Shown in pieces: positions 1 to 64,000 of a stretch of DNA of 64,000 bases (within the stretch, counting starts at the first letter, position 1; each line of letters begins with the position of its first letter). The notes under the pieces were generated by a model that saw only the letters and a program-made list of their open reading frames with translations, searched no databases and was not told where the DNA came from. The translations under genes and the position numbers were made by a program. The stretch comes from Bacteroidota bacterium. GTDB lineage: Bacteria; Bacteroidota; Ignavibacteria; UBA10030; UBA6906. The stretch is taken from contig JBFLYO010000016.1 of the NCBI GenBank assembly GCA_040756745.1, positions 8,655 to 72,654 on the forward strand. Direction: 5' to 3'.

Positions 1-997
1 CCCCTTCTCTTGCCTTCTTTATCCAGTCGCGGAGGTGTTTGCAGCTTTCGCTCTCGAAGGTCATGTTGGAGAGCGCGAGCCGCTCGAGCGGATCTGGACG
101 GTTGACATCCTGCTCCCAGCCCCAGCAGCTGGTGCGGAACATCCCGACGTGTCCGCCGAGCTCCTCGAGCCGGCGCTGAACGATCTCTGCGTGACGCGCT
201 TCATCCCATGCCTGATGCGCCATGTCGACTTTCATCTGCCACGGGATATCGGGGCAGTCGGCGAGGATCCGCCCCATTCGTTCCACCGTGATAAACTCAC
301 TGTTCAGCAGATCATGTAGCAGATGCTGCTTTCCTTCCTGGGTGTCGAACGACCAGGTTTTTTCGGTGAACTCCTCCGGGTTCATGATGATATTCCAGCG
401 AGCATCGCGCACCGGCAGGGTGCTGTAGGGATGCGTCTTCCGAAAGGTGTAGGTGCCGCGCGGTTTGCCCTCGCCGAGAATCCCGCCGGCCTCATGCAGA
501 GCCGCAGCAAGCTCCGCCGCGATGGTCGTCCCTCCTGTCAATCGAGCGATGATCTTATTCGCCCATTCGCAGTGATCGTCCTCCTCATCTGCGATGTGTC
601 TCAGGATGTACGCCGTAGGCTCGTCAGCCGGGAGTTCCGCCCGTTCGATGTGCTGACGGTACGCATCAATCAGTGCCGGCTTCAGCACCTGAAAGAGGGC
701 CGCCAACCGGGGGAGATCCCCCTCAAGCTTCCATATCCGTTCGAGCAGTCGAACGACATCATCTCCCGGCGGGATTTCATGAAAATGGGCCGACCGTCCT
801 TTCAGTTCGGGGATCCGCTTCCCGATCAGATCGGCGTGGACCGCGTCCTGGTACATCTGCCGGCCGAAGCCGATCTTGATTTCCGGATCGACGATGGTAT
901 ACGCCCAGCTCCCCATCAACTCCATGAACTGAATCTCGAGATAGCGATACTTTCCCAGAAGCTCGAGATTCTGCCGCACGCTGAGTGTTGTCGCCAT
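1..997 (-). CDS. ferritin-like / DUF455-like domain protein (partial; C-terminus lies beyond window start)
   Basis: The minus-strand frame is open from the ATG at 995-997 to position 1 with no stop. A GGAGGA Shine-Dalgarno (revcomp of ~1003-1008) sits just upstream. The ORF is absent from the track only because it has no in-window stop. Translation MATTLSVRQNLELLGKYRYLEIQFMELMGSWAY...ADEEDDHCEWANKII...AHQAWDEARHAEIV is helix-rich with E/H-containing motifs like the ferritin-like superfamily. Plus-strand ORFs 35..1075 read as its antisense shadow. Confidence 0.45.
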   Translation of the reverse strand, partial: MATTLSVRQNLELLGKYRYLEIQFMELMGSWAYTIVDPEIKIGFGRQMYQDAVHADLIGKRIPELKGRSAHFHEIPPGDDVVRLLERIWKLEGDLPRLAALFQVLKPALIDAYRQHIERAELPADEPTAYILRHIADEEDDHCEWANKIIARLTGGTTIAAELAAALHEAGGILGEGKPRGTYTFRKTHPYSTLPVRDARWNIIMNPEEFTEKTWSFDTQEGKQHLLHDLLNSEFITVERMGRILADCPDIPWQMKVDMAHQAWDEARHAEIVQRRLEELGGHVGMFRTSCWGWEQDVNRPDPLERLALSNMTFESESCKHLRDWIKKAREG

Positions 998-1034
998 AAT
1001 CCTTCCTCCTCTTGTACGACTGCCGGCCGTCACC

Positions 1035-3728
1035 TCATTTGTGTCCGTCGGCCCATCGAATGCGGACCGTCATGATGCCGCACGCCGGGACGCGGAGCGG
1101 GATCGTTGTTCCGTCCTTCGTCTCCAGCACCCCGCGGGGCTCCTCGTTCAGCCCCGCGACCTCCGCCCGGGCGATGGGGTGGGCGAACCGGAGAATCCCT
1201 GCGACCTCGGCGGGTCCGGGATTATAGAGGCGAACGACCGCTCCCGCTCCCTCCTCAGGCTCTTTCAATGCGCTCAGAACGAGCAACCCTCCGCTCACGC
1301 TGCCGAACGAGAATTGCACCGGCTGTGCCGATGCGTGCTTCCGCCGAAAGGCCAGGAGCGGAAGATGGAAACGCTCACTCTCCCGGTGGATCAACTCTCC
1401 CCATGCCGGCGCATCGGGGGAATGTGGCAACACGGCGTACCGAAACGTGTACACGCCCTGGCATTGCGCCTCCGGCGTCTCGTTGTGCCACCCGGCTTTC
1501 CCGCCGGGACGCGTGATGAGATCGTCGCCTGCGAGCAGCCCGACGCACCGGAGCAGTGTGAGTGCGAGAGTCCCCTTTCTGTCCAACTTGAGTTCGTATT
1601 CGGGGAGTCCGTACGCAAAGAGCGTCAGCGCCCGCTGCGGCCCACGGACGGTGATAAACCGCTGCATGGGCGCCACTGCCGCGGGATGCTCGATCGTGAA
1701 CTTCCGGAGATCGTAGCTCTTCTGCTGTCTCTCAACGATACAGAACTGCGAATCGGCCTGCACGCGGTCCGTTTTCACTCCCACAGGGAAGAGCACACGC
1801 AGGCGATGGTCCTTCGCAGAATTCTCAACGGTAGTTGAGAACTCCACGGAGCGGGAGTATGGCGTGATCGACAACTCCGAAGTTATGTGGAGAAGGACCC
1901 GACGGGGGCTGCGGCTCTTCCGGTCGGGGGCCGCTGACGCCGGCACGCGCAGGGTCACCTCGACGCGCAGCGACGCACGCAGCGGGCCCTCCTCGATCCG
2001 CTGGATCTTCGCTTTTCCCACTTTCGAGAGCTGCGTCGAGTCCTGTTTGGGGTACGAATAGTTGTACTCATCCCCAACGTCCCCTGAATCCTCGAACACA
2101 TTGAGGCCGGAGTATTCTGTCCCTCTCAGTTTGTCGCGCACCGTCACTTCGCCGCGTCCGTTGACCTCCACGCGCAGAAACTCGTTCTCAAGGAAACGCG
2201 ATCCCGACGAGAGTCGCTGTGCGGGGTGGGCAAAACCTTTCTTTCGATCAATCCTCAGCCCCTTGAAACCAAGCGGAGGGATGTCGCGCGCATCGACCAG
2301 AAGCGTGAATGAGTCGGCCCAAGTCTGTTTCGGGTAGTTGAAGCGGTTGTAGGAGATGTCGTGTACCTCCTCCCGCCTCACGATCTGATACGGCACCTGG
2401 TTGCCGGCAGGATCGACGAGCGCAAAGCCAGCAGCACGCGGCAGCTTCGGCACGGTCTTTACGTCCGGGTTCAATCCTACGACGATGTCCTGCAAATAGA
2501 AGCGGGCCTCCGCTTCGGCGATCTCGGAGCGATGGAACGCCGACGGGTTATAGAAATAGAGGAATCGGTCATCCTTCGCCGCACGTTCGTCCTCGGGCAC
2601 CAACGCTCCCAGACTGAGATCGACCACCGAGTTCGCAATCTGATCCGACGCCGCGAATCGCGTCATCATCTCCCTGTGCACGGCGTCGATGCTGCAGCCG
2701 CAGATGCTGTCATGCGTGTGGTTCTGCATGAGCGTTCGCCAGGCCTTGCGGACGAGCGGGGCCTGGGACTTCAGTCCCATAGCCGTTGCCATCGCGCTCA
2801 GGGGCTCCGCGTAGCGCTGGAGAAGATTCTGCGATTTCCAGTTGGCCTGCTTGATATACATGCGGCTCGAATACACGCCGCCGAGCACAGCGAAGGCGTA
2901 ACGATAGCCGAAGCGCAGCTCGCCGTTGATTTCGGCCAGCCCGCTGGCCTCCCCTTTTACCGCATCGACGTACTGCTGGACGGAGCTGTGGAGGAAGCGT
3001 CCCTGGAAGTTCTTCCGGAGCAGCTCGAGGGTTTCGGGCAGTCGGGGATCGGGCCAGTGGTGGTCCCCGCCGTTCATCAGGAGCCGGTGGCTGGTCGTCG
3101 CGCGCGCGTCCAGCTCCGCCTTCAGTGCGTCGAACCGACGGACGATCTCCTCGTCGGGTTCATCGTGGAAATACCCGGCGCTGTAGCCGTTGCTATAGAG
3201 GTGCACCATCAGCACTCTAGACCCGTCGGGCGATCGCCACCAGTATTCCGATGTCTTCTGATCCGCCTCTCCACCGAAGCCGCGATAGACAAGCGCCGAA
3301 TCGATGCCGAACCCACGAAGGACTGCGGGCATCATTGCGATGTGCCCGAACGAATCGGGGATATACCCAACGGCCATTCCTCCGCCGAATGCACGGGCCA
3401 TCCGCGTACCGACGAGAAGGTTCCGGACGGTCGCTTCCGCGCTGACGAGGAACTCATCGGGGAGGATGTACCACGGCCCCGTCGCCAATCGCCCCGTAGC
3501 AATCAGCTTTCGCAATTCGTGCTCCCGCTCGGGACGGACCGCAAGATAATCCTCCAGCACGATCGTCTGCCCGTCGAGCGTGAAGCACCGGAAATTCTTC
3601 TCCCGCTGCAGCAGATCGAGGAGATCGTCCACCATGTTCACCAGCATGGCGCGGAACTGCTGGAAGCTCTTGTACCATTCCCGGTCCCAGTGGGAATGCG
3701 AGACAATATGATAGGTCGGCGGTGTCAT
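1035..3728 (-). CDS. glycoside hydrolase family 38 alpha-mannosidase
   Basis: ORF 1035..3959 trimmed to Met78 (MTPPTYHIVSHSHWDREW...). The HSHWDREW motif is the GH38 N-terminal metal/catalytic signature, and the rest of the ~900 aa is GH38-like (DSFGH, large central and C-terminal beta domains). ATG at 3726-3728 overlaps the upstream PfkB stop (ATGA). The upstream 77 aa of the ORF are Arg/Cys-rich and overlap the preceding gene. Confidence 0.85.
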   Translation of the reverse strand: MTPPTYHIVSHSHWDREWYKSFQQFRAMLVNMVDDLLDLLQREKNFRCFTLDGQTIVLEDYLAVRPEREHELRKLIATGRLATGPWYILPDEFLVSAEATVRNLLVGTRMARAFGGGMAVGYIPDSFGHIAMMPAVLRGFGIDSALVYRGFGGEADQKTSEYWWRSPDGSRVLMVHLYSNGYSAGYFHDEPDEEIVRRFDALKAELDARATTSHRLLMNGGDHHWPDPRLPETLELLRKNFQGRFLHSSVQQYVDAVKGEASGLAEINGELRFGYRYAFAVLGGVYSSRMYIKQANWKSQNLLQRYAEPLSAMATAMGLKSQAPLVRKAWRTLMQNHTHDSICGCSIDAVHREMMTRFAASDQIANSVVDLSLGALVPEDERAAKDDRFLYFYNPSAFHRSEIAEAEARFYLQDIVVGLNPDVKTVPKLPRAAGFALVDPAGNQVPYQIVRREEVHDISYNRFNYPKQTWADSFTLLVDARDIPPLGFKGLRIDRKKGFAHPAQRLSSGSRFLENEFLRVEVNGRGEVTVRDKLRGTEYSGLNVFEDSGDVGDEYNYSYPKQDSTQLSKVGKAKIQRIEEGPLRASLRVEVTLRVPASAAPDRKSRSPRRVLLHITSELSITPYSRSVEFSTTVENSAKDHRLRVLFPVGVKTDRVQADSQFCIVERQQKSYDLRKFTIEHPAAVAPMQRFITVRGPQRALTLFAYGLPEYELKLDRKGTLALTLLRCVGLLAGDDLITRPGGKAGWHNETPEAQCQGVYTFRYAVLPHSPDAPAWGELIHRESERFHLPLLAFRRKHASAQPVQFSFGSVSGGLLVLSALKEPEEGAGAVVRLYNPGPAEVAGILRFAHPIARAEVAGLNEEPRGVLETKDGTTIPLRVPACGIMTVRIRWADGHK

Positions 3729-4687
3729 GAGTGCAGATATGTATGCAGCGGCCGGACGGCAGTGGAAGCACCCACCGCGGTCAGACTCGAAGCGGCGACG
3801 GCGTTGCCGAGCCGGGCTGCCGCAAATGGATCCAGAGTATTCAACATTCCTGCGAGGAATCCGGCAATGAACGCATCCCCCGCACCGGTCGCATCGACCA
3901 CCCGGCGCACGCGGCGAACGGCGATCCGCTTCGTCTTCCCACTCACCGACACGATACAACCGTCTGCGCCAAGCTTCACGCCAACCACACCGGTAGCGCC
4001 TGCGGCACGGAAGGCCCGGATCATGTCCGCCGGCTCTTTCTTCCCCGTCATCGCTTTCGCCTCGTCATAGCTCGGGATGAAGAAATCCACGTGCGGGAGA
4101 AACGACGCAAGCGTTGCATCATCTTTCCGGGGATTGCCTGCAGTATCAAGAAGGATTGCCATTCCGGTCTTCTGCTTCACTGCACGGAAGAGACGGCCAA
4201 GATGCTCGTCGCACTCCGGAAGGAGGCCAAAGTATCCGAACGCCAGGATCCTCCCCCGCCGGACGATGTCCATCTGTTCCAGCACATCCTCGACGCGGAA
4301 GTTTTCCATGCATCCTCGGGCATGGAAAAAAGTCCGCTCGCCTGACCGGTCCACCGCGACTACCGTTGCAGAAGTCTGCTTCCTGTCGTCAACGACAAGC
4401 CCCCCGATCATGATGCCACTCATCTCCAGCCGGCTGCGGACAAATCCCCCGATGCTGTCGTTCCCCACCCGGCTTACCGCGCCGACCTTGAACCCGAGCT
4501 GGACGAGGTCGATGCCGACGTTGGGGACGTTCCCCCCTGTCGTCATGGTAATGGTCTCCACGGGCTCCAGTCCTCCGCGTTTCGGCGGACGGCGCAGGTT
4601 CAGGGGGCGCCCGATGATATCCACAACCGACAACCCCGCAACAATCACATCCAGGTCACGCAGCGGAGAAAGGGGAGGGATGTTCAT
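3725..4687 (-). CDS. PfkB-family carbohydrate kinase (ribokinase-like)
   Basis: 320 aa. N-terminal GG box (VIVAGLSVVDII) and C-terminal DATGAGDAF anion-hole motif are typical of the ribokinase/PfkB family. Confidence 0.85.
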   Translation of the reverse strand: MNIPPLSPLRDLDVIVAGLSVVDIIGRPLNLRRPPKRGGLEPVETITMTTGGNVPNVGIDLVQLGFKVGAVSRVGNDSIGGFVRSRLEMSGIMIGGLVVDDRKQTSATVVAVDRSGERTFFHARGCMENFRVEDVLEQMDIVRRGRILAFGYFGLLPECDEHLGRLFRAVKQKTGMAILLDTAGNPRKDDATLASFLPHVDFFIPSYDEAKAMTGKKEPADMIRAFRAAGATGVVGVKLGADGCIVSVSGKTKRIAVRRVRRVVDATGAGDAFIAGFLAGMLNTLDPFAAARLGNAVAASSLTAVGASTAVRPLHTYLHS

Positions 4688-4688
4688 A

Positions 4689-6512
4689 TCATTCGGTCAC
4701 CATGAGTGATTTGATATCCAGGATCCGTTTCGCGTTGCCGTGCCGCATTGTGAGCATCTGGCTCCCCACCTCCGCATTCAGGAACGGCCCGTCGAACAGC
4801 TTCGTCTTTGTGAGGTCGACCGGCCTGCCGTTCAGCCACCGGCCATCCGGGAATGAGAATTTCATCCGGTCCCCTCCCAGCGTTGTGTAGGTGACGCTCA
4901 CGGATCCCGGCTTCAGCACCGCAACCGGCGTCCGCTTTCGAAGTGCTGCGCAGAACGAGGTGAACGACCCGATTTCCTCTTTTGAGCGAACTTCGATCAC
5001 GTATCCGTTGTGTGGCTTGTAGCTGCGAAACCTCCAGTTGCCTTCCCGGGCACTGCGCGGAATGTCCGTCGGTCTGCCGATCGAGTTCTTCACCTGACCG
5101 GTGGCGATTCCCTCCTCGCTCCATTCTCCCGGCTGAAGCGGATACCATCCGACGTACGTATCGCCGGCTTTGCAGAGGATCCAGCCCGATGGGTCGAGGA
5201 TGCGCTCCTCCAGATTGCGCGGGAAGAATCCGTCGATATGCTCCGTCGTCGTCCCCGGCGGGATGTCATACAGCACCAGCAGCGTATTCTTGTGCTGGAA
5301 CGTCCGCTCGTACGGTGATCCGCCAGTCCACTTGTCCCGATTGTTGTATGTGCTCTTGGAGCCAACCACGTCGGCCATCAGCGGTTTGATCTCCTCCGGG
5401 AAAAACATCCCGAGCTCCAGGCTTGACCAGTACGGATGGAGGCCGAAGATCGTCGTGTAGGGCCGCCCGTAGGTGTACCGCACTCCCCACGTGTGCTGTT
5501 GGATCGGCTGGAGTATTCCTCCCTGCAATGATCCGATGCCGTAGTCCTTTGTGACGTATGTGTATTTGTACACAGGAGGGTTCTTATCCGTGCCGAACCT
5601 GATGACGTTTCTGACCCGCTTCCGTTCCCGGTGGACGTAGGGCCTCGAGCGGTCGGTCGCAATATCATAGATGATCTTCGGCATGCGGTACTCGCCAAGA
5701 GCCGGGAGAAGCGCCCAGACGGACTGCGACGGCTCCCCGGTTCCAAAGTAGAGGTAAGCGAACGCCGATGCGCCCGAAAGCAGCGGCTTGTACACCGCCG
5801 GCTGATAGATCCGGCTAAACCCTCCGAGGTACTGTCCATCAAGATGCTCTGCGGCGAAGTCAGCCAGCAGGTAATCCATCATCATGGTACCCCGCTGTTT
5901 CATTGCGGCATCCTGCGCGAAATCGGCTAGGAGCGACATCGAAACGACGTACTCGGGGAAGTAATCCGGCGAGTCGAACTCCCCCTGCCCGATCGTCGTC
6001 GTGATCGTGATCCAGTGGATCAGATATTCTTTTGCCTCCTCCCTATTCTCATCGGAGCTCTTGCCGTTATACCATTCGGATCCCGGCAGGCCGGGCCACT
6101 GTTCTGCCGCAAGATAGAGCGTGGAGTAATACATCGCCCAGTGGTTCTCGGTATCTCCGCGGTATGGGGCGTAGGTCTTCCACGCGTTGCGCACGACCGC
6201 TCGGGTCTCGGGGGACATCACGTCTTTGCCGTGCAGATACGCGCCGATGCATGGGAACATCCAAAACATGTCGCCCCGCGGCTCCCGCAGCATTGCGGAG
6301 AAGATACTGTCCGCCGTCCGGATGTCAGCGCGGTGGGCGTACCTGGCTGCGGCAGCATAATAGCCGCCGGTCAGCGACGTGTCGTATGCCGATGACAGGT
6401 AACGGACTCGCTGCGCGAATCCTTCAAGATACTTCTCGCGCTCACTCTGGCCGGCATTGAGACCGGAGGATACCGTGACGAGGGCAATTGCGACGGCGAG
6501 TGCGTTTCTCAT
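4689..6512 (-). CDS. secreted hypothetical protein, paralog A1 (possible polysaccharide-lyase-like fold)
   Basis: 607 aa with a signal peptide (MRNALAVAIALVTVSSGLNAG). It is clearly paralogous to ORF 7554..9341, sharing YRGDTENHW, GQGEFDSP, RVRNVIRFG, NPPVYKY and QGGILQPIQQHTW blocks. The helix-rich N-terminal half and the adjacent N-H-x-W motif loosely resemble PL15/PL17/heparinase-type lyases; this is speculative. Confidence 0.6.
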   Translation of the reverse strand: MRNALAVAIALVTVSSGLNAGQSEREKYLEGFAQRVRYLSSAYDTSLTGGYYAAAARYAHRADIRTADSIFSAMLREPRGDMFWMFPCIGAYLHGKDVMSPETRAVVRNAWKTYAPYRGDTENHWAMYYSTLYLAAEQWPGLPGSEWYNGKSSDENREEAKEYLIHWITITTTIGQGEFDSPDYFPEYVVSMSLLADFAQDAAMKQRGTMMMDYLLADFAAEHLDGQYLGGFSRIYQPAVYKPLLSGASAFAYLYFGTGEPSQSVWALLPALGEYRMPKIIYDIATDRSRPYVHRERKRVRNVIRFGTDKNPPVYKYTYVTKDYGIGSLQGGILQPIQQHTWGVRYTYGRPYTTIFGLHPYWSSLELGMFFPEEIKPLMADVVGSKSTYNNRDKWTGGSPYERTFQHKNTLLVLYDIPPGTTTEHIDGFFPRNLEERILDPSGWILCKAGDTYVGWYPLQPGEWSEEGIATGQVKNSIGRPTDIPRSAREGNWRFRSYKPHNGYVIEVRSKEEIGSFTSFCAALRKRTPVAVLKPGSVSVTYTTLGGDRMKFSFPDGRWLNGRPVDLTKTKLFDGPFLNAEVGSQMLTMRHGNAKRILDIKSLMVTE

Positions 6513-6522
6513 GTTCTTCCGA

Positions 6523-7557
6523 TCAAAAAGGTTGAATCACCATGCTCCAGACCTCCGACCCTTCGAGCCCGATGCAGCGCCATGGCTCCCCATCATAGGA
6601 TTCGAAAACGCCCCCCCACATCGTTCCGGCGAACACTCGCCTGCCGTCCGTGGGGTCGACCGCTATCGCGTGGATATTCAGTTGTGTGAGTCCGTCGTTT
6701 ATACGCATCCAGCTCCGCGCGCCATCCGTTGATCGGTACACGCCCGTGATATATCCCCCTGCGTACACGGTGTCCGGATGGTTCGGATCGAATGTCACTG
6801 CATAGAAGGTCGGGTGATCCATGCCCGCTTCGCTTCTGTCCCAGCTCTTCCCTCCGTTGCGCGACACGTAAACGCCGAATTCCTCGGTCCCGGCAATCAG
6901 GACTGATGGATTCGTCGGGTGTTGCGCGACAACGCGCACGCCGGGAACGCTGAGTGCCGAATGAGTCCAGCGGATCCCCCCGTTGCTGCTCTCATACAAT
7001 CCCCCTTCGGTGGCACAGTACACTCTCCCCCGCGTAAACCGGTCGGGGAGTACGCATGTCACAAACTTCTCCTGTAGCCCCGCATTCATCTCGTTCCACG
7101 TCGCGCAGCCATCCGTCGATTTGAACACGCCGTACGCGGTCGCGCAATAGACTGTCCGGAAGTCGTGCGGATCCGGAGCAACGCCGAGCACCTCGGTGAT
7201 GTTCCAGCCGGTGGTGATTTTCCAGGAGGAGCCGCCATCAGTGGACTTGTGGACCCCATTGCCGGATGCAACATAGATTGTCTTGCCTGAGTCGTTTGGC
7301 GGCACGGCGACTCCGAACGCGCGGATGTTGACCGCTCCCGTATGCTCCCAGGCGGAGTCCCCTGCGGTGTACCGGTAAAAGACGCCCGTCTGTGGGTTTG
7401 CAGCGCCGACGACGAAGAGCTTTGTCGCGACAACGGATACATACAGCGTGGAGCGCTGGGAGAGCAAGGGCGCAGAGAGGAACAGCGTCAGAGCAAGGAG
7501 GAGAGTGAGATTGAGATTAAGATTGCGATTGAGGAGCAAAGGTCTCATCACGATCAC
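6523..7557 (-). CDS. BNR/Asp-box repeat beta-propeller protein (Ycf48/sortilin-like), paralog B1
   Basis: 344 aa with about six S-x-D-x-G-x-x-W Asp-box repeats (STDGGSSW, STDGCATW, SSNGGIRW, SRNGGKSW, STDGARSW, SYDGEPW). Signal peptide present. ATG at 7557 overlaps the upstream stop (ATGA). Paralog of 9350..10348. Confidence 0.65.
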   Translation of the reverse strand: MIVMRPLLLNRNLNLNLTLLLALTLFLSAPLLSQRSTLYVSVVATKLFVVGAANPQTGVFYRYTAGDSAWEHTGAVNIRAFGVAVPPNDSGKTIYVASGNGVHKSTDGGSSWKITTGWNITEVLGVAPDPHDFRTVYCATAYGVFKSTDGCATWNEMNAGLQEKFVTCVLPDRFTRGRVYCATEGGLYESSNGGIRWTHSALSVPGVRVVAQHPTNPSVLIAGTEEFGVYVSRNGGKSWDRSEAGMDHPTFYAVTFDPNHPDTVYAGGYITGVYRSTDGARSWMRINDGLTQLNIHAIAVDPTDGRRVFAGTMWGGVFESYDGEPWRCIGLEGSEVWSMVIQPF

Positions 7558-9341
7558 TTCTCGTGAATTGTCACTGTGTTGAAGTCGAGCACACGGGTGA
7601 GCCCGCCGGCAGTGAGTGTGATGACGCCGCTCTTGAGCGTGCTGTTGATGAAGGGGCCCCGGTAAAACCCGTATGTGCTAAAGGAGATGGGATGGCCATT
7701 CAGCAGCCGGGCGCCGTCGAACTGGAATTCCATCCTGTCGCGATGGCGGGTCGTGTATAAGACTGCCGGCCGACCCCCGGTCAGTGAGAAGCTGGGGACA
7801 GATTTCTTCAGCTTCGCGCAAAATGTGGCAAACGAGGCATCTTCTGCCGCAGAGCCCGCTTCGAGCACGATGCCGTTCTTCAGTTCATGGCTGCGCCACC
7901 GCCAGTTGTCACCCTCCCTGATCCACTCGTATTTTTTCAGGGGGAAGAATCCCACGTACGTCTCGCCTGCACGGCAGAAGATCCAGCCCGACGGATCGGT
8001 CGTCCGTTCGTCGAGATTGCCCGGGAAGAAACCATCGATATGCTGCTGCAATGCCGCCGGCGCAATATTGTACAACACAATGATCGCGTTCCTGTGCTGA
8101 AACGTCTGTTCGTACGGCGAGCTCGAGTTCCATTTGTCCGGGCTTGTATACACCTTATGGTAGCGGTCCACTTCACCGGAGAGAAACTTGATCTCCTCCG
8201 GGAAGAACATCGCCAGCTCCCGTCCACTGTAGAACGGGTGGAGCGTGAAGATGGTATTGTTCGGTTTACCGGAGACAAAGGTGACGTCCCAGGTATGCTG
8301 CTGGATCGGCTGGAGGATCCCCCCCTGCAGTGACCCGAGCGCGTAGTTCGAGGTCATGTAGAGATATTTATAGACGGGAGGGTTGACTTGCTTTCCGAAC
8401 CGGATGATGTTCCGTACCCGTTTTGTTTCGTAGTGGACGTACGGCTTCGACCTGTCGAGCGCGATCCGCTCGATCACAGGGGGAAGCCGGTAGCTGCTGA
8501 GCGCGCCGAAGACTGACTCCCACGATCCGCGGTAACGGGGGCGGAAGCGCGCGTCGTCCCACCGCTCCTCTGCCGGTTCCCCGAAGTAGAGCCAGGTAAC
8601 GCGGGTCATCGGCGCACCGAGTGGGTTGATGATGTCCTCAGGATAGTCCCTGCTATGTCCCCCGCAGTAGTTGCCCATCAGGTGATCCACGGCCACGTCC
8701 GCGAAGAGGAGATCGAGGGTCATCTGTGCCCGACGTTTCATGACCGTGTCGGCAGCGAAGTCATACAGCACCAGCAACGGTGCGATGAAGACTGTCATGT
8801 AGGTGGGCGAATCGAATTCCCCCTGGCCGATCGTCGCCGTCGTCATCATCCACCGGGTGAGCCATTCTTCCGCCTCACGGAAATTCTCCGTCGAGCTCCG
8901 TCCATTGAACCACCGTGTGCCGTCCTCGCCCGGCCACGTCTGCGCCGCAAGGTAGATGCCGCTGTAATAGGTGACCCAATGGTTCTCCGTATCGCCGCGG
9001 TACATCGTCCGCAGCCGGTAGGCATCGCGTACCTTGCGGTGCAGCGAATCGGGAAGATGGCTCCGGGAATGGAGATAGGTCCCGATGAGGGTGTAGGAGT
9101 AGAAATTGCCGCCCACCGCCTTATCAATCGTCATAGAATCGAGCATCCGGTAGGCGGTGGCGGTGTCGCGACGCGTCGCCAGCTTTGCTGCAATGGAATA
9201 GAAGCTCCGCTCCTGTTCCCCGCTCACCACGTCGAGCAGCCGCCTGCACCGCGCCTCAGACCCGTCGGCGCCGACCGCGGTACCGGATGCGGCAGTAACG
9301 ATGAACAACACTAGGTATACAATTTTTAACTTACCATCCTT
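7554..9341 (-). CDS. secreted hypothetical protein, paralog A2
   Basis: ORF 7554..9410 trimmed to Met24 (MKDGKLKIVYLVLFIVTAASGTAVGA, a canonical signal peptide). Strong homology to 4689..6512 along the whole length. Confidence 0.6.
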   Translation of the reverse strand, partial: KDGKLKIVYLVLFIVTAASGTAVGADGSEARCRRLLDVVSGEQERSFYSIAAKLATRRDTATAYRMLDSMTIDKAVGGNFYSYTLIGTYLHSRSHLPDSLHRKVRDAYRLRTMYRGDTENHWVTYYSGIYLAAQTWPGEDGTRWFNGRSSTENFREAEEWLTRWMMTTATIGQGEFDSPTYMTVFIAPLLVLYDFAADTVMKRRAQMTLDLLFADVAVDHLMGNYCGGHSRDYPEDIINPLGAPMTRVTWLYFGEPAEERWDDARFRPRYRGSWESVFGALSSYRLPPVIERIALDRSKPYVHYETKRVRNIIRFGKQVNPPVYKYLYMTSNYALGSLQGGILQPIQQHTWDVTFVSGKPNNTIFTLHPFYSGRELAMFFPEEIKFLSGEVDRYHKVYTSPDKWNSSSPYEQTFQHRNAIIVLYNIAPAALQQHIDGFFPGNLDERTTDPSGWIFCRAGETYVGFFPLKKYEWIREGDNWRWRSHELKNGIVLEAGSAAEDASFATFCAKLKKSVPSFSLTGGRPAVLYTTRHRDRMEFQFDGARLLNGHPISFSTYGFYRGPFINSTLKSGVITLTAGGLTRVLDFNTVTIHEK

Positions 9342-9349
9342 CATTCGTA

Positions 9350-10348
9350 TCACTCCACCCTCACCGAGAGCCCCCATACCTGGGCGTCTTCCTGGCTGTT
9401 GAATTCCCAATGAGCACCGCCGTCACGACTCGCAAACAGCCCACCGTTCAGCGTGCCCGCGAAGACCACGGAAGGATTTGAGGGGAGAACAACGAGCGCA
9501 TGGACGTCCCGGTTCGTGAGCCCCTCGGAACATTGCTCCCAGTGCCCCCCTCCGTCCTTCGTCCGGTAGACCCCGCCAGCGAACGTTCCCGCGTAGACGG
9601 TGTGCGGGTCGGAAGGGTCGACCGCAAGCGCATAAACGGTCCTATCGTCCAGTCCTGCGGACCGTTGGCTCCAGTTCTTCCCACCATCCTTCGACAGAAA
9701 CACGCCGCTCTCCTCCGTCCCGGCCCAGATAATCCGCTCGTTCCGAGGGTCCTTCACAAGGACGCGGATCTCTTTTCCCCGAAGTCCGGATTGGCGCCAG
9801 GATATCCCGCCGTCCGCGCTCCGGAAGACGCCGGTCTCCGCCGCAGCAAGAAGTACATTACGCTCTCCGTCAACCCACACGACGTCCGAACAGAACCGGT
9901 GCTGCACCCCCGCCGACGTAGTCCTCCAGGTCTCGCCGCCGTCGCTCGTGACGATGGCGCCGTATGCCGTCGCAGCGGCCACAAGTCTGGGATCGCGAGG
10001 GTTGACCTTGACTTTCAGGACCTCCGTGACGTCCCACCCCGTGGTGATTCGCCAGGTCACCCCGCTGTCCGTAGAGCGCAGAACTCCGTTCCCGCACGCC
10101 GACCAGATCACGCCGTTCGATCCCGCTTCGGCGTAAAACGTGCGGATGTACTCCTCCCAGCCCCGATGGACCCACGTCGTCCCATGGTCGGAGCTGACGA
10201 AGAGCCCCACAGGAGGATTGTCGCTTGCTGCGAGGCGATGCTTCCGGGAGTTGAGGACCGACATGTAGAGAGTCTCCCGTTGCGCGAGGGCAAACTCGAA
10301 CGCCATTGCACAAGAGAGAAGCAGAGTGATGAGCCTAGAGGTCCACAT
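9350..10348 (-). CDS. BNR/Asp-box repeat beta-propeller protein, paralog B2
   Basis: ORF 9350..10414 trimmed to Met23 (MWTSRLITLLLSCAMAFEFALAQ signal peptide). Asp-box repeats STDSGVTW, TSDGGETW, SADGGISW, SKDGGKNW, TKDGGGHW, SRDGGAHW. Paralog of 6523..7557. Confidence 0.6.
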   Translation of the reverse strand: MWTSRLITLLLSCAMAFEFALAQRETLYMSVLNSRKHRLAASDNPPVGLFVSSDHGTTWVHRGWEEYIRTFYAEAGSNGVIWSACGNGVLRSTDSGVTWRITTGWDVTEVLKVKVNPRDPRLVAAATAYGAIVTSDGGETWRTTSAGVQHRFCSDVVWVDGERNVLLAAAETGVFRSADGGISWRQSGLRGKEIRVLVKDPRNERIIWAGTEESGVFLSKDGGKNWSQRSAGLDDRTVYALAVDPSDPHTVYAGTFAGGVYRTKDGGGHWEQCSEGLTNRDVHALVVLPSNPSVVFAGTLNGGLFASRDGGAHWEFNSQEDAQVWGLSVRVE

Positions 10349-12698
10349 CGATCCCCCGCGTGAGAGCAGTGCCGTCAAATCTTCCCAGCGATTTCCCGTT
10401 GACAACGACCGCATAGGTAATGTTGCCCGCGCCCCCGAATTTTACCTTCACCTTCCGTGAAACATTGACGTTGTCAAAAAGCGTGACACTGATCTTCTCA
10501 CCCGACACCGTGACGTTCGTAATCCTGCAGCCGTCTATTCCCGCACCCCAGCTGCCGTTCAGGTCGACGAAGGCGTCACCGTATTTGCCGGCAATCAGGT
10601 GAATGGAGACTACAGAGCTGCCGGTTCCCCAATGCAATCCCGTCACACCGGCGAGTTGATCATATGCGCCGTGGGCATAATTCTCTGCCGTCCTTGGCGA
10701 TTGCGGCGATTCAAACAGAGAAAACATCGACCGCAGCGCCGCCACGCTCCGTTCCAAGTATTCGCGCCGCCCTGTCAGTTCGTAATATTTCATCAGCGTC
10801 ATGGCGAAGTACCCCTGCCGTGAATCGCTCCACTCCCCGTCGGTGTTCTGCACCCCGAACCCGCCGAAGAGCTGACAGGAAAGCCATTGTGGGCTCCAGA
10901 CCTGCTGATAGAGGCAGAGATAGTCAAGGATGGCGCTGCCCGCTTCACGGTATCGTTCGTCCTTCGTCAGCTCGTACAGGCTCGCGCACGCCTCCGCAGC
11001 CATTTGCATTGAGAGGGTGTTTTGCGGCGGCTGATGCGTGACTGAATCGAAGAAGTCGACCGGTTTCTGCGAACAGGAGAAAAACGTTTCAAAGTCGTAC
11101 CAGCGCTGATGCGGCTCGATCTCCGTGAGGATGTATCTCATCGCTCGCTCTGCAGCGTCACGGTAGCGAGAATCACCGGTTGCGTTTGCAAGCTCAGAGA
11201 GCAGGAGGGCTGCACCGGCAGTTTCGCCGTTCTCGTCGCGCAACACAGGGGAGGGCTCCCCGGTTGCCGGATCGTACCAGGAGGGGATTACTCCGGTGGA
11301 GAGTTGGTGAGCTATGAGAAAGCCTCCAATCTCCTTCGCATAGTCGAGCAGTTCCTTGCCCCGTTGCGGCACCCGATCGCGCCATCGCAGGACCCAGTAC
11401 GCGGTCCACGCATTGTGGAACATCGGCAGCAGCCGGCCATTCTCGATCCCGCCCCAGCCATGGTCTGCCACCCAATGGCCGCCAGAGCTGTCGACATAGA
11501 AGATCGTCGGCCGAAGCCCCGTGCCTTTGGGCGCGAGGAGTGCGAGATTCAACACACGTTCTGCACGCTGGGCAAGGGCCGCATCCCCGTGTTCGCGTCC
11601 GTACAGATGCATTCCATACGCCGTGCGAAGAGCGTTGAACCAGACGTTGAACCAGCAGTCGTTGTCGGCCGCCTTCGGCAGGTTGTTGCTCCATGCCAGC
11701 CGCGCCTGGCGCAACAGAGTTACCGGCTTCCCCTCGTACACCGTGTCCAGCGCGACGGAGGGCATGAATTCATGCCAGGCCTTGTGGATGTAAGAGGCAA
11801 ATGGTTCGGCCTGAGGATTCACGGCCTTCTGGAAGTCGGGTTCGCCGTATTTCTCCCAGAGGAACCGGACGATCTCCCGATAGGCCTTTTTCTCCGGTGC
11901 GCCGGCAGTGAGGTAGACGAAGTAGCCGTACCCCATGCCTCCCGGTGCGATGTGCAGCGTCGCGGTATCGGCGAGCTCATAGTACACGTGCGCTTTCTTC
12001 CGTTTCCAGTGCATCAACCCGAACGAGATGAGCGGTCGCCGGAGTCCTTTCACCTGCAGGTCTGCCCCCGCCCGGATCGGACGTCCTTTCCCATCGATCG
12101 AGGAGAGATCCGGAACGATAGCCCCTGCAACGGTCCCGGTCTGGAGGATGAAGGCAGGGGAGCGGAACGAGTGATCGGCAATGACCTCATCCGCCTCCGG
12201 TCTCAGTGCCGGTGTGAACACAAACTCGGGAGTGCCGGACCGAGTCTGCGGAATAAAGGAATAGGTGGAAAGGAGCGAGGAAACGTCGCGCGACGTCTGA
12301 AACTTCATCGTTACAGCCACGCGTGCAAACCGTGAGCCCTCCTCGAGCCCGATCGTCTTGATAAGCGTGTCCCCTGCGACCGTCCCGCGAAGCTCCAGGC
12401 GCCTGTGCATGGGGGCTCCGAGCGCGGAGGCCTCGGTGAACCGGATCGCCTGCTTCCCGGCGGCCGATCCGATGGTTTGCGCCGCGCGAATCTCGTTCCC
12501 CCCTTCGAACACAAATACCCAATCGCCCCCGCGCCGTGCGTACCAGCGCTCGACGTACTCCCCTTCCTCGCGGACGAGGACAACACGGACAAGCCCATTG
12601 TCGAGCCAGATGTCGCTGTCTGCCTGACGTTGCGCATCCGCGCTCGCTGCACCATCCATGGCAATCAGGAGGATGCTCGTGTACCGGAACGCGATCAC
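10335..12698 (-). CDS. large secreted protein with probable (alpha/alpha)6 glycoside-hydrolase-like region
   Basis: ORF 10335..13094 (919 aa) has a 145-aa N-terminal extension overlapping the upstream gene. The proposed start is the GTG at 12696-12698, a GTGA overlap with the upstream stop, giving M-IAFRYTSILLIAMDGAASA/DAQ, a good signal peptide. An alternative start is the ATG at 12659. The C-terminal half contains helix-pair motifs typical of six-hairpin glycosidases (AGAALLLSELANATGDSRYRDAAERAMRYI, WYDFETFF). Confidence 0.45.
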   Translation of the reverse strand: MIAFRYTSILLIAMDGAASADAQRQADSDIWLDNGLVRVVLVREEGEYVERWYARRGGDWVFVFEGGNEIRAAQTIGSAAGKQAIRFTEASALGAPMHRRLELRGTVAGDTLIKTIGLEEGSRFARVAVTMKFQTSRDVSSLLSTYSFIPQTRSGTPEFVFTPALRPEADEVIADHSFRSPAFILQTGTVAGAIVPDLSSIDGKGRPIRAGADLQVKGLRRPLISFGLMHWKRKKAHVYYELADTATLHIAPGGMGYGYFVYLTAGAPEKKAYREIVRFLWEKYGEPDFQKAVNPQAEPFASYIHKAWHEFMPSVALDTVYEGKPVTLLRQARLAWSNNLPKAADNDCWFNVWFNALRTAYGMHLYGREHGDAALAQRAERVLNLALLAPKGTGLRPTIFYVDSSGGHWVADHGWGGIENGRLLPMFHNAWTAYWVLRWRDRVPQRGKELLDYAKEIGGFLIAHQLSTGVIPSWYDPATGEPSPVLRDENGETAGAALLLSELANATGDSRYRDAAERAMRYILTEIEPHQRWYDFETFFSCSQKPVDFFDSVTHQPPQNTLSMQMAAEACASLYELTKDERYREAGSAILDYLCLYQQVWSPQWLSCQLFGGFGVQNTDGEWSDSRQGYFAMTLMKYYELTGRREYLERSVAALRSMFSLFESPQSPRTAENYAHGAYDQLAGVTGLHWGTGSSVVSIHLIAGKYGDAFVDLNGSWGAGIDGCRITNVTVSGEKISVTLFDNVNVSRKVKVKFGGAGNITYAVVVNGKSLGRFDGTALTRGIDVDL

Positions 12699-14314
12699 CA
12701 CCGTACCCGCTTCAGGATCTTCGCCATATTGCGGCCGAACATGTCTTTCTTCTCTTCCGTCGTGCAATGCGTGTACGCCATCCATCCGAACTGCGGGATC
12801 GGGTCGCGCATCGGTTGATCGGTCCCGAACAGCACCCGCTGCGCCCCGACATGCTTCACCATGTATTCGATGACACCGAGCGTCACGGCCGTCAGCGTGA
12901 TCTCCAGGGCGATATTCGGAAACTTGAGCGCCGCCTCGATTCCCTGGCGCGCGGTGGCATATGACGAGCCGCAGTGGGCGATGATGAACATGATCTCCGG
13001 GTAGCGGGGTGCGATCTCGTTGATCTCCTGCGTGAAATTCGGGGAGGGATGCATGAGCGCATATGCCCTCATCCTGTTCCCGTATTCGAACCACAGGGCC
13101 CAGGCCGGATCATTGTAGGGGATGCCGGTGCGCGGATTGTACGGCTTGATCCCTCCCATCCGGTAGGTCTGGTGCACTTTCTTCAGTTCGCGCGGCCAGT
13201 CCTTCACGTATTGCGGCTGCAATGTCGCATATCCCTCATAGTAGCGGGGAAAATCCTTCATCGCCTTCCTGACGATCTCATTGCCGTCCTCGTAATCAGC
13301 CCAGACGCCGATCCATGCACTGATACACTGCTTATCGATGCCCATCGTGCGCGCCCGTTCCACCATGCTCGCCGCGTCCGAGTGCGGCTGATGCATGAAC
13401 CCCGTCCCGACCGCCCCATCGTGCGAAATGTGCGCATGCGCGTCGATCACCAGCATGTCGCGCAGCGGCCTTCCCTGCTTCGCGAGCGCGAGGATGGGCT
13501 CCTCCTTCTTGTGCGGATAGGGAGGCGGCAGCTTTTCGATCCGGAGCAGACGGGCGAGGTTTCCCCCGGCGATCATTGCCTTGTCGTCGTCGTTCAATGT
13601 GCAGTAATCGACGAACGCTTTTGCCGCCCCCGGGGATTTTTCGAGCGCCCCGGTCCCGAAGAGGATCCTGTCGGCGCCGAACCAGCCGGCAAACACCTCC
13701 ATCGCGCGGTTCCCCTGGTGGCTGGAGAGCTCCAGATACAGGTTCCGATGCTTCGTCATGAGCGTGTGCAGAAACCGGGTGGAATCCCAGCGCGAACCCT
13801 GGAGGAGGACGCGCAGGTCGGGGTGCCGTGTGAGGACGGCATCCAGATCCGAGAGGAGTACCTGGTTCACCGGCTCCATCACTTCGACGCCGTACATAAA
13901 CCCGCCGTCCACCAGCAGCAGGATCTCTTCCCGCTCGAGCTCGGAGAGCAGATCGCCGCAGGTGTCCTCGTTGAAGAAATAATGATGCGTCTTTGGATAC
14001 ATCTTGACGGCGCGGATCTGATGCGAACGCATTTCCTCAACGACCTCCCGGGGGGGCGGCATTTCGCCTGTATGGTGGGGCATGACTGACCAGACACCCA
14101 ACAGCCGCGGGCTCTTCTTCAGCTCATGAACGAGCTTCCGGTTGCCGTACGCCGGGTCGTACTCCTTGCCAAGCCCGTGAGTGATGAGCGCGCCCTGGAT
14201 CCCGCACCAGGCCATCTCATCGAGCAACACCTCGGTTTCCCAGGGTGTCTCGACATCCTTCGGCCCCCGGCGGCCCACCATTGCGTTGCAGTCGATGTAC
14301 ACTCTCTCGGGCAT
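12695..14314 (-). CDS. tandem amidohydrolase-2 (metal-dependent TIM-barrel hydrolase) domain protein
   Basis: ORF 12695..14473 trimmed to Met54 (MPERVYIDCNAMVG), 4 nt after the upstream stop. The second half carries the VIDAHAHIS amidohydrolase_2 metal-binding motif. The first half has the analogous IDCNAMVG start, so it is an internally duplicated domain. Confidence 0.6.
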   Translation of the reverse strand: MPERVYIDCNAMVGRRGPKDVETPWETEVLLDEMAWCGIQGALITHGLGKEYDPAYGNRKLVHELKKSPRLLGVWSVMPHHTGEMPPPREVVEEMRSHQIRAVKMYPKTHHYFFNEDTCGDLLSELEREEILLLVDGGFMYGVEVMEPVNQVLLSDLDAVLTRHPDLRVLLQGSRWDSTRFLHTLMTKHRNLYLELSSHQGNRAMEVFAGWFGADRILFGTGALEKSPGAAKAFVDYCTLNDDDKAMIAGGNLARLLRIEKLPPPYPHKKEEPILALAKQGRPLRDMLVIDAHAHISHDGAVGTGFMHQPHSDAASMVERARTMGIDKQCISAWIGVWADYEDGNEIVRKAMKDFPRYYEGYATLQPQYVKDWPRELKKVHQTYRMGGIKPYNPRTGIPYNDPAWALWFEYGNRMRAYALMHPSPNFTQEINEIAPRYPEIMFIIAHCGSSYATARQGIEAALKFPNIALEITLTAVTLGVIEYMVKHVGAQRVLFGTDQPMRDPIPQFGWMAYTHCTTEEKKDMFGRNMAKILKRVRW

Positions 14315-14318
14315 GAGC

Positions 14319-15575
14319 TCACCACCAGAATGGTTTGACCGAGTCGCGCTCTTTCGGTTCAGCTTCGAGGGCACGCTGCAATGCCCTGCGGGATTTTTCG
14401 AGGGCTTCGTCGATGTCGGCCGGTTTGTGCGAATAGGAAATGAACCAGCGCGGGTTGGCAAATATGCCCTCACGATACAGCTCGCGGTGCCAGAGAAACT
14501 CCAGGCGTGCGTGGTAGTCGGGATCGCGGTGAACGAACTTCAGAAACGGGGCAGCAGGGAGTCCCGCGGCGTGTCCCTCGACGCCCAGATCCTTCACCAT
14601 CATGTCGAACCCCGCCATCAATCGCTCCCCCATGGCCCGCAGATGGTCGTGCACGTTCTCACGCATCATGATATCGAGCGTGGCCGCCGCGGCAGCAAGT
14701 GATAGGGTCTCCCCCGCATATGTTGTGGTCATCCTGAACGAGTTAAGCGTCTCCATCAACTGACGCTTCCCGCAATAGGCGGAGAGAGGGAACCCGTTGG
14801 CCAGTGCCTTGGCGTAGCTGACGAGATCGGCATCGACGCCGAAGAACTCCTGTGCCCCGCCCCGTGCAAGCCGGAAGCCCGTCAGCACTTCGTCAAGAAT
14901 AAGAACGATGCCCTCTTTCTGTGTGAGGGCGCGAAGAGTCCTGATGTACGTACCGCTCGTGTCCTCATTGAAATCGTACGGGACGGAAATGACGCAGGCA
15001 AGACGGTCGGCGTATTGCTTGATGAGACGTTCCGCGGCGTCGCAGTCTCCCCACGGAATGGATTTCACGTAGTCGCGCAGGACTTCGGGCACGCCGTTGC
15101 CGGGACTCCCCTCCGCCGAAAACCAGTCGGGATAGCCGTGGTACCCGCTGATCAGCATCATGTCACGCTTCGACCATGCGCGCGCGATTCTCACGTTGCA
15201 CATGTTTGCATCTTCGCCCGTCTTCATGAACCGGACCATCTCCGCGTTGGGGACGATCCGGTTGATCCGCTTTGCAACCTCCAGCTCGATCGGGCTTGCC
15301 ATGCTGAAGAGCACCCCCTTTGCAAGCTGCTCACGCACCGCGTTGTCCACTTCGTCGTAGCAGTAGCCCAGTGTCACCGGCCCGAGGGCCAGGCGGAAAT
15401 CGACGTACTCCTTCCCTTCCATGTCCCAGAGCCGGCACCCCTTCCCGCGGACGATGAACTTCGGCATCGTCTCCTGGAAGAACGGGTACGGACGTTTGGC
15501 GTTGGTCTGAGTTCCCCACGGGATCAGGCGGAGCGCTTCCTCAAAGTGGCGGTCGGACGGCTTCATGGTCTTCAA
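14319..15575 (-). CDS. class III (glutamate-1-semialdehyde aminomutase-like) PLP-dependent aminotransferase
   Basis: 418 aa. LILDEVLTGFRLARGGAQEFFGV and the surrounding fold are typical of the HemL/class-III aminotransferase family. ATG overlaps the upstream stop (ATGA). Confidence 0.8.
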   Translation of the reverse strand: MKTMKPSDRHFEEALRLIPWGTQTNAKRPYPFFQETMPKFIVRGKGCRLWDMEGKEYVDFRLALGPVTLGYCYDEVDNAVREQLAKGVLFSMASPIELEVAKRINRIVPNAEMVRFMKTGEDANMCNVRIARAWSKRDMMLISGYHGYPDWFSAEGSPGNGVPEVLRDYVKSIPWGDCDAAERLIKQYADRLACVISVPYDFNEDTSGTYIRTLRALTQKEGIVLILDEVLTGFRLARGGAQEFFGVDADLVSYAKALANGFPLSAYCGKRQLMETLNSFRMTTTYAGETLSLAAAAATLDIMMRENVHDHLRAMGERLMAGFDMMVKDLGVEGHAAGLPAAPFLKFVHRDPDYHARLEFLWHRELYREGIFANPRWFISYSHKPADIDEALEKSRRALQRALEAEPKERDSVKPFWW

Positions 15576-17590
15576 CCGATGACGATCTTCGGAACAGGTG
15601 TCCGGGGATCAATTGAGACGTCGATCTGCCGACCGTTATGGCTCCCCTTCACATTCCATGTCTCCTTCTCCCGCGTCACGGAAAGGGTTCCATGCTCGCC
15701 TCCCGTCTTCTGCGCGGTGCACACCGTGAGGATCATGTGCTCATTTGCCGGAGCGGATTCCGCTTCGGCATAGGGATGAATCCCCTTGTCGGGCGGCAGG
15801 TTATGCGAGGCCGTGCGAACCGTGACGGCCTGCGATCCCGAGATTGCCGCCTGGAGATTTGCAAGGGGGCGTTGAACCCCGAACGAAGCCCCCTCGGCGT
15901 TCACCGTTCCTTTGCCGTCTGAATTGTCAACCTGGAACCGGAGCTGGACCGGCAGCGGGTCTCCCTGTAGCTGCACACGGTCGAAGAGGAGCAGCACATC
16001 GGGCTTCAGGAACACGAGAGTTCTCTGAACCAGCGCGATGTTGTTGTTGACCAGACGATACGCGTCGGTGGCATCGCTCGTTACCGTCATCGCCTTCGTC
16101 GAATGCGAATAGTCCAGAATGCGCGCCTCGGCCCACGATGCGTTGGTCCCTTCGTGGCCGTTGTGATACTGGTGTCCTTTGCCATCGATGAGTACCGCCG
16201 TATGCGCCGACGTGAGCCGGAGGATCCAGTGTGGGTCGGTATACGCGTACGCAGCCCTGTACGGGTCGTGGAACAGCCGTTCGCCGTATGCCTTGAAGAT
16301 GATGCTGTTCCGATCGGCATGTTCGTGGTTCGCGGGTCCGCCGCTGCGCAGCGCGACGAGGCCGTCGGTGGGCTTCCAGCCGCTGCGGGAGACCACCCAG
16401 TCATCGGAGAATCGCACGTCCAACTGATCGGGGCCGGGCTTGCGCACCGGGAGGTCCGGGTCGAGCCAGATAATAGAGAAGTGGCTGGTGAGCTGACCGA
16501 CCTCCGTCGCGACGTACTGGGCGATGGAGTCTTTGAACCGCCTGGCGACCCATGCCGCAACTGCGACATCCCCCATGTTCCAGGCATCACCGAAGTTCAC
16601 GCAATCGTTTGGACGATCCGGCAGCGGCATGGCCATGCTGAGGCCGTACCGGACGGTGCCGGGATAATTGATGATGGTGCTCAGATCGGTCCTCTGCGTG
16701 CGCCGCACGGCTTCGACCAGCAGCGTGAGGTGCGACGCGGTATATCCCCAGTACCCCACCCCTTCGTCATAGGCACCATCCGGACCGAACATCGGCGCGA
16801 ACGCCTTCGCGCTCTGGACTGCCATATCGATCCATCGCTCGGCCTGGGGGTGCTTGCCACGGAGGAGACAGCCGGCCAGTCCGAGGCCGGCAATCGGAAT
16901 GACCTTGAGGTTGGTTGCATTCAGGATGAACGGCCACCGGCTCAGGTCGAAGCGGTACGGATAATCATCTTCCGGGTCAAACCCCCATCCGCGCACCCTG
17001 TCGGGATATTTCATGCCATACAGGGTGCGGTAGCAGGCCGGGGCTCCTTTCTCTGCGATCTGCTTCTCGATCTCGGCGGCGGTCTCTGTGTTCAGGAGCG
17101 GGCCGAGCCATTCGCGGGCGCATGACATGGCGATCGTCGCCTCGGGTGCGCGCTGAAGCCCGATCACCTCCTCTCCCCCCTCAAGGAAGTAGTCCCACTT
17201 GGGATATTCGAGAATCTTGTTGGCGGCTGCGAGCGCGACCTCTCCCTGCTTCCGGTCTCCCGTCACCGCAAAGACGAACGATGTGCGTTCCAGGATCTGG
17301 CGCACCTGAAGCATGTCCTTGACGTGATTATTGAACCGGACGCTCTCGCGCAGGAACTTTGCATCGGCATCGAGGTTGGCGTTGACCAGGGACTGCCAGT
17401 AGGGGACGACGCGAGGATGCCTGACCGCCCTGCGAATCCTCGGGAGGTCCGAGGCATCGAAGAGCAGGCCCTTGACGCGGGGCGAGGGGTCTTCAGTCGG
17501 GATCAGCGCAGCACGTGCCCCGGAGGGGATGAGTGAGACGCCCGCAGCGATCCCGGTGGCGCGGAGGAATTCTCGTCTGGAAGGGGGCAT
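15572..17590 (-). CDS. heparinase II/III-like polysaccharide lyase family protein (Tat-exported)
   Basis: 672 aa. Twin-arginine signal MPPSRREFLRATGIAAGVSLIPSGARA. Helix-rich N-terminal toroid-like half. C-terminal half has the H-x-H-x-D motif (ANHEHADRNSIIF) typical of the Hepar_II_III domain. Confidence 0.6.
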   Translation of the reverse strand: MPPSRREFLRATGIAAGVSLIPSGARAALIPTEDPSPRVKGLLFDASDLPRIRRAVRHPRVVPYWQSLVNANLDADAKFLRESVRFNNHVKDMLQVRQILERTSFVFAVTGDRKQGEVALAAANKILEYPKWDYFLEGGEEVIGLQRAPEATIAMSCAREWLGPLLNTETAAEIEKQIAEKGAPACYRTLYGMKYPDRVRGWGFDPEDDYPYRFDLSRWPFILNATNLKVIPIAGLGLAGCLLRGKHPQAERWIDMAVQSAKAFAPMFGPDGAYDEGVGYWGYTASHLTLLVEAVRRTQRTDLSTIINYPGTVRYGLSMAMPLPDRPNDCVNFGDAWNMGDVAVAAWVARRFKDSIAQYVATEVGQLTSHFSIIWLDPDLPVRKPGPDQLDVRFSDDWVVSRSGWKPTDGLVALRSGGPANHEHADRNSIIFKAYGERLFHDPYRAAYAYTDPHWILRLTSAHTAVLIDGKGHQYHNGHEGTNASWAEARILDYSHSTKAMTVTSDATDAYRLVNNNIALVQRTLVFLKPDVLLLFDRVQLQGDPLPVQLRFQVDNSDGKGTVNAEGASFGVQRPLANLQAAISGSQAVTVRTASHNLPPDKGIHPYAEAESAPANEHMILTVCTAQKTGGEHGTLSVTREKETWNVKGSHNGRQIDVSIDPRTPVPKIVIG

Positions 17591-17591
17591 G

Positions 17592-18602
17592 TTAATTGAG
17601 AAGCGATTGAACGTCGATGACGGCCGCGCGTGCGACCGATTGCGTCATGGCTTCGATGACGGCCAGGGCACGGAGGCCTTCTTCTCCCCCCGTTTCGGGC
17701 GCGCGGCCGGTCAGCACACACTCTCCGAACTCGCGCATTTGCAGGATATAGCTCTCCGCCCCCTCCGTGCTGAAATCTTCGTCCGTCGTTCCGGTCGTAA
17801 CGCCTCCTTCGACCCGTTCGAGCCGGAGCGACGTTGGGCCACAGTGCAGAAGTCCCCGGGTGCCGTAGATCCTGAGGAAGTAGGCATCCGGCGACACATA
17901 GTACGAGGAGAGCACCACGGGGATGCCTGAGTCGAGCATCAACAGGGCGGCAGTCGCATCAAACACACCGCCGGGCATGGCAACATTCGAGGCAAGACAA
18001 CTCACGCGCCGGACCGGTGAAAGCAGATAGGCGATTGTGTCGACAAAGTGAATCCCCAGCTGCATCATGGGAAGCAACGGACATCGAGCCGGATCAGCCT
18101 TCCAGGTCGGGAGTCCCGGCAGGATGCCGGCAGGGCGGGAGACGTTCGCCTCCACACCAACATATGTGCCGAGCGTACCCTGATCAAGGAGTTCCTTTGC
18201 GCGGCGGAACACTTTGCGCCGCCGGGTGTTGTGGCCCACCATCAGGGTCATCCTGGCCTCATGCATCGCCGCGATCATCGCACGCCCTTCAGCTATGGTG
18301 TTGCCGATCGGCTTTTCCACGAACACATGCTTCCCCACGCGCGCCGCAGCGATGACTTCGTCGCAGTGAAGGTGATTCGGCGTCACCAGCGCCACAGCAT
18401 CAATCCCCGGGTCATTGACGAGATCATCGAACCCTGTGGCAATCCGAGCACCTGTGGCGTTTGCTGCGGCCGAACATGCCGCAGCGTCGGTATCGAAGAG
18501 TGAGACCAGGCTGAGGTTCCCCGCGGCCTGTATGGCATTGAGGATGGTCGCCCCGTGATTGGCGACCCCCACCTGGCCGATGCGGACGCGAGTTGCAGTC
18601 AT
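17592..18602 (-). CDS. Gfo/Idh/MocA family NAD(P)-dependent oxidoreductase
   Basis: 336 aa. N-terminal Rossmann IGQVGVANHG and the EKP motif (VFVEKPIG) are diagnostic of the family. Confidence 0.85.
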   Translation of the reverse strand: MTATRVRIGQVGVANHGATILNAIQAAGNLSLVSLFDTDAAACSAAANATGARIATGFDDLVNDPGIDAVALVTPNHLHCDEVIAAARVGKHVFVEKPIGNTIAEGRAMIAAMHEARMTLMVGHNTRRRKVFRRAKELLDQGTLGTYVGVEANVSRPAGILPGLPTWKADPARCPLLPMMQLGIHFVDTIAYLLSPVRRVSCLASNVAMPGGVFDATAALLMLDSGIPVVLSSYYVSPDAYFLRIYGTRGLLHCGPTSLRLERVEGGVTTGTTDEDFSTEGAESYILQMREFGECVLTGRAPETGGEEGLRALAVIEAMTQSVARAAVIDVQSLLN

Positions 18603-19669
18603 CGGAGGGCATTCCGCGTGCTGAATTCACTAATCTGCGCTTCGCCGTCGAGCACGCCAATCTGCACGTGGAAATCAGTCTGCTCCGCCGGCTCAATGTA
18701 CCGGAGCGTCCCCGCGGCGCGCTCATCGGCCCGTCCCTTCACGCCACAGTTTGCCGGCTCCACGCCGACGACGTATGTTCCCTCACCCATCATCTTCCAT
18801 TCAACGAGGCGCGGGAGCTCCTTCATACGGAACCGGACGGCGAGGGCCAGTTTCAGTACCGGATTACGAAGGAGCACTGTCCCGTACCCGTCCCTACCCG
18901 GGTCAAGATCGTGGTAAAACACCTGCTCACGGTACCCGGCGACGGGGCCGGAAAACCTCCGCGCATCCGCCAGTCCGCGACGCGCATCATCGTCGCGCGG
19001 GACAGTCCTCCCTGCCGGCAGCAGGAGGTCCGTACCTTCGTCAACAAGCGGCCAACCGGCGTTGATGTGATACAACATCATGAGCGGCGTTCGGGCGGTG
19101 CCTTCGTTGATCACTTCATCCCGAAGATCGATCCACGATTCTCCGAGCCGCGTCGTGATCGTTCGGCGGAGGAGGAGGTTTTCACCGAACGTCGTCGCCT
19201 CCCGCATGGATCCGTTCAGCGCCATAACGCAGTCGTCCCCTTCCCAGGTCTCCGACGAACCGACCGCGAACGCGGGGAGATGGGAGAGTCGCCCGTGAAG
19301 TCCCAGTTCCGTCCCTTCGTCGACGCACGGTGCCCCGAGGTATGTCATGCCGCAGCCGGTCATCAGTCCGCCGGGGAATGTCCGCAGCCACGCGCCCCCG
19401 CGTGGGTCAAAATACGATGGATGCACGTCCCCTGCCGCTGACCGCCATGCGAGCGGCACACCGCAGTACTCCGCGGCGCTTATATCCATCCCTCTGTCGA
19501 CCGACACCTGGAATCTCAATCCCGAGCCTGTCCGCACGTCGGCGATGCGCACTCCTGCCTCAGCGCCGTCGGCGAGCGTCATCATGCGGATCCCGGCAAT
19601 CTGTGAGACGCCGCCAATGCGACTCATCAGGTCCCGCCGGCTCATCGTTCTGCCAAACATCGTCGTCAT
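18599..19669 (-). CDS. DUF4432-like / galactose-mutarotase-like protein
   Basis: ORF 18599..19840 trimmed to Met58 (MTTMFGRTMSRRDL), giving an ATGA overlap with the upstream stop. 356 aa, beta-rich. The family assignment is from memory of DUF4432 proteins in sugar loci and is low confidence. Confidence 0.35.
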   Translation of the reverse strand: MTTMFGRTMSRRDLMSRIGGVSQIAGIRMMTLADGAEAGVRIADVRTGSGLRFQVSVDRGMDISAAEYCGVPLAWRSAAGDVHPSYFDPRGGAWLRTFPGGLMTGCGMTYLGAPCVDEGTELGLHGRLSHLPAFAVGSSETWEGDDCVMALNGSMREATTFGENLLLRRTITTRLGESWIDLRDEVINEGTARTPLMMLYHINAGWPLVDEGTDLLLPAGRTVPRDDDARRGLADARRFSGPVAGYREQVFYHDLDPGRDGYGTVLLRNPVLKLALAVRFRMKELPRLVEWKMMGEGTYVVGVEPANCGVKGRADERAAGTLRYIEPAEQTDFHVQIGVLDGEAQISEFSTRNALR

Positions 19670-20493
19670 GGCACGTACTCCCGTTCCATCAGGAGTCGGA
19701 GCGTGCGCACATTGCGCTCGGATTGTTCCACGAGTGGAAGGCAGTGTGTTTCGATCGTGATATGGGGAACAATGCGATCCTTGAGCAGCGCGCGCACCTG
19801 CCCCGCCCAGTCGATGATCCCCTCGCCGATCGGGACGCACTTGATCAGCGCCCCTTCCTTCGTGTCTTTTGCGTGCACGTTGACGATCACGGGCTTGATC
19901 GCTTCGTACCCTTCGGGATAGGGCCGTTCATCCGTGCCGGTCGCGTTGCATGGATCCCAGTTCGCCCCCAGCGCGGGGGAACCCACTTCTTCGATCAACC
20001 GCCGGGTATTCACTCCTGTGTCCGCGTGGAACCCCGGCTCGTTCTCGACGGCAATCTTCATCCCTGCCCGCTGTGCCGTGGCGGCGGCTCTCCGCAGGAG
20101 GTCAACCGCCTCCGAGCGTCGCTCGGGCGGTTCCCCTTCCTCCCGGCGGAAGCCGAACACGATGATCAACTTCGCCCCGCACGACGTTGCCAGGTTGACC
20201 GTGCGCGAAAGTGTGTCGGTGACCTCGTGTTCCAGTTCATCCCGCTTCCCCAGCGGGTGTTTGAAGATGCCCGGTGAGAGCGCGGTGATCGAGACCCCCT
20301 CGGCAGCGGTGGTGCGTACCACGGCTTCCCACTCTTCCGTGTCAACGTCGGGGACTCTTCCCGATGTCAGGCACCGGATTTCGTACCGGCGGATCCCCCA
20401 GTCCAGCCCGTGGCGAAGGGCCGTGCGAAAATCCTGATCGATCTCATCGCTCACGATCCCCAGCGGAAGCGGTCGAGGTCCTCCGCTGCTCAT
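19666..20493 (-). CDS. sugar phosphate isomerase/epimerase (xylose-isomerase-like TIM barrel) family protein
   Basis: 275 aa. Conserved metal-ligand pattern of the AP-endonuclease-2/xylose-isomerase-like TIM barrel family (IAVENEPG, HAKD, ETH). Confidence 0.7.
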   Translation of the reverse strand: MSSGGPRPLPLGIVSDEIDQDFRTALRHGLDWGIRRYEIRCLTSGRVPDVDTEEWEAVVRTTAAEGVSITALSPGIFKHPLGKRDELEHEVTDTLSRTVNLATSCGAKLIIVFGFRREEGEPPERRSEAVDLLRRAAATAQRAGMKIAVENEPGFHADTGVNTRRLIEEVGSPALGANWDPCNATGTDERPYPEGYEAIKPVIVNVHAKDTKEGALIKCVPIGEGIIDWAGQVRALLKDRIVPHITIETHCLPLVEQSERNVRTLRLLMEREYVP

Positions 20494-21269
20494 GATGCCG
20501 CTTCCAGGTAGCCGATGGCATGGGAAATTACCGCGGCTTCCTTCTTCAGGATATCGATCAGCCGGCTGATGACCTCGGCCTTCCGTTTCCGTTCGGACTG
20601 GATTGCAGTCATCAATGCGGCGGCCACCTTCCCCCGGTGGTCGCGGATCGGAACGGAGACCGCACAGAGGTCGGGCTTGTATTCGGCGTCGGCGATCGCG
20701 TAGCCTTGGCGGTTCACCTCCTTCAACCGCTTTTTCAGCCGTAAAACACTCGTGATGGTCTTCGGGGTAAACTTCTTCAGGCCGCTCCGCTCGATGATGC
20801 GATCGAGCTGCTCGGGGGGCACATCGGCGATCAGCACCTGCCCGGATGCCGTCGCGTGAACGGGCGAGCGCTGCCCGAGGCGGGCGACCATCGACCAGAT
20901 CTCCGGCGTGTCGGCACGGTCGATGATAATGACCTCTGAGCTGTCCAGGATGGCAAGGTAATAGCTCTCGCGCGTTTCATGGGCCATGCGCACCAGGTGC
21001 GGATGAACCACGGTTTTCAGATCGATCTTCTCCAGCGCCGCATTCCCCCAGTCGAGCAGCTTCATTCCCAGTCGGAAGATCTTCCTGTCGTGGTCCTGGA
21101 TGACGATCGCATGCTGTTCCAGTGCGGCGAGGATGCGGAACAGGGAGCTCTTGGGGATGGCAGTCTGCCGGGAGATCTCGGCCAGCGAAAAGCCGGTGTG
21201 CGAGGCGGCGAGAATCTCGATCACCTGCACCGTTCGGTGAATGGCGGGGACGGAGTATTCTCTGTGCAT
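20490..21269 (-). CDS. IclR-family transcriptional regulator
   Basis: 259 aa. N-terminal wHTH (SLAEISRQTAIPKSSLFRILAALE) and a C-terminal IclR effector-binding domain. Its stop overlaps the next gene's ATG (ATGA), so it appears to head the 21-kb operon. Confidence 0.85.
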   Translation of the reverse strand: MHREYSVPAIHRTVQVIEILAASHTGFSLAEISRQTAIPKSSLFRILAALEQHAIVIQDHDRKIFRLGMKLLDWGNAALEKIDLKTVVHPHLVRMAHETRESYYLAILDSSEVIIIDRADTPEIWSMVARLGQRSPVHATASGQVLIADVPPEQLDRIIERSGLKKFTPKTITSVLRLKKRLKEVNRQGYAIADAEYKPDLCAVSVPIRDHRGKVAAALMTAIQSERKRKAEVISRLIDILKKEAAVISHAIGYLEAAS

Positions 21270-21282
21270 GTGGTTGTTGTGC

Positions 21283-21307
21283 GACTAATAAAACATTGTT
21301 TTATTAG
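21283..21307. promoter_or_regulatory. AT-rich perfect inverted repeat ACTAATAAAACA-t-TGTTTTATTAGT immediately upstream of the IclR gene start
   Basis: A 12-bp perfect palindrome arm seen directly in the 124-bp spacer between rhaI and the IclR gene. It is strongly AT-rich in a 65% GC context. Candidate operator or promoter element. Confidence 0.4.
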
Positions 21308-21393
21308 TGATGAATGAGTATACGAAAAAAGTGCTCCCCCCACAAGAGGCGTGCAGATGATTCTGTCCCCGTAACATATATGATTATAGCACG

Positions 21394-22674
21394 TTACGGC
21401 TGTGCCCGCTCTCTGGCCTTCTGCATGCGATACCCGCTGGCCCGAAAGGCCGCCACCGGGTCTGCCGCCCCCCCCGCGCGCATCCGCACTGTCGCGAGGA
21501 TCGGTGCGACGTCGGTGGTGAACGCCGCCTTCAGCGTCCGAAGCGCCATGATGGCATCATTCGATTCCTGGTACGCGTCCAGCGCCTTCCGGTCGACAAG
21601 CAGGGCCTGCACATAGGCACGCTGGATCTCTTCCGCGCTGCTGATCAATGATTCCACCGGATCCGTCACGTTATGGCTCTGGTCGATCATGTACGCCGGC
21701 GCCGGGTTCTTGCCCAGCCCCCGCCATGCGCCGTTCACAAGCTCGTGGAAGATGAGAAAGAGCTGGAACGGCTTCATGCTGCCGGCATCCAGGTCGTCAT
21801 CCCCATACTTGCTGTCGTTGAAATGAAACCCACCCAGCTTCTCGAGCTGGAGCAGGCGGGCAACGATCATTTCAATGTTGACGTTCGGCGCATGGTGGCC
21901 GAGGTCCACGAGGCAAAGACAGCGCGGACCCACCCTCGCCGCCACGTAGTACGCCGTCCCCCAGTCGTTCAACACCGTCGAGTAGAACGCCGGCTCGTAC
22001 AGTTTGTACTCCACATAGAGCAACCAGTCGCCCGGCATCTCTGCGTATATCGTTTCAATGCTCGCGATGTACCGCTCCAGACTTTTGCGGAAATCGACCT
22101 GACCCGGAAAATTCCCGCCGTCGCCGACCCAGATCGAGAGCGCCCGCGAGCCCAGGGCTTTGCCGATCTCAACGCATTCCAGGTTGTGCGCAATGGCCTG
22201 CTCTCTGACGTCGCGCGAGGTGTGCGACAGACTGCCGAACTTGTAGCTCCGTTTCTGCCCTTTCTGGTCTTCGAATGTATTCGAGTTCATCGCGTCGAAA
22301 CCCAGGCCGAGCGCAGCGGCATGTTCTGCGAGCGCCCGCGGATCATCGGGCTTGTCCCAGGGAATATGGAGGGCGACCCGGGGGCTGATGCGGGTGAGCG
22401 TGTGGATCGCTGCGCAGTCGGCGATCTTCTCGTACACATCGCGCGGTTCCCCCGGACCGGGGAACCTGCCGAACCGGGTCCCCCCGGTTCCGACGGCCCA
22501 TGACGGCAGGGCCACGGCAAGTTGCTGAGCGTCGGCGGTCACCCGATCGATGTCGATGCCGCGACGCTGGAGGCGCTCTCCAAGCTGCTGATAGTCCCGG
22601 TCCAGCTCAGCGCTCATTCCCTTGTTGTGCGAGGCAACGAACGCTTCGTCAATCCTGAATCCCGTCGTTTTCAT
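21394..22674 (-). CDS. rhaI: L-rhamnose isomerase (Pseudomonas stutzeri RhaI-type, xylose-isomerase-like fold)
   Basis: ORF 21394..22944 trimmed to Met91 (MKTTGFRIDE), giving an ATGA overlap with the upstream kinase stop. Blocks VALPSWAVGTGGTRF, LHIPWDK, GLGFDAMNSNTF, YKFGSLSHT, VDLGHHAPNVNIEMIVARL, GGFHFNDSKYGDDDLDAG and MIDQSHNVTDPVESL match the RhaI-type L-rhamnose isomerase family. Confidence 0.75.
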   Translation of the reverse strand: MKTTGFRIDEAFVASHNKGMSAELDRDYQQLGERLQRRGIDIDRVTADAQQLAVALPSWAVGTGGTRFGRFPGPGEPRDVYEKIADCAAIHTLTRISPRVALHIPWDKPDDPRALAEHAAALGLGFDAMNSNTFEDQKGQKRSYKFGSLSHTSRDVREQAIAHNLECVEIGKALGSRALSIWVGDGGNFPGQVDFRKSLERYIASIETIYAEMPGDWLLYVEYKLYEPAFYSTVLNDWGTAYYVAARVGPRCLCLVDLGHHAPNVNIEMIVARLLQLEKLGGFHFNDSKYGDDDLDAGSMKPFQLFLIFHELVNGAWRGLGKNPAPAYMIDQSHNVTDPVESLISSAEEIQRAYVQALLVDRKALDAYQESNDAIMALRTLKAAFTTDVAPILATVRMRAGGAADPVAAFRASGYRMQKARERAQP

Positions 22675-24155
22675 GGCTCGGTGTGCGCAAGCTGGTGAAG
22701 GATGTTCTGCATTGCCGGGAAGAGTTCCCGGTACCGAAGGAAGAGTCGATCGTATCGCCGGACGCGGGAGGGACGCGGACGGAAGGTGCGCGCCGTGCGC
22801 ACCGTGGCCCGCACCGCCTCTTCGGCGGAGCGGTAGATCCCTGTCCCGACTCCTGCCATAATCGCCGCCCCCAGGCAAGCGGCCTCCGTCACTTCCGGCA
22901 CGACCACGGGACGGTTCATGATGTCCGCCTTGATCTGCATCCAACGTGGTGATTTGGCGCCTCCTCCGATTGCGCGGAATCGGCGAATGCGTATCCCGCC
23001 CGCGGCGAGCAACTCGACGTTCAGCCGCATCTCCATGGTGACCCCTTCCAGGAGTGCTGCGGTAATCTCGCCGCGGGCCGTGGAAAGCTGAAGCCCTGCA
23101 ATCACGCCGCCGGACCGGGTATCAAAGTACGGCGTTCCGGTCATCGTGAAATGCGGCAGTACCAGAAGACGCGACGGAACATCGCCGGAGGCGCTGACCA
23201 GCCCGTCATAGCTTCCGCCGAATGTGTCGCGGTACCACCGCAACAGCGAACCGCCCGTGAAGTTGAATGCGAGCGAAACGTACTTCCCCGGAACGATGTG
23301 GGGATAGACACAGAGGTTGTTCCGCATGAGCCCGGCTGAGGTCAGAGGTCTGGTGAATGTCGGCACTATGCACTCCACCGTCCCCGTGGCGTACATCGCC
23401 TCGTCATGCCCCGTAACCCCTGCACCAAGCGCACCGCACGGCTGATCATGGCCCCCGGCGACCACGCGAACACCCCTTGACAGCCCCAGCGCCGCCGCCG
23501 CGCGCGAATCAAGCTCGCCGATCACTGTGCCTGAGGGAACCGGCCTTGCCAGCAGTGCCTGGTCGAGCCCGGCCGTGTGCAGTATTCGGTCCGACCACAT
23601 CAGGCGGGAAACGTCGAACCCCATGGTGCGTGCAGCGAGCGAGAAGTCGATGCAGGGTTCCACACCGGCACGGAGGGCAAAGAAGTCCTGAAAGCAGAGA
23701 TAGCGTGCAGTCCGGCGGGTCAGGCCGGGCTTGAACTTCCGGAGCCACTGGATTTTGGGGAGCGTCGCCATCGCGCTCAGCGGGATGCCGGTAATCGCGA
23801 AGATCCGCCTGCGGCCCATCCGCCGATCCCACCACGACACCAGCGGCTCGGCCCGTCCATCGAACGTCACGATGCTGTTGTGCAATACGCGGCCAGTCCG
23901 GTCCACCGGCATGAAGGCTTCTCCCTGCGCGGAAACTGCGAGCGCTGTTACAGGATCACGCCGCGTTGCCTCAGCGACTGAGCGAACCGCACGGACTGTT
24001 TTCTTCCAGACCTCCTCGGGATCCAATTCGATCCAGCCGGCCCGGGGAAATAGTAAAGGGTATTCCGTCGATGACGACGCGATCTGCTTCCCTTCGCGAT
24101 CAAAAGCGACCGCCTTGCATCCAGTGGTCCCGATGTCGATGCCGAGAAGACTCAC
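22671..24155 (-). CDS. FGGY-family carbohydrate kinase (probable rhamnulokinase)
   Basis: 494 aa. N-terminal LGIDIGTTGCKAV and the FGGY C-terminal domain (GGGAKSPRWMQIKADI). Lies between rhaI and the rhamnulose-1-P aldolase fusion. Confidence 0.7.
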   Translation of the reverse strand: MSLLGIDIGTTGCKAVAFDREGKQIASSSTEYPLLFPRAGWIELDPEEVWKKTVRAVRSVAEATRRDPVTALAVSAQGEAFMPVDRTGRVLHNSIVTFDGRAEPLVSWWDRRMGRRRIFAITGIPLSAMATLPKIQWLRKFKPGLTRRTARYLCFQDFFALRAGVEPCIDFSLAARTMGFDVSRLMWSDRILHTAGLDQALLARPVPSGTVIGELDSRAAAALGLSRGVRVVAGGHDQPCGALGAGVTGHDEAMYATGTVECIVPTFTRPLTSAGLMRNNLCVYPHIVPGKYVSLAFNFTGGSLLRWYRDTFGGSYDGLVSASGDVPSRLLVLPHFTMTGTPYFDTRSGGVIAGLQLSTARGEITAALLEGVTMEMRLNVELLAAGGIRIRRFRAIGGGAKSPRWMQIKADIMNRPVVVPEVTEAACLGAAIMAGVGTGIYRSAEEAVRATVRTARTFRPRPSRVRRYDRLFLRYRELFPAMQNILHQLAHTEP

Positions 24156-24167
24156 GCATGCACCTCC

Positions 24168-26228
24168 TCAACGCACGAACGCCGCAGAGACTCCGCCGTC
24201 CACGGTGAGCACCCCGCCCGTCGTCTTCAGTGATCGGTCGGAGGCAAAGAAGAGAGTGGCCTCAGCGATGTCTTCGGGGAGGATGCTCTCGCCGAGCAGC
24301 GTCCGTTTGCGATAGAACTCCTCCAGTTGATCGGGGGAGATCCCGTAAGCCGCCGCACGTTCTTTCCGCCATGACCCGCTCCAGATCGACGACCCCTGCA
24401 GGACAGCGTCGGGACAGACCGTGTTCACGCGTATCTTCCTGCTCCCCCCCTCTTCGGCGAGGCACCGGGCGAGATGCAGCTCCGCTGCTTTGGCGGCGCT
24501 GTACGCGGTCGCATTCTTCCCGCTGGCAAGTGCATTCTTGGAGGCGATGAAGATAATCGATCCGCCGATCCCCTGCCGCGCCATGACGCGGAACCCTTCG
24601 CGGGCGACCAGGAAGTACCCCTTGCCGAGGATGTCCATCTGCTTCTGCCACTGCTCGACGGTCGTCTCTTCGATCGGGTTGGCGGACGAAATGCCTGCGT
24701 TGGACACGACGATATCCAGGCCGCCGAATGTCGCGACAGCCGCGTCGACCGCTGCCTCCACGTCCGACTCCTTTGCCACATCCATCCCGCACGCAATGGC
24801 GCGTCCCGGGCCTTGCGCGGCCGTGATTTCGGCGGCAACGGCTTTCGCCCCCGCCTCATTGATGTCCCCGATCGCGACGTGACACCCCTCGGCTGCGAAC
24901 CGTTTGGCGATCGCACGTCCGATGCCGCTCGCTCCCCCGGTCACGAACGCCGCACGGCGCGCGAGCGATTTCTCGGGAGGCGCGAGCGAGAGTTTGTAAA
25001 TCTCGAGGGGCCAGTATTCCACACTGAAGGCCTCCGGCGGCGTCATCGAGACATACGTGCTCACGGTGGATGCGTTCCGGATCACGGAGATCGTCCGGTG
25101 GTAGATGTCGCGCGTGATGTCCGCCGTCCCCTTATCTTTGCCCGTCGTGACCATCCCCATGCCGGGGATCAGGATGACGCGCGGAGAGGGATCGTACATC
25201 CTGTCCCCTCTGGACCGGTGCTTCGAAAAGTATTTCTCATAGACGCGGACATATTGCTCCAGCGCATCTTCAAACCGCTCGCCGAAGGAGGCGGCGGCTG
25301 ACGGTTTGAACCCCGCAATGACGAGGGGATAGAGTTTTGTGCTCACGAGGTGATCGGGACACGCCGCACCCTTTCCTGCAAGCGCAGCGAGTTTCCTGCT
25401 GTTGACGAACTCCAGCACCTCTGGCGAATCGTCAAAGGTAAGTATCATGCGGGTGCGCTTGCTTACAGCGCCGCGGATGATCGGGAGAGAGCGCAGCGCG
25501 AACTCCTTCCGGACTCGTTCGGGCGCCGCATGCACCTTCGCGCCGCCAAAGACCTTCTTTCCCGCCAGACGGCGAGCGAAAAAGTCCTGCGCCTCGGCGA
25601 TGACGGTGATCGTGTTGTCATAAGACTCTTTTGCCGTCGCCCCCCACGTGATCAATCCATGCTTCCCGAGCAAGACTGCACGGAGCCGGTCATTGCCGTT
25701 GATCAACGCGCCACACTGTTTCGCCAGGGCGAACCCCGGCCGGAGCCATGGCAGCCACGCCGCCCTGTCGCCGCAAATTTCCTTCATGAGTCGGGGACCA
25801 TCCTTTGAAGTACAGAGGGCGATGATCGCATCCGGATGCATGTGATCGATATGCGTGTGGTCGATGAACGCGTGGATGAGCGCGTCGATCGAGGGACGCC
25901 GCGCGTTCAGGTCCACCAGGCAGTGCGCCAGATACTCCACCATCTCCTCGTCGCTCATGGAGGCACGGCTCCGGAGCTCCAGGACGGGGTCCAGGGCGAC
26001 GCCGGGGAAGCCGGCCCGGGTGCTTGTGCGCAGGTCACCCCCGCTCCCTTTCACCCGCATCACGCGGATCGGCTCCCCCCGGAAGTCCTTCTCCATGATC
26101 TTTGCCGAGGTGTTGCCTCCCGCCCAGTTGGTCACCGAGGGGTCTTCCCCCAGGATGTTGGAACGGTAGACCAGCAGGTCGAATTCGTTCAGGCCTTTCG
26201 CCTTCTTCTCATCCCAGTAATTCTTCAT
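24168..26228 (-). CDS. bifunctional rhamnulose-1-phosphate aldolase / short-chain dehydrogenase
   Basis: 686 aa. N-terminal class II aldolase domain (LLVYRSNILGEDPSVTNWAGGNTSAKI) fused to a C-terminal SDR domain (TGGASGIGRAIA ... YSAAKAA), as in the YuxG/RhaEW-type fusion. Confidence 0.8.
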   Translation of the reverse strand: MKNYWDEKKAKGLNEFDLLVYRSNILGEDPSVTNWAGGNTSAKIMEKDFRGEPIRVMRVKGSGGDLRTSTRAGFPGVALDPVLELRSRASMSDEEMVEYLAHCLVDLNARRPSIDALIHAFIDHTHIDHMHPDAIIALCTSKDGPRLMKEICGDRAAWLPWLRPGFALAKQCGALINGNDRLRAVLLGKHGLITWGATAKESYDNTITVIAEAQDFFARRLAGKKVFGGAKVHAAPERVRKEFALRSLPIIRGAVSKRTRMILTFDDSPEVLEFVNSRKLAALAGKGAACPDHLVSTKLYPLVIAGFKPSAAASFGERFEDALEQYVRVYEKYFSKHRSRGDRMYDPSPRVILIPGMGMVTTGKDKGTADITRDIYHRTISVIRNASTVSTYVSMTPPEAFSVEYWPLEIYKLSLAPPEKSLARRAAFVTGGASGIGRAIAKRFAAEGCHVAIGDINEAGAKAVAAEITAAQGPGRAIACGMDVAKESDVEAAVDAAVATFGGLDIVVSNAGISSANPIEETTVEQWQKQMDILGKGYFLVAREGFRVMARQGIGGSIIFIASKNALASGKNATAYSAAKAAELHLARCLAEEGGSRKIRVNTVCPDAVLQGSSIWSGSWRKERAAAYGISPDQLEEFYRKRTLLGESILPEDIAEATLFFASDRSLKTTGGVLTVDGGVSAAFVR

Positions 26229-26278
26229 TGTTGCGTCCTTGCGTTGTCACGCAAAAAAGATGCCGCAGAACAGCCGTG

Positions 26279-28180
26279 TCACTGGTTCTCGTATTCTGCG
26301 GCGGTTTTGATTTCCGACTTCTTTCCGAAGTACCACATGAGGGCGCCGAAGATGACCATGATCGCAACCAGTGCTCCCATGATCCACGCTTCGCCGGGGT
26401 CGATGTCGGAGAACAGGATGAGACTCATCAGGAGCCCCATGACGATCGTGGTCCCGCCGACGAGTGGGAATGTCGAGACCTGTTTCTTCCCGGCGCCGAA
26501 GACCTCCCTGGCCACGTTCACCGGCGTGTCGAGCTTGCGGAAGAACTCCTCGATGATCCTCCGCTCCTCCTCCGTCTCCGATGCAAAGAGCCGTGCGAAG
26601 CCGTACAGACTCACGGCGAGCACGACGGCACTCACGACCGCCAGGATCTTCTGCCATTCCTGCGCACCGGACGGGAGGGTGCCGTTGAACAGCAGGAACG
26701 TCGCGAGCGCGACCATTATCGCGGCGACGACGAGCAGGCCTTTCTTCCCCCTGTACCATTGCCCGAGGCGGTGCGATCCCACAAAGATCCCGAAAGACAT
26801 CACGAACGCAAGATAGACCTGAGGGCCAATGTCCCAGCCGAGCGCATACCTCGTCGTCGCTCCGACCACAAGCCCCCAGACGATCGAAGCAACCGCCGAC
26901 CATTTGGGGACCCGCCGGAAGAGAAGACCGAAGGCGGTCGGAACCACGACGGGAATATTCAGAAGCGTGAAAAATGCCTGCATGAGGTTGAAGATGCCGA
27001 ACTGGCTCGTTACAAAGATCACGGCCAGCGTCGTCACGATGAGTCCGAGTGCGACGGAAAATGATCGTCCCACCTTCAGCAGCCCCGTGTCCGTCACTTC
27101 GGGTCTGACCCAGCCCTGGTAGATGTCGCGCGACAGGATCGATGATACCATATTATAGACGGAGCTGAGCGTGCTCATCGTCGCTGCGAGCATCGCCGCC
27201 AGGAACACCCCGATCAGTCCGTTGGGGAGCAACTTGAGGCAGAGCGCGATGAAGACGAGATCCTGCGGATTGCTCCCCACGTAGGGCTTGAAAAAATCCA
27301 CCTGGGAGAGATCGGGCCAGATGACGCGCGCGACGAGCGGCGGAACGCCGAAGACGAACGGCACAGTGAGGAAGAGGCCGCCCGCGAGCTTCCCCACCCG
27401 TTTTGCGTCCCGTTCGTCCTTCACGCTGTAGAACCGCTGTGCCGCGCCGGCCGCCGTGCCGAGACACATAATGATGAATATGGAGATGAGCCAGTGCTCC
27501 GTATAGTGCACGCCGTTGTACGTATGATCCAGCGAGAGGGGGGGGAGTGCGCTGATGAGGTTCGCCGGTCCGCCGACCAATCCGAGTGCGAGAGGCATCA
27601 CGAGGAACGTGATGCTGAGGAGAATCGCCCCCTGCACGACGTCCGTGATCGACACCGCCCAGAGCCCACCCATAAACGTATAGACGAGGATGACGACGCC
27701 GGTGACCACCGTGACCATGGTGATGTCCAGCCCCATCACGGGGGCCAGCAGCTTGCATGTCGCGGCGAGCTGGACGCCTGCGGAAAGTGTGAAGTTCAGC
27801 GAGATGACCAGGCTGAGGAACTGCTGCGTGGTGAAATTAAACCGCGTATAGGTGTATTCGACGGGGGAGATCGAGCGGGTGCGGCGCCAGCGTGAGGCGG
27901 TGAGCTGGGATCCGGTGTAGTACGAGACCGACCAGGTCCCGAAGTAGAGGATCGCGAACCACCCCGTCGCGTACGCAAACCCCGCCGCGCCGGTGAACGT
28001 CCACGCGCTGAAGTTCGCCATGTAGAGCGTCATCCCGGATACCCACCAGGGGATCATGCTGCCGCCGGCAAAATACTCCTTCGCCCCCTTGTTGATCTTC
28101 ATGAAGTACAGCCCGATGCCGAGCATGAAGAGAAAATAACCGGCGATGACGATGTAGTCGTAGACGTTTACCGCTTTCAT
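26279..28180 (-). CDS. sodium:solute symporter (SSS) family transporter, paralog 1
   Basis: 633 aa and highly hydrophobic. N-terminus YDYIVIAGYFLFMLGIGLYF...YFAGGSMIPWWVSGMTLYMANFSAWTFTGAAGFAY is typical of the SSS family. 4-nt overlap with the upstream paralog. Confidence 0.85.
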   Translation of the reverse strand: MKAVNVYDYIVIAGYFLFMLGIGLYFMKINKGAKEYFAGGSMIPWWVSGMTLYMANFSAWTFTGAAGFAYATGWFAILYFGTWSVSYYTGSQLTASRWRRTRSISPVEYTYTRFNFTTQQFLSLVISLNFTLSAGVQLAATCKLLAPVMGLDITMVTVVTGVVILVYTFMGGLWAVSITDVVQGAILLSITFLVMPLALGLVGGPANLISALPPLSLDHTYNGVHYTEHWLISIFIIMCLGTAAGAAQRFYSVKDERDAKRVGKLAGGLFLTVPFVFGVPPLVARVIWPDLSQVDFFKPYVGSNPQDLVFIALCLKLLPNGLIGVFLAAMLAATMSTLSSVYNMVSSILSRDIYQGWVRPEVTDTGLLKVGRSFSVALGLIVTTLAVIFVTSQFGIFNLMQAFFTLLNIPVVVPTAFGLLFRRVPKWSAVASIVWGLVVGATTRYALGWDIGPQVYLAFVMSFGIFVGSHRLGQWYRGKKGLLVVAAIMVALATFLLFNGTLPSGAQEWQKILAVVSAVVLAVSLYGFARLFASETEEERRIIEEFFRKLDTPVNVAREVFGAGKKQVSTFPLVGGTTIVMGLLMSLILFSDIDPGEAWIMGALVAIMVIFGALMWYFGKKSEIKTAAEYENQ

Positions 28181-30117
28181 TTGGCCTCCGTTGCGGATTG
28201 CGCCCGCCTGCCTCCCTGAATTCTATGAGGCGGGCAGGGATCGCGGATTTCGGAACGCCGCCCGAAAAACCAGAGCGATGCACCAAAGACCGCCATCATC
28301 GCGATCAACGCGGCAACGACAGTCCGCTCGGTGTCGGTGAGATCGGTCAGGAACACCAGGCAGAGAAGCCCCGCCATGATGAGCATCGTGATGCCGACCA
28401 GCGGAAAAATCGATATCTGCTTCTTCCCTGCACCGAACACCTCCCGCGCGACGTCGACGGGGGTGTCCAGCTTGCTGAAGAATTCCCTGACGGTCGCGCG
28501 GTCCTCGTCGGTCTCGCGGGTGAACAGCCCGGCGAAGAAATAGAGACTTATGCCAAACCCCGCCGCCGAGAGCCAGGCCAGCGGCACGACCGCGTCAACC
28601 AGAGGATTTACGATGGCGTTGGTGAAGAGCAGACCGACAGCAACGGTGACGATCGCGGCGATCATGAGGAGCATGGGCTTGCGCTTCACATAGAGCTGGG
28701 CCGTCCACCGGGAGGTTGCAAAGATCGCCATCGTCAGGACGATCGCGAGGTAGACCTGCGGGCCGATGTCCCATCCGAGCAGGTAGCGCGCAGTGACGCC
28801 TGCGAGAAGCCCCCACGTGACCGCAGCGACCGCCGACCATTTCGGCACCCTGCGGAAAATCAGCCCGAACGCCATGGGAACAGCAACCGGGATATTGAAG
28901 AGCGTGAAGAAGGCCTGCATGAGGTTAAAGATGCCGAACGTGCTGGTCACGAACACGACTGCGAGTCCGATCACGATGATCCCGATTCCCAGAGAGGCCC
29001 TCCTGCCTACGCGCAGCATCTCCGCATCATCCAGCCGCCTGCGCGCGATCGCCCCGTACATGTCGCGCGCGACGATCGACGAGACCATGTTGTACACCGC
29101 GCTGAGGGTGCTCATGGTCGCCGCCAGCATTGCCGCAATGAAGACGCCAATAAGCCCGTTCGGCAGAAACAGCAGGCAGATGCCGATATACACGAGATCC
29201 TGCGGATTGCTCCCGGCATACGGTTTGAAGAAATCCACCTGCGCCAGGTCCGGCCAGAAGACCTTCGCCACCAGCGGAGGCACGCCGAAGATCACCGGGC
29301 CGAGGAGAGAGAGAACACCGGCAAATATCCCCACCTTCAGCGCCGACTTCTCGTCCTTCACCGAGTAGAACCGCTGGCCGCCACCCGACGCAAACCCGAT
29401 CGTGGTAATCACGAACATGGCGATGAGCCAGTGTTCATTGTATCTGACACCGTTGTAGACATGATCGAGCGAAAGAGGGGGAAGCGCCTCAAGCAGCTTC
29501 ACCGGTCCTCCCACCAGATGGAGACTTAGCGGGACCACGATAAACGTCGTGCACAGAAGAATCACTCCCTGCACCACATCGGTCACCGATACGGCCCACA
29601 CGCCGCCGAGGAACGTGTAGAGGAGGATGACGATCCCGGTCACCAGCGTCACGGTCACGATGTCGGCCCCCATCACCGGTGCGAGAAGCTTGCATGTGGA
29701 CGCGAGCTGGACGCCTGCCGAAAGCGTGAAGTTCACAGAAATCACCCAGCTCACAAACTGTTGCGTGGGAACGTTGTACCGGGCGTACGTGTATTCGACC
29801 GGCGAGATGGAACGGGTCCTTCTCCAGCGCTTCGCTGTCATGAGCGAGCCGAGGAAATAGGCGAACCCTCCCGTCCCCCACGAGAGCAACATGAAGAGCC
29901 CAGTGGTGTAGGCGAACCCTGCCGCACCGGTGAATGTCCAGGCGCTGAAGTTGGCCATGTACAGGGTCATGCCGGAGACCCACCAGGGGATCATGTTTCC
30001 GCCGGCGAAATACTCTCGCGCCCCTTTGTTGACGCGGATGAAGTAGAAGCCAATCCCGAGCATGAACAAGAAATAGCCCGCGACCACCAGGTAATCCAGA
30101 ATGTTGACGGACTTCAT
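28177..30117 (-). CDS. sodium:solute symporter (SSS) family transporter, paralog 2
   Basis: 646 aa. Co-linear homolog of 26279..28180 (tandem duplication). Start overlaps the upstream aminotransferase stop (ATGA). Confidence 0.85.
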   Translation of the reverse strand: MKSVNILDYLVVAGYFLFMLGIGFYFIRVNKGAREYFAGGNMIPWWVSGMTLYMANFSAWTFTGAAGFAYTTGLFMLLSWGTGGFAYFLGSLMTAKRWRRTRSISPVEYTYARYNVPTQQFVSWVISVNFTLSAGVQLASTCKLLAPVMGADIVTVTLVTGIVILLYTFLGGVWAVSVTDVVQGVILLCTTFIVVPLSLHLVGGPVKLLEALPPLSLDHVYNGVRYNEHWLIAMFVITTIGFASGGGQRFYSVKDEKSALKVGIFAGVLSLLGPVIFGVPPLVAKVFWPDLAQVDFFKPYAGSNPQDLVYIGICLLFLPNGLIGVFIAAMLAATMSTLSAVYNMVSSIVARDMYGAIARRRLDDAEMLRVGRRASLGIGIIVIGLAVVFVTSTFGIFNLMQAFFTLFNIPVAVPMAFGLIFRRVPKWSAVAAVTWGLLAGVTARYLLGWDIGPQVYLAIVLTMAIFATSRWTAQLYVKRKPMLLMIAAIVTVAVGLLFTNAIVNPLVDAVVPLAWLSAAGFGISLYFFAGLFTRETDEDRATVREFFSKLDTPVDVAREVFGAGKKQISIFPLVGITMLIMAGLLCLVFLTDLTDTERTVVAALIAMMAVFGASLWFFGRRSEIRDPCPPHRIQGGRRAQSATEAK

Positions 30118-31400
30118 CTTTGTGTTCGCGTTGTGGCAGTTTTCACCCCCTCGAGGACACGATCGACTTCGTCCGGCATATTGTAAATGTGCGTCGAGAC
30201 GCGCAGCGCCGCCATCCCCCCCTCACCGACAGGTCGCGTGCGCAAGTTGTAGGTGGTCAGGTGATTCTGGAGCTCCAGGTGAGGGAGCGCCTCATGCGAA
30301 AACGTGATCATCGCGCTTCGCATGTCATCGGCTTCGGGCGAATGCACCCTGACGCCGGGGATTTCCCGCAGCCCGCGATAGAGCCGCGTGGAAAGCATCC
30401 TGTCGCGCTCCCACACCTGCCGGATGCCGATACGCCGGATAAACCTGACCGCCTCCCACAGTCCAACCCGCAGTGGGACGTTCACGGTCCCGTACTCGTA
30501 CCTCTGGGCCGAAGGGTGGAAGGCGAGCGTCCCCTTGAGGAAATCAAAGCCACCATCGGAATACGCGCCCACCGAGGTCGCCCTCACGGTGTCGAGCATT
30601 GCGCGGCGCACATACAGTACCCCCGTTTCCTTGGGACCCATCAACCACTTGTGTCCGCTGGTGGCGTATGCGTCACATCCGATCTCATGCAGGCTGAACG
30701 GGAACATGCCTGCCGTCTGGGCGCCATCAACGAAGAACCAGATGTTCCTGGCCCTCGCCATCGTTGCGATGTCGCGTACCGGGAGAATGAGCCCTGTTGT
30801 CGTCACGGCATGGGGGACGGAAATCAGCCGGGTCCTCTTAGAGAACAATGCGGCGATCCGGTCGAGATTCTCCTGCTGCGACTGGATCGATGGTTCAAAC
30901 AGTCTCAGCACCACCCCGGTCCGTCTGGCAAGAGCAAGCCATGGGAGTGCATTGCCCACATGTTCATGGGTGGTCAGGATGACCTCGTCGCCCGATCTGA
31001 GAGGCAGCCCGTTGGCGACGATGTTGATTCCTTCAGTGGTGTTCCGGGTGAACGCGACCTCATCGTCGCCGCAGCCGAGGAGGGACGCGATGTCTGTCTT
31101 GATCTCCTTCCAGAGCTGCTCGTCGCGGCCGGTTTCGGAGATTCTCTCGAGCTCCCGCATCTTTGTCGTCACCGCGTCGATCACGGCATAGGGAGACGCA
31201 CCGAGTCCGCCGGTATTCAGATAGGCCCGGTCACGTTCCAGAGGGAACTGTTCGCGGAGGAACTCCCAGAACGACTCATCGGCCGGGTCGCCGGACGGCC
31301 AGGGGGGAGGAGACGCGGCGGCAGTGCCGGCCGCGAAGGGGGGCATGAGCATTGCGCCTGCAGCTGCGGCACCGATCCGCACGAATGTTTTCCTGTTCAT
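30114..31400 (-). CDS. class V PLP-dependent aminotransferase-fold enzyme with N-terminal export signal
   Basis: 428 aa. Signal-like N-terminus MNRKTFVRIGAAAAGAMLMPPFAAGTAAA. Class V aminotransferase / cysteine-desulfurase fold with the PLP lysine motif SGHKWLMGP. Confidence 0.7.
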   Translation of the reverse strand: MNRKTFVRIGAAAAGAMLMPPFAAGTAAASPPPWPSGDPADESFWEFLREQFPLERDRAYLNTGGLGASPYAVIDAVTTKMRELERISETGRDEQLWKEIKTDIASLLGCGDDEVAFTRNTTEGINIVANGLPLRSGDEVILTTHEHVGNALPWLALARRTGVVLRLFEPSIQSQQENLDRIAALFSKRTRLISVPHAVTTTGLILPVRDIATMARARNIWFFVDGAQTAGMFPFSLHEIGCDAYATSGHKWLMGPKETGVLYVRRAMLDTVRATSVGAYSDGGFDFLKGTLAFHPSAQRYEYGTVNVPLRVGLWEAVRFIRRIGIRQVWERDRMLSTRLYRGLREIPGVRVHSPEADDMRSAMITFSHEALPHLELQNHLTTYNLRTRPVGEGGMAALRVSTHIYNMPDEVDRVLEGVKTATTRTQR

Positions 31401-31517
31401 AGCTCGATCTCCATTGCTACCGTTGATCCTCTCCGCGGATAAGGAATCAGCAGCGTCAGGGCCGGTGTCTTGATAAAGTCGCGGCGGTTCATGAGTTTGC
31501 TATCGATTCGGAATTAA

Positions 31518-31536
31518 TGGTTCGCCGTTAATCGGA
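31518..31536. repeat. 19-nt motif GGTTCGCCGTTAATCGGAT (copy 1 of a direct repeat)
   Basis: An identical motif with one substitution occurs at 33892..33910. This copy also has an imperfect inverted partner ATCCGATTACTTGTGAACCG at ~31576..31595. Confidence 0.5.
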
Positions 31537-31620
31537 TAGCCGGGTTAACAGATAACTGTTGACTGTTAAGATCGATCCGATTACTTGTGAACCGCGATAG
31601 ATGAATACAAGATGGCAACA

Positions 31621-33852
31621 TCAGAGATTCGCTACCACTCTGACCCTCCTCCCCTTCCCCGGATACGCCATCTCTATCCTCCCATCCTTCATTGCCACCG
31701 GCCTGCCATCGACGGTCGCGCCGGGAGGTCCGCCATTTCGCCTGACCTCGAGCTCAATCGTCGCACCGCGAACATTCTGCGTCGTGTGCAGCGCCGCAAT
31801 CGCTTTGAGCGGCTTCGGGCGGATGACAAGCCGGTCGATTTCTGGCCTTATCCCCGCGAAGTGACTGACAAAAAGGAGGACAAACTCCGCCCAGGTCCAG
31901 CCGACCACGCAGACCGGTGGGGCCGGCGGCGTAATGCTCGGCCCGTAGCGCTCGAACCAGGCGCCTGCCTTTCCGCCATGCATATCGTTGAGCCAATGGA
32001 GCGCACGCCACACTTTTTCATCGTTCCCCGTCTCAGCATAGGCGCGCGCCACGAAGAGCGTCGCAAAAGGCCAGGGGGCGGGGGGATCGGGCTCGCTCGT
32101 GGTGTTGTAGCGCGAATATCCGCCATGCGTCCAACTCTGATTCCAGAGCGATTCCATTGATTCGAGCGTCGCCGCGGCAAGGGGGCTCTTCGGATCGACC
32201 ATCCCGAAGACCACCGGCAGGACGCACGACGTGTCGGGGTCACATTCTGGTTTCTCAATGGTCGCAAGCGGCGACCCGGGGGGCATTGCGCTCCGGTTGG
32301 CGGGGATCGTGTGGCGCTGCCATCGACTGTCGCGTGTTCGTCGCTTGATGAGCGCACCGTTCTCGATCATGCGGAACTTCGGGTGCTCAAGCATCCCGTA
32401 GCGGATCTTTGCGGCCGCAGCAGTCCACCGTCGCGCAACAGCCCGATCCCCCAGCACGGAGGCCAGCGCCGCCCCCTTCTCGAGCCCGATCGCCACCCAG
32501 AACTGGTAGCTCAGCTCGAAACCGTCTTCAATGCCGAACATCTCTCCTCCCCGCTCCCAGAATTCACGCTTGTTCCTCATGAGACCCGACTCGGGATCCC
32601 AGAACACGGGCAGAAGCGGGTAATCGCCGGCGCGCACAAGTGTCTTCCAGTGTTTCCGTATCAGGGCTTCATTCCCCGTCCAGCAAAAATACGACCAGGC
32701 GCCATAGAGCAGCGCACCGTTCTGATCCAGCTCCGTCAGGTCGTACCCCGACCAGCGGCTCGACTCGACCATGCAACCGTCGGGCGCGACGGAGCGTTCG
32801 AGCGTCTTGACGAGCATTGTCCTCGCTTCGTCCGGGAAGCCGGCATGGAGAAGTCCGAGCATCACCATCATGTCGTCGCGGACCCACTCCATGTTATACA
32901 TCCAGATCCCGCTGTCCCGTTTGCCGGTGCGGCTGATCATGCCCTTCAGGCAGGTGCGGGATGCGGCGAACTGGTGGTCGAGTACCTGATCACCCGAAAC
33001 AAACGTGTTCCGGCTCGCCCAGTACGCCGACGTTGTGGCGGAGAGCGAGTCGTGCTTCTTCTTGGTGATTGCCCGCTTACCGGCATCGAGCTGATAGACG
33101 AGGATGACATTACGCATCGCCCCCGGATGCACGGGGCCCGGCGTGATGGTCAGATCATACCGGCCGGAGGTCTTGACGTTCTCTTCGAGCGCGTACAGTT
33201 TCATCGAGGCGAACCCGCGCGCCTCCACGGATTGGTCCTGCGAATTGACACCGATGTCGTCGAAGAGCGCAAAGCTGGGGACGAGCGCGACGCCGATGGT
33301 CGGTTCGACGGGGAGATCGGACGTGTTGGAGAGCGCAAGCGCTCTGAAAAGGAATCTCCCCTCACTCGGGACCCAGAGATACTCCCGGACAGCGCACGCA
33401 CCCGCCTTCCACGCCACGATCACCGTGGGAATATCGCCGGGGTAGCTCCAACCAACAGACTCGACGGTTTCCGGCGACGGCGCGTGTCCCTTCCCCTCGA
33501 TCCACACGGATGCCATGCTTCGATCTAAGCCCCGCTCCGGGTGGAAGAGGAACGTGCTCCACTTGCGGGCGAACCGTTCCGCGTCCATGATGGTGAGCCC
33601 GAGAAACGTCATCGGGCGCTCACCGGAGCGGTCGGGCATATACTGCAGTACCACCTGGATCTCGCCGTTGCCAAGCATGAAGTACTCGATGCCCGGCGCA
33701 TAGGTTTCGAAATCCTGATGGAGGCGCTGTCGATGCTGTTGCCAGTTCGCCTGCGAAGGAGCAGTCGTGTCTCCGTCCATGGCAAGATGCCCGAAGGAGC
33801 GCGGCAAGAGAGCCGCGAGGGCGGGGGCTGCAAAGAATTCGCGTCGTTTCAT
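31621..33852 (-). CDS. Tat-exported six-hairpin glycoside hydrolase, GH15/GH63-like (glucoamylase/trehalase type)
   Basis: 743 aa. Twin-arginine signal MKRREFFAAPALAAL. N-terminal beta-rich region followed by (alpha/alpha)6-like helices with a W-x-RD motif (IWMYNMEWVRDDMMVMLGL) and FWERGGE, resembling GH15-type enzymes. Family call is tentative. Confidence 0.45.
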   Translation of the reverse strand: MKRREFFAAPALAALLPRSFGHLAMDGDTTAPSQANWQQHRQRLHQDFETYAPGIEYFMLGNGEIQVVLQYMPDRSGERPMTFLGLTIMDAERFARKWSTFLFHPERGLDRSMASVWIEGKGHAPSPETVESVGWSYPGDIPTVIVAWKAGACAVREYLWVPSEGRFLFRALALSNTSDLPVEPTIGVALVPSFALFDDIGVNSQDQSVEARGFASMKLYALEENVKTSGRYDLTITPGPVHPGAMRNVILVYQLDAGKRAITKKKHDSLSATTSAYWASRNTFVSGDQVLDHQFAASRTCLKGMISRTGKRDSGIWMYNMEWVRDDMMVMLGLLHAGFPDEARTMLVKTLERSVAPDGCMVESSRWSGYDLTELDQNGALLYGAWSYFCWTGNEALIRKHWKTLVRAGDYPLLPVFWDPESGLMRNKREFWERGGEMFGIEDGFELSYQFWVAIGLEKGAALASVLGDRAVARRWTAAAAKIRYGMLEHPKFRMIENGALIKRRTRDSRWQRHTIPANRSAMPPGSPLATIEKPECDPDTSCVLPVVFGMVDPKSPLAAATLESMESLWNQSWTHGGYSRYNTTSEPDPPAPWPFATLFVARAYAETGNDEKVWRALHWLNDMHGGKAGAWFERYGPSITPPAPPVCVVGWTWAEFVLLFVSHFAGIRPEIDRLVIRPKPLKAIAALHTTQNVRGATIELEVRRNGGPPGATVDGRPVAMKDGRIEMAYPGKGRRVRVVANL

Positions 33853-33891
33853 GGGATTATGCAGCTGTAATACAGTGAGTTCTCAGTTAGT

Positions 33892-33910
33892 GGTTCACCG
33901 TTAATCGGAT
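33892..33910. repeat. 19-nt motif GGTTCACCGTTAATCGGAT (copy 2 of the direct repeat)
   Basis: 18/19 identical to 31518..31536. The two copies bracket gene 31621..33852. Confidence 0.5.
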
Positions 33911-34008
33911 CGGTCGGTCACGACCACTTCGTTGACCTTCTTCCCGCACGTTCCCCCCTGACCGCTACGATAAGGCTCTCTCCCGCTTCAACCGGAACCC
34001 ACCCCTGT

Positions 34009-34076
34009 CCCCTCCCTTGAAAAGGGAGGGGAGTCGCTGATGCCTTGTTCACCCTTCCCCTTTTCAAGGGGAAGGG
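34009..34076. terminator. two tandem GC-rich hairpins (CCCCTCCCTT-gaa-AAGGGAGGGG and CCCTTCCCCTT-ttc-AAGGGGAAGGG) at the 3' end of the 40567..34124 operon
   Basis: Two perfect 10- and 11-bp stems with 3-nt loops, 20 nt apart, 48-115 nt downstream of the stop of gene 34124..35701. No U-tract follows, so this is either a U-less terminator or a REP-like element. Confidence 0.35.
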
Positions 34077-34123
34077 GCGGGGTTAGGGTTACATGAGAGA
34101 GCAAAAAGATGTGCGAGGCGACG

Positions 34124-35701
34124 CTAATAGCTCACCACCACCTCAGCCCTCCCCTTCATCCGAATCTCCGCATCCGCATACCTGCTCTGCTCTACTCGAA
34201 TCGTCCTGAAGCGCACCGACTTTCCGTTCGCGGTCACCTTCGACGGCAGCCCGCCCTCCGGCAACAACAGGTGAAGATGAACGACTGCGGGGCCCGTGAT
34301 CGTCATCGCAATCTGCCGCGTCGATGGATCGTGTTCATATGTGTACGAAACCGCCGCACCAGACGCTGCATACCCAACGGTGACCTCGGCATTGCGCGAG
34401 CCCGCTGCCGGCCATCGCGGCGCCAGCGAAATTTCCCTCAGGAGCGATCCGCGATCCACTACACCGGCAAGCCCTTCCATCAGTGCCCACAGCATCGCAG
34501 ACGATCCCCACCCGTCGGTGGGGGAGGCCTCAGGGCTCGTGCTTGTCTCCACCGTGGACGGGCGCCCGTCGGGGAAATACCAGAGGTACGTTTCATTGTT
34601 CCGCGTGAGCTCTTCGTACTTCAGGAGCTGCTTTACCCCGTACTCTTCGAACCCATGTTCGAACGCAGCGCGCGCGAGCTCCCCGCCAACGAGCGGCATA
34701 ATGCCGCCGTTGCAGTAGGCCCCGGGGACGAGTTTCGCTTCTCCGAAGGCCCCGGCGGGGAACGGGGGATCGATGCTGAACCAGGGGGCGAACGCGCCGG
34801 TGGTCCGGCCGCGTGACTCGTACTCCCGGATGATCGATACCGCTATGGCATGTGTCGACATTCCCCGGTTGATCCCCATCGGGTTGCTGAGACTGAGCTG
34901 CGCTGTCTCGTCGACCCCGGGCACCGTGCGCGGCGTGAGCGGGACATGGTGAGTATAGAATCTTCCGTTGAAGCACACCCGGTTCGCGCGCGTGCGTAAC
35001 GCCGCCGCCTCGTCCAGCCAGTATCGGGCCCGCTTCCTGTTCTTCAAGACTTCATGGCACCGCGCCATCAGCAGGAACGCTTCGTACGTACCGGAATTGT
35101 CGCCGTGCATGATCCCCCAGAACGTCTGATCGTCGATCTGAAAGTTCAGCCAATGGTGCCTCCCGGCGGTGTAGTCAAAGTCCCACGTGTCGATGGTCAA
35201 TGCTCGCTTAACCAGCCGCGTCTTCCGGTCCCACCGCCAGGGGTCGCTCACCGAGTACGCAAGACCCTTCTCCATGTGCGGCATCATCCGTCGCAGCCAG
35301 CGATCGTCGCCGGTCGCCTGCCACGTCAGGTAGACCGCCTTGACGAAGCGAAATTCGACGTCGGCCTCAACGGGGACGCGGATGTACCGGGCCCAGTTCT
35401 CTCGCTCCGCAGGGGGCTTTTCGGGGAGCGTCCCAAAATTGTCGAAGAGCCACCCCTGCGCCGACTGTGTCTCGGCGAAGTGGTCGATGGCCCCGTTCAG
35501 CTCCTTCTCCCAGTACCGACCAGCCCTGACGATATCCGAATGGTCCCGCAACCAGATGCTCGGGGAATCCGGGGAGCGGAAGCCCCTCAGGCGCTTTCCC
35601 AGCATGGTGTACTCGACGACATCGGCCGCAAGAAAGTCGCGGATGCGCGGCACGAGCGAGTCGAGGCGAGGGGCATCGCTGCGTAAGGTCGTTTCGCTCA
35701 C
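34124..35701 (-). CDS. cytoplasmic hypothetical protein, possible (alpha/alpha)6 glycoside hydrolase (GH63/GH125/GDE-like)
   Basis: 525 aa, no signal peptide. W-x-RD motif (SIWLRDHSDIV) and helix-pair composition suggest a six-hairpin glycosidase. Weak call. Confidence 0.3.
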   Translation of the reverse strand: MSETTLRSDAPRLDSLVPRIRDFLAADVVEYTMLGKRLRGFRSPDSPSIWLRDHSDIVRAGRYWEKELNGAIDHFAETQSAQGWLFDNFGTLPEKPPAERENWARYIRVPVEADVEFRFVKAVYLTWQATGDDRWLRRMMPHMEKGLAYSVSDPWRWDRKTRLVKRALTIDTWDFDYTAGRHHWLNFQIDDQTFWGIMHGDNSGTYEAFLLMARCHEVLKNRKRARYWLDEAAALRTRANRVCFNGRFYTHHVPLTPRTVPGVDETAQLSLSNPMGINRGMSTHAIAVSIIREYESRGRTTGAFAPWFSIDPPFPAGAFGEAKLVPGAYCNGGIMPLVGGELARAAFEHGFEEYGVKQLLKYEELTRNNETYLWYFPDGRPSTVETSTSPEASPTDGWGSSAMLWALMEGLAGVVDRGSLLREISLAPRWPAAGSRNAEVTVGYAASGAAVSYTYEHDPSTRQIAMTITGPAVVHLHLLLPEGGLPSKVTANGKSVRFRTIRVEQSRYADAEIRMKGRAEVVVSY

Positions 35702-35722
35702 TTGAGGCTCCTGGGATCACAG

Positions 35723-35811
35723 GGAGTAGTCAGTAGTCAGAATTCAGAAATCAGAAAGATGGTGTATAATCTTCTGCTCTCTGACTTCTGACTACTGACT
35801 TCTGACTACTC
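35723..35811. repeat. heptamer-repeat palindromic element (AGTAGTCAGTAGTCAGAATTCAGAAATCAGAAAG / inverted copy)
   Basis: Left arm 35723..35757 and right arm 35777..35811 are near-perfect reverse complements. Each arm is built of 7-nt units (GTCAGTA/GTCAGAA/TTCAGAA), separated by an 18-nt centre. Lies in the 134-bp spacer between two operon genes. Confidence 0.6.
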
Positions 35812-35835
35812 TTTGCATTCTCGTACGACCTTGAT

Positions 35836-36579
35836 TCATATGCCGCTGACTGGCATCACTGCCTGTACGTCAGCCCGGAAGACCCACGTGCCGGGCGCGA
35901 CGAAATGTGTTGCAAATGCCCGCCGTACCCGATCCTTCGACCGGTTAGCATACGAGCCATGGATGGTCAGGCCTGAAAAAAACACTCCTCCCCCCTTCGG
36001 GACGGCGAGGAATTTCATGGCCGACCGGTCCACACCGTCGATCTCGAACGAGTAAAAGACCTGCTTCCATTCCCTGCCGTCGCGATCGCGCATGAGGTGC
36101 TCCGACTGCCACACCTGGTGGTCTTTCATGGAGGTCGCTTTGTGCGTATCGTACAGTCCTTTCGCGTGGCTTCCCGGCAGAACGCAGAGCCCGCCGTTCT
36201 CCTCGTCCGTGTCGCTCATCGCAAGCCAGCACGCCATGAGCGTGTTGGGCTCGTTGGGAAGGTAATGCGTATCCTGATGCAGGGCCGTCCCCTTCGCTTC
36301 TTCGCCGGGAAATTTCTCCAGGTACATGGTCTGGACAATGGAAGGTGTGCCTCCGAGCATCTGCTCTGCGACTCCGGCGATATTCTGATGGGTCGCAATG
36401 GCCCGCCAGCGCGCGTCCCGCTTGTGGTTGTCGAGCCGCGATCGCCACTCCTTCGACTGCGCCGCCTCGTACGCCACGTACTCGTCCACCTCGCTGGGCG
36501 TGAGGAGGCCCACAACAACGATAAAGCCCTCGTCCCGGTACCGCGAGTGCTCTGCCGCGGAGAACATTCGTCCGCTCAT
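35836..36579 (-). CDS. phytanoyl-CoA dioxygenase (PhyH) family Fe(II)/2-oxoglutarate oxygenase
   Basis: 247 aa. HQDTHY (H-x-D facial triad) and a distal His in LTIHGSYAN are typical of the PhyH family. Confidence 0.75.
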   Translation of the reverse strand: MSGRMFSAAEHSRYRDEGFIVVVGLLTPSEVDEYVAYEAAQSKEWRSRLDNHKRDARWRAIATHQNIAGVAEQMLGGTPSIVQTMYLEKFPGEEAKGTALHQDTHYLPNEPNTLMACWLAMSDTDEENGGLCVLPGSHAKGLYDTHKATSMKDHQVWQSEHLMRDRDGREWKQVFYSFEIDGVDRSAMKFLAVPKGGGVFFSGLTIHGSYANRSKDRVRRAFATHFVAPGTWVFRADVQAVMPVSGI

Positions 36580-36583
36580 GGCT

Positions 36584-37372
36584 TCACTCCTTCGCCACGA
36601 TGGGGAAGAGAGGTCCGTGGAACTCCTCGCCTGGCTTCAGATTGGCACGATCGCCCACGATATGCGGGAGCTTTTTATATGTCGTCCCGGCTGGCATAAA
36701 GATGGTGACCATGGCGCGACGAGCGGTGGAGGTGACGTTGGGACCGGCGTAGTGGAACGTCAGGCCGTTATGGAATGTACAGCTCCCGGGTTTCAGCTCA
36801 ACGGCCACCGGCTTCACGCCGCGGTACGACGGCGGCAGGAGCGCCAGGGGGCCGTCAGCCGTCGTGTTCCCCAGATCGACGGGGTCAAGCGGACCCACCT
36901 TATGCGATCCCGGCACGAACCACATGCACCCCCGCTCCACCGTCACATCATCGAGTGCCATCCAGCAAGAGAGCCCCCCTGGTTCGTTCATCGGCCAGTA
37001 CACGGTGTCCTGATGCCAGGCCGTGGGCTTGCTGTCCTCCGGATACTTAATAAGAGCCTGGTCATGCCAGAGACGAACATGACGCGAACGGGTCAGACGT
37101 CGCGCGATCTCCGCGACGCGCGGGTGACGGGCATACTCCTCCAGCACCGGGTATCGCTCCCACAGGTTGACCATCTGCAGGAACACTTTGGTGTATCCCT
37201 CGTCGGTCCGGGGCCCAAGGTTCAACTGGAATTTGTTCTTGTCTTCGACCGCCCGGTCGAGCGCTGCGCGCAGGATCTCGACCTCCTCCATCGTGAGAAC
37301 GTCGTCAAGCCGGACGTAGCCGTTCTCCTCGTAGAAGCGGACCTCTTCTTCACTGATCGGGTACGCGTTCAT
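36584..37372 (-). CDS. phytanoyl-CoA dioxygenase (PhyH) family Fe(II)/2-oxoglutarate oxygenase, second copy
   Basis: 262 aa. WHQDTVYWP (H-x-D) and a distal His (TFHNG). Only distantly related to its neighbour, so not a recent duplicate. Confidence 0.75.
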   Translation of the reverse strand: MNAYPISEEEVRFYEENGYVRLDDVLTMEEVEILRAALDRAVEDKNKFQLNLGPRTDEGYTKVFLQMVNLWERYPVLEEYARHPRVAEIARRLTRSRHVRLWHDQALIKYPEDSKPTAWHQDTVYWPMNEPGGLSCWMALDDVTVERGCMWFVPGSHKVGPLDPVDLGNTTADGPLALLPPSYRGVKPVAVELKPGSCTFHNGLTFHYAGPNVTSTARRAMVTIFMPAGTTYKKLPHIVGDRANLKPGEEFHGPLFPIVAKE

Positions 37373-39518
37373 GCATCCTCCACATGTACTGGGGGTCGAT
37401 GTGTGGTTCGTCCTTTCCGTGCTTTTCCATTAAGGCGATCTTGCGGGAGAGCAGGTCGCCGAAATTCTCTCCGTAGCAGTGGAGCGTCTCGCCGATCGTC
37501 GAAACGGGCATGAAGTCCGTACGGCTCGACCGCCAGAGGTCGAGAAGATCCCGCGCATTGGCCAGCTCGTCCTCCACCATCGCGTCACAGAGCGATCTGA
37601 AGTGCGTCCTGTCCTTGGGATCGGTCGCGCCGCAGTATCCGTGGACCGACTCGATCCAGGCAACCATGTTGCGCAGCGTCCTGTAAAACGCGCGCGCAGC
37701 CCTCAGTCGGTCATGCAGGTCGGCAAATACGGGGGGTGTGCTGTTCTTCGAGCTCAGTGTGTCGACGCACTGTTCGATGGCCGACGTGAGCGGTGCGAGA
37801 ACTTTTCTATCAATCGTGCGCCGCTTTTCTCCCGCCTCCTCGACCGTAAGGAAATTCCACATCATGTCATTGTTCAGGTCGACACGGGCCGGGTTGTTGA
37901 ACGTCGCAAGGAGATACTCTTCATAATAGCGGCGATCCTGTTCAGGAATTGCGTCAATGTCGGGCACGAAGGGTCTGACCCAGAGCCGGAACCACGGGAA
38001 ACCGAATGTGCTCATGGGAACGCCTGACGGGAATCCTCGGACGGCGCTGTCTGATCGGTTCCAGAGGTCGAGCAGTTCCGCAGCGCCTGAAACGCCTCCC
38101 CAACGTTCCGACCATATGCGGAGGACGTCGTCGATCGACCGCTCCGGCGTCAACTGGAACGCCCGGACCACTTCTCTATTGATATCGAACGGCGCCAATG
38201 ATGCCGGTGTACCTCCTGTGAGCACGAAGTCACCGCCCCGCGCACGGAGAGCGCCCAGTCGTTCATGGACCAGCCGCGGGTACGGGACGCCGAGAACGTT
38301 GTTGTCGCCGACCTCAGTTTTGGCATGGGTTTCCGCCCCGGCCCTCCGCAGCATATCGTTCTCCTGATCCAACCCGCCTCCTTCGAAATAGCCGAAGTCG
38401 CCTGCGTCGATCCCGTCCCCCATCCCCCGAATGATCTCCGGTCGTTCGTCCCGGAACGAGCCGAGGTCGCAGACCAGGCGGAACGCCGGGTTGGCCCGGC
38501 GGCCCTCGTCGCGCAGGAGGCGGAAATACTTGAGAACGTTGCCGGCCGCGGCGCGTGCGATCTCCGCATGGCTCTTCCATTCGCGGATCAGGTAGGGACC
38601 ACCATTTCTCCCCGCATACAGCGCACTCACGAACTCGAAGCCCGACCCGCTGTCGTTCGTCCAGAGATAGATGAACCCGATCTCGGGAATCTCTGCCATG
38701 ATCGCTCGGACCAGTTCCCGGTAATGCTCCTGCACCGCCGGATGGGCCATCGCGAGCGTGTAGCGGGGACGGAGCGTTTCCCGCGGATGGTCCACCCGTG
38801 CCCCACGCAGGTATCCGTACTCCTCCCAGAATTCCTCCGGCATTGAGCGCGGAGAGTTGATGTGCAGACCGGGAACGAGTCCGTACCGGAGAGCGCTCTG
38901 TGCCGTCTCTTTCAGGAATTTGAGATTCGCAGCAAGATACCCGGATGGGTAATACCCGCGGAGGAGGGTGCTATCGACGAACTGATCGAGGTCGGGGCTG
39001 TAGTCGTAGAACCAGTGATAGACATCCCCCGGTGGACTCGACTCGAACGGACGGGCAACGCCCAGTCCGTTCACGGTCATGTGCGTGAATCCCTGCGCGG
39101 CAAGCTGCCGGCAATACCCTTGCCGGTCGAAATGCCGCGCATGCCGCAAACTCCCGACCAGAAAGTCACTCAGATTCCTGAGCCAGCGAAACGACGCCGG
39201 TCGTCTCTTCTCCTCGCCGAACTCCTCCGCGCTCCGTTCTCCCCACTCCTCCGTAGCCAGGCGCATCGCAGCGTAGAGCAGCGCGCCTTGCGACGCCCCA
39301 ATCGCAATGCCCCCGTTGTGTGAGACGGTAAACGAATACCAGGGGGCCTCTTCCCCTTCGAGCCGGAGCGTCAGGACAGGGGCCTCCCCCGCCGTGCTGA
39401 CGCGGGCGCGGGGGCAGCAGGTACGAAGGAGCTCCTCAGCGACTGTTTGCTCTGCAATGGTGGCGCCCTGGCGGAGACGGATGGCGCGGATCTCCCTCAG
39501 GATCTCTCGTACGGTCAT
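37350..39518 (-). CDS. hypothetical protein (722 aa, cytoplasmic)
   Basis: Long ORF with sensible codon usage and operon context, 14 nt after the MetE-like gene. No recognisable motif and no signal peptide. Confidence 0.5.
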   Translation of the reverse strand: MTVREILREIRAIRLRQGATIAEQTVAEELLRTCCPRARVSTAGEAPVLTLRLEGEEAPWYSFTVSHNGGIAIGASQGALLYAAMRLATEEWGERSAEEFGEEKRRPASFRWLRNLSDFLVGSLRHARHFDRQGYCRQLAAQGFTHMTVNGLGVARPFESSPPGDVYHWFYDYSPDLDQFVDSTLLRGYYPSGYLAANLKFLKETAQSALRYGLVPGLHINSPRSMPEEFWEEYGYLRGARVDHPRETLRPRYTLAMAHPAVQEHYRELVRAIMAEIPEIGFIYLWTNDSGSGFEFVSALYAGRNGGPYLIREWKSHAEIARAAAGNVLKYFRLLRDEGRRANPAFRLVCDLGSFRDERPEIIRGMGDGIDAGDFGYFEGGGLDQENDMLRRAGAETHAKTEVGDNNVLGVPYPRLVHERLGALRARGGDFVLTGGTPASLAPFDINREVVRAFQLTPERSIDDVLRIWSERWGGVSGAAELLDLWNRSDSAVRGFPSGVPMSTFGFPWFRLWVRPFVPDIDAIPEQDRRYYEEYLLATFNNPARVDLNNDMMWNFLTVEEAGEKRRTIDRKVLAPLTSAIEQCVDTLSSKNSTPPVFADLHDRLRAARAFYRTLRNMVAWIESVHGYCGATDPKDRTHFRSLCDAMVEDELANARDLLDLWRSSRTDFMPVSTIGETLHCYGENFGDLLSRKIALMEKHGKDEPHIDPQYMWRMHERVPDQ

Positions 39519-39532
39519 GGAACCGGTCCGCG

Positions 39533-40567
39533 TCAGTCCCCTTTCCCTCCCAGCTCGTTCCGGACGATCCGGGTTCCTTCCACCATGGCCTTCAGTTTGG
39601 CGAACGCCCTCGCTCGCGGCATGAACTTCATGCCGCAGTCGGGACTGATGTACATTTTTTCGGCAGGGATGTGCTCCAGTGCCTGCCGGATGCGGCGCAT
39701 AACGACGTCCGGAGTTTCCACCGCTTCGTCTTTCACATCGATGACACCGACGACGATTTCCTTGTCGGTAGGGTACTTTGTGAAAAGCTCCAGTCCGACC
39801 CCGTCCGACACGGCGAACTCCATGCTGAGCTGGTGCGACCGGGTTTCGAGAATCGCCGGAAAGAGCTCGTCATACTGTCCTTTGAAGAGGCGCTTGAGCT
39901 GGTAGTTGCCGTAGCAGACGTGCAATGCGATCTTCGCTTTTACGCCGTCCACGAGGCGGTTGAAGGACTCCACGAGCCACGGCATGTCCTGCGGATACCC
40001 GACCCAGACCGGCTCATCGATCTGGATGAAATCGCACCCCGCTGCGACGAGGCCCCGTAACTCGGCATTGAGGATTGCGGCCAGATCGAACACCAGTTCC
40101 TTGTCCGACGGATAGTACTCGTTTGTCGCGCGTTTCGCCAGCATCTGGGGACCGGTCACGCACACCTTCGTCCACGCCGTGGCATGCGCCTTCAGGAAGC
40201 TGAAGTGCTTGTCCATCCCCAGCGACCCCTTCGACCGCACCTTGTCGCCGACTATGGGGTCGAGCATCTGGATGCTTGGATCCAGGTTGCCGATCGGCTT
40301 CATCTTCCCTGCCATGTCGAACCCGTGGATTCGCATGGAGAAGAAGTTCACCATTGTCTCGCGCCGGAGTTCGCCATCGGTGATGATGTCAACGCCCGCC
40401 CGCTCCTGGTCAAGGATGGCCGACCTTACGGCGTTGTCGTGCGCTTCTTCCACCTGCGAGGGGGTCAGGACTCCATTCACTCCGAGCGTGCGGACCTGTT
40501 CAAGCCACGCGGGGAGGGAGTAGCTACCGATGACGGTGGTGGGGAGGAGAGGGAAAGAATCGGCCAT
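39533..40567 (-). CDS. cobalamin-independent methionine synthase (MetE) C-terminal-domain-like / UROD-MetE fold methyltransferase family protein
   Basis: 344 aa. N-terminal TTVIGSYSLPAWL and the His/Cys/Glu zinc-ligand pattern (HVCYGN...SPDCGMK) typical of the stand-alone MetE C-terminal domain family. Confidence 0.7.
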   Translation of the reverse strand: MADSFPLLPTTVIGSYSLPAWLEQVRTLGVNGVLTPSQVEEAHDNAVRSAILDQERAGVDIITDGELRRETMVNFFSMRIHGFDMAGKMKPIGNLDPSIQMLDPIVGDKVRSKGSLGMDKHFSFLKAHATAWTKVCVTGPQMLAKRATNEYYPSDKELVFDLAAILNAELRGLVAAGCDFIQIDEPVWVGYPQDMPWLVESFNRLVDGVKAKIALHVCYGNYQLKRLFKGQYDELFPAILETRSHQLSMEFAVSDGVGLELFTKYPTDKEIVVGVIDVKDEAVETPDVVMRRIRQALEHIPAEKMYISPDCGMKFMPRARAFAKLKAMVEGTRIVRNELGGKGD

Positions 40568-40626
40568 TGCGTTCTCAACGTGAATTGCGTCCGGCGGAAT
40601 TCAGATATCTGATATCAGAATTCGAA

Positions 40627-40671
40627 GGGGGGTAACCACCTTCGACAACCCACGCAAGGCGATTACCCCCC
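40627..40671. terminator. stem-loop GGGGGGTAA ... TTACCCCCC between the PorV-like and MetE-like genes
   Basis: 9-bp GC-rich stem enclosing a 27-nt loop. It is followed by TTT on the plus strand and by a U-containing tract (UUCGAAUUCUG) on the minus strand. Adjacent is a TCAGAT/ATCTGA repeat palindrome at 40597..40623. Confidence 0.3.
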
Positions 40672-40706
40672 TTTGCTGTTGGTCGGGACAGCAGTACGGC
40701 AGGTCG

Positions 40707-41732
40707 CTACTTCATGCCGAGCGAGAGGGTGATTCTGTGGACCGAATCAACAAGATCCATCTTCGTGAAGGCGTAGTCAACACGGATCGAGTAGTCGGAC
40801 AACTTCGTCATGAACCCCGCCCCCGCCGTGAAGCTCTCGACGGTCGTTTTGATTGCCGGCGAGAAACTGTTGCCGCCGTCGTCGACCCCCGAGTAGTTGA
40901 ACTTGTAGCCGCCGCGGACGGAGATCATCTCCATGAAGGTGTACTCGCCTCCCACGAAGTAGTACTGTAGGCCGTCCTGTGGCTTTACCGCGTCAACGGT
41001 GACCATCAAGGAATTCATGTCATCCGTGAGCGGTGTCATCGATGTACCGATGCTGAACGTCAGCGGGATGGGAGCGGCAAAATCGTAGAACTTCATGTCG
41101 CTCCCGAGGTTGCTGAGTCGCGCACCGATGTTCCACCCCAGAATGCCGATGCTGTACACCGATCCGAAGTCGAACGCAACTGCCGTGGCCGTCTTATCAT
41201 CGATCTTCTCGCTGATGTACTTTGCCGAGAGGCCGAGCGAGAGCTGGTCGGTGATGGCACGCGCATAGCTGACCTGGAGGACCATGTCGCGGTAGTCATA
41301 CGTGTCGCTCGTCACCTTGTCGATCTCGAGTGCCCGCAGTTCAGCGCTTCCGCCGGGATACACATCGCGGTCTGCGGGAATCCCCGAGAGGCCGAACGTC
41401 ATGAAGCCGAGACCGATCGTCCCGACATCCTCGAGGTTGTAAGATATCGAGGCCGCCTGCTGATTCAGATCGGCAAACCACTTGTTGTACGTGAACGCCG
41501 CCTGCGCGCGCTGGTCGGTGGCCAGCGTAATGCCGGCGGGATTCCAGTACATATTTGTCACGTCTCCCGTCAGTGAGGTGACAGCCGAGCCGAGGCCAAC
41601 CTGCCGCGCACCGACGCCGATCTTCAGGAACGCGGCCGAATTGATGCCGGCCTTCCTGTTCTGGGCGTCGGACGTGCCAGCCACCAGCGTCACCATCAGG
41701 AGGATCGCCGTCAGAACATACATTCGTTTCAT
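40707..41732 (-). CDS. PorV/PorQ-family outer-membrane beta-barrel protein (type IX secretion associated)
   Basis: ORF 40707..41750 trimmed to Met7 (MKRMYVLTAILLMVTLVAGTSDAQ signal). The N-terminal motif AAFLKIGVGARQVGLGSA matches the PorV/PorQ family signature. Beta-barrel-like alternating pattern, C-terminal aromatic-rich end. Confidence 0.6.
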   Translation of the reverse strand: MKRMYVLTAILLMVTLVAGTSDAQNRKAGINSAAFLKIGVGARQVGLGSAVTSLTGDVTNMYWNPAGITLATDQRAQAAFTYNKWFADLNQQAASISYNLEDVGTIGLGFMTFGLSGIPADRDVYPGGSAELRALEIDKVTSDTYDYRDMVLQVSYARAITDQLSLGLSAKYISEKIDDKTATAVAFDFGSVYSIGILGWNIGARLSNLGSDMKFYDFAAPIPLTFSIGTSMTPLTDDMNSLMVTVDAVKPQDGLQYYFVGGEYTFMEMISVRGGYKFNYSGVDDGGNSFSPAIKTTVESFTAGAGFMTKLSDYSIRVDYAFTKMDLVDSVHRITLSLGMK

Positions 41733-41760
41733 AGGACTGTCCTCTATCATAGATGGTCAG

Positions 41761-44289
41761 TTATCGGAGAATGGAGAAGTAGCCGGTCTTCTTGCCGCCG
41801 GTGGGGGATTCCACCACGTAGATATAGAGACCGCTGGCGACTTCGATTCCGTCCTTCGAGAACATATCCCAGAACGTCGCACCCAGGCTCGGGTCGCTCG
41901 ACGAGAAATCAAACTGGTCGATGATCTGGCCTGAAACGTCCAGGATCGTGATTTTGCACTGCGGTGGCAGGTTATAGAAGAGCAGCTTGTGATCGTACAC
42001 ATTGGAGAAGTTGTCGTGCAACGCCGCCCGCTTATAGGGGTTCGGCCGCACACCGACATTCGCAACGTCCCCCGCTGCGGCCAGCGCCGAATAGACAACC
42101 TGCACGGCGCCGATGTCCTTCTTTCCGGCCGCCGTCTTGGGGTAGTTCGGATTGTTGGGTGCGAACGGGAAGGTTTTCTGCCACAGACCGTTGGCGCCGT
42201 CCCGGTTGGTTGAATGCGTCTCCATCCGGGCCGTGGTCTCGCCGGCGGGGCCTGTATATGTCCCCTCCTTGTACGCAGAGACGTAGTACCAGTACGAGAA
42301 CCCGAGAACGACATCCTTGTCCTCATAGAGATACTTGTATCCGGGTGTCGTCGTCTTCGGGAACGTCGCCAGATCCGCTTTCGGAACCACCTTCACAAGT
42401 TCCCACGTTCCCCACGTATCGGGTTGATAGAGTCCCTTCAACGAAGTCCCTGCGACCTCGGCAAAAGCGTCGAATTTCGGATTCACGGGCTTCTTCAACG
42501 AGGTGATGTCCGCACCCACCGTCATCTGCTCCTGATACCGGTCGGCGAGGCGCATCCCTTCGTCGAGCCACGCCTTCTTCTTGAAGTTCGACGATTTCCA
42601 GATCTTGTACCCCTGGAACTCGGGATCGGCTTCGGCGCGGTCATCCCACTCAACCCTCACGGACTTCGTCAGTGTATTGGAGACCTTCATATCGGGCAAC
42701 GCAGGCAGGACCGGGACGCTCGCCGAGCCGTTGGCATATACGTACCGCGCAGCGCGGACGGCCTTCTGGACCCCCTCCAGCCGATAGCCGCCGACGATTG
42801 CCAGGACGAATGTCACCGAGGAATCCTTCTCAATGCGGACCGGGCCGATGCCGCTATACAGGTCGCCGTTGAAGTCATGCGCGAAGTTGTACCCGGTCGT
42901 CCATTTGCCCCAGCCCGTAGGATAGCCGGTACCGTCTTCCAGCGGCGTCTGGTCAAACGTGTTCAGCGTCTTCTGGTCTCCGTTCGGCTGACCGGGAGAG
43001 GCGAGGGGCACCCAGGTTGTGACGTCGCCCGTCGTTCCGGATGCAAAGAACGCGGGGTTCGGGCTCAGGTCGAGCTGGGCAAGCGTGCGCGATGATCCGC
43101 CGTTCCTCGCAAACTCGCCGATGCCGACGGTGAACATCTCCTTCGGGTCGGTGAAGCGCCCGGCAAGCGAACCTCCGGAACCTGCGGACAGGTACCAGCC
43201 CTGTTGCCCTCCTGTGCCGACGGGATGCGTTCCGAAGATCGTGTTCCGCGTTGGCAGCGCGTTTGTGAGCTGTGTCGGATCAGTGGGGAGCCCGCCCGAT
43301 TTCGCACCGAGCCAGTCCCACCCGATCCAAATGTCGGTATAGGCGCGCTTCGTCACGCCGTTGTACCCCATATTGAAGTTGCCAGCCGTTGGCGACTGGG
43401 TGCGGGCGCCCGCGTAGTAGGCAACGAACCCCCACGGGTTGCCGCTCGGATCGGGATCGCCGACCCATCCACCCATGCGGGTGAATTTCTCGCCGATCAG
43501 GTTCTCATTCCGGCCGCCGCCGAGATAGCTGCTGACAGACATGAAGATCTCGCCCGACATGACCAGGCTGATGGCCTGGATCGCTGGATCCGCGAGGGCT
43601 GCATCGGCTGCACCGTCCAGGTTCATGTCGCGCTGGCCGGTGTTCTTGAATTCGATCTCGAGGATCACGAAGTCGTTGAAGTTGTTCCAGTTCGGCCCTG
43701 TCCAGGCGTGCGCTCTGATCTTCACGTCGCACCCGGTGTTCGTGGGCCAACCCGCTTCATACACCGCATGCTGTCGCCGGGTCCCGTCCACAAAGTAGGG
43801 TTCGACGCTGTACTTCCGCGGCGCTCCGTCGCCGAGGACACCCGGCTTGTAGGTCACCTGACCCCAGTTGCCGGTGGCAGGTGCCGCGACGCCCTGCTTG
43901 GTTGGGTTAAAGTTAGAGTCCGCATGGAACACTTGTGCGTGCATATAGTGGGACCAGAAGATGGTCCAATGGAATGCCGCGGGCCAGTGGGCGTTTGGCG
44001 TCGACCATCCGCGGTCGAAGTTGCCGAACCGGATGAACTGCCGCGCACCCTGTGTGGGATACGTCGCTCCCTCACCGTAATACGGCCCGAATGCTTGCGG
44101 GAGGAATGAATCCCAGAGGTCCCCCGCCTGCAGGACGCCTGCGCCGGGGAAACCAATCACCGAATTCGCGGGCGTGCCGGGTTGTGCGAGCGCTGCGCAC
44201 GGCAACAGGAGGACGAGAGCGACCGCCAGTGCCGCCGCGAGCGTCGTAATGTTGGATCGGTTCATATCATTGCTCCTTGTTTTCAACAT
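41761..44289 (-). CDS. large secreted protein with type IX secretion (Por_Secre_tail-like) C-terminal domain
   Basis: 842 aa with a signal peptide (…MNRSNITTLAAALAVALVLLLPCAALAQ) and a Gly/Thr/Asn-rich, beta-rich body. The C-terminal ~80 aa end in GLYIYVVESPTGGKKTGYFSILR, resembling T9SS sorting domains. Confidence 0.55.
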   Translation of the reverse strand: MLKTRSNDMNRSNITTLAAALAVALVLLLPCAALAQPGTPANSVIGFPGAGVLQAGDLWDSFLPQAFGPYYGEGATYPTQGARQFIRFGNFDRGWSTPNAHWPAAFHWTIFWSHYMHAQVFHADSNFNPTKQGVAAPATGNWGQVTYKPGVLGDGAPRKYSVEPYFVDGTRRQHAVYEAGWPTNTGCDVKIRAHAWTGPNWNNFNDFVILEIEFKNTGQRDMNLDGAADAALADPAIQAISLVMSGEIFMSVSSYLGGGRNENLIGEKFTRMGGWVGDPDPSGNPWGFVAYYAGARTQSPTAGNFNMGYNGVTKRAYTDIWIGWDWLGAKSGGLPTDPTQLTNALPTRNTIFGTHPVGTGGQQGWYLSAGSGGSLAGRFTDPKEMFTVGIGEFARNGGSSRTLAQLDLSPNPAFFASGTTGDVTTWVPLASPGQPNGDQKTLNTFDQTPLEDGTGYPTGWGKWTTGYNFAHDFNGDLYSGIGPVRIEKDSSVTFVLAIVGGYRLEGVQKAVRAARYVYANGSASVPVLPALPDMKVSNTLTKSVRVEWDDRAEADPEFQGYKIWKSSNFKKKAWLDEGMRLADRYQEQMTVGADITSLKKPVNPKFDAFAEVAGTSLKGLYQPDTWGTWELVKVVPKADLATFPKTTTPGYKYLYEDKDVVLGFSYWYYVSAYKEGTYTGPAGETTARMETHSTNRDGANGLWQKTFPFAPNNPNYPKTAAGKKDIGAVQVVYSALAAAGDVANVGVRPNPYKRAALHDNFSNVYDHKLLFYNLPPQCKITILDVSGQIIDQFDFSSSDPSLGATFWDMFSKDGIEVASGLYIYVVESPTGGKKTGYFSILR

Positions 44290-44299
44290 TCGATCGGCA

Positions 44300-47200
44300 T
44301 TAGAAGGTCAGCCGTGCGCCAAAATAGAATTCACGCGGGAAGCCGTAGAAATAGCTGCCGTCTGCACCCACCGGCCGGACGTACGGGCCTGTCGGGTTGG
44401 GTGAGCCCGCAGCATTCGACTTCTCCCAGAGGAACTGCGTGTCAAGATTGTCGTACCCGATGATGTTCGTCCAATTAAAGGCGTTGATCACCTCGGCAAA
44501 CACCGAGAGCCGGACTCCCTCGAATTCGAACCCCTTCTCCAGCCTGAGATCCACCTGCTGGTTCCAGGGTCCTTCCGCAAACTCGCGGCCGATCGTGCGC
44601 GCATCGGCGGTTGTGTATTTCGGATAGAAGAAGCCGCTCTGGAATGTCCCGATGGATGACAGGACGATGTCTTCGGGGAATCCCAGTATGAGCTGGTACG
44701 TGATCCGGTGCGTACGGTCATATCCACCGGTCAGCGTGCTTGCGCCGCCGACGACATCGGTCTGGATCTTGTTGTAGAAGTTGATGTCATCAATCGGGAG
44801 GCCCCCCGCCAAACGTGCGCTATCGCCATTTGCGGTGGAGAAGGAGGTCTGCATCTTCGGATCCAGTCCTGCGAACGCCGATGCCTTGATATAGCTGTAC
44901 GTGTACGTGGCGCGCCCCGAGACCGTCAGGATGCCGTCAAAGAAGCTCTGCCGTTGCCCCTCCAGCGTCACTTCCACGCCTCGGGAATCCGCATATCCGG
45001 CCGAGAAGCCGACGTAGTAGTTCGTTCCATACGGCCCGCTGCGCGGGATCACGTTGTACGAATAGTAGCCGTAATCCTCGATGTCGCGCAGGTACGCGTT
45101 GAAGTTCAATGCAAACTTCGGCACGAACTCCCACTGGATCCCGAGTTCGTAGTTGTTCGACTTGTAAGGCTTCTGGAGCACACTCGGGTTGTTCGGGAGC
45201 GATGTGTTCCCGAAGTTGTTGTAGTTAGCATAGACCCGTGAGTAGGGCGGGGGGAGCGAATTCCGCGAGTACGAGAAGTACATCGCTGCAACGTCGGAGA
45301 TCGGGTGGGAAACGCCGATCCTCGGCGATAAGAAGACGTAGGTATCAACCTTTTTGCTCCTCTGCGTCTGCCGCTGGGTGACCGTGATCGGCACACCGGT
45401 CAGGGTGTCGACTGATACCTGGACGTCTCGATACGGCGCAAAATAATTGGTGAACTCGAGCGCATCAGGATTCCAGGTGTCCACACGCGCGCCCAGGTTG
45501 ATGATGAGCCCCGCGTATTCCATCCGGTCCTGGATGTACCCGCCGAATTCTGTCGGCTTGGGGTTCCACTGCTCGATATAGTACTGTTGCTTCGCATCTA
45601 CCGCTCCGAGGAACGACGCTCGGCGCAGCATGTCCACGTTGTGGAACCTCGCCTGTCCCCCAACCTGCAACCGGTGGTTTGCTGTGAGCTGATTTGTGTA
45701 ATCCCCCTTAACGGTGAAGACCGAGTACAGCAGGTTCTCGTAAAAGAATCCGGGTCGCGCAAGCCTGGCAGTGGTTCCGCCTGCATTGAACGGTGTGCTC
45801 GTCGAGCTCGCTTGCTCATCCTGATTGCGGAAGAATTTGGTCAGGTCAGTATTGTTGATGTACTTATTAGCCTGAGCGAGGGTTTCCAGCGTGATGAAGT
45901 CGCCGTCCTCGTCCAGCGCGCAGAATCCGTCGCCGTTGTCGTCGCTATAGCCCGTGCGCGTTTGATTTGACGTTATGCTGGCCTGTACTTCGTAGAAGGA
46001 CGAAGGGTCAAGGATGTGCGTGAGCTTGAGGCTGCCAATGATGTCCGCACCGTCGTTCTTTGGCACCCCCTCCAGGTAGAATCGGGCGCTCTCCTGATAC
46101 CCCCTGTTCTTCCATCCGAAAAACCGCCCGCGATCGGTAAGTATGCCAAGACCCGTGACTTTGATGTCGCCGGTGATGTTGTACTGGGTCTTCAGGGTCA
46201 GGCCGATTTCACGTGCGAATTCGTTCGGCAGCCGGCCGTACGAGTTGAAGTACTTCCCCGTAAAGAAGAAGCCCCAGTCCTGCATGATATCACCGCTCAA
46301 CGATCCCTCGAACTCCACGGTTGGCTTCTCGTTGAGATACTTCCCATTAGCGTATGTATATCGCCCCAGCCGGGCGCTGTCCGCAGGGAGCGTCGTGCCA
46401 AAGGGGAGGCCCGCAGCCCTTCGTGCCCTCAACGAGTCCACGCGGTATTGCAGGTCTGACTTCTCTTTGAAGTAAAGGAAGTCGTTCCAGTAGACGTCTG
46501 GACCATTATAGCGGAGCCCTTTGAACTGGCTGACCCGGCCTGTAATGCTGCCGGTCAGCGGCCCGCGCCCTTCTCGCAGGGCATAGTTCACGAGGCCCGC
46601 CGTGGCCGACGAATACTCGGCTCCCACAGCGCCCGTATTCACGCTTACCTGCTCCACAGAGTTGAAGCTGAAATCGCCGATCTTGCTCAGCTCGCTTCCG
46701 TGGAAGCGGGGTACGCTGTTGTATACCAGATACGGCGTATGGGCCATATCTCCGGCATATGTATAGAACTGGTCGCTGACGTCAACACCGTCCACGATGG
46801 TCTTGGTCTCATTGATGCGGCCGCCGCGGATGAAGCCGTTGTACGCGCTCGCCGACGTTGCGATCAGTCCTACGGATGTGCGGATAGGGAGCGAGGAGAT
46901 GTCGTCCGAGGTTATTGTGGACTTGGATGCCGTGAGGCTTCTATCCACAAGGGGTCGTTCTGCCTGAATGACGATTTCCGCCAGACCAACCGCTTCCGAC
47001 TGGAGCGTGAAATCCAAGGTCAGGATCTGGTCAGATTCGATCAGCACGCCGACGACAACCTGCGGCGCGTACCCGACCGCCGAGGCGCGCACACGATACG
47101 TCCCCGGCGGGACATTCAGAATGAAATAGTTTCCGGAAGGATCCGTTGCCGCACCGAGCGTCGTGCCGACAACCACGACGTTCACCCCCGGAACAGCAGC

Positions 47201-47317
47201 CCCGTCGGAGCTCTTGACCGCCCCCGTGATCTTTCCGTTGCCGGCCACTGCAACCTGCGTCAGCGCAGCGGAGGCCAACAGAACGATCGCCAGGAATCTG
47301 TAGCAGCGTTGGGTCAT
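44300..47317 (-). CDS. TonB-dependent outer-membrane receptor, SusC/RagA-like with CarboxypepD_reg N-terminal domain
   Basis: ORF 44300..47581 trimmed to Met89 (MTQRCYRFLAIVLLASAALTQVAVAG signal). AAGGAGG Shine-Dalgarno sits 5 nt upstream. CarboxypepD_reg domain (GKITGAV...GNYFILNVPPGTYRVRASAVGYAP), plug region, long beta-barrel, C-terminal ...YFGARLTF. Confidence 0.8.
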   Translation of the reverse strand: MTQRCYRFLAIVLLASAALTQVAVAGNGKITGAVKSSDGAAVPGVNVVVVGTTLGAATDPSGNYFILNVPPGTYRVRASAVGYAPQVVVGVLIESDQILTLDFTLQSEAVGLAEIVIQAERPLVDRSLTASKSTITSDDISSLPIRTSVGLIATSASAYNGFIRGGRINETKTIVDGVDVSDQFYTYAGDMAHTPYLVYNSVPRFHGSELSKIGDFSFNSVEQVSVNTGAVGAEYSSATAGLVNYALREGRGPLTGSITGRVSQFKGLRYNGPDVYWNDFLYFKEKSDLQYRVDSLRARRAAGLPFGTTLPADSARLGRYTYANGKYLNEKPTVEFEGSLSGDIMQDWGFFFTGKYFNSYGRLPNEFAREIGLTLKTQYNITGDIKVTGLGILTDRGRFFGWKNRGYQESARFYLEGVPKNDGADIIGSLKLTHILDPSSFYEVQASITSNQTRTGYSDDNGDGFCALDEDGDFITLETLAQANKYINNTDLTKFFRNQDEQASSTSTPFNAGGTTARLARPGFFYENLLYSVFTVKGDYTNQLTANHRLQVGGQARFHNVDMLRRASFLGAVDAKQQYYIEQWNPKPTEFGGYIQDRMEYAGLIINLGARVDTWNPDALEFTNYFAPYRDVQVSVDTLTGVPITVTQRQTQRSKKVDTYVFLSPRIGVSHPISDVAAMYFSYSRNSLPPPYSRVYANYNNFGNTSLPNNPSVLQKPYKSNNYELGIQWEFVPKFALNFNAYLRDIEDYGYYSYNVIPRSGPYGTNYYVGFSAGYADSRGVEVTLEGQRQSFFDGILTVSGRATYTYSYIKASAFAGLDPKMQTSFSTANGDSARLAGGLPIDDINFYNKIQTDVVGGASTLTGGYDRTHRITYQLILGFPEDIVLSSIGTFQSGFFYPKYTTADARTIGREFAEGPWNQQVDLRLEKGFEFEGVRLSVFAEVINAFNWTNIIGYDNLDTQFLWEKSNAAGSPNPTGPYVRPVGADGSYFYGFPREFYFGARLTF

Positions 47318-47683
47318 ATCGTTCCTCCTTCGATCATGAATTGAGTAGGGTGGGTGGATGGATTGACGTGATGTAACGGATGCATCGTACACTCGTGCGG
47401 TCAGCGCGGCATGGCTTCCCGTCGGGGGAGACCGCATGCTGCGGTGACGGAATGCGAACAGGAATGAGAACTGAGTCTGGAACCTGTGCGAACGCCCGGG
47501 CAGGAGATATTCACCCGGCGTTCCACTAATAGAATGGTGTTTTATCACCGGAAAAATAGCACATTGCCGATGTTTTGTCAAGCGCTTTCTTTCCCCGGAG
47601 CGTTGCGGATGAACCGGGCATTCTCTACTTTACTCCCGACGCGCTGTGAAACCCGATTCCACTATTGAAATGAGTGAGGCAGG

Positions 47684-48499
47684 ATGCGCATTCTCGTCGC
47701 GCGCTCGAAATGGGAGTTCGACACACTCCCCCTCGATGACTTTCTACGGAAGATATCGGGCGCCGGTTTCGACGCGTCCGACATCCACCTCCCTTCACTG
47801 AAGGAGTCCCCGGAAGAAACCGCCGCCCTGCACCACCGCTACCGCCTTTCTCTTATGGCCCTGATTACCAGCGAGGGGAAAACGCCAGAGGAGCATTGCC
47901 GTTCGCTCGAGGAACGGCTCGCCCTGGCCGCCCGGTGCAGCGCGGGGCATGTGAACTGCCATACGGGAAGGGACATTTTTACACCAGAGGAGAATATCAC
48001 AATTTTCAGGGCCGCCGCAGATCTTGCTCGCCGTTACGGGCTGCCCATTTCACACGAAACTCACCGCGGACGCGCCCTGTTTAGCCTTCCGGCAACACGC
48101 GATCTTTTGCGGACACTCCCGGAACTCAGGATAACCGCAGATTTTTCACACTGGTGCTGTGTGCATGAATCGCTACTCCAGGACCAGGAAGACGCTCTGG
48201 CACTCGCCATCGAGCGCTCTGATTACATCCACGCCCGGATCGGCCACGCGGAAGGACCCCAGGTCAATGACCCCCGTGCCCCTGAATGGGACACAGAGCG
48301 CAATATCCACCTGGAGTGGTGGAAGCGGATCGCGCGGGAGCACGTAAAACGCGGCTCGGAACGCCTGTTCGTCTGTCCCGAATTCGGCCCCGCTCCCTAC
48401 ATGCCGCAACTGCCGCATACGCGGCAGCCGGTCACGGATCTGTGGGAAGTCACGCTGTATATGAAAGACCTTCTTCGTAAAGCACTGGAGGAGAATTAA
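47684..48499 (+). CDS. sugar phosphate isomerase/epimerase (xylose-isomerase-like TIM barrel) family protein
   Basis: 271 aa. TIM-barrel family pattern with His/Glu/Asp metal ligands (ISHETH, HARIGH). Confidence 0.65.
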   Translation: MRILVARSKWEFDTLPLDDFLRKISGAGFDASDIHLPSLKESPEETAALHHRYRLSLMALITSEGKTPEEHCRSLEERLALAARCSAGHVNCHTGRDIFTPEENITIFRAAADLARRYGLPISHETHRGRALFSLPATRDLLRTLPELRITADFSHWCCVHESLLQDQEDALALAIERSDYIHARIGHAEGPQVNDPRAPEWDTERNIHLEWWKRIAREHVKRGSERLFVCPEFGPAPYMPQLPHTRQPVTDLWEVTLYMKDLLRKALEEN

Positions 48500-48517
48500 C
48501 CACAGAGGCACAGAGAA

Positions 48518-48646
48518 GATTGAGATCGAGATTGAGATTAAGGAAAAGGGGTGGAGCAGGTTAAGGTCAAGGGGGCCTTCGCCCGCCCTCAACCTTAACC
48601 TTGGCCTTGACCTCAATCTTGATCTCAATCTTGATCTCTATTGAGG
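48518..48646. repeat. hexamer-repeat palindromic intergenic element (GATTGAGATCGAGATTGAGATTAAGG ... CCTCAATCTTGATCTCAATCTTGATCTC)
   Basis: Left arm (GAGATT/GAGATC units) and right arm (AATCTC/GATCTC units) are reverse complements. The inner part holds nested GGTTAAGG/CCTTAACC and GGTCAAGG/CCTTGACC pairs. Fills the spacer between the TIM-barrel and cupin genes. Confidence 0.6.
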
Positions 48647-48650
48647 TTCT

Positions 48651-49100
48651 ATGATTATTGCCGATCTTGCAACGATTTCGGGACGCACGTACCCCGCGAG
48701 GAGGAGGACCCAGAACCTCGTAGGAGGAGCATCCCCGATCCAGGCAAATAATTTCTCCATGGGGATGGTCACGCTCGAGGCGCACGGCGGACAGGTGCCG
48801 TGGCACAATCAGGAACAGGAAGAGGTGTATCTGATCCTGAACGGCACCGGCGAAATGTGCCTTGGAGAGGAGCGGTTCACCGTAAGGTCTGGTCAGGCGG
48901 TGTTTATTCCGCCAAAGGTATTTCACCAGCTCACGAACACCGGACCGACTCCCATGACCATGCTCTATTGTTACGGGCCGGCGGGTGATGTCGCCCACTG
49001 GCGGCAGGAGCTGGAAGGGACGCTGCCACGGGCCGGCATCGAGGCGCCGCCTCTCCCCTACGGCGCAGCGCCACAATGCACCGATGCGCCCGCTCGGTAG
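48651..49100 (+). CDS. cupin-domain protein
   Basis: 149 aa. Two-motif cupin signature (G-x5-PWHNQEQEEVYLILNG ... G-x5-FIPPKVFHQLTN). Confidence 0.7.
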   Translation: MIIADLATISGRTYPARRRTQNLVGGASPIQANNFSMGMVTLEAHGGQVPWHNQEQEEVYLILNGTGEMCLGEERFTVRSGQAVFIPPKVFHQLTNTGPTPMTMLYCYGPAGDVAHWRQELEGTLPRAGIEAPPLPYGAAPQCTDAPAR

Positions 49101-49171
49101 TTTTCCTTGCGGCGGTTCCATGAATCGTCGTTTCCCGTGTTCACCCAGAACCGACCACCGGAGATGTATTC

Positions 49172-50341
49172 ATGCATACAATGAAGACCCATACCGTCGG
49201 CATTATCATGAACGGCGTGACCGGCCGTATGGGAATGAACCAACACCTGCTTCGGTCAGTCGCTGCGATTATCGCACAGGGGGGAGTCAGGGTCGGCGAT
49301 ACAGAGCGCATCATGCCCGACCCCATCCTTGTGGGACGCAATGCCGAGAAACTGGAAGACCTCGCAGCCCGCGCCGGAATCTCCCGCTGGACCACGGATC
49401 TGCGCGCCGTGCTGAACGACCCCAACACCAGCGTCTACTTCGATGCACAGACAACGAGCCTCCGCGCGCCGGCAGTTCGCGCCGCCATCGACGCGGGAAA
49501 GCACATCTACTGTGAAAAGCCCACCGCGCTCACAACCGCCGATGCGCTGGAACTCTACACCAGGGCAAAGACCCGCGGCGTGAAGCATGGCGTGGTGCAG
49601 GACAAGCTCTGGCTCCCCGGGCTCATCAAGCTCAAGACGCTGATCGATACGGGGTTCTTTGGCCGCATTCTCTCCGTCCGCGGTGAGTTCGGCTACTGGG
49701 TCTTCGAGGGGAGCCCCATCCCCTCCCAGCGCCCCTCCTGGAACTACCGCAAGGAGGACGGCGGCGGCGTTATCTTCGACATGCTCTGTCACTGGCGCTA
49801 CGTGCTGGACAACCTGTTCGGCAGGGTGACCGCGGTGTCGTGTCTCGGCGCAACCCATATCCCCACACGATGGGACGAAGCGGGAAAGCCCTACAGCTGC
49901 ACTGCCGACGACGCCGCCTATGCGACATTTACCCTTGAAAACGGGGTCGTCGCACAGTTCAACTCATCCTGGACCGTCCGGGTACGTCGCGACGACCTGC
50001 TGACCCTGCAGGTCGACGGCACGCGCGGTTCCGCGGTCGCGGGGCTCCGCGACTGCCTCATCCAGCCCTACGAATCGACCCCGCGCCCCATCTGGAATCC
50101 CGACATCCCGAACCCGATCAACTTCTATTCCGACTGGGTACAGGTGCAGGCACAACAGGAATATGAGAACGCGTTCAAAGTACAGTGGGAGCTCTTCCTT
50201 CGCCATGTGGTGAAGGACGAGAAGTTTCAATGGGACTTGCTTGAAGGCGCCAAGGGAGTCCAGCTCGCCGAGAAGGGGATGGAGTCATGGGAAAAGCGCG
50301 CCTGGGTGGATGTCCCCGACCTGATCTGTACCAATTCCTGA
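49172..50341 (+). CDS. Gfo/Idh/MocA family oxidoreductase
   Basis: 389 aa. N-terminal Rossmann [13 protein letters not shown] and the EKP motif (IYCEKPTAL). Confidence 0.85.
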
Positions 50342-50392
50342 CAACTCCACGATACCGGCACGCCTCACATCTATGCACTTCTGAGAAGCCTG

Positions 50393-51157
50393 ATGAGTCA
50401 ACAGCCGACACAACTGGCACACGCACCTTTCGCCCGCCTCCGCGAGGCACGCTACGAAGTCGCGCTGCTGCCCTGGGGAGCGACCGAGCCGCATAACCTC
50501 CACCTCCCGTACGGGACCGACCTCATTGAAACTGAGCGGATCGCTGCCGAGGCGGTACGAAAGGCGTCAGAACGCGGCGCGCGGGTAATTGTCCTCCCTA
50601 TCGTTCCCTTCGGCGTCAATACCGGACAGCTCGACCTCCCGCTCACGATCAACATGAACCCCAGCACGCAGCTGGCACTGCTCGACGACGTGGCGGAATC
50701 TCTGGAACGCCAGGGGGTCCCAAAGCTCGCGATCCTGAACGGCCATGGCGGGAATGACTTCCGGCAGTTGATCCGTGAGTTACGCCCGCGCCGAGACCTG
50801 TTTCTCTGCACGTTGAACTGGTACACGGCAGTGGAGAAGCGGAAGTTCTTCGACGCCGGGGGTGATCACGCGGATGAGATGGAGACCAGCCTGATGCTCC
50901 ACCTCGCGCCCGAGCTCGTCCTCCCCCTCTCCGAAGCCGGAGACGGCAAGACCCTCTCGCCGCGGATCCAGGCGTTCCGTGAAGGATGGGCCTGGATGCC
51001 CCGTCCCTGGAGCACGGTTTCCGCAGATACCGGGTCGGGGGACCCGCGGAAGGCAACCGCGGAGAAAGGGCGAAGGTACTTCGAGGCCGTCACGGAAGCC
51101 GTTGCGGGATTCCTGGTCGAGCTGTCGGCAGCCGATCCCGGAGACATGTACGTCTGA
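50393..51157 (+). CDS. creatininase-family amidohydrolase
   Basis: 254 aa. LLPWGATEPHNLHLPYGTD and downstream His/Asp/Glu metal-ligand pattern typical of the creatinine amidohydrolase family. Confidence 0.7.
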   Translation: MSQQPTQLAHAPFARLREARYEVALLPWGATEPHNLHLPYGTDLIETERIAAEAVRKASERGARVIVLPIVPFGVNTGQLDLPLTINMNPSTQLALLDDVAESLERQGVPKLAILNGHGGNDFRQLIRELRPRRDLFLCTLNWYTAVEKRKFFDAGGDHADEMETSLMLHLAPELVLPLSEAGDGKTLSPRIQAFREGWAWMPRPWSTVSADTGSGDPRKATAEKGRRYFEAVTEAVAGFLVELSAADPGDMYV

Positions 51158-51254
51158 TGCTATACTGATCGTCACCATCCTCGCAGCCCTGCAGCATGTC
51201 ACTGCTGTCCCTGGTTTCACGCACTGCATCGTTCATTTCCCATCTCACATCCCG

Positions 51255-53861
51255 ATGAGCTCAAAAACCTTCCGCTGGCCAGTCGGTGTCCTTCTTGCCG
51301 CACTTGCATCGTTCCAGGCGCCGTCAGCCGCACAGTCACTGCATGTCGATTACGGCTACGCTCCTGCGAGCCACTTCACCGCGATCTGTTTTCCCTCCGA
51401 CTGGCAGAAGACCATCGTAACGGAGCGTGGAACGCTGGGATACGATTTCGGGCCAGGACCGTATGCGCGGCCCCTGACGGAGGTTTCCGTCGGAATTCAG
51501 GAAACCACGGTGACCATCCAGCGACTCGCCATCAACGACCCGCGCGTCCCGATTGTTGTGGCTGAGTTCAGTTCCCCCGGCGGCACAATCCGACAGGAGG
51601 CGTTCGCGCTTCCCGGTCCCGCCGCCGGTCGTCAGCGCACAACCTTCGCCAACGGCGCAGTGCGCCGCATCGGGGGACTCAATGGCGTCGCGGGCTGGGC
51701 GAATCCGCCTGCCGGCACTGACCCCGCCTTCCGCAACGTCGCTTGGGGAACGAACCGCCCCATCCTCTATCGTGTCCGCGTGCCGCGCGGAGCGGCGCGG
51801 CTTGTTGCAATGGGAATCTGCGAGCCCTACAAACCGATCACCGGTCAGCGTGTGCTGGAACTCAGCGCTGAGGGGTCCGCGGTCCGGACCGTCGAAGCGT
51901 TGAAAGACACGCAGCGAAACCGCCCGTATGTCTATTTCTTCGACGCGCACGACGCCAACAACGACGGGGAACTCGCGCTCGAAGTCCACGCCTCGCAGCA
52001 GGGAATCGACCCGAACGTCACCCTCAATGCATTCTGGATCTTTCCACAAGGGACGCGCATCACGGAAGAGGAAGTCATCCACGGTGAAGGCACCCGACGT
52101 GCGGAATTTTCCTGGTCGTGCGGACTCGAGAACGAGCTCGGCGCTCCGTCCGCACGCGTTGACGGCATTCTTGCCGAGTTCACCGGGGCCGGGGTGACAC
52201 CGGTCGTGAACATCAAGACTTCTCGAACCTGCGTCTACGAGACGTCTGCACACGCTCTGCTCACCCGAGGGCGTCCATTTGTCATGACAAGGCCAGCGCC
52301 GGCCCACGCGATGCAGACATCGGGGGGATGGCAGCTTCTCCTTCCGCACGGGACACGCGATGTCCAGGTCTACGTGATCAACGGCGCTTCGGGCAACGCA
52401 TTCGATCCACCCGATCTCCACGCGGCGCGGAGGCACGCGGAGAAATACTGGAAGGAGCAGAGTGTCATCCCCTTCGGCAGTATCTCAGTTCCGGATCCCG
52501 GCATTCAGTACCTGCTCGACGCAAGCACGAGAAATCTGTATCAGATCAGCGAGTGGGTCGACGACCAATTCCAGTTCCAGCCGGGACCGAGCGTCTACCG
52601 CGGGCTCTGGATTCATGACCAGGCCTGGCATGTTTCCGCAGCCCTGTACCTTGGAGACACGGCAGCTGCACGGCGTTCGATTGAAACGATGATGCAGTTC
52701 CAGCGGCCGGATGGTAAAGTTGTCCTGAGCGAGCCGTTCCCGATGCAGCGCGAGACCCCCCTGCTCATCTTCGCGATCGTCCGGTACGCCGAGTTCGCAG
52801 GAGACAGGCGCTGGCTGGCAGAACACTGGGGGAAGATCGTGAACGGTGTGTCATGGATCAGGAGCGCGCGGAATTCCACCCTCTCCGATCCTTCTTCTTC
52901 GTTCTATGGTTTGTTCCCACCCGGATTTGCCGACGGGGGGCTGGGAGGCATCGAGGCAGAGTACGGGACAACATACTGGGGCGTGATCGGCCTCCATGCG
53001 GCGGCACGCGCTGCGGGACTCTTGGACGAACGGGACAGTTCACGGTCGTGGGACGCACTGGCGGGGGAAATCATGGCCTCGTTCCGCAGGGCCGCCGCAC
53101 GCGACACGCGCATCGATGCCGCGGGAAACCGGTATCTCCCAATGAAGGTCGGCGATACCGCCTCCACACTCCTTCCTCAGCAGGCAAACTGGGGAATCCT
53201 CGACGCGCAGGGATTGGGACATCTCTTTCCTTACGACGATCCGACCGTAAAGGGGACGCTCGCCATGCTCGATGCAGCGTCAAAGGAAGGACTTCCACAC
53301 AGCGTCGGCTGGTTGAAGAACGGCATCTGGAGTTTCTTCGGCGCACTGCTGGGGATCTCGCATGCATGGCAGAGGAACCTTGAGCGGGCTCAGGACATAC
53401 TCTATGCCTATGCAAACCACGCATCGCCGCTGGGCACCTGGGTCGAAGAGCAGCTCCCGCGCGGGGAGGGAACGCGGACCACAGGCGACGCCTCAAATGC
53501 CACCGCAAGCTCGCTCTACATCAAGCTCCTTCGTCGGCTTCTTGTCATTGAACGCAGGGACACGCTCGAGATTCTCGCCGGCATGCCCGCGGAGTGGTGC
53601 CGGCCAGGCGCCCGGCTCTCCCTGAAGAACGCCGGCACGCAGTTCGGACCTCTCACGCTCGATCTCCGTGTGACCCCCGATGGACGGAAGGCCGAGATAT
53701 CAATAGCGCCGCTCGCGCGTGGCGGCGAGTGCGTCGTGCGGCTCGATCTCGATGCACTCCGCGCCGCGGGCTTCGTCCCATCCGACCCGGTTGAAGTGCC
53801 GCTGCTGCGCCTGAGAGCCGGCGATCCCACGGCAACGTTCGCCTTTGACAGACGTCCCTGA
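51255..53861 (+). CDS. large secreted protein, probable (alpha/alpha)6 glycoside hydrolase-like
   Basis: ORF 50979..53861 trimmed to Met93 (MSSKTFRWPVGVLLAALASFQAPSAAQS signal peptide). The 92 aa upstream are Arg/Pro-rich and overlap the preceding gene's end region. The C-terminal half has helix-pair motifs (LWIHDQAWHVSAALYLGD, RYAEFAGD). Confidence 0.45.
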   Translation: MSSKTFRWPVGVLLAALASFQAPSAAQSLHVDYGYAPASHFTAICFPSDWQKTIVTERGTLGYDFGPGPYARPLTEVSVGIQETTVTIQRLAINDPRVPIVVAEFSSPGGTIRQEAFALPGPAAGRQRTTFANGAVRRIGGLNGVAGWANPPAGTDPAFRNVAWGTNRPILYRVRVPRGAARLVAMGICEPYKPITGQRVLELSAEGSAVRTVEALKDTQRNRPYVYFFDAHDANNDGELALEVHASQQGIDPNVTLNAFWIFPQGTRITEEEVIHGEGTRRAEFSWSCGLENELGAPSARVDGILAEFTGAGVTPVVNIKTSRTCVYETSAHALLTRGRPFVMTRPAPAHAMQTSGGWQLLLPHGTRDVQVYVINGASGNAFDPPDLHAARRHAEKYWKEQSVIPFGSISVPDPGIQYLLDASTRNLYQISEWVDDQFQFQPGPSVYRGLWIHDQAWHVSAALYLGDTAAARRSIETMMQFQRPDGKVVLSEPFPMQRETPLLIFAIVRYAEFAGDRRWLAEHWGKIVNGVSWIRSARNSTLSDPSSSFYGLFPPGFADGGLGGIEAEYGTTYWGVIGLHAAARAAGLLDERDSSRSWDALAGEIMASFRRAAARDTRIDAAGNRYLPMKVGDTASTLLPQQANWGILDAQGLGHLFPYDDPTVKGTLAMLDAASKEGLPHSVGWLKNGIWSFFGALLGISHAWQRNLERAQDILYAYANHASPLGTWVEEQLPRGEGTRTTGDASNATASSLYIKLLRRLLVIERRDTLEILAGMPAEWCRPGARLSLKNAGTQFGPLTLDLRVTPDGRKAEISIAPLARGGECVVRLDLDALRAAGFVPSDPVEVPLLRLRAGDPTATFAFDRRP

Positions 53862-53937
53862 GGAGACCGCGCACCGGATATTGTTTTCACCGCCGCACAT
53901 AGTTATGTTGACATCACCACACACTTCACCGCCGATC

Positions 53938-55278
53938 ATGCGCGTACCCCCCTGCACCCTCTTCGTACTATTGTTCGCTCTTCCTACGTCCGCACAGCCC
54001 CTGGACCCGCAGCACCTTGCCGAAACAGTGAAGCGGGAGTTTCTTCATGCATGGAACGGATACAAGAAGTACGCGTGGGGACATGACGGCTACCGCCCCC
54101 TCAGCAAGACCCCGTATGACTGGTATGCCGAGACGTTTTATTTGACCCCCCTTGAGGCCCTGGACACGATGACGCTGATGGACCTCACGGAGGAAGCCGA
54201 CAGCACGCGAGAGTTCATCGCAACGCATCTCTCGTTCGACAAGGATGTGGAGGTGGGCGTGTTTGAGTTCACGATCAGGATTCTGGGAAGCCTGATCGCG
54301 AACTTCCAATCGTCGGGAGATGCCCGGCTGCTGGCGCTTGCCGACTCACTGGCAACGCGCATGACGCCGGCGTTCATCAGCGGCACGGGCATGCCGTACC
54401 GATTCGTAAACCTCAGAACCGGCGCGGTCAGGGGCGAGGTAAGCAACCCGGGCGAGATCGGAACGCTTCTGGTCGAATGGGGCTCGTTGTCGGCGCTGAC
54501 GAGGAAACCCGCGTTCTACAACTATGCCAAGAACGCCCTCCTGCGGGTCTATGAACACCGCTCGCCGCTCGGCCTCGTGGGGGATGCGATCGACGTCAAC
54601 ACCGGAGCATGGAAGGGGACAGACAGTCACCTGAGCGCGTGCATTGATTCCTATTATGAATACCTCGTCAAATCCGCGTTGCTGTTCGACGACGATGATT
54701 GCCGGCTCATGTGGCGCACGTCCTATGCTGCAATCAACGCATATCTGCTGGACTCGAGCGCATCGGGGTTCTGGTACGGCCATGCGGACATGAATACAGG
54801 AAAGCGGACGAGAACCTGGTTCGGCGCCCTGGATGCGTTCTTCCCCGCGGTGCAAGTGCTCGCGGGCGACGTTCCGCGCGCAGAGCGTCTCATGAAGTCC
54901 TGCTACAGGATGTGGACCGCATACGGCATCGAGCCGGAGCAGTTCAACTATGCCACTGGGGCCGTGGAAAAACCTAAGTACTTCCTCAACCCGGAGATTA
55001 TAGAATCCGCCTACTATCTTTACATGGCAACGGGCGATACGCTATACCAGAAGATGGGGGAAGCCTTTCTGAGCGATCTCATGGCATGGTGCCGCACTGA
55101 TGAAGGGTATGCGGAGCTCAAGAATGTCGTCACAAAGGAAAAGATGGATCGGATGGAGCCCTACTTCATGGCAGAGACGATGAAGTATCTCTACCTTTTG
55201 TTCGCGCCGCCTGATACGCTTCCATTTGACCGAGTGATATTTACAACAGAAGCCCATCCGATCCGGAGAAGCTGGTAA
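53938..55278 (+). CDS. glycoside hydrolase family 47 (class I alpha-1,2-mannosidase)
   Basis: ORF 53845..55278 trimmed to Met32 (MRVPPCTLFVLLFALPTSAQP signal). GH47 blocks FEFTIRILGSLI, DSYYEYLVKS and the overall (alpha/alpha)7 pattern. Confidence 0.8.
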   Translation: MRVPPCTLFVLLFALPTSAQPLDPQHLAETVKREFLHAWNGYKKYAWGHDGYRPLSKTPYDWYAETFYLTPLEALDTMTLMDLTEEADSTREFIATHLSFDKDVEVGVFEFTIRILGSLIANFQSSGDARLLALADSLATRMTPAFISGTGMPYRFVNLRTGAVRGEVSNPGEIGTLLVEWGSLSALTRKPAFYNYAKNALLRVYEHRSPLGLVGDAIDVNTGAWKGTDSHLSACIDSYYEYLVKSALLFDDDDCRLMWRTSYAAINAYLLDSSASGFWYGHADMNTGKRTRTWFGALDAFFPAVQVLAGDVPRAERLMKSCYRMWTAYGIEPEQFNYATGAVEKPKYFLNPEIIESAYYLYMATGDTLYQKMGEAFLSDLMAWCRTDEGYAELKNVVTKEKMDRMEPYFMAETMKYLYLLFAPPDTLPFDRVIFTTEAHPIRRSW

Positions 55279-55321
55279 CGACGGGCGGTTCCCATTTTCG
55301 CCATTTAGGCAGCAGTCACGT

Positions 55322-58201
55322 ATGACCTCGATGAAACGCGCAGTTGTTATTATCACCGTCGCACTGGGCGCACACGTCGGCGCATCCGCCATATTCGCTC
55401 AGGACCGGCCAAAGAAGCTCCTCACGCATGATGTATATGATTCGTGGAAGCGGGCCACCGGAGAGGCGGTCTCTCCCGACGGGGCCTGGATTCTGTACAC
55501 CCTTGAGCCGCAGGAGGGGGATGCCCGGCTTGTCGTTGCGGACGCACGAAGCGGCCGAACTGATACCATTGCCCGCGGTGTCAACGGTTCGTTCACGTTC
55601 AATTCCGACTACGCGGTGTTTACAGTGAAGGCGCTGTATGCCGACGTGAAAAAGGGGAAGATCGCGAAGAAGAAGGGGGATGACCTGCCAAAGGACTCAC
55701 TCGGCATCCTCGCGCTTGGTTCATCTTCGTTGGCGAAAATCCCGCGCGTGAAGTCGTTCAAGCTCCCCGAACGAGGGTCGGGGTGGGTCGCGTATCAGCG
55801 CGAGAAGGACCTTGCGCCGGGAGATTCCGTGAAGCGACAGAAGCCGCGTGGAGGCGGGGACGACGCCGATGAACAGTCTGACGACGCCAAAAAGGAACGT
55901 GGGACTACAGTCGTCGTGCGGGAACTCTCAAGCGGAAAGGAGTACCAGTTCCCATTCGCGCGAGACTTCGAGTTCACAAAGGACGGCTCAAAGCTGATCG
56001 TGACGACAACAGGGAACGATTCCACCGCTCTTCCCGGGGTCTTCGTATTCTCCACTGCCGCGCACGCGATTGATACCATTGCCAGCGGGAAGGGCTCGTT
56101 CCGACAGCCGGCCTGGGACGAAGAGGGAACGCAAGCAGCGTTTGTCGCAGACCGCGACACATCGAAGGCCAGGCAGCGGTACTTCTCCCTCTACTTGTGG
56201 AGAGCCGGCAAGGATTCCGCGACATTGGTGGCGGACACGACAACTCCGGGCATGTATCCCCATTGGCTGGTGAGCGAGAACGGCCGTTTGAAGTTCTCCA
56301 AAGACGGATCAAGGCTCTTTGTTGGAACCGCGCCGGTCCCGCTGCCCGACGACACAACAATGAACGATGAGGAAACCGCCAAACTCGACATCTGGAGCTG
56401 GCAGGACCATTTCATCCAACCCCAGCAGCTCAAGATGCTTGATGAAGAGAAGAAACGGTCCCACCAGGCCGTCGTGCACCTCGCCGACCGGGGATTCGTT
56501 CAATTGGGCGACACCTCGCTTCCGGCCATCGACATCGGCGATGAAGGAAACGCAGAACTTGGACTCGGGACGTCAGATCTGTCGTACCGTCGCAGCCGAT
56601 CATGGGAGGGATACTCGCGCTATGATCTCTTTGCCGTCGATCTCCGATCCGGCGCGAGGCGGCGCCTTGTCGCAGGCGTGCGCGGGCCGGTGCATCTCTC
56701 TCCGGGCGGCAGGTATGCGGTCTGGTATGACACCGGGAAACGGCATTGGTTTGCCGTTCCGCTCGCTGGAGGAAAACCGGTGAACCTCACCGCGAATGTC
56801 AGTGTCCCCCTGTACAATGAACTGAACGACGTGCCGGACCACGCGGCCCCTCACGGATTGCTCGGCTGGATCGGGCGGGACAGTCTCTTCCTCGTGTACG
56901 ACCGGTATGACATCTGGGTCACCGATCCGACAGGGACACGCCCTGCGTGGTGCATGACCCGGGGCGCGGGGCGGAAGGGGAACCTGCGCTACCGCTACGT
57001 GCGGCTTGATCCCGAGGAGCGATTCATTACGGCTGGATCGCGCATGCTCCTCAGGACATTCGACGACATGGACAAGCGAGCCGGTTTTGCGGCGACTGAG
57101 GCAGGCACCGCGGCGACGCCGCGTTTGCTTGTGCTCACCCCGCATGACTACGGGACACCGCAGAAAGCGAAGCAGGCAGGGACGCTGATCTTCACCCGGA
57201 GCACTTTCAGGGAATGCCCGGATCTTTACACGAGCTCCATGGAGTTTTCCGAACCGAAACGGCTGAGCGACGCCAATCCTCAACAAGACAACTACCTCTG
57301 GGGTTCGGTTGAACTGGTGCATTGGAAACCGCCAAAGGGGAAAGAGCTTGACGGGCTTCTCTACACTCCGGAGGGCTTTGACGTCAGGAAGAAATATCCG
57401 ATGATCGTGTACTACTATGAAAGAAACTCCGATTTCCTCCATCGCTACTTTGCACCTGCGCCGAGCGCATCCACGGTCAATATCCCGCTCTATGTCAGCA
57501 GAGGATATATCGTTTTCGTCCCGGATATTCGGTATCGCGTAGGGCATCCCGGCGGGAGCGCACTGGAGTGCATCGTTTCGGGGGTGAAGGCATTGATCGC
57601 TCGGGGGTTCGTCGATCCGGACCGGATCGGATTGCAGGGACAGAGCTGGGGAGGATATCAGACAGCATTCCTGGTCACCCGCACCCACATGTTCCGTGCA
57701 GCGATGGCAGGTGCCGTGGTGTCCAACATGACCAGCGCCTACGGGGGTATCCGCTGGGGGACGGGTTTCGTGCGCATGTTCCAGTATGAGAAATCCCAGA
57801 GCCGGATCGGCCGGACGCTCTGGGAACGTCCCGACCTGTATATTGAGAACTCCCCCCTCTTTCGGGCCGACAGCATACGGACGCCGCTCCTTTTGATGCA
57901 CAATGACGCCGACGGCGCCGTGCCGTGGTACCAGGGGATTGAGATGTTCAACGCTCTCCGGCGGCTCAACAGGCCGGTCTGGATGCTCACCTACAACGGC
58001 GAAGAGCACAACCTCGTCCAGCGGAAGAACCGGAAGGATCTCTCCGTCCGCATGCTGCAGTTCTTCGATCATTACCTGATGGAGAAGCCGGCGCCACGAT
58101 GGATGACGGAGGGACTGCCCGCCATTGAAAAAGGGAAAACGCTGAAATACGAACTCAGCGGATCGCCGGCACTTCCCCGGGGGAACCATGACGCGCCGTG
58201 A
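55322..58201 (+). CDS. S9-family serine peptidase (prolyl oligopeptidase / DPP-like) with N-terminal beta-propeller
   Basis: 959 aa with a signal peptide. C-terminal alpha/beta-hydrolase domain with nucleophile elbow GQSWGG, acid MHNDADGAV and His in EEHNL. Confidence 0.8.
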   Translation: MTSMKRAVVIITVALGAHVGASAIFAQDRPKKLLTHDVYDSWKRATGEAVSPDGAWILYTLEPQEGDARLVVADARSGRTDTIARGVNGSFTFNSDYAVFTVKALYADVKKGKIAKKKGDDLPKDSLGILALGSSSLAKIPRVKSFKLPERGSGWVAYQREKDLAPGDSVKRQKPRGGGDDADEQSDDAKKERGTTVVVRELSSGKEYQFPFARDFEFTKDGSKLIVTTTGNDSTALPGVFVFSTAAHAIDTIASGKGSFRQPAWDEEGTQAAFVADRDTSKARQRYFSLYLWRAGKDSATLVADTTTPGMYPHWLVSENGRLKFSKDGSRLFVGTAPVPLPDDTTMNDEETAKLDIWSWQDHFIQPQQLKMLDEEKKRSHQAVVHLADRGFVQLGDTSLPAIDIGDEGNAELGLGTSDLSYRRSRSWEGYSRYDLFAVDLRSGARRRLVAGVRGPVHLSPGGRYAVWYDTGKRHWFAVPLAGGKPVNLTANVSVPLYNELNDVPDHAAPHGLLGWIGRDSLFLVYDRYDIWVTDPTGTRPAWCMTRGAGRKGNLRYRYVRLDPEERFITAGSRMLLRTFDDMDKRAGFAATEAGTAATPRLLVLTPHDYGTPQKAKQAGTLIFTRSTFRECPDLYTSSMEFSEPKRLSDANPQQDNYLWGSVELVHWKPPKGKELDGLLYTPEGFDVRKKYPMIVYYYERNSDFLHRYFAPAPSASTVNIPLYVSRGYIVFVPDIRYRVGHPGGSALECIVSGVKALIARGFVDPDRIGLQGQSWGGYQTAFLVTRTHMFRAAMAGAVVSNMTSAYGGIRWGTGFVRMFQYEKSQSRIGRTLWERPDLYIENSPLFRADSIRTPLLLMHNDADGAVPWYQGIEMFNALRRLNRPVWMLTYNGEEHNLVQRKNRKDLSVRMLQFFDHYLMEKPAPRWMTEGLPAIEKGKTLKYELSGSPALPRGNHDAP

Positions 58202-59174
58202 GCTGGTGATACGAACCATTCGGTTCCAGGGAGCGGAACGGATCCCATACGATCTCCCCGAACCCTACGGGTCGGATTTCTACTCAATTGAACTCGACCC
58301 TTCCCCCGATGCCCGGCCGGCCAGCGGGCGCGACGAGTGGGGAGCGCTCTGGGTGAACAAGGGGGGAATGCAGCTCGGCCAGGTGAAGGAGGTCCCGCTG
58401 GCTTCGTGGGATGATTTCAATTCGCTGGCCATACCGGACGTCAACGACCCGTCGCGATGGGCAGCCGTCCGCGGCGTCAGGCAGCGGGCCGGCGACGCAT
58501 TTGTCCTTGCCAAGGGGATCTCCCTCTACGAACGTATCCACTTCCTGAGAGGACTGGAGAACACCTGGGCCGATATCTACGATGAAACGGAGCGTTTGAA
58601 GTCTCTCATCGAAATCCTTCTGCAAATGAATTTCCGCGCGATCGAGCGCTACGCTGCCGAAGGGGCGGACGGATACCTCATCCCCGACGATTGGGGGCTG
58701 CAGGACACGCTGATGATCTCCCCTTCATCGTGGCGCGCGATCTGGAAGCCGTATTACGCGCGCCTCTTCAATGCCGTGCATGATGCCGGGATGCTGATGT
58801 TCCTCCACTCCTGCGGCTACATTGTGGACATTCTGGACGACCTGATCGGCATCGGACTGGACGTTGTGCACATGGATCAGCAGGAAAACATGGGTCTCGA
58901 GTTGCTCGGCCGCCGGTTCGGCGGACGGCTGACATTCTTTTCTCCCGTCGACATCCAGAAGACAATGGTCAACGGAACGATGGACGACATCCGCGCCTAT
59001 TGCCGTGCAATGGCGCATCATCTCGGCCGTCCGGAAGGAGGGTTCATTCCGCGATGGTACTCCGACCCCGCGGGTGCAGGCCACACGTCGGAGGCGCTGA
59101 AGACGATGTGCGAGGAGTTCCTCGCCATCAGCAGGTCACACAAACCCGTTTACCCCGATCGGATCTCCGCATGA
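58188..59174 (+). CDS. uroporphyrinogen-decarboxylase (URO-D)-like / MtaA-type methyltransferase-fold protein
   Basis: 328 aa. TIM-barrel URO-D family pattern (FLHSCGYIVDILDDLIGIGLDVVHMD). Confidence 0.6.
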   Translation: MTRRELVIRTIRFQGAERIPYDLPEPYGSDFYSIELDPSPDARPASGRDEWGALWVNKGGMQLGQVKEVPLASWDDFNSLAIPDVNDPSRWAAVRGVRQRAGDAFVLAKGISLYERIHFLRGLENTWADIYDETERLKSLIEILLQMNFRAIERYAAEGADGYLIPDDWGLQDTLMISPSSWRAIWKPYYARLFNAVHDAGMLMFLHSCGYIVDILDDLIGIGLDVVHMDQQENMGLELLGRRFGGRLTFFSPVDIQKTMVNGTMDDIRAYCRAMAHHLGRPEGGFIPRWYSDPAGAGHTSEALKTMCEEFLAISRSHKPVYPDRISA

Positions 59175-59272
59175 CCGCACGCCGGGATCTCGCAGAGTAA
59201 ACGGCCAGGCGTCTTCTTGACAGTTCTATCCCTTTTGCGGACATTCTGCACACCACGATACGGGACACTCTC

Positions 59273-60871
59273 ATGCACCCCATATTCCTCATTGCAAGCG
59301 GGGACCTTCGCCCGGCGGCCAACCGCAACTGCGAGCCGGCACAGGCCGCCATGGAACGCCAGATCGTCGACGCAGTGACGCGGCTCGGCGGCACGGTACG
59401 GCGCGCACATCCGTTCGATCCGCTCAAGCAACACAGCTTCATCGACAGCCAGCGCTACGGCATGGAGGTGTTTCGGTCGATCCCGCCTGCCGCTCCGTTG
59501 ATCGTTGCGGAAGCGGTGTGGCAGTACAGCCACCACGTGCTTGCAGGGCTCACAACGCACAGGGGGCCGATTCTAACGGTGGCCAACTGGAGCGGTACCT
59601 GGCCGGGGCTGGTCGGGCTCTTAAACCTGAACGCGTCGCTCATCAAAGCTGGGGTTCGGTACAGCTCCCTCTGGAGCGAGGATTTTACTGATCCCTTTTT
59701 TGTCAAGGGCTTGGCGAAGTGGATCAAGACCGGGAAGATCGTCCATAACACCTCGCAGGTCATCCCCTATGCCGCTGCCCGGGTTCCCGCGGCCGCTGCG
59801 GCGGCAGGCAAGAAATTCGCACAGGAGATGCGGGCCCAGAAGGCGATCCTCGGCGTGTTCGACGAAGGTTGCATGGGGATGTACAATGCGATCATCCCCG
59901 ATGAGCTTCTCCACGCTACGGGCGTATTCAAGGAACGATTGAGCCAGTCGGCCCTCTACGCGAGGATGCTCACGGTCAGTGAGGCCGACGCATGGAATGT
60001 CTACCGCTGGCTTGTGGATCGTGGTATGAGGTTCAACCTGGGTGCCAACGAAGAAACGGATCTTACCGAGTCGCAGGTGCTGCAGCAGTGCCGCATGTAC
60101 ATTGCCGCGGTACGCATCGCCGCAGAGTTCGGCTGTGATGCGATCGGCATCCAGTACCAGCAGGGCCTCAAGGATCTTGCCCCCGCCTCCGATCTTGCCG
60201 AAGGAATCCTGAACAACGTCGAACGTCCTCCAGTCTACGACGAACAGACGGGGAACGAACTTTTCCCCGGCGAAGCGGTGCCACATTTCAATGAGGTGGA
60301 TGAATGCGCGGGGCTCGACGCACTCGTGACGTACCGGCTCTGGCGCCGCCTCGGCATTCCCCCCGAGAACACACTTCATGACCTCCGATGGGGACGCTAC
60401 TATCGCGGGAACGGGATCGACGATTTCGTCTGGGTATTCGAAATCTCCGGCGCCGTCCCCCCTGCTCACTTTGAGAACGGTTATCGGGGTGCCACGGGTG
60501 AGCGACAGCCCCCGATGTACTTTCGGCTCGGCGGAAGCTCGATCAAGGGAGTGAGCAAACCGGGTCACGTGGTCTGGAGCCGTGTCTTTGTGGCAGAAGG
60601 TCGGCTCAACTTCGACACCGGCCTGGCGCGTGCCGTCGCGCTTCCTGCGGAGGAAACCGAAGAGCGGTGGCGTCTGACCACGCCGCAATGGCCGATCATG
60701 CACGCCGTGCTGGAAGGAGTGACGAGAGACCAGATGATGGCGCGACACAAGTCGAATCACATTCAGGTAGCATACGCACCAGATCGCTCCACGGCCCGAA
60801 AGGCAATGTTTATCAAGGCTGCCGCAATGAAGGAACTCGGGTTGCGAGTGAGCTTCTGTGGTGTGAGATAG
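59273..60871 (+). CDS. L-fucose isomerase-like family protein (putative aldose-ketose isomerase)
   Basis: 532 aa. N-terminal IFLIASGDLR resembles the FucI N-terminal PxIDGRR-type segment. Operon context is with sugar ABC transporter and FGGY kinase genes. Tentative. Confidence 0.4.
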   Translation: MHPIFLIASGDLRPAANRNCEPAQAAMERQIVDAVTRLGGTVRRAHPFDPLKQHSFIDSQRYGMEVFRSIPPAAPLIVAEAVWQYSHHVLAGLTTHRGPILTVANWSGTWPGLVGLLNLNASLIKAGVRYSSLWSEDFTDPFFVKGLAKWIKTGKIVHNTSQVIPYAAARVPAAAAAAGKKFAQEMRAQKAILGVFDEGCMGMYNAIIPDELLHATGVFKERLSQSALYARMLTVSEADAWNVYRWLVDRGMRFNLGANEETDLTESQVLQQCRMYIAAVRIAAEFGCDAIGIQYQQGLKDLAPASDLAEGILNNVERPPVYDEQTGNELFPGEAVPHFNEVDECAGLDALVTYRLWRRLGIPPENTLHDLRWGRYYRGNGIDDFVWVFEISGAVPPAHFENGYRGATGERQPPMYFRLGGSSIKGVSKPGHVVWSRVFVAEGRLNFDTGLARAVALPAEETEERWRLTTPQWPIMHAVLEGVTRDQMMARHKSNHIQVAYAPDRSTARKAMFIKAAAMKELGLRVSFCGVR

Positions 60872-61049
60872 GTTAAGGTTAAGGTTGAGGGTAAGGGTAA
60901 GGATCAGTAAGGGATGAAGGGAAATCTTGCGATGCCAAGGTTTCTCACATGAATTCCTCCCCAAATCCTTGCGAATCGTACTTCTCAACCTCACACTGTT
61001 GTTCCTGAAGCCGTTTCCCCTTAACCTTAACCTCATCTTTTCCTTAACC
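60872..61049. repeat. hexamer-repeat inverted-repeat element (GGTTAAGGTTAAGGTTGAGGGTAAGGGTAAGG ... CCCCTTAACCTTAACCTCATCTTTTCCTTAACC)
   Basis: Arms of GGTTAA/GGGTAA units (60872..60902) and their reverse complement (61017..61049). They flank a ~110-bp centre that itself has TCTTGCGA direct repeats. Fills the spacer between the isomerase-like gene and the ABC permease. Confidence 0.6.
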
Positions 61050-61050
61050 T

Positions 61051-62019
61051 TTGTCTGACTCTCCCTTGCATCGCCTTCGCCCCTTTCTCTCGCTCGTTCT
61101 GGTGTTCCTCGTCGGCTGTGTCTTCAACGCCGACGGCACGTTCTTCCAGTGGGACACCCATCGCGACATGCTGCGGCAGGTATCGGTGATCGGCCTGCTC
61201 GCCTGCGGGATGTCGGTGGTCATCATTGCGGGGGGGATTGACCTCGCCGTCGGAAGCATTCTTGGCCTCTGCGCGGTGCTCTTTTCGCTCTGCACGATGC
61301 ACGGAGGATGGCACCCCGCGGCGGCAATCGGTATCACGCTGGCCGCAGGGGCGGCATGCGGGGCAATGTCCGGAGGGCTGATTGCCCGGTTTAGAATTCA
61401 ACCGTTTGTCGCCACCCTGGCGATGATGGTCTTCGCCCGCGGGATCTCAAAGCTGATATCCGGCGGACAGAAGATTTCGACTGCGGTGCAAGTTCCCGAC
61501 GGATCGTATCAGTACGTCGCCGTCCCCCCTGTGTTCGACGTGCTGGGGGCTCGCATTGCGGGGGACAACCTTGCGGTCGTCACGCTTATCCTGGTTGCCT
61601 GCCTTGGTCTGTGCGCGCTCTTTCTTTCCCGCTTCCGCTGGGGGCGACACATGTATGCGATCGGCGGCAACGAGGAAGCAGCCCGCTACGCCGGCATCCC
61701 CGTTCGCGCCACCACGGTCATGGCGTACGCGATCTGCGGCCTGCTCTCTGCGGTCGCCGGGATCTGCCAGGCCGCTCAGGAACAGCAAGGGGATCCCGAA
61801 GCCGGGCTCACATACGAACTATCGGCAATCGCCATGGTCGTCATCGGCGGCACGAGTCTGCGCGGAGGGAGCGGTTCGATCCCCCTCACCGCTCTCGGCA
61901 TCCTCATCATCGGATACATGGAAAAGATCCTCAGCATCAACGCCGTCGGCGAAGAAACAAGGCTTATCCTGACCGGGCTGATCATCGTCGTCGCGGTGCT
62001 GTTTCAGAAGAACCAATGA
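61051..62019 (+). CDS. monosaccharide ABC transporter permease (RbsC/XylH-like)
   Basis: 322 aa. Multiple TM helices and the conserved IIAGGIDLAVGS and EAARYAGIPV blocks of the ribose/xylose-type permease family. Confidence 0.8.
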   Translation: MSDSPLHRLRPFLSLVLVFLVGCVFNADGTFFQWDTHRDMLRQVSVIGLLACGMSVVIIAGGIDLAVGSILGLCAVLFSLCTMHGGWHPAAAIGITLAAGAACGAMSGGLIARFRIQPFVATLAMMVFARGISKLISGGQKISTAVQVPDGSYQYVAVPPVFDVLGARIAGDNLAVVTLILVACLGLCALFLSRFRWGRHMYAIGGNEEAARYAGIPVRATTVMAYAICGLLSAVAGICQAAQEQQGDPEAGLTYELSAIAMVVIGGTSLRGGSGSIPLTALGILIIGYMEKILSINAVGEETRLILTGLIIVVAVLFQKNQ

Positions 62020-62042
62020 CCCACCGATTCAGGAGCGAGACC

Positions 62043-62960
62043 ATGAAGAGAATATCCCCCTGGGTGTTTCTGACTCTGTTCCCCGCGTCGCTCTTTTGTC
62101 AGTCCCCCCGATGGACGATCGGCATGAGCCAATGCAACCTCGGCGAGCCATGGCGCGTGCAGATGAACGCCGACGTCAAGAAGGCGGCTGAGGCGTACGC
62201 GGAGCTGAAGGTCATTTATAAAGATGCGCAAAACGACAATCTCCGCCAGGCCGCGCACGTCGACGAACTGATTCGTGCAGGGGTCAATCTGATCATCATC
62301 TCGCCGAAAGAGGCCGCGCCGCTGACCAAACCCGTGGCCGACGCCTACCGCGCCGGGATTCCCGTGATCGTACTGGATCGTCGGGTTCTGGGAGACCAGT
62401 TTACCTGTTTCATCGGCGCCGACAACAAGAAGATCGGGAAGGCAGCCGGACGCTGGATTGTCAAGCAGCTCGGAGGCAAAGGAAAGGTCGTTGAGCTCAA
62501 AGGACTGATGACCTCAACCCCCGGGCAGGACAGAAACTCCGGCTTCCGGGAAGGCATCGCAGGTTCGGGGATCGAGATTGTGTTCGAGGCGGACATGAAG
62601 TGGCTGGAGCCCAACGCGCGGAAGGAGATGGAGTCGGCCCTCGCCCGGTACCCTGTAATCGACCTGGTGTACGCGCACAACGATCCCGCAGCTCATGGTG
62701 CCTATCTTGCGGCCAGAGCAGCGGGGCGTGAACGGTCCGTCGTCTTTGTGGGGATCGACGGGCTTCCGCATGAGGGACAGATGTACGTGAGACAGGGGAT
62801 CCTCGCGGCAAGCTTCGAGTACCCGACCGGCGGCCGAGAGTCAATTGAGAATGCCCTCTTGATCCTGAACGGCAAGCAGGTACCGAAAGAGGTCACTCTT
62901 CCATCCCGTGTCTTCACCAAGGCCACCGTGGACAAAGGTGGGGAGTGGCTCCCTGAATGA
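62043..62960 (+). CDS. sugar ABC transporter periplasmic substrate-binding protein (RbsB-like, PBP type 1)
   Basis: ORF 61611..62960 trimmed to the second ATG (62043), which has an AGGAG Shine-Dalgarno 7 nt upstream and the signal MKRISPWVFLTLFPASLFC. An earlier ATG at 62016 overlaps the permease stop. Fold pattern GIPVIVLDR and HNDPAAHGA is typical of the ribose-binding protein family. Confidence 0.75.
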   Translation: MKRISPWVFLTLFPASLFCQSPRWTIGMSQCNLGEPWRVQMNADVKKAAEAYAELKVIYKDAQNDNLRQAAHVDELIRAGVNLIIISPKEAAPLTKPVADAYRAGIPVIVLDRRVLGDQFTCFIGADNKKIGKAAGRWIVKQLGGKGKVVELKGLMTSTPGQDRNSGFREGIAGSGIEIVFEADMKWLEPNARKEMESALARYPVIDLVYAHNDPAAHGAYLAARAAGRERSVVFVGIDGLPHEGQMYVRQGILAASFEYPTGGRESIENALLILNGKQVPKEVTLPSRVFTKATVDKGGEWLPE

Positions 62961-64000
62961 ACGGACCGTTTGTCATCGGCATCGATGCAGGAACCGGGAG
63001 CGTTCGTGCCGCACTGTTCGACAGGTCAGGTCGGATGGCGGGGTACGGTGCGCGGGACATTACCCTCTGGCGTCCCACAGAACACTATGTTGAGCAGTCA
63101 TCCGACGAGATCTGGGGGGCGGCATGTGGCGCAACCCGCGATGCGCTCGCGGCTGCGCAGGTGTCGCCGGACGACGTCGCCGGCATCTCCTTCGACGCCA
63201 CCTGCTCGCTTGTTGCGCTCGATCGAAACGACCGACCGCTGACCGTCTCACCTACAGGCAATGCCGCTCAAAACGTCATTGTCTGGATGGATCACCGCGC
63301 CATTGCCGAAGCGGAGCACATCACCGCATCGCGTCACCGCCTGCTCCGGTATGTGGGTGGGAGAATCTCCCCAGAGATGGAGCCCCCAAAACTCCTCTGG
63401 CTGCGTAAGCACATTCCCTCCACATGGAAGGAGGCGGGGAAGTTCCTTGATCTAGCCGACTTCCTGACGTACCGTGCGACGGGAGTCGACGCTCGGAGTC
63501 TGTGCACCACGACCTGCAAGTGGGCGTACGACGGACCGCGAGGGATGTGGGACGAATCGTTCTATGCGTCCTTCGGAATGGGTGCTCTCATCCGGGACAA
63601 CAAAATCGGCTCGCGCATAGTCCCGATGGGGACGCTCCTGGGCACGCTGACGCAGGAGGCGGCCGACGGGCTCGGGCTGCGGATGGGAACGAAGGTCGCG
63701 GCGGGCATCATCGATGCCCACGCAGGAGGGATCGGGGTGATGGGGATGGGGTTCCGTTCGGCGCCGACGCCCGCTCAACTCGAGGGGGTGCTCGCCCTCA
63801 TCGGCGGGACTTCGTCCTGTCACATGGCAGTGTCCCGAATGCCGAAATTCATCGGCGGCATCTGGGGGCCTTACAAGAGCGCCATGATCCCCGGACTCTG
63901 GCTCACCGAAGGAGGACAGAGCGCGACGGGATCGTTGCTCGATCACATGATCAGCAACAACGGCCGGTACGGCGAAATTCGCACGGAAGCGGAGCGGCAA
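62957..64000 (+). CDS. FGGY-family pentulose/sugar kinase (partial; continues beyond window end)
   Basis: ATG at 62957 overlaps the SBP stop (ATGA). MNGPFVIGIDAGTGSVRAALFD and the following FGGY N-domain blocks. No stop before 64000, so it is absent from the ORF track. Confidence 0.75.
   Translation, partial: MNGPFVIGIDAGTGSVRAALFDRSGRMAGYGARDITLWRPTEHYVEQSSDEIWGAACGATRDALAAAQVSPDDVAGISFDATCSLVALDRNDRPLTVSPTGNAAQNVIVWMDHRAIAEAEHITASRHRLLRYVGGRISPEMEPPKLLWLRKHIPSTWKEAGKFLDLADFLTYRATGVDARSLCTTTCKWAYDGPRGMWDESFYASFGMGALIRDNKIGSRIVPMGTLLGTLTQEAADGLGLRMGTKVAAGIIDAHAGGIGVMGMGFRSAPTPAQLEGVLALIGGTSSCHMAVSRMPKFIGGIWGPYKSAMIPGLWLTEGGQSATGSLLDHMISNNGRYGEIRTEAERQ

Follow-up and report, generated by a model that had tools for sequence, protein, structure and literature searches.

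Within the window, by which we mean the whole 64-kb stretch of DNA that was analysed, three spacers (35723–35812, 48516–48641 and 60866–61055) each hold a purine-rich array of 6–7-nt units together with its inverted complement. They form one architecture class, in which a tandem array is matched by an inverted one and of which a fourth spacer at 40.6 kb holds a small, weak example; the flanking genes are co-directional in all four cases. The repeat features that an earlier note had picked out from the sequence are all present (Table 1).

Table 1. Repeat arrays and structured spacers in the window, with the evidence for each.
Feature	Coordinates	Strand	Evidence
Coding hexamer array, (GAGATT)x5.5 on + strand	7501–7533	-	TRF, period 6
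Structured spacer missing from the earlier note	34001–34083	-	Inverted repeat, z −3.5, sliding fold scan
Heptamer-array hairpin	35723–35812	-	TRF, inverted repeat, folding, heptamer consensus match
Small heptamer palindrome (TCAGATA, TCTGATA, TCAGAAT)	40597–40623	-	z −2.0
Terminator-like hairpin GGGGGGTAA...TTACCCCCC	40625–40673	-	Inverted repeat, folding, relatives
Nested hexamer-array hairpin	48516–48641	+	TRF, inverted repeat, folding
5′ arm of third element, AGGTTA/AGGTTG/AGGGTA hexamers	60866–60902	+	TRF, inverted repeat, folding z −4.0
3′ arm of third element, CCTTAA/CCTCAT hexamers	61015–61055	+	TRF, inverted repeat, folding

The 35.7-kb element lies between the stop codon of a PhyH gene (35836–35838) and the AGGAG ribosome-binding site (35708–35712) of the following gene, which starts with GTG at 35701. 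Read on the + strand, its left arm (35723–35758) is made of GTCAGTA, GTCAGAA and TTCAGAA units and its right arm (35777–35812) of CTCTGAC, TTCTGAC and TACTGAC units, leaving a loop of 18 nt. Period 7 tandem arrays were detected at 35725–35757 and 35771–35810, and 35-nt arms with 86% complementarity, separated by 18 nt, form an inverted repeat at 35724–35811. The predicted fold contains 35 pairs (−53.8 kcal/mol, z −6.1), and the element ranks third among 240 spacers with a z of −7.2. One arm alone contains a recent 14-nt duplication, 100% identical, at 35781–35810.

The 48.5-kb element fills the spacer between a TIM-barrel gene (stop codon 48497–48499) and a cupin gene, whose GAGG (48643–48646) and ATG (48651) follow immediately. 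Its outer arms, at 48516–48543 (AGATTG/AGATCG) and 48605–48641 (CAATCT/TGATCT), enclose inner arms at 48557–48575 (CAGGTTAAGGTCAAGGGGG) and 48586–48604 (CCCTCAACCTTAACCTTGG). The period is 6/12 (arrays at 48517–48539 and 48606–48638), and the inverted repeat at 48516–48632 has 34-nt arms with 85% complementarity. The two strands fold with −69.9 and −70.2 kcal/mol (z −6.6 and −8.0; 53 pairs). In the third element, the hexamers of the 5′ arm begin at the TAG stop codon of the upstream gene (60869–60871), while the 3′ arm adjoins possible TTG starts (61051 or 61066) of an ABC-permease gene. The period 6 arrays at 60870–60902 and 61019–61051 correspond to an inverted repeat at 60867–61042 with 28-nt arms, 79% complementarity and a fold of −67.9 kcal/mol (z −4.0). 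An inverted copy had been reported here about 110 bp away; the copy is present, but the measured separation is about 120 nt, an unusually wide gap for a simple hairpin.

Folding energies were compared with those of 200 dinucleotide shuffles per element. For each of the three elements 0/200 shuffles folded equally well, and the stems of 35–53 bp gave z values of −4.0 to −8.0, so that the earlier claim of 30–60-bp hairpins is borne out (30–55 bp by folding). In a sliding 120-nt fold scan of the whole window the strong outliers were intergenic without exception; the eight top outliers all came from the 48.5-kb and 35.7-kb elements, the former being the strongest structure found. These hairpins occupy the interval between the stop codon and the ribosome-binding site. 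The repeat at 40597–40623, which lies upstream of the start codon of a MetE-like gene (in its 5′ UTR or promoter), had also been listed as a long inverted repeat. It does carry the heptamer units but is a mere 11-bp AT-rich palindrome, weakly structured when folded alone (6/200 shuffles fold equally well); a longer version occupies the orthologous position in a relative (L068).

Units are shared between pairs of elements, which together with the common architecture upholds the earlier view of a single class. Within the 64 kb, the only portion of the genome examined, GGTTAAGG occurs 7 times against 0.57 expected and is confined to two spacers, the 48.5-kb and 60.9-kb elements, while TCAGAA-type heptamers are likewise common to two, at 35.7 and 40.6 kb. 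The 48.5-kb element also shares GAGATT with the coding array at 7.5 kb. As in short tandemly repeated repetitive sequences (STRRs) and long simple-sequence repeats (LSSRs), there are at least three head-to-tail copies of a 5–11-nt unit; the period is 7 at 35.7 kb, 6/12 at 48.5 kb and 6 at both 60.9 and 7.5 kb.

The array at 7.5 kb begins 15 nt and ends 47 nt past the ATG (7548) of a gene for a BNR/Sortilin-like protein and encodes LNRNLNLNLT in the n-region of its signal peptide, so the GAGATT periodicity that had been noticed in signal-peptide coding DNA is real. It is absent from the paralogue and from all 120 homologues compared and, among these sequences, is a coding hexamer array of this lineage only. 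The further suggestion that the repeat marks the junction of a duplicated cassette has no substance: the paralogues are 41–44% identical, and the coding array is an insertion private to a single signal peptide.

Comparison with relatives shows how quickly such spacers change. The spacer between PhyH and the next gene measures 4–159 nt in 12 relatives. Low-complexity hairpins occur there in two of these (L048 and L051) as in the window, each of the three with units unrelated to the others. Between the TIM-barrel and cupin genes, six loci (five distinct relatives) have 15–71 nt and none has a hairpin, although one relative (L073) carries GAAGATC x2 at the same spot as the 48.5-kb array; such a small array of a comparable unit in the orthologous position suggests growth in place. 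In length and content alike, orthologous spacers form a continuum, with different units or nothing there, which is the rapid change of length and sequence between related genomes expected of STRRs and LSSRs. Because these spacers are short or carry other units, we conclude that the arrays arise and turn over in place, and because the hairpins are not conserved, any function must be dispensable. The genes flanking the window elements are intact and their order is kept in dozens of relatives.

In 1.14 Mb of DNA from the clade, which is about 93% coding and about 6.5% intergenic, period 7 arrays of at least three copies number 13 in intergenic and 3 in coding DNA; for period 6 arrays the distribution is reversed (2 and 11). 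A concentration of periods that are not multiples of three in intergenic DNA is again a property of STRRs and LSSRs. Many arrays in the clade are paired with an inverted array and others are unpaired (L001, L050 and L063). The clade also has ordinary hairpin-plus-T-run terminators, and in one relative (L094) a T-run follows the stem. A stop codon is the usual starting point of the hairpins: related ones in metagenome contigs start 0–7 nt past it, and in a Desulfuromonadales contig (L111) hairpins occur between pyrB and pyrC and again directly after pyrC. Divergent ORFs flank some of the related metagenome hairpins, and no example with convergent neighbours was seen, contrary to the claim that the repeats sit only between convergent or co-directional genes.

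Nor are the repeats specific to this lineage, as had been proposed. The same unit families are present in contigs of Desulfuromonadales, Bacteroidales, Ca. Fischerbacteria and 'Deltaproteobacteria', and distant genomes and contigs labelled viral contain similar sequences as well. NTYCTGA, YCTCCGTG and AGGYTR are the families that recur in different phyla; AGGYTR...YARCCT hairpins, like those at 60.9 kb and in the core of the 48.5-kb element, were found in Desulfuromonadales, Bacteroidota and Fischerbacteria contigs, and permuted control units gave almost no arrays. In 19/19 and 4/4 array pairs the purine-rich arm precedes its partner; the same order holds at 22 sites against 3 in metagenome contigs, and in 5/0 and 3/0 cases in contigs labelled viral. 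A purely structural role predicts neither the recurrence of units across phyla nor the purine-first order, and each of the two suggests that a sequence-specific factor or mechanism is involved.

Hairpin-forming paired arrays have been noted before in Geobacter and cyanobacteria; they occur in several bacterial phyla and are little studied. STRRs are characterised by a few units, such as CCCCAGT, TTGGTCA and CAACAGT, at high copy number per genome. The window elements are like cyanobacterial STRRs, which have tandem 7-nt units between co-transcribed genes, in being intergenic tandem arrays capable of forming a hairpin, although the units themselves differ. An STRR heptamer hairpin between hupS and hupL has been suggested to stabilise the transcript or couple translation (PMC2670836). 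Intergenic DNA is enriched in heptamer repeats, an excess put down to polymerase slippage (PMC4679880, PMC4692102); examples are GGGAATC in Xanthomonas (PMC4692102) and TAACTGA in Beggiatoaceae, Cyanobacteria and Bacteroidetes (PMC4679880), the latter having a CTGA core in common with the 35.7-kb units. These LSSRs resemble the arrays described here in their intergenic heptamer excess, in often lying beside start or stop codons, in including some inverted pairs and in being missing from the same spacer in close relatives. They are, however, mostly direct arrays lacking a complementary partner, whereas here an inverted partner and a long stem are the rule.

A close likeness exists to the paired tandem-repeat sites of the Geobacter metallireducens genome (Gmet_I classes 1–3; Aklujkar et al. 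2009, PMC2700814), hypothesised in that paper to be binding sites of a global regulator and, in class 1, accompanied by IS elements at a fixed distance. There too, 3–5 tandem 7–8-nt units are followed, a variable distance away, by copies on the opposite strand, the purine-rich arm comes first, and one site lies past the 3′ end of the upstream gene with its partner ahead of the 5′ end of the downstream one, as at 35.7 kb. Class 3 consists of about five MTYCTGA heptamers, a consensus that fits both arms of the 35.7-kb element. Searching the window for (MTYCTGA)x3 gave five overlapping matches with 1–3 mismatches, all inside 35730–35805 (0.01 expected), on the - strand in the left arm and on the + strand in the right, and a 13-mer of the element, CTGAATTCTGACT, is also present in Gmet_I301A and others. 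By its sequence the 35.7-kb element has the make-up of a class 3 site. The class 2 unit TCTCCGTS is present in two relatives (L043 and L068). Differences remain, in that the Geobacter arrays are 50–100 nt apart whereas the arms at 35.7 kb pair almost fully around their short loop, the GAGATT and AGGYTR hexamer families are not described there, and the host phylum is different.

We think it very probable that the elements belong with STRRs and LSSRs, as tandem arrays of short units that occur in inverted pairs. Our leading account, to which we give a little less than an even chance, is that such arrays arise in place and give rise to intercistronic stem-loops by which the mRNA is stabilised, processed or insulated. 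Runs of a purine-rich 6–8-nt unit, each followed by its inverted complement, would originate within spacers through unit slippage combined with inverted duplication or co-expansion of both arms; they turn over quickly and do not transpose as whole units. Transcription of the spacers is probable, given that the genes on either side run in the same direction and lie close together; the two transcribed arrays would then pair in the cell into a stem-loop of 35–53 bp, reaching from just past the upstream stop codon to about 10–20 nt before the next start. Since repetitive arms can pair in several registers, the stem should survive gain or loss of units. It would most likely act on RNA, by blocking 3′ exonucleases, and would be long enough for RNase III, which is specific for double strands, to use it as a substrate; it may also keep adjacent cistrons from interfering while holding stop and start close together. 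The RNase III processing hairpins between cistrons of phage T7 early mRNA exceed 20 bp, contain internal loops and have no U-tract; the likeness is one of possible mode of action and not of membership, there being no sequence relation. An effect on RNA stability or processing is itself possible, if on balance doubtful, and the roles of mRNA stabiliser or attenuator put forward in the earlier note are plausible candidates. As a strand test for RNA-level selection we asked whether G-U pairs make the sense strand stabler than the antisense: the difference averaged −4.5 kcal/mol in 12 hairpins from relatives (p = 0.05), 12 AGGYTR hairpins showed no sense-strand bias (p = 0.52), and the window elements fold about equally stably on both strands.

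It is somewhat unlikely that the hairpins are instead a neutral by-product, in which slippage arrays accumulate in tolerant spacers and only those that fold back keep stop and start close and so escape purifying selection, the hairpin being tolerated without being of use. Slippage is the published account of the heptamer excess, and patchy presence among orthologous spacers, units that differ between genomes, the existence of unpaired arrays, the recent duplication in a single arm at 35.7 kb and the growth, inside a signal peptide, of a hexamer array with this type of unit would all fit. This account nevertheless leaves unexplained both the recurrence of the three unit families across phyla, given that permuted units yield almost no arrays, and the purine-first order. 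Those units, recurring within a genome as well as across phyla, would be expected if the arrays were oriented sites for a sequence-specific DNA regulator, a nucleoid-associated protein or an RNA-binding protein and the hairpin were secondary. Variable, non-complementary DNA between the arrays in Geobacter and at 60.9 kb is in keeping with such sites, and the DNA-regulator version was put forward in the Geobacter genome paper, with IS elements near class 1 sites (PMC2700814). We regard this as quite unlikely: no such protein is known, units vary widely among orthologous spacers as well as among the elements of a single genome, no resemblance to ribosome-binding sequence was found when tested for, and the arms are complementary far beyond what two independent site arrays need. 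Intrinsic terminators have a short G+C-rich stem and a 3–8-nt loop followed directly by a U-tract; a terminator scan lists none of the elements, and their tails (CCCUGUGAUCCC, UAUUGAGGUUCU, UUUGUCUGACUC) lack a U-tract, so they are not of this kind. Bidirectional terminators or pause sites that dispense with the U-tract, the purine 5′ arm giving a strong RNA duplex and the pyrimidine 3′ arm a weak RNA:DNA hybrid, would begin at or just past stop codons as these hairpins do, and being purine-first on both strands of the palindrome would suit either direction; the T-run after the stem in L094 is also consistent. Yet the three window elements stand within co-directional gene strings directly upstream of the next ribosome-binding site, the clade uses ordinary T-run terminators, and no case between convergent genes was found, which makes this very unlikely.

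The REP and BIME elements of Enterobacteria and Pseudomonas are likewise intergenic imperfect palindromes inside operons, and some stabilise the upstream mRNA. REPs, however, are tied to the RAYT transposase and number hundreds of near-identical 20–40-nt copies per genome, whereas each window element has its own sequence made from tandem units and differs from the others in unit, loop and length, with no common consensus. MITEs fit no better: the whole element is the palindrome, with no terminal inverted repeats around a core, the window holds no near-identical copies, orthologous spacers show continuous variation in place of presence or absence with sharp boundaries, and no direct repeat marking a target-site duplication was found at the ends of the 35.7-, 48.5- and 60.9-kb elements. 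The 'MITE-like' part of the label in the earlier note is not supported, and the elements are no canonical REPs. A REP- or MITE-like mobile family of the kind suggested there, which would be moved by a transposase encoded elsewhere, might be suspected from intergenic palindromes with units shared between spacers and from similar sequences in distant genomes and viral contigs. IS200/IS605 and RAYT enzymes act on single-stranded hairpins and leave no target-site duplication, so the missing duplications are not a full exclusion; but no two elements share a full-length consensus, their loops and unit orders all differ, none of the 40 window proteins scanned has a transposase or RAYT domain, and in L073 the orthologous spot is where the small array of a comparable unit lies. 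We consider such a family extremely doubtful. The elements are not small ORFs either, and no Rfam covariance model matched at its gathering threshold, the sub-threshold matches being chance hits to microRNA-precursor and snoRNA models (20–28 bits against thresholds of 49–184). The source is a metagenome-assembled genome and low-complexity palindromes are hard to assemble, but the chance of an artefact from collapsed or chimeric sequence is practically negligible, as the flanking genes are intact and ordered as in the relatives, and the architecture and units recur in numerous independent assemblies as well as in the finished G. metallireducens isolate genome, sequenced from clone libraries.

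Two further structured spacers were set apart from the class. The hairpin at 40625–40673, downstream of a PorV-like gene, supplies most of the structure of the 40.6-kb spacer; its stem sequence is present in 21 relatives, one copy each, and is followed by a T-rich run. It was rejected as a member and classed as a conserved, single-copy, terminator-like hairpin. The spacer at 34001–34083 holds two C/T–G/A hairpins (CCCCTCCCTT..AGGGAGGGG and CCCTTCCCCTT..AAGGGGAAGGG) within an outer stem and is of a different type, low in complexity and with no tandem array of units.

The repeat features described in the earlier note are present in the sequence as it stated, and the three longest inverted repeats of the window are the spacers at 35.7, 48.5 and 60.9 kb (see table). 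All three large elements are predicted to fold into hairpins, as had been claimed, with RNA free energies of -53.8 kcal/mol at 35.7 kb (z -6.1), -69.9 and -70.2 kcal/mol on the two strands at 48.5 kb (z -6.6 and -8.0) and -67.9 kcal/mol at 60.9 kb (z -4.0); in each case 0 of 200 shuffles were as stable, and DNA folding parameters gave the same picture. When the whole window was folded in 120-nt sliding segments, the top eight outliers all fell within the 48.5-kb and 35.7-kb elements and the remaining strong outliers were intergenic as well. In a ranking of 240 clade intergenic regions by excess structure, the best two elements of the window come third and fourth; the other strong structures are mostly ordinary T-run terminators.

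Repeat arrays, hairpins and duplicated cassette, in window coordinates
Feature	Coordinates	Strand	Description
Tandem two-gene cassette, two copies	4689-7557 and 7554-10414		Unknown protein (~610 aa) + BNR/Sortilin-like protein (~345 aa)
7.5-kb coding array	7501-7533	-	Period 6, 5.5 copies (Tandem Repeats Finder)
35.7-kb hairpin	35723-35812	-	PhyH gene to next gene
35.7-kb arrays	35725-35757 and 35771-35810		Period 7 (Tandem Repeats Finder)
40.6-kb palindrome	40597-40623	-	Small palindrome
48.5-kb nested hairpin	48516-48641	+	TIM-barrel to cupin spacer
48.5-kb arrays	48517-48539 and 48606-48638		Period 6/12 (Tandem Repeats Finder)
60.9-kb arms	60866-60902 and 61015-61055	+	Before ABC-permease gene
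60.9-kb arrays	60870-60902 and 61019-61051		Period 6 (Tandem Repeats Finder)

The two arms within one element are not exact unit-by-unit mirror images. At 35.7 kb both arms are NNNTCAG arrays whose unlike variable triplets give 3x3 internal loops, and one arm contains a 14-nt duplication of 100% identity; the arms therefore slip independently, while the repeated unit still permits pairing. The loop of this hairpin (35743-35770, + strand) contains a perfect TATAAT preceded, 16 nt upstream, by TTCAGA, so that 10 of 12 promoter positions match. It is on the strand opposite the genes and may reflect either chance or an antisense promoter. The palindrome at 40.6 kb is much weaker (11 bp, AT-rich, z -2.0), and the bulk of the structure in its spacer comes from a separate, single-copy hairpin (40625-40673) downstream of a PorV-like gene and just upstream of a MetE-like gene. 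The stem sequence of that hairpin is conserved: its counterpart in 21 relatives reads GGGGTAATCnCC...GGnGATTACCCC, has a loop of 10-50 nt and precedes a T-rich run, and 16 further relatives have AATAGTCAGGGTG...CCCTGACTATTTTT at the position instead. Such conservation is unusually strong for a terminator.

No full-length sequence is common to the window's elements; it is their units that are common in pairs. All seven copies of GGTTAAGG in the window lie in the 48.5-kb core or the 60.9-kb arms (0.57 expected), TCAGAA-type heptamers occur at both 35.7 and 40.6 kb, and GAGATTGAGATT is found in the 48.5-kb outer arms and in the coding array at 7.5 kb. The proposed echo of the hexamers in a signal-peptide coding region is thereby borne out. 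That array encodes LNRNLNLNLT within the n-region of the signal peptide, and is absent from the paralogue (41% identical) and from all 120 homologues retrieved; it is a private hexamer expansion, tolerated because a period of 6 preserves the reading frame. We found no meaningful link between the array and the duplicated cassette, with which it had been connected: the cassette copies are 44% and 41% identical, which indicates an old duplication, and only one of them carries the array.

The elements form AT-rich islands in DNA with a G+C content of 0.61, among genes for ordinary carbohydrate utilisation (GH38, GH47, sugar kinases, SSF transporters, a TonB-dependent receptor and others). The flanking genes are co-directional at all four spacers, and no tRNA or tmRNA genes were found. 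At 35.7 kb, 23 nt separate the PhyH stop codon from the stem, and a further 10 nt separate the stem from an AGGAG ribosome-binding site with a GTG start. The 48.5-kb stem begins 16 nt past the upstream stop codon, and from its far end GAGG is 1 nt and ATG 9 nt away. At 60.9 kb, the 5' arm opens with the TAG stop codon and the 3' arm adjoins the next gene. The suggestion that the elements are MITE-like found no support, as they lack both target-site duplications and terminal repeats flanking a core; the window proteins scanned showed no transposase domain.

The window's relatives are MAGs of Ignavibacteriota, Bacteroidota and Kryptonia (best protein identity 84% in a species-representative collection). 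In a clade set of the window plus 74 related loci (1.14 Mb, ~6.5% intergenic), period-7 arrays of at least three copies were intergenic in 13 cases versus 3 coding, and period-6 arrays showed the reverse distribution, with more coding than intergenic. Many of the clade arrays are accompanied by an inverted partner, including GTGAAGA in L029 (L-numbers denote related loci or metagenome or viral contigs), CACGAAGG/CTTTGTGA in L030 and L032, CACGGAGA/TCTCCGTG in L043, CTCTGCGT/CGCAGAGG in L048, and an array in L025. Conserved gene order permits a direct comparison of orthologous spacers. Between the PhyH gene and the next gene the spacer measures 4-159 nt in twelve relatives; low-complexity hairpins occupy it in L051, L048 and the window, each built from unrelated units, and the hairpin in L067 is plainer. 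Between the TIM-barrel and cupin genes the spacer is 15-71 nt long in six loci from five distinct relatives, and none of the six has a hairpin there; one, L073, has two copies of GAAGATC directly behind the stop codon, closely resembling the way the window's array begins. Differing heptamer arrays occur in at least ten genomes upstream of the MetE-like gene, and L068 has a longer form of the window's 40.6-kb palindrome. This pattern of other units, short spacers and an array like that of L073 means that the elements were born and turned over in place and were not inserted as a mobile unit.

A few genome papers since 1990 have reportedly touched on paired tandem-repeat hairpins, as cyanobacterial short tandem repeats (STRR), Geobacter 'global regulator sites' and TAACTGA repeats; to our knowledge, neither a function nor an origin has ever been established for them. 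The window's elements are very probably paired arrays of this STRR or long simple sequence repeat (LSSR) kind. The earlier idea of a family stands in part, since units are common in pairs; the kind is already known, if unexplained, and the window offers a further member of it as opposed to a lineage-specific mobile element. The closest description is in the Geobacter metallireducens genome paper, where class 3 sites are eight pairs of five MTYCTGA heptamers on opposite strands, one site lying 3' of a gene and its partner 5' of the next, class 2 comprises 21 pairs of TCTCCGTS and class 1 comprises 24 pairs of GTTGCTYN (PMC2700814). Class 3 pairs of strain GS-15 include those between proB and proA and between moaA and mosC. 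The class 3 consensus matches both arms of the 35.7-kb element (0.01 expected). Class 2-like TCTCCGTS arrays occur in L043 and L068, and 12 permuted control units of class 2 gave no arrays.

The claim that the elements are specific to this lineage did not survive wider searches, since both units and architecture occur in several other phyla. A metagenome scan with AGGTTAAGGTTAAGG returned at least 120 loci. Among the matches listed, a CCT-phase array of at least three hexamers lay within 300 nt downstream of 22 of 127 sites and upstream of 3 of 127; two of these three are TTAGGG telomere repeats of eukaryotic type, and in the third (L096) a downstream partner is present too. The metagenome examples are AGGYTR...loop...YARCCT hairpins like the 60.9-kb element and the 48.5-kb core, on contigs with a G+C content from 0.35 to 0.61. 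Most start 0-7 nt past a stop codon or provide the TAA themselves and, among the matches listed, their flanking genes are mostly co-directional, divergent twice and never convergent. Flanking proteins place one contig, L111, in Desulfuromonadales (its dihydroorotase is 87% identical to proteins so named) and others in Bacteroidota and Bacteroidales (L094, L097), Ca. Fischerbacteria (L177) and 'Deltaproteobacteria' (L193). L111 has an AGG-type hairpin between pyrB and pyrC and, directly 3' of pyrC, a second one, (TCAGAAT)n...(TTCTGAC)n, after which come AAGGAG and ATG; in design this second hairpin is the same as the 35.7-kb element, and in sequence nearly so. Viral contigs gave further paired examples (L269, L276 and L365). 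In these 15-mer scans of metagenomes and viral contigs raw match counts carry little information, many single matches being chance by a rough estimate and three contigs telomere-like, and we kept only matches with a partner array. The contigs with telomere-like TTAGGG/CCCTAA repeats (L085, L102 and L168; also L190, L095 and L172) are probably eukaryotic and unrelated to the paired arrays. Elsewhere, L349 (3440-3580) has AGGTTA, GATTAAAGTTGTAG, CTTTCAA and CAGCCT/TAACCT arrays in series within a single spacer, and L093 (2480-2880) has the AGG hairpin twice, inside a direct repeat of ~300 bp.

The arms also follow a fixed order. Whether the purine-rich or the pyrimidine-rich arm comes first reads alike on both strands of a palindrome, and the order is therefore a real property of each element. 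The purine-rich arm comes first in all three large window elements, in 8 of 8 Geobacter class 3 pairs and, for TRF-defined pairs, in 19 of 19 of the AGG family, 4 of 4 of the CTGA family and 7 of 11 with other units.

Several other readings were set aside. The architecture and units recur in independent assemblies and in a finished genome, so the elements are not the assembly artefact that the earlier note had considered. Small ORFs in the spacers are spurious antisense or overlapping frames, none of them credible, and the in-frame KIEIEI...LNLDLY reading at 48.5 kb has no preceding start codon. No Rfam family matched the elements. Mimicry of a ribosome-binding site was rejected for purine arms of families other than AGG, whose pairing with the 16S rRNA tail ACCUCCUUA did not exceed that of same-composition shuffles (mean z +0.24; +0.65 for non-Geobacter arms, if anything poorer). 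Strand-specific G-U pairing as a sign of RNA selection gave weak and inconsistent results. No element qualified in a terminator scan; lacking a U-tract, the stems would not be expected to terminate transcription.

Anatomy, position between stop and ribosome-binding site, quick turnover in place, common unit families and arm order are seen directly. What they might do is a more tentative matter. If the spacers are transcribed within polycistronic mRNAs, the arrays would pair into stems of 35-53 bp that should block 3' exonucleases and would be long enough for cutting by RNase III, the enzyme that cuts the intercistronic hairpins of phage T7. A stem spanning the spacer would also hold the stop and the next start near each other, and this would account for the tolerance of self-complementary expansions. 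A role at the RNA level, as stabiliser, processing site or insulator, is possible, at somewhat less than an even chance. Its main rival is that the elements are by-products of slippage, tolerated and without function. The next is binding by a sequence-specific protein, as proposed for Geobacter, which the recurring units and fixed arm order favour; the diversity of the units and the nearly complete pairing of the arms speak against it.

We think it improbable that all these elements belong to one cross-bacterial system, in which a small non-random unit set (NTYCTGA, YCTCCGTG, AGGYTR, GAGATY and others) in unrelated phyla, with the purine arm first and extending from stop to next ribosome-binding site, would reflect a conserved partner or generating mechanism and a defined role in cistron processing or coupling within operons. 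Were it true, it would imply a nuclease, an RNA-binding protein or templated copying rather than plain slippage.

The cross-phylum unit set and fixed arm order are the parts most worth following. To the known kind the window adds that the architecture and even the units extend to an uncultured Bacteroidota/Ignavibacteriota lineage and several other phyla, that the purine-rich arm comes first and that the hairpins typically span from stop codon to next ribosome-binding site. Hairpins acting on mRNA would amount to a common, overlooked tuning of expression inside operons; otherwise they would be a clean natural case of slippage building and maintaining long palindromes. Both possibilities are testable in G. 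metallireducens, which is cultivable and genetically tractable.

Other spacers of the window hold further features. Two consecutive spacers, both upstream of minus-strand genes, contain a 19-nt motif, GGTTCRCCGTTAATCGGAT (31519-31537 and 33892-33910, + strand), which has a partial inverted copy at 31575-31593 (- strand), three matches against 0.01 expected, and may be an operator or promoter element. Downstream of the gene at 34124-35701, an outer stem (34001-34083, z -3.5) encloses two homopyrimidine/homopurine hairpins, CCCCTCCCTT..AGGGAGGGG and CCCTTCCCCTT..AAGGGGAAGGG, and an AT-rich hairpin, CTAATAAAACATTGTTTTATTAG (21283-21305), lies between the gene at 21394-22944 and an IclR-type regulator gene. 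What looks like a 491-nt gap after 62960 is in fact coding sequence: 62963-64000 encodes an FGGY_N carbohydrate-kinase domain on the + strand, and the minus-strand ORF at 63452-64000 is therefore probably spurious.

Follow-up and report, generated by a model that had tools for sequence, protein, structure and literature searches.

The window, a 64-kb stretch of DNA, carries on its minus strand three consecutive and tightly packed open reading frames, which encode a TonB-dependent receptor, a secreted protein of 842 amino acids (aa) and a PorV-like outer-membrane barrel, in this order. The initial annotation took this order for a possible alternative architecture, and the proposal emerges stronger than it was first made: the order is a conserved unit, complete in 55 of the 63 related loci for which both flanks were available, and it recurs with unrelated head domains in the middle protein. 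Three-gene units of this kind, with differing surface proteins, are found in hundreds of relatives of Bacteroidota, most of which are uncultured; no published description of the unit was found in the literature. We read the trio, from its sequence features, as one family in a large modular class, which would consist of a receptor, a protein made up of a variable head, an FN3-like stalk and a C-terminal domain (CTD), and a dedicated PorV-type carrier/anchor. The features of the trio are as follows.

44300..47317, minus strand: TonB-dependent receptor, 1005 aa (open reading frame 44300..47581; signal-peptide-bearing ATG start at 47317)
41761..44289, minus strand: 842-aa secreted protein (open reading frame; NCBI call, 834 aa)
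42730..44181, minus strand: head domain of the 842-aa protein, residues ~37-520, all-beta and family-specific (AF2 pLDDT mostly >85)
42064..42717, minus strand: FN3-like stalk with an insertion, residues ~525-742 (Foldseek matches to FN3 tandems)
41764..42063, minus strand: C-terminal sorting/anchor domain, T9SS-CTD-like, residues 743-842, at the extreme C-terminus
40707..41750, minus strand: PorV/PorQ-family outer-membrane barrel, 347 aa, module-specific paralogue (NCBI call, 341 aa)
47553..47581, minus strand: sigma-70-like promoter match (TTGACA-17-TATTTT, 10/12), ~236 nt upstream of the receptor ATG
40597..40673, minus strand: double hairpin in the 139-nt gap past the stop codon of the PorV-like gene

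The gaps between the three reading frames are 10 nt each and suggest co-transcription. The double hairpin (RNA fold -54.1 kcal/mol, z -3.8; none of 200 shuffles equally stable) lacks a U-tract and is possibly a terminator or processing site closing the trio. The sigma-70-like promoter is a consensus match only, and such matches are no more numerous in the region than expected by chance.

The 842-aa gene is immediately preceded by a receptor homologue in 61/70 loci and immediately followed by a PorV-like gene in 60/69. At 34-66% identity, the trio loci come from Ignavibacteria, Kryptonia and Rhodothermales, as well as from some other MAGs of Bacteroidota. In addition, 80 metagenome loci were picked solely by the special CTD described below; none of them has the 842-aa-type head, and a PorV-like gene follows in 72/76, a receptor precedes in 32/36 and both are present in 31/36. 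Single look-ups (P0324, P0326, P0319, P0329 and P0347) gave the special CTD with receptor/PorV-like neighbours, whatever the head. The special CTD subclass co-occurs with a PorV-like gene and a receptor with few exceptions, among them P0316, which has the special CTD, and the family members L031 and L049, where neither a receptor nor a PorV-like gene was found in the surrounding stretches covered.

We favour, with moderate confidence, the reading that the trio is one outer-membrane uptake module, in which the barrel is the cognate carrier/anchor of the CTD protein and the head feeds the receptor; by analogy, we read the module as SusC/SusD-like in its working and as assembled from T9SS parts. 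The receptor would work as an ordinary importer powered by TonB, its N-terminal extension and plug being SusC/RagA-like. The 842-aa protein would be exported by Sec, and its CTD would be of a specialised subclass, not a generic type-A signal, with the adjacent PorV-family barrel as its cognate partner. At the translocon this barrel would take over the protein, which it would afterwards retain on the surface, a retention modelled on PorV-PorU, PorQ-PorZ and PorP/SprF with type-B cargo. The stalk would raise the head over the membrane beside the receptor, and the head would capture, and possibly cut, a particular glycan and pass it to the receptor, after which linked cytoplasmic enzymes (GH138/GH67-like, a 525-aa protein and others) would finish the imported fragments, under IclR control in many genomes. 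Within this scheme we infer T9SS dependence, retention by the barrel, contact with the receptor, physical association, ligand binding and the identity of the substrate.

In the 842-aa protein, the Sec signal peptide carries an A-x-A/Q site, a canonical lipobox is absent, and neither Pfam nor NCBIfam gives a match at full length; the description of the protein as Gly/Thr-rich holds only mildly (G 11.2%, T 7.8%). Structure prediction had been proposed as a check for carbohydrate-binding folds, but the head could not be assigned with AF2 and Foldseek: no carbohydrate-binding or catalytic fold or motif was recognised in it by Pfam, NCBIfam or Foldseek, and the only Foldseek match was a weak one to the N-terminal beta-sandwich of TxGH116 (E 3e-3, TM 0.2). 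Glycan binding would be its role in the uptake module. The head contains many invariant or near-invariant polar residues (R158, Y177, D188, N205, D206, D221, H174, E178, H194 and R503), which would suit a surface or released enzyme, that is, a new glycoside hydrolase or lyase which cuts the polymer with the same secretion and anchoring, so that the receptor merely imports the products. The weak similarity to a GH116 enzyme points in the same direction, as do paralogues with type-A CTDs that occur on their own as T9SS cargo, among GH28, GH47 and GH94 genes. This reading is nevertheless unlikely, because a catalytic fold or motif is not recognised in the head, a released enzyme needs neither a dedicated carrier nor a CTD conserved above the head, and the strict receptor adjacency in several head families favours a stoichiometric partner. 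The heads of the sister modules have no homology to that of the 842-aa protein by hhalign; the FN3-like stalk (motifs 'VEWDDRAE…FQGYKIWKSS…YWYYVSAYKEG') is common to them, and hhalign of A1 against A8 (prob 99.9, E 1.8e-36, residues 460-842) found the stalk and CTD alone in common.

The CTD (signature 'PNPY…DHK..F.NLP…ITILDVSGQII…WDMFSKDG.EVASGLYIY…G.FSILR'; subclass tag "VVPNPY…GKFAVIK") had been called a T9SS-type tail, which stands for its kinship and not for the curated profiles: the last 100 aa gave 19.5 bits with TIGR04183 against a cut-off of 23, and the domain is under the curated cut-offs of both TIGR04183 and PF18962. The other top matches of these 100 aa are PorZ, PorU and FlgD_ig; moreover, the family profile matches the PorU CTD of 6za2 (E 0.0018), the best Foldseek matches of the 842-aa protein are PorZ 5m11 and PorU 6za2 through the CTD, and the AF2 model is a seven-strand sandwich. 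An HMM made only from proteins with non-homologous heads detects this CTD at E 5e-22. Type-B identity was ruled out (CHU_C, 13.7 bits versus 27). The profile matches and the predicted structure show the tail to have the CTD fold and to belong to a distinct subclass without a curated model. Within the family, conservation is highest in the CTD: compared with the window protein, its identity is 1.3-1.76 times that of the head, which is unlike the expectation for a discarded signal.

The assignment of the barrel to the PorV/PorQ family was borne out, with a length of 347 aa, not 344. It passes NF033709 PorV_fam (192 bits versus 90) and reaches none of the PorV, PorQ and PorV2 equivalogs, and its profile finds F. 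johnsoniae PorV (6h3i_F, E 1e-17) as the sole solved relative in the PDB and retrieves no FadL or TodX structure there; identity as a FadL- or OmpA-like porin was rejected. Since PorV is related in structure to FadL, the barrel may have a channel role. This kinship, the sub-threshold FadL/Toluene_X score of 22.4 bits in Pfam and the failure of the CTD at the curated T9SS cut-offs could be taken to mean that a hydrophobic or amphipathic substrate passes through the barrel as a FadL-type channel, with the CTD a plain Ig-like module and the locus unrelated to T9SS. Such a reading is very improbable, since NF033709 is passed at twice its cut-off, the barrel profile retrieves PorV, the tail matches the PorU and PorZ CTDs by profile and fold, and the context is one of sugars rather than of lipids or aromatics. 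Furthermore, the barrel gene is missing where a type-A CTD has taken the place of the tail: an ordinary PF18962 type-A CTD is found in paralogues whose heads are 38-51% identical, and among the loci examined as DNA an adjacent PorV-like gene is present for 0/7 of such members versus 51/64 members with the special CTD, a contrast that may reflect few evolutionary events because the type-A-CTD paralogues resemble one clade. A long PF18962 variant seen from the gene list only (P0043) also has no PorV-like neighbour.

No T9SS core genes were found in the 64-kb window; in the literature, T9SS is described as probably present in Ignavibacteriota and Rhodothermota (PMC11285876). Contigs with special-CTD proteins also encode ordinary type-A cargo, and consequently these organisms run a T9SS. 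A CTD binds the loops of PorV and the carrier-cargo pair exits the translocon together (PMC10994853), while uncleaved CTDs are retained by cognate PorV-like barrels, whose genes cluster with those of their cargo (PMC10202324).

The receptor consists of a signal peptide, a CarboxypepD_reg N-terminal extension (residues 30-117; PF13620, 69 bits), a plug and a large barrel (PF00593 TonB_dep_Rec_b-barrel, 66 bits), with a TonB-box-like 'EIVIQAE'. It had been called SusC-like, which is correct for the extension and plug and not for the family: TIGR04056, with a cut-off of 368, gave 62.9 bits and matched residues 29-147 only, and the alignment of the family profile to RagA (6sli_B) is limited to residues 2-225, the extension and plug. 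Judged by these profiles, the receptor is outside the SusC family and its RagA/SusC resemblance is confined to the extension and plug. No gene in the window has a SusD-family match in a profile search, as had been claimed; however, "instead of SusD" holds as an analogy and does not mean replacement inside a SusC/SusD locus, because the receptor is not of the SusC family. Like SusC/SusD (RagA/RagB), the module has a TonB transporter with a CarboxypepD_reg-type extension and plug, the gene for a surface-exposed partner comes next, and genes for catabolic enzymes and a regulator surround the two. Unlike it, the partner has a beta-rich head, FN3 stalk and T9SS-type CTD in place of a SusD-fold lipoprotein, and there is an obligatory third gene.

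A receptor of Myxococcus, Oar, reportedly moves a protein to the surface, and CarboxypepD_reg with a large barrel is typical Oar-like architecture. Keeping the three genes together would then suit an export or assembly device, in which the receptor, or receptor and barrel, brings the 842-aa protein to the surface without the help of T9SS. We regard this as highly improbable, because the tail and barrel are homologous to T9SS CTDs and a T9SS carrier, the same head occurs with ordinary T9SS tails and no receptor, and the linked catabolic enzymes and IclR regulator are as in uptake loci. That three unrelated outer-membrane genes are neighbours by mere chance is hardly credible, being contradicted by the order in 55/63 loci of several classes and in 31/36 CTD-picked metagenome loci and by L010, where two tandem trios indicate that the unit duplicates as a whole.

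The uptake module also resembles other known systems. In PorV-PorU and PorQ-PorZ, the partner of a PorV-family barrel is a protein with a CTD proposed to remain uncleaved and barrel-bound (PMC10202324), but these are housekeeping parts of the secretion machine, are not encoded beside a TonB receptor and have unrelated heads, and the module barrel is below their equivalogs. Cargo with type-B CTDs and PorP/SprF barrels, such as SprB/SprF, likewise has a cargo-specific partner encoded beside it, proposed as anchor, and a distinct CTD class (PMC10202324; see also PMC9143113); the known pairs, however, function with adhesins and in motility rather than with a TonB receptor, and the module has neither a type-B CTD nor a PorP/SprF barrel. 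In BamG-BamH of the Bacteroidota BAM complex, the extracellular loops of a 14-strand FadL/PorV-like barrel hold a surface protein in a larger complex (PMC12578637), but that process is outer-membrane protein assembly, without a CTD-type domain or a TonB receptor. T9SS-secreted enzymes in classical PULs, as in the F. johnsoniae chitin locus, also join T9SS cargo to glycan uptake by a TonB receptor. Such loci reportedly keep a SusC/SusD pair and use the general PorV, and we know of no dedicated PorV paralogue or special CTD class described for classical PULs with T9SS enzymes.

The window contains GH38, GH47 and GH15-like genes, a GH138-like enzyme, and sugar kinases and isomerases, so that its predicted context is glycan catabolism. 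The proposed polysaccharide utilisation setting agrees with this neighbourhood; the class as a whole is not necessarily glycan-specific, because at least one sister module is located among peptidases. The following neighbours recur with the trio.

39533..40567, minus strand: short MetE-like gene, cobalamin-independent methionine-synthase catalytic domain (PF01717, 149 bits; NF003317, 310 bits versus cut-off 406)
37350..39518, minus strand: cytoplasmic glycosidase-like enzyme, 722 aa (no Pfam match; AF2 pLDDT 82)
34124..35701, minus strand: conserved 525-aa protein without signal peptide, linked in 39/78 loci
20490..21269, minus strand: IclR-type regulator (PF01614 and PF09339), 19 kb from the trio here

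In Ignavibacteria and Kryptonia, the MetE-like gene keeps its place behind the PorV-like gene (29 loci, 65-82% identity). The 722-aa enzyme matches GH138 BP0997 in Foldseek (E 8e-13, TM 0.55), then GH20, GH67, GH84, GH89 and GH115, and its gene is linked in 36/78 loci, those of Rhodothermales included. The 525-aa protein, with no Pfam, NCBIfam or PDB match, is encoded directly after the PorV-like gene in Rhodothermales. In Rhodothermales, IclR homologues (synteny in 17 loci) immediately precede the receptor gene; in Kryptonia loci they also lie upstream, and the L169 sister module is also preceded by an IclR gene.

The three genes of the module are consecutive on the minus strand, each stop codon being separated from the next ORF start by 10 nt, and they are laid out, together with the elements flanking them, as follows.

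44300..47317, minus strand: TonB-dependent receptor, 1005 aa; with the ATG at 47317 as start the protein has a signal peptide, and the mechanical ORF reaches 47581
41761..44289, minus strand: 842-aa protein (ORF; GenBank AB1428_08415)
40707..41750, minus strand: PorV/PorQ-family protein, 347 aa (ORF)
40597..40673, minus strand: double hairpin (-54 kcal/mol, z -3.8, no U-tract) after the PorV-like gene and before the MetE-like gene
47521..47530 and 47657..47666, minus strand: AWTAGTGGAA, two exact copies upstream of the receptor, the sole exact copies in the window

The gap between the 347-aa barrel gene and the following MetE-like gene is 139 nt, and the G+C content of the window is about 60%. 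A search for known RNAs in the receptor leader of about 236 nt gave no riboswitch, and the whole window is without an Rfam family or a tRNA. The AWTAGTGGAA copies bracket a sigma-70-like promoter match (47553..47581), but the repeat is probably not a shared operator, because the upstream regions of 57 related receptors do not conserve it, and this candidate was dropped.

The initial annotation described a SusC-like receptor that lacks a SusD partner. The absence of SusD is confirmed, that is, none of the genes of the 64-kb window matches a SusD family and the gene after the receptor is that of the 842-aa protein. The SusC-like character is true of the front end of the receptor, which carries a CarboxypepD_reg-like N-terminal extension (PF13620, 69 bits) and whose family profile (A3) aligns with RagA (6sli_B residues 2-225, E 2e-6) over the extension and plug only, but not of the full-length protein, which scores 62.9 bits on TIGR04056 (SusC/RagA) against a cut-off of 368.25, with the match confined to residues 29-147. 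With this score far below the cut-off, membership of SusC was rejected, and PDB sequence searches gave no SusC or RagA barrel match. The β-barrel is recognized as PF00593 (TonB_dep_Rec, 66.3 bits, gathering score 27), the plug domain PF07715 is unreported for the window receptor at E<=0.01 and recorded on the module receptors of L086, L087 and L169, and a TonB-box-like 'EIVIQAE' can be read from the sequence. By these matches the protein belongs to the TonB-dependent importers; its front end resembles SusC, but it is not a SusC.

The third gene was initially annotated as PorV-like, a generic OmpA-like or FadL-like porin being the alternative. The 347-aa barrel scores 192.2 bits on NF033709 (PorV/PorQ family; cut-off 90) over residues 38-344, about twice the cut-off, and its sole solved relative in the PDB is Flavobacterium johnsoniae PorV (6h3i_F), with E 2.6e-8 when the sequence alone was searched and 1.1e-17 when the family profile was used. 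FadL/TodX (PF03349) gives a partial match of 22.4 bits, below the gathering score of 29.7, and the family profile finds no FadL or TodX structure in the PDB, so the generic porin was rejected and the PorV-like identity stands. The barrel does not reach the equivalogs for PorV (NF033710, 76.1 bits against 250), PorQ (NF033711, 84.7 against 220) or PorV2 (NF052325, 83.1 against 325).

The 842-aa protein between them has no Pfam or NCBIfam match. It begins with a Sec-type signal peptide read from the sequence ('MNRSNITTLAAALAVALVLLLPCAALA/QPG'; helix 11-33 in the AlphaFold2 model), and the AlphaFold2 model (34 homologues; pLDDT 85.5, pTM 0.87) predicts, after this helix, the following parts.

About 45-520: large all-beta head, followed by a helix
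About 525-742: FN3-like stalk with an insertion
746-840: strands of the C-terminal sorting domain (CTD), a seven-strand C-terminal sandwich

The T9SS-type tail claimed for this protein holds in structure and not by the curated cut-offs. On TIGR04183 the tail taken by itself reaches 19.5 bits (cut-off 23), the type-B CHU_C model (PF13585/TIGR04131) gives 13.7 bits (cut-off 27), and PF18962 is unreported; however, the predicted sandwich is CTD-like, the best Foldseek match of the model in the PDB is PorZ (5m11), with PorU (6za2) ranking 12th of 18 matches at E<=0.001, and the family profile matches the PorU CTD (E 0.0018). The remaining Foldseek matches are mostly FN3 tandems. The proposed glycan-binding role of the protein found no structural counterpart, that is, the sole Foldseek match of the head is a weak one to the GH116 N-domain, the family profile gave nothing for the head in the PDB, and no convincing carbohydrate-binding or catalytic fold or solved relative was obtained. 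Neither Pfam nor NCBIfam has a model for the window-type tail ('VVPNPY…GKFAVIK', hereafter the special CTD) or for the heads.

The family of the 842-aa protein (P842) has about 120 close homologues, and a locus scan, in which each species was represented by a single genome, gave 78 loci in Ignavibacteria, Kryptonia, Rhodothermales (including Rubrivirga and a Salinibacter MAG) and a few other Bacteroidota MAGs, a taxonomic range that rests on MAG labels. A receptor homologue lies immediately upstream in 61 of 70 loci and a PorV-like gene immediately downstream in 60 of 69, and both are present in 55 of 63; the trio is conserved. One locus (L010:4922-18583) carries two full trios in tandem, the second copy being 39-56% identical to the window proteins.

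The tail is the best-conserved part of the P842 family, with 45-85% identity to the window protein, which exceeds the identity of the head by a factor of 1.3-1.76. However, a canonical type-A tail above the curated cut-off (PF18962; 'QNYPNPFNP…SGVYFYRL…K.LL.K') takes its place in six of 34 family members, and their tails are 14-23% identical to that of the window protein while their heads are 38-51% identical. A PorV-like neighbour is absent in every ordinary-tail member with readable context (P0082, P0084, P0080, P0088, P0092, L022, L050 and the long variant P0043). When the loci with DNA were cross-tabulated, an adjacent PorV-like gene was found with 51 of 64 special tails, an underestimate that results from mechanical calling of the ORF starts, and with 0 of 7 ordinary tails, both figures counting sequences and not independent events. 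The special CTD forms a class of its own, linked to the barrel. In one Ignavibacteria subgroup (L030, L033, L044 and probably L026), a second special-CTD paralogue of the 842-aa protein lies a few kb downstream of the cluster of trio, MetE-like and GH138-like genes without a PorV-like gene of its own, so a single barrel may serve two cargos in such loci.

The special CTD is not confined to this head. A profile search over 1.84 billion representatives gave 24,836 proteins at E<=0.001, and about 49 of the best 150 match over the last 110 or so positions only, always at their own extreme C-terminus, with the consensus '(R/K)VVPNPY…W(E/D)…I.F..LP..CTIRI(F/Y)T..G.LV.TI.H…W(D/N)L.S…VA.G(I/L)YIY.V…G.K.GKFA(V/I)I(K/R)'. 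These proteins, named "hypothetical protein" at NCBI, come from Bacteroidota, candidate division KSB1 and Fodinibius, and an HMM built from their tails finds the window protein at E 5e-22. The gene orders around some of them are as follows.

P0324: receptor, cargo, PorV-like gene
P0326: receptor, 323-aa gene, cargo, PorV-like gene
P0329 (L169): IclR, receptor, cargo, PorV-like gene
P0319 and P0347: cargo, PorV-like gene, at contig ends
P0316: neither receptor nor PorV-like partner

The last of these raised the possibility that the special CTD is a general secretion tag independent of its neighbours. A metagenome scan with the tail motif gave at least 600 stretches, 590 of them confirmed, and the best 80 loci, which belong mostly to one large head superfamily and include no P842-type head, were analysed. 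Of 76 such loci, 72 have a PorV-like ORF that begins no more than 600 nt downstream (in most cases no more than 50 nt), 32 of 36 have a receptor ORF with its end just upstream, and 31 of 36 have both partners. The secretion-tag reading was rejected on these PorV-like and receptor counts, and the initial suggestion of an alternative architecture extends beyond one locus, since the arrangement recurs with unrelated heads. HMMs from the P842 loci recognize the receptors and barrels of these sister modules (receptor, special-CTD protein with a non-P842 head, PorV-like gene) with E-values from 1e-37 to 1e-91, and hhalign between P842 and the large sister family gives residues 460-842 or so as common (helix, FN3-like stalk and CTD; E 1.8e-36), whereas the heads are not shared. 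BLAST separates the heads into at least four classes, and the head of the large sister family has no sequence relative in the PDB.

Two sister modules have neighbours of their own. In L086:9285-13322 a GWxTD-domain protein and an ExbB-ExbD-ExbD-TonB set come after the module of P0324, a combination absent from every other fetched locus. In L087:1-13818 the module of P0326 has S51 and M14 peptidases and ordinary Por_Secre_tail proteins around it, a context that points to peptide uptake as a further role of the module class.

Published work on the T9SS shows that, within the SprA translocon, the CTD of a substrate attaches to extracellular loops of PorV, after which carrier and substrate are extracted as a pair (PMC10994853). 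It has been proposed in a review that uncleaved CTDs are kept by cognate PorV-like barrels, as in PorU-PorV and PorZ-PorQ, and type-B cargo genes cluster with PorP/SprF partners (PMC10202324). Because of these PorV-CTD precedents, the module-specific PorV paralogue is probably both the carrier and the lasting anchor of the CTD protein. The FN3 stalk would then present the head beside the receptor, the head would capture, or possibly cut, a substrate, the receptor would import it and cytoplasmic enzymes would finish its processing; every physical step is inferred. Contigs with modules also encode ordinary type-A cargo, and the T9SS is reported as probably present in Ignavibacteriota and Rhodothermota (PMC11285876), which is indirect evidence for a T9SS in the module carriers.

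Tentatively, and as a reading that could well prove wrong, the special CTD with its PorV-family partner may be a third T9SS sorting and anchoring class that builds receptor-associated surface complexes, the equivalent of SusC/SusD for FCB branches outside Bacteroidia (Ignavibacteria, Kryptonia, Rhodothermia, Balneolia, KSB1 and others), in which the barrel would be a permanent anchor docked by the TonB receptor and interchangeable heads would set substrate specificity. Such a module would work like SusC/SusD, but its receptor falls outside SusC and no SusD is adjacent; likewise, its tail falls below the type-A and type-B models of curated CTDs and its barrel passes the broad PorV/PorQ model only. 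In mechanism it comes closest to PorQ-PorZ, PorV-PorU and PorP/SprF with type-B cargo, and in the Bacteroidota BAM complex a FadL-like barrel likewise holds a surface protein (PMC12578637). No published description of the trio of TonB receptor, CTD protein and PorV-like protein was found in the literature searched.

By general agreement, nutrient capture in Bacteroidota is marked by SusC/SusD pairs, which serve to locate utilisation loci in genomes, and many lineages related to Bacteroidota have few or no such pairs. The reach of the module is real, because it is widespread and modular. If it is a SusC/SusD counterpart, many uptake loci of bacteria from soil, sediment and hot springs would become recognizable by a simple marker (special CTD, PorV paralogue and receptor), the role of the T9SS would extend beyond exporting enzymes and adhesins to assembling import machinery, and the matching of CTD class to carrier barrel would be testable in a natural swap series, the same head with a special or an ordinary CTD.

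The window also encodes GH38, GH47, GH15-like and GH138-like proteins, BNR proteins, a heparinase-II/III-like protein, rhamnose-type catabolic genes, two sodium:solute symporters and an IclR regulator. Set against the strict PUL criterion, a tandem susC/susD pair beside carbohydrate-active enzymes, the enzymes are present but susD and a SusC-family receptor are not. The linked genes and other features are the following.

39533..40567, minus strand: short MetE-catalytic-domain protein, 344 aa, below the methionine-synthase equivalog cut-offs
37350..39518, minus strand: 722-aa orphan, two genes downstream of the trio
34124..35701, minus strand: 525-aa orphan, 64% mean column identity over 16 sequences
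17592..20493, minus strand: GFO/IDH/MocA oxidoreductase, xylose-isomerase-like TIM barrel and DUF4432, first set
47684..50341, plus strand: GFO/IDH/MocA oxidoreductase and xylose-isomerase-like TIM barrel, second set
30118..31620: 1.5 kb between two minus-strand genes, where the only ORF, 30120..31442 on the plus strand, has low third-position G+C (0.61)

Among the 78 loci, the wider cluster includes the 525-aa orphan in 39, the GH138-like gene in 36, the MetE-like gene in 29 and IclR in 17. The MetE-like protein is 65-82% identical across Ignavibacteria and Kryptonia, where its gene always directly follows the PorV-like gene; in Rhodothermales that place is taken by the 525-aa orphan, which has no Pfam, NCBIfam or PDB relative. 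The MetE-like protein may be a housekeeping enzyme or may provide a methyl-transfer step in the pathway. The 722-aa protein has no Pfam or NCBIfam family and no signal peptide, has at least 894 homologues with a linkage to the trio that spans classes, and its AlphaFold2 model matches the three-domain glycosidases of GH138 (BP0997), GH20, GH67, GH84, GH89 and GH115; it is probably a cytoplasmic glycosidase of an uncharacterised family. These two orphans and the heads are flagged as families for characterisation. The second GFO/IDH/MocA set keeps its place beside the receptor in L011, L015, L021 and L040, which are the closest relatives, and the two sets may hint, by our own association, at an oxidative (3-keto) sugar-processing route. 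Finally, the ORF at 30120..31442 has no Pfam match and the stretch around it no Rfam family, and the stretch may be non-coding or a decayed gene.
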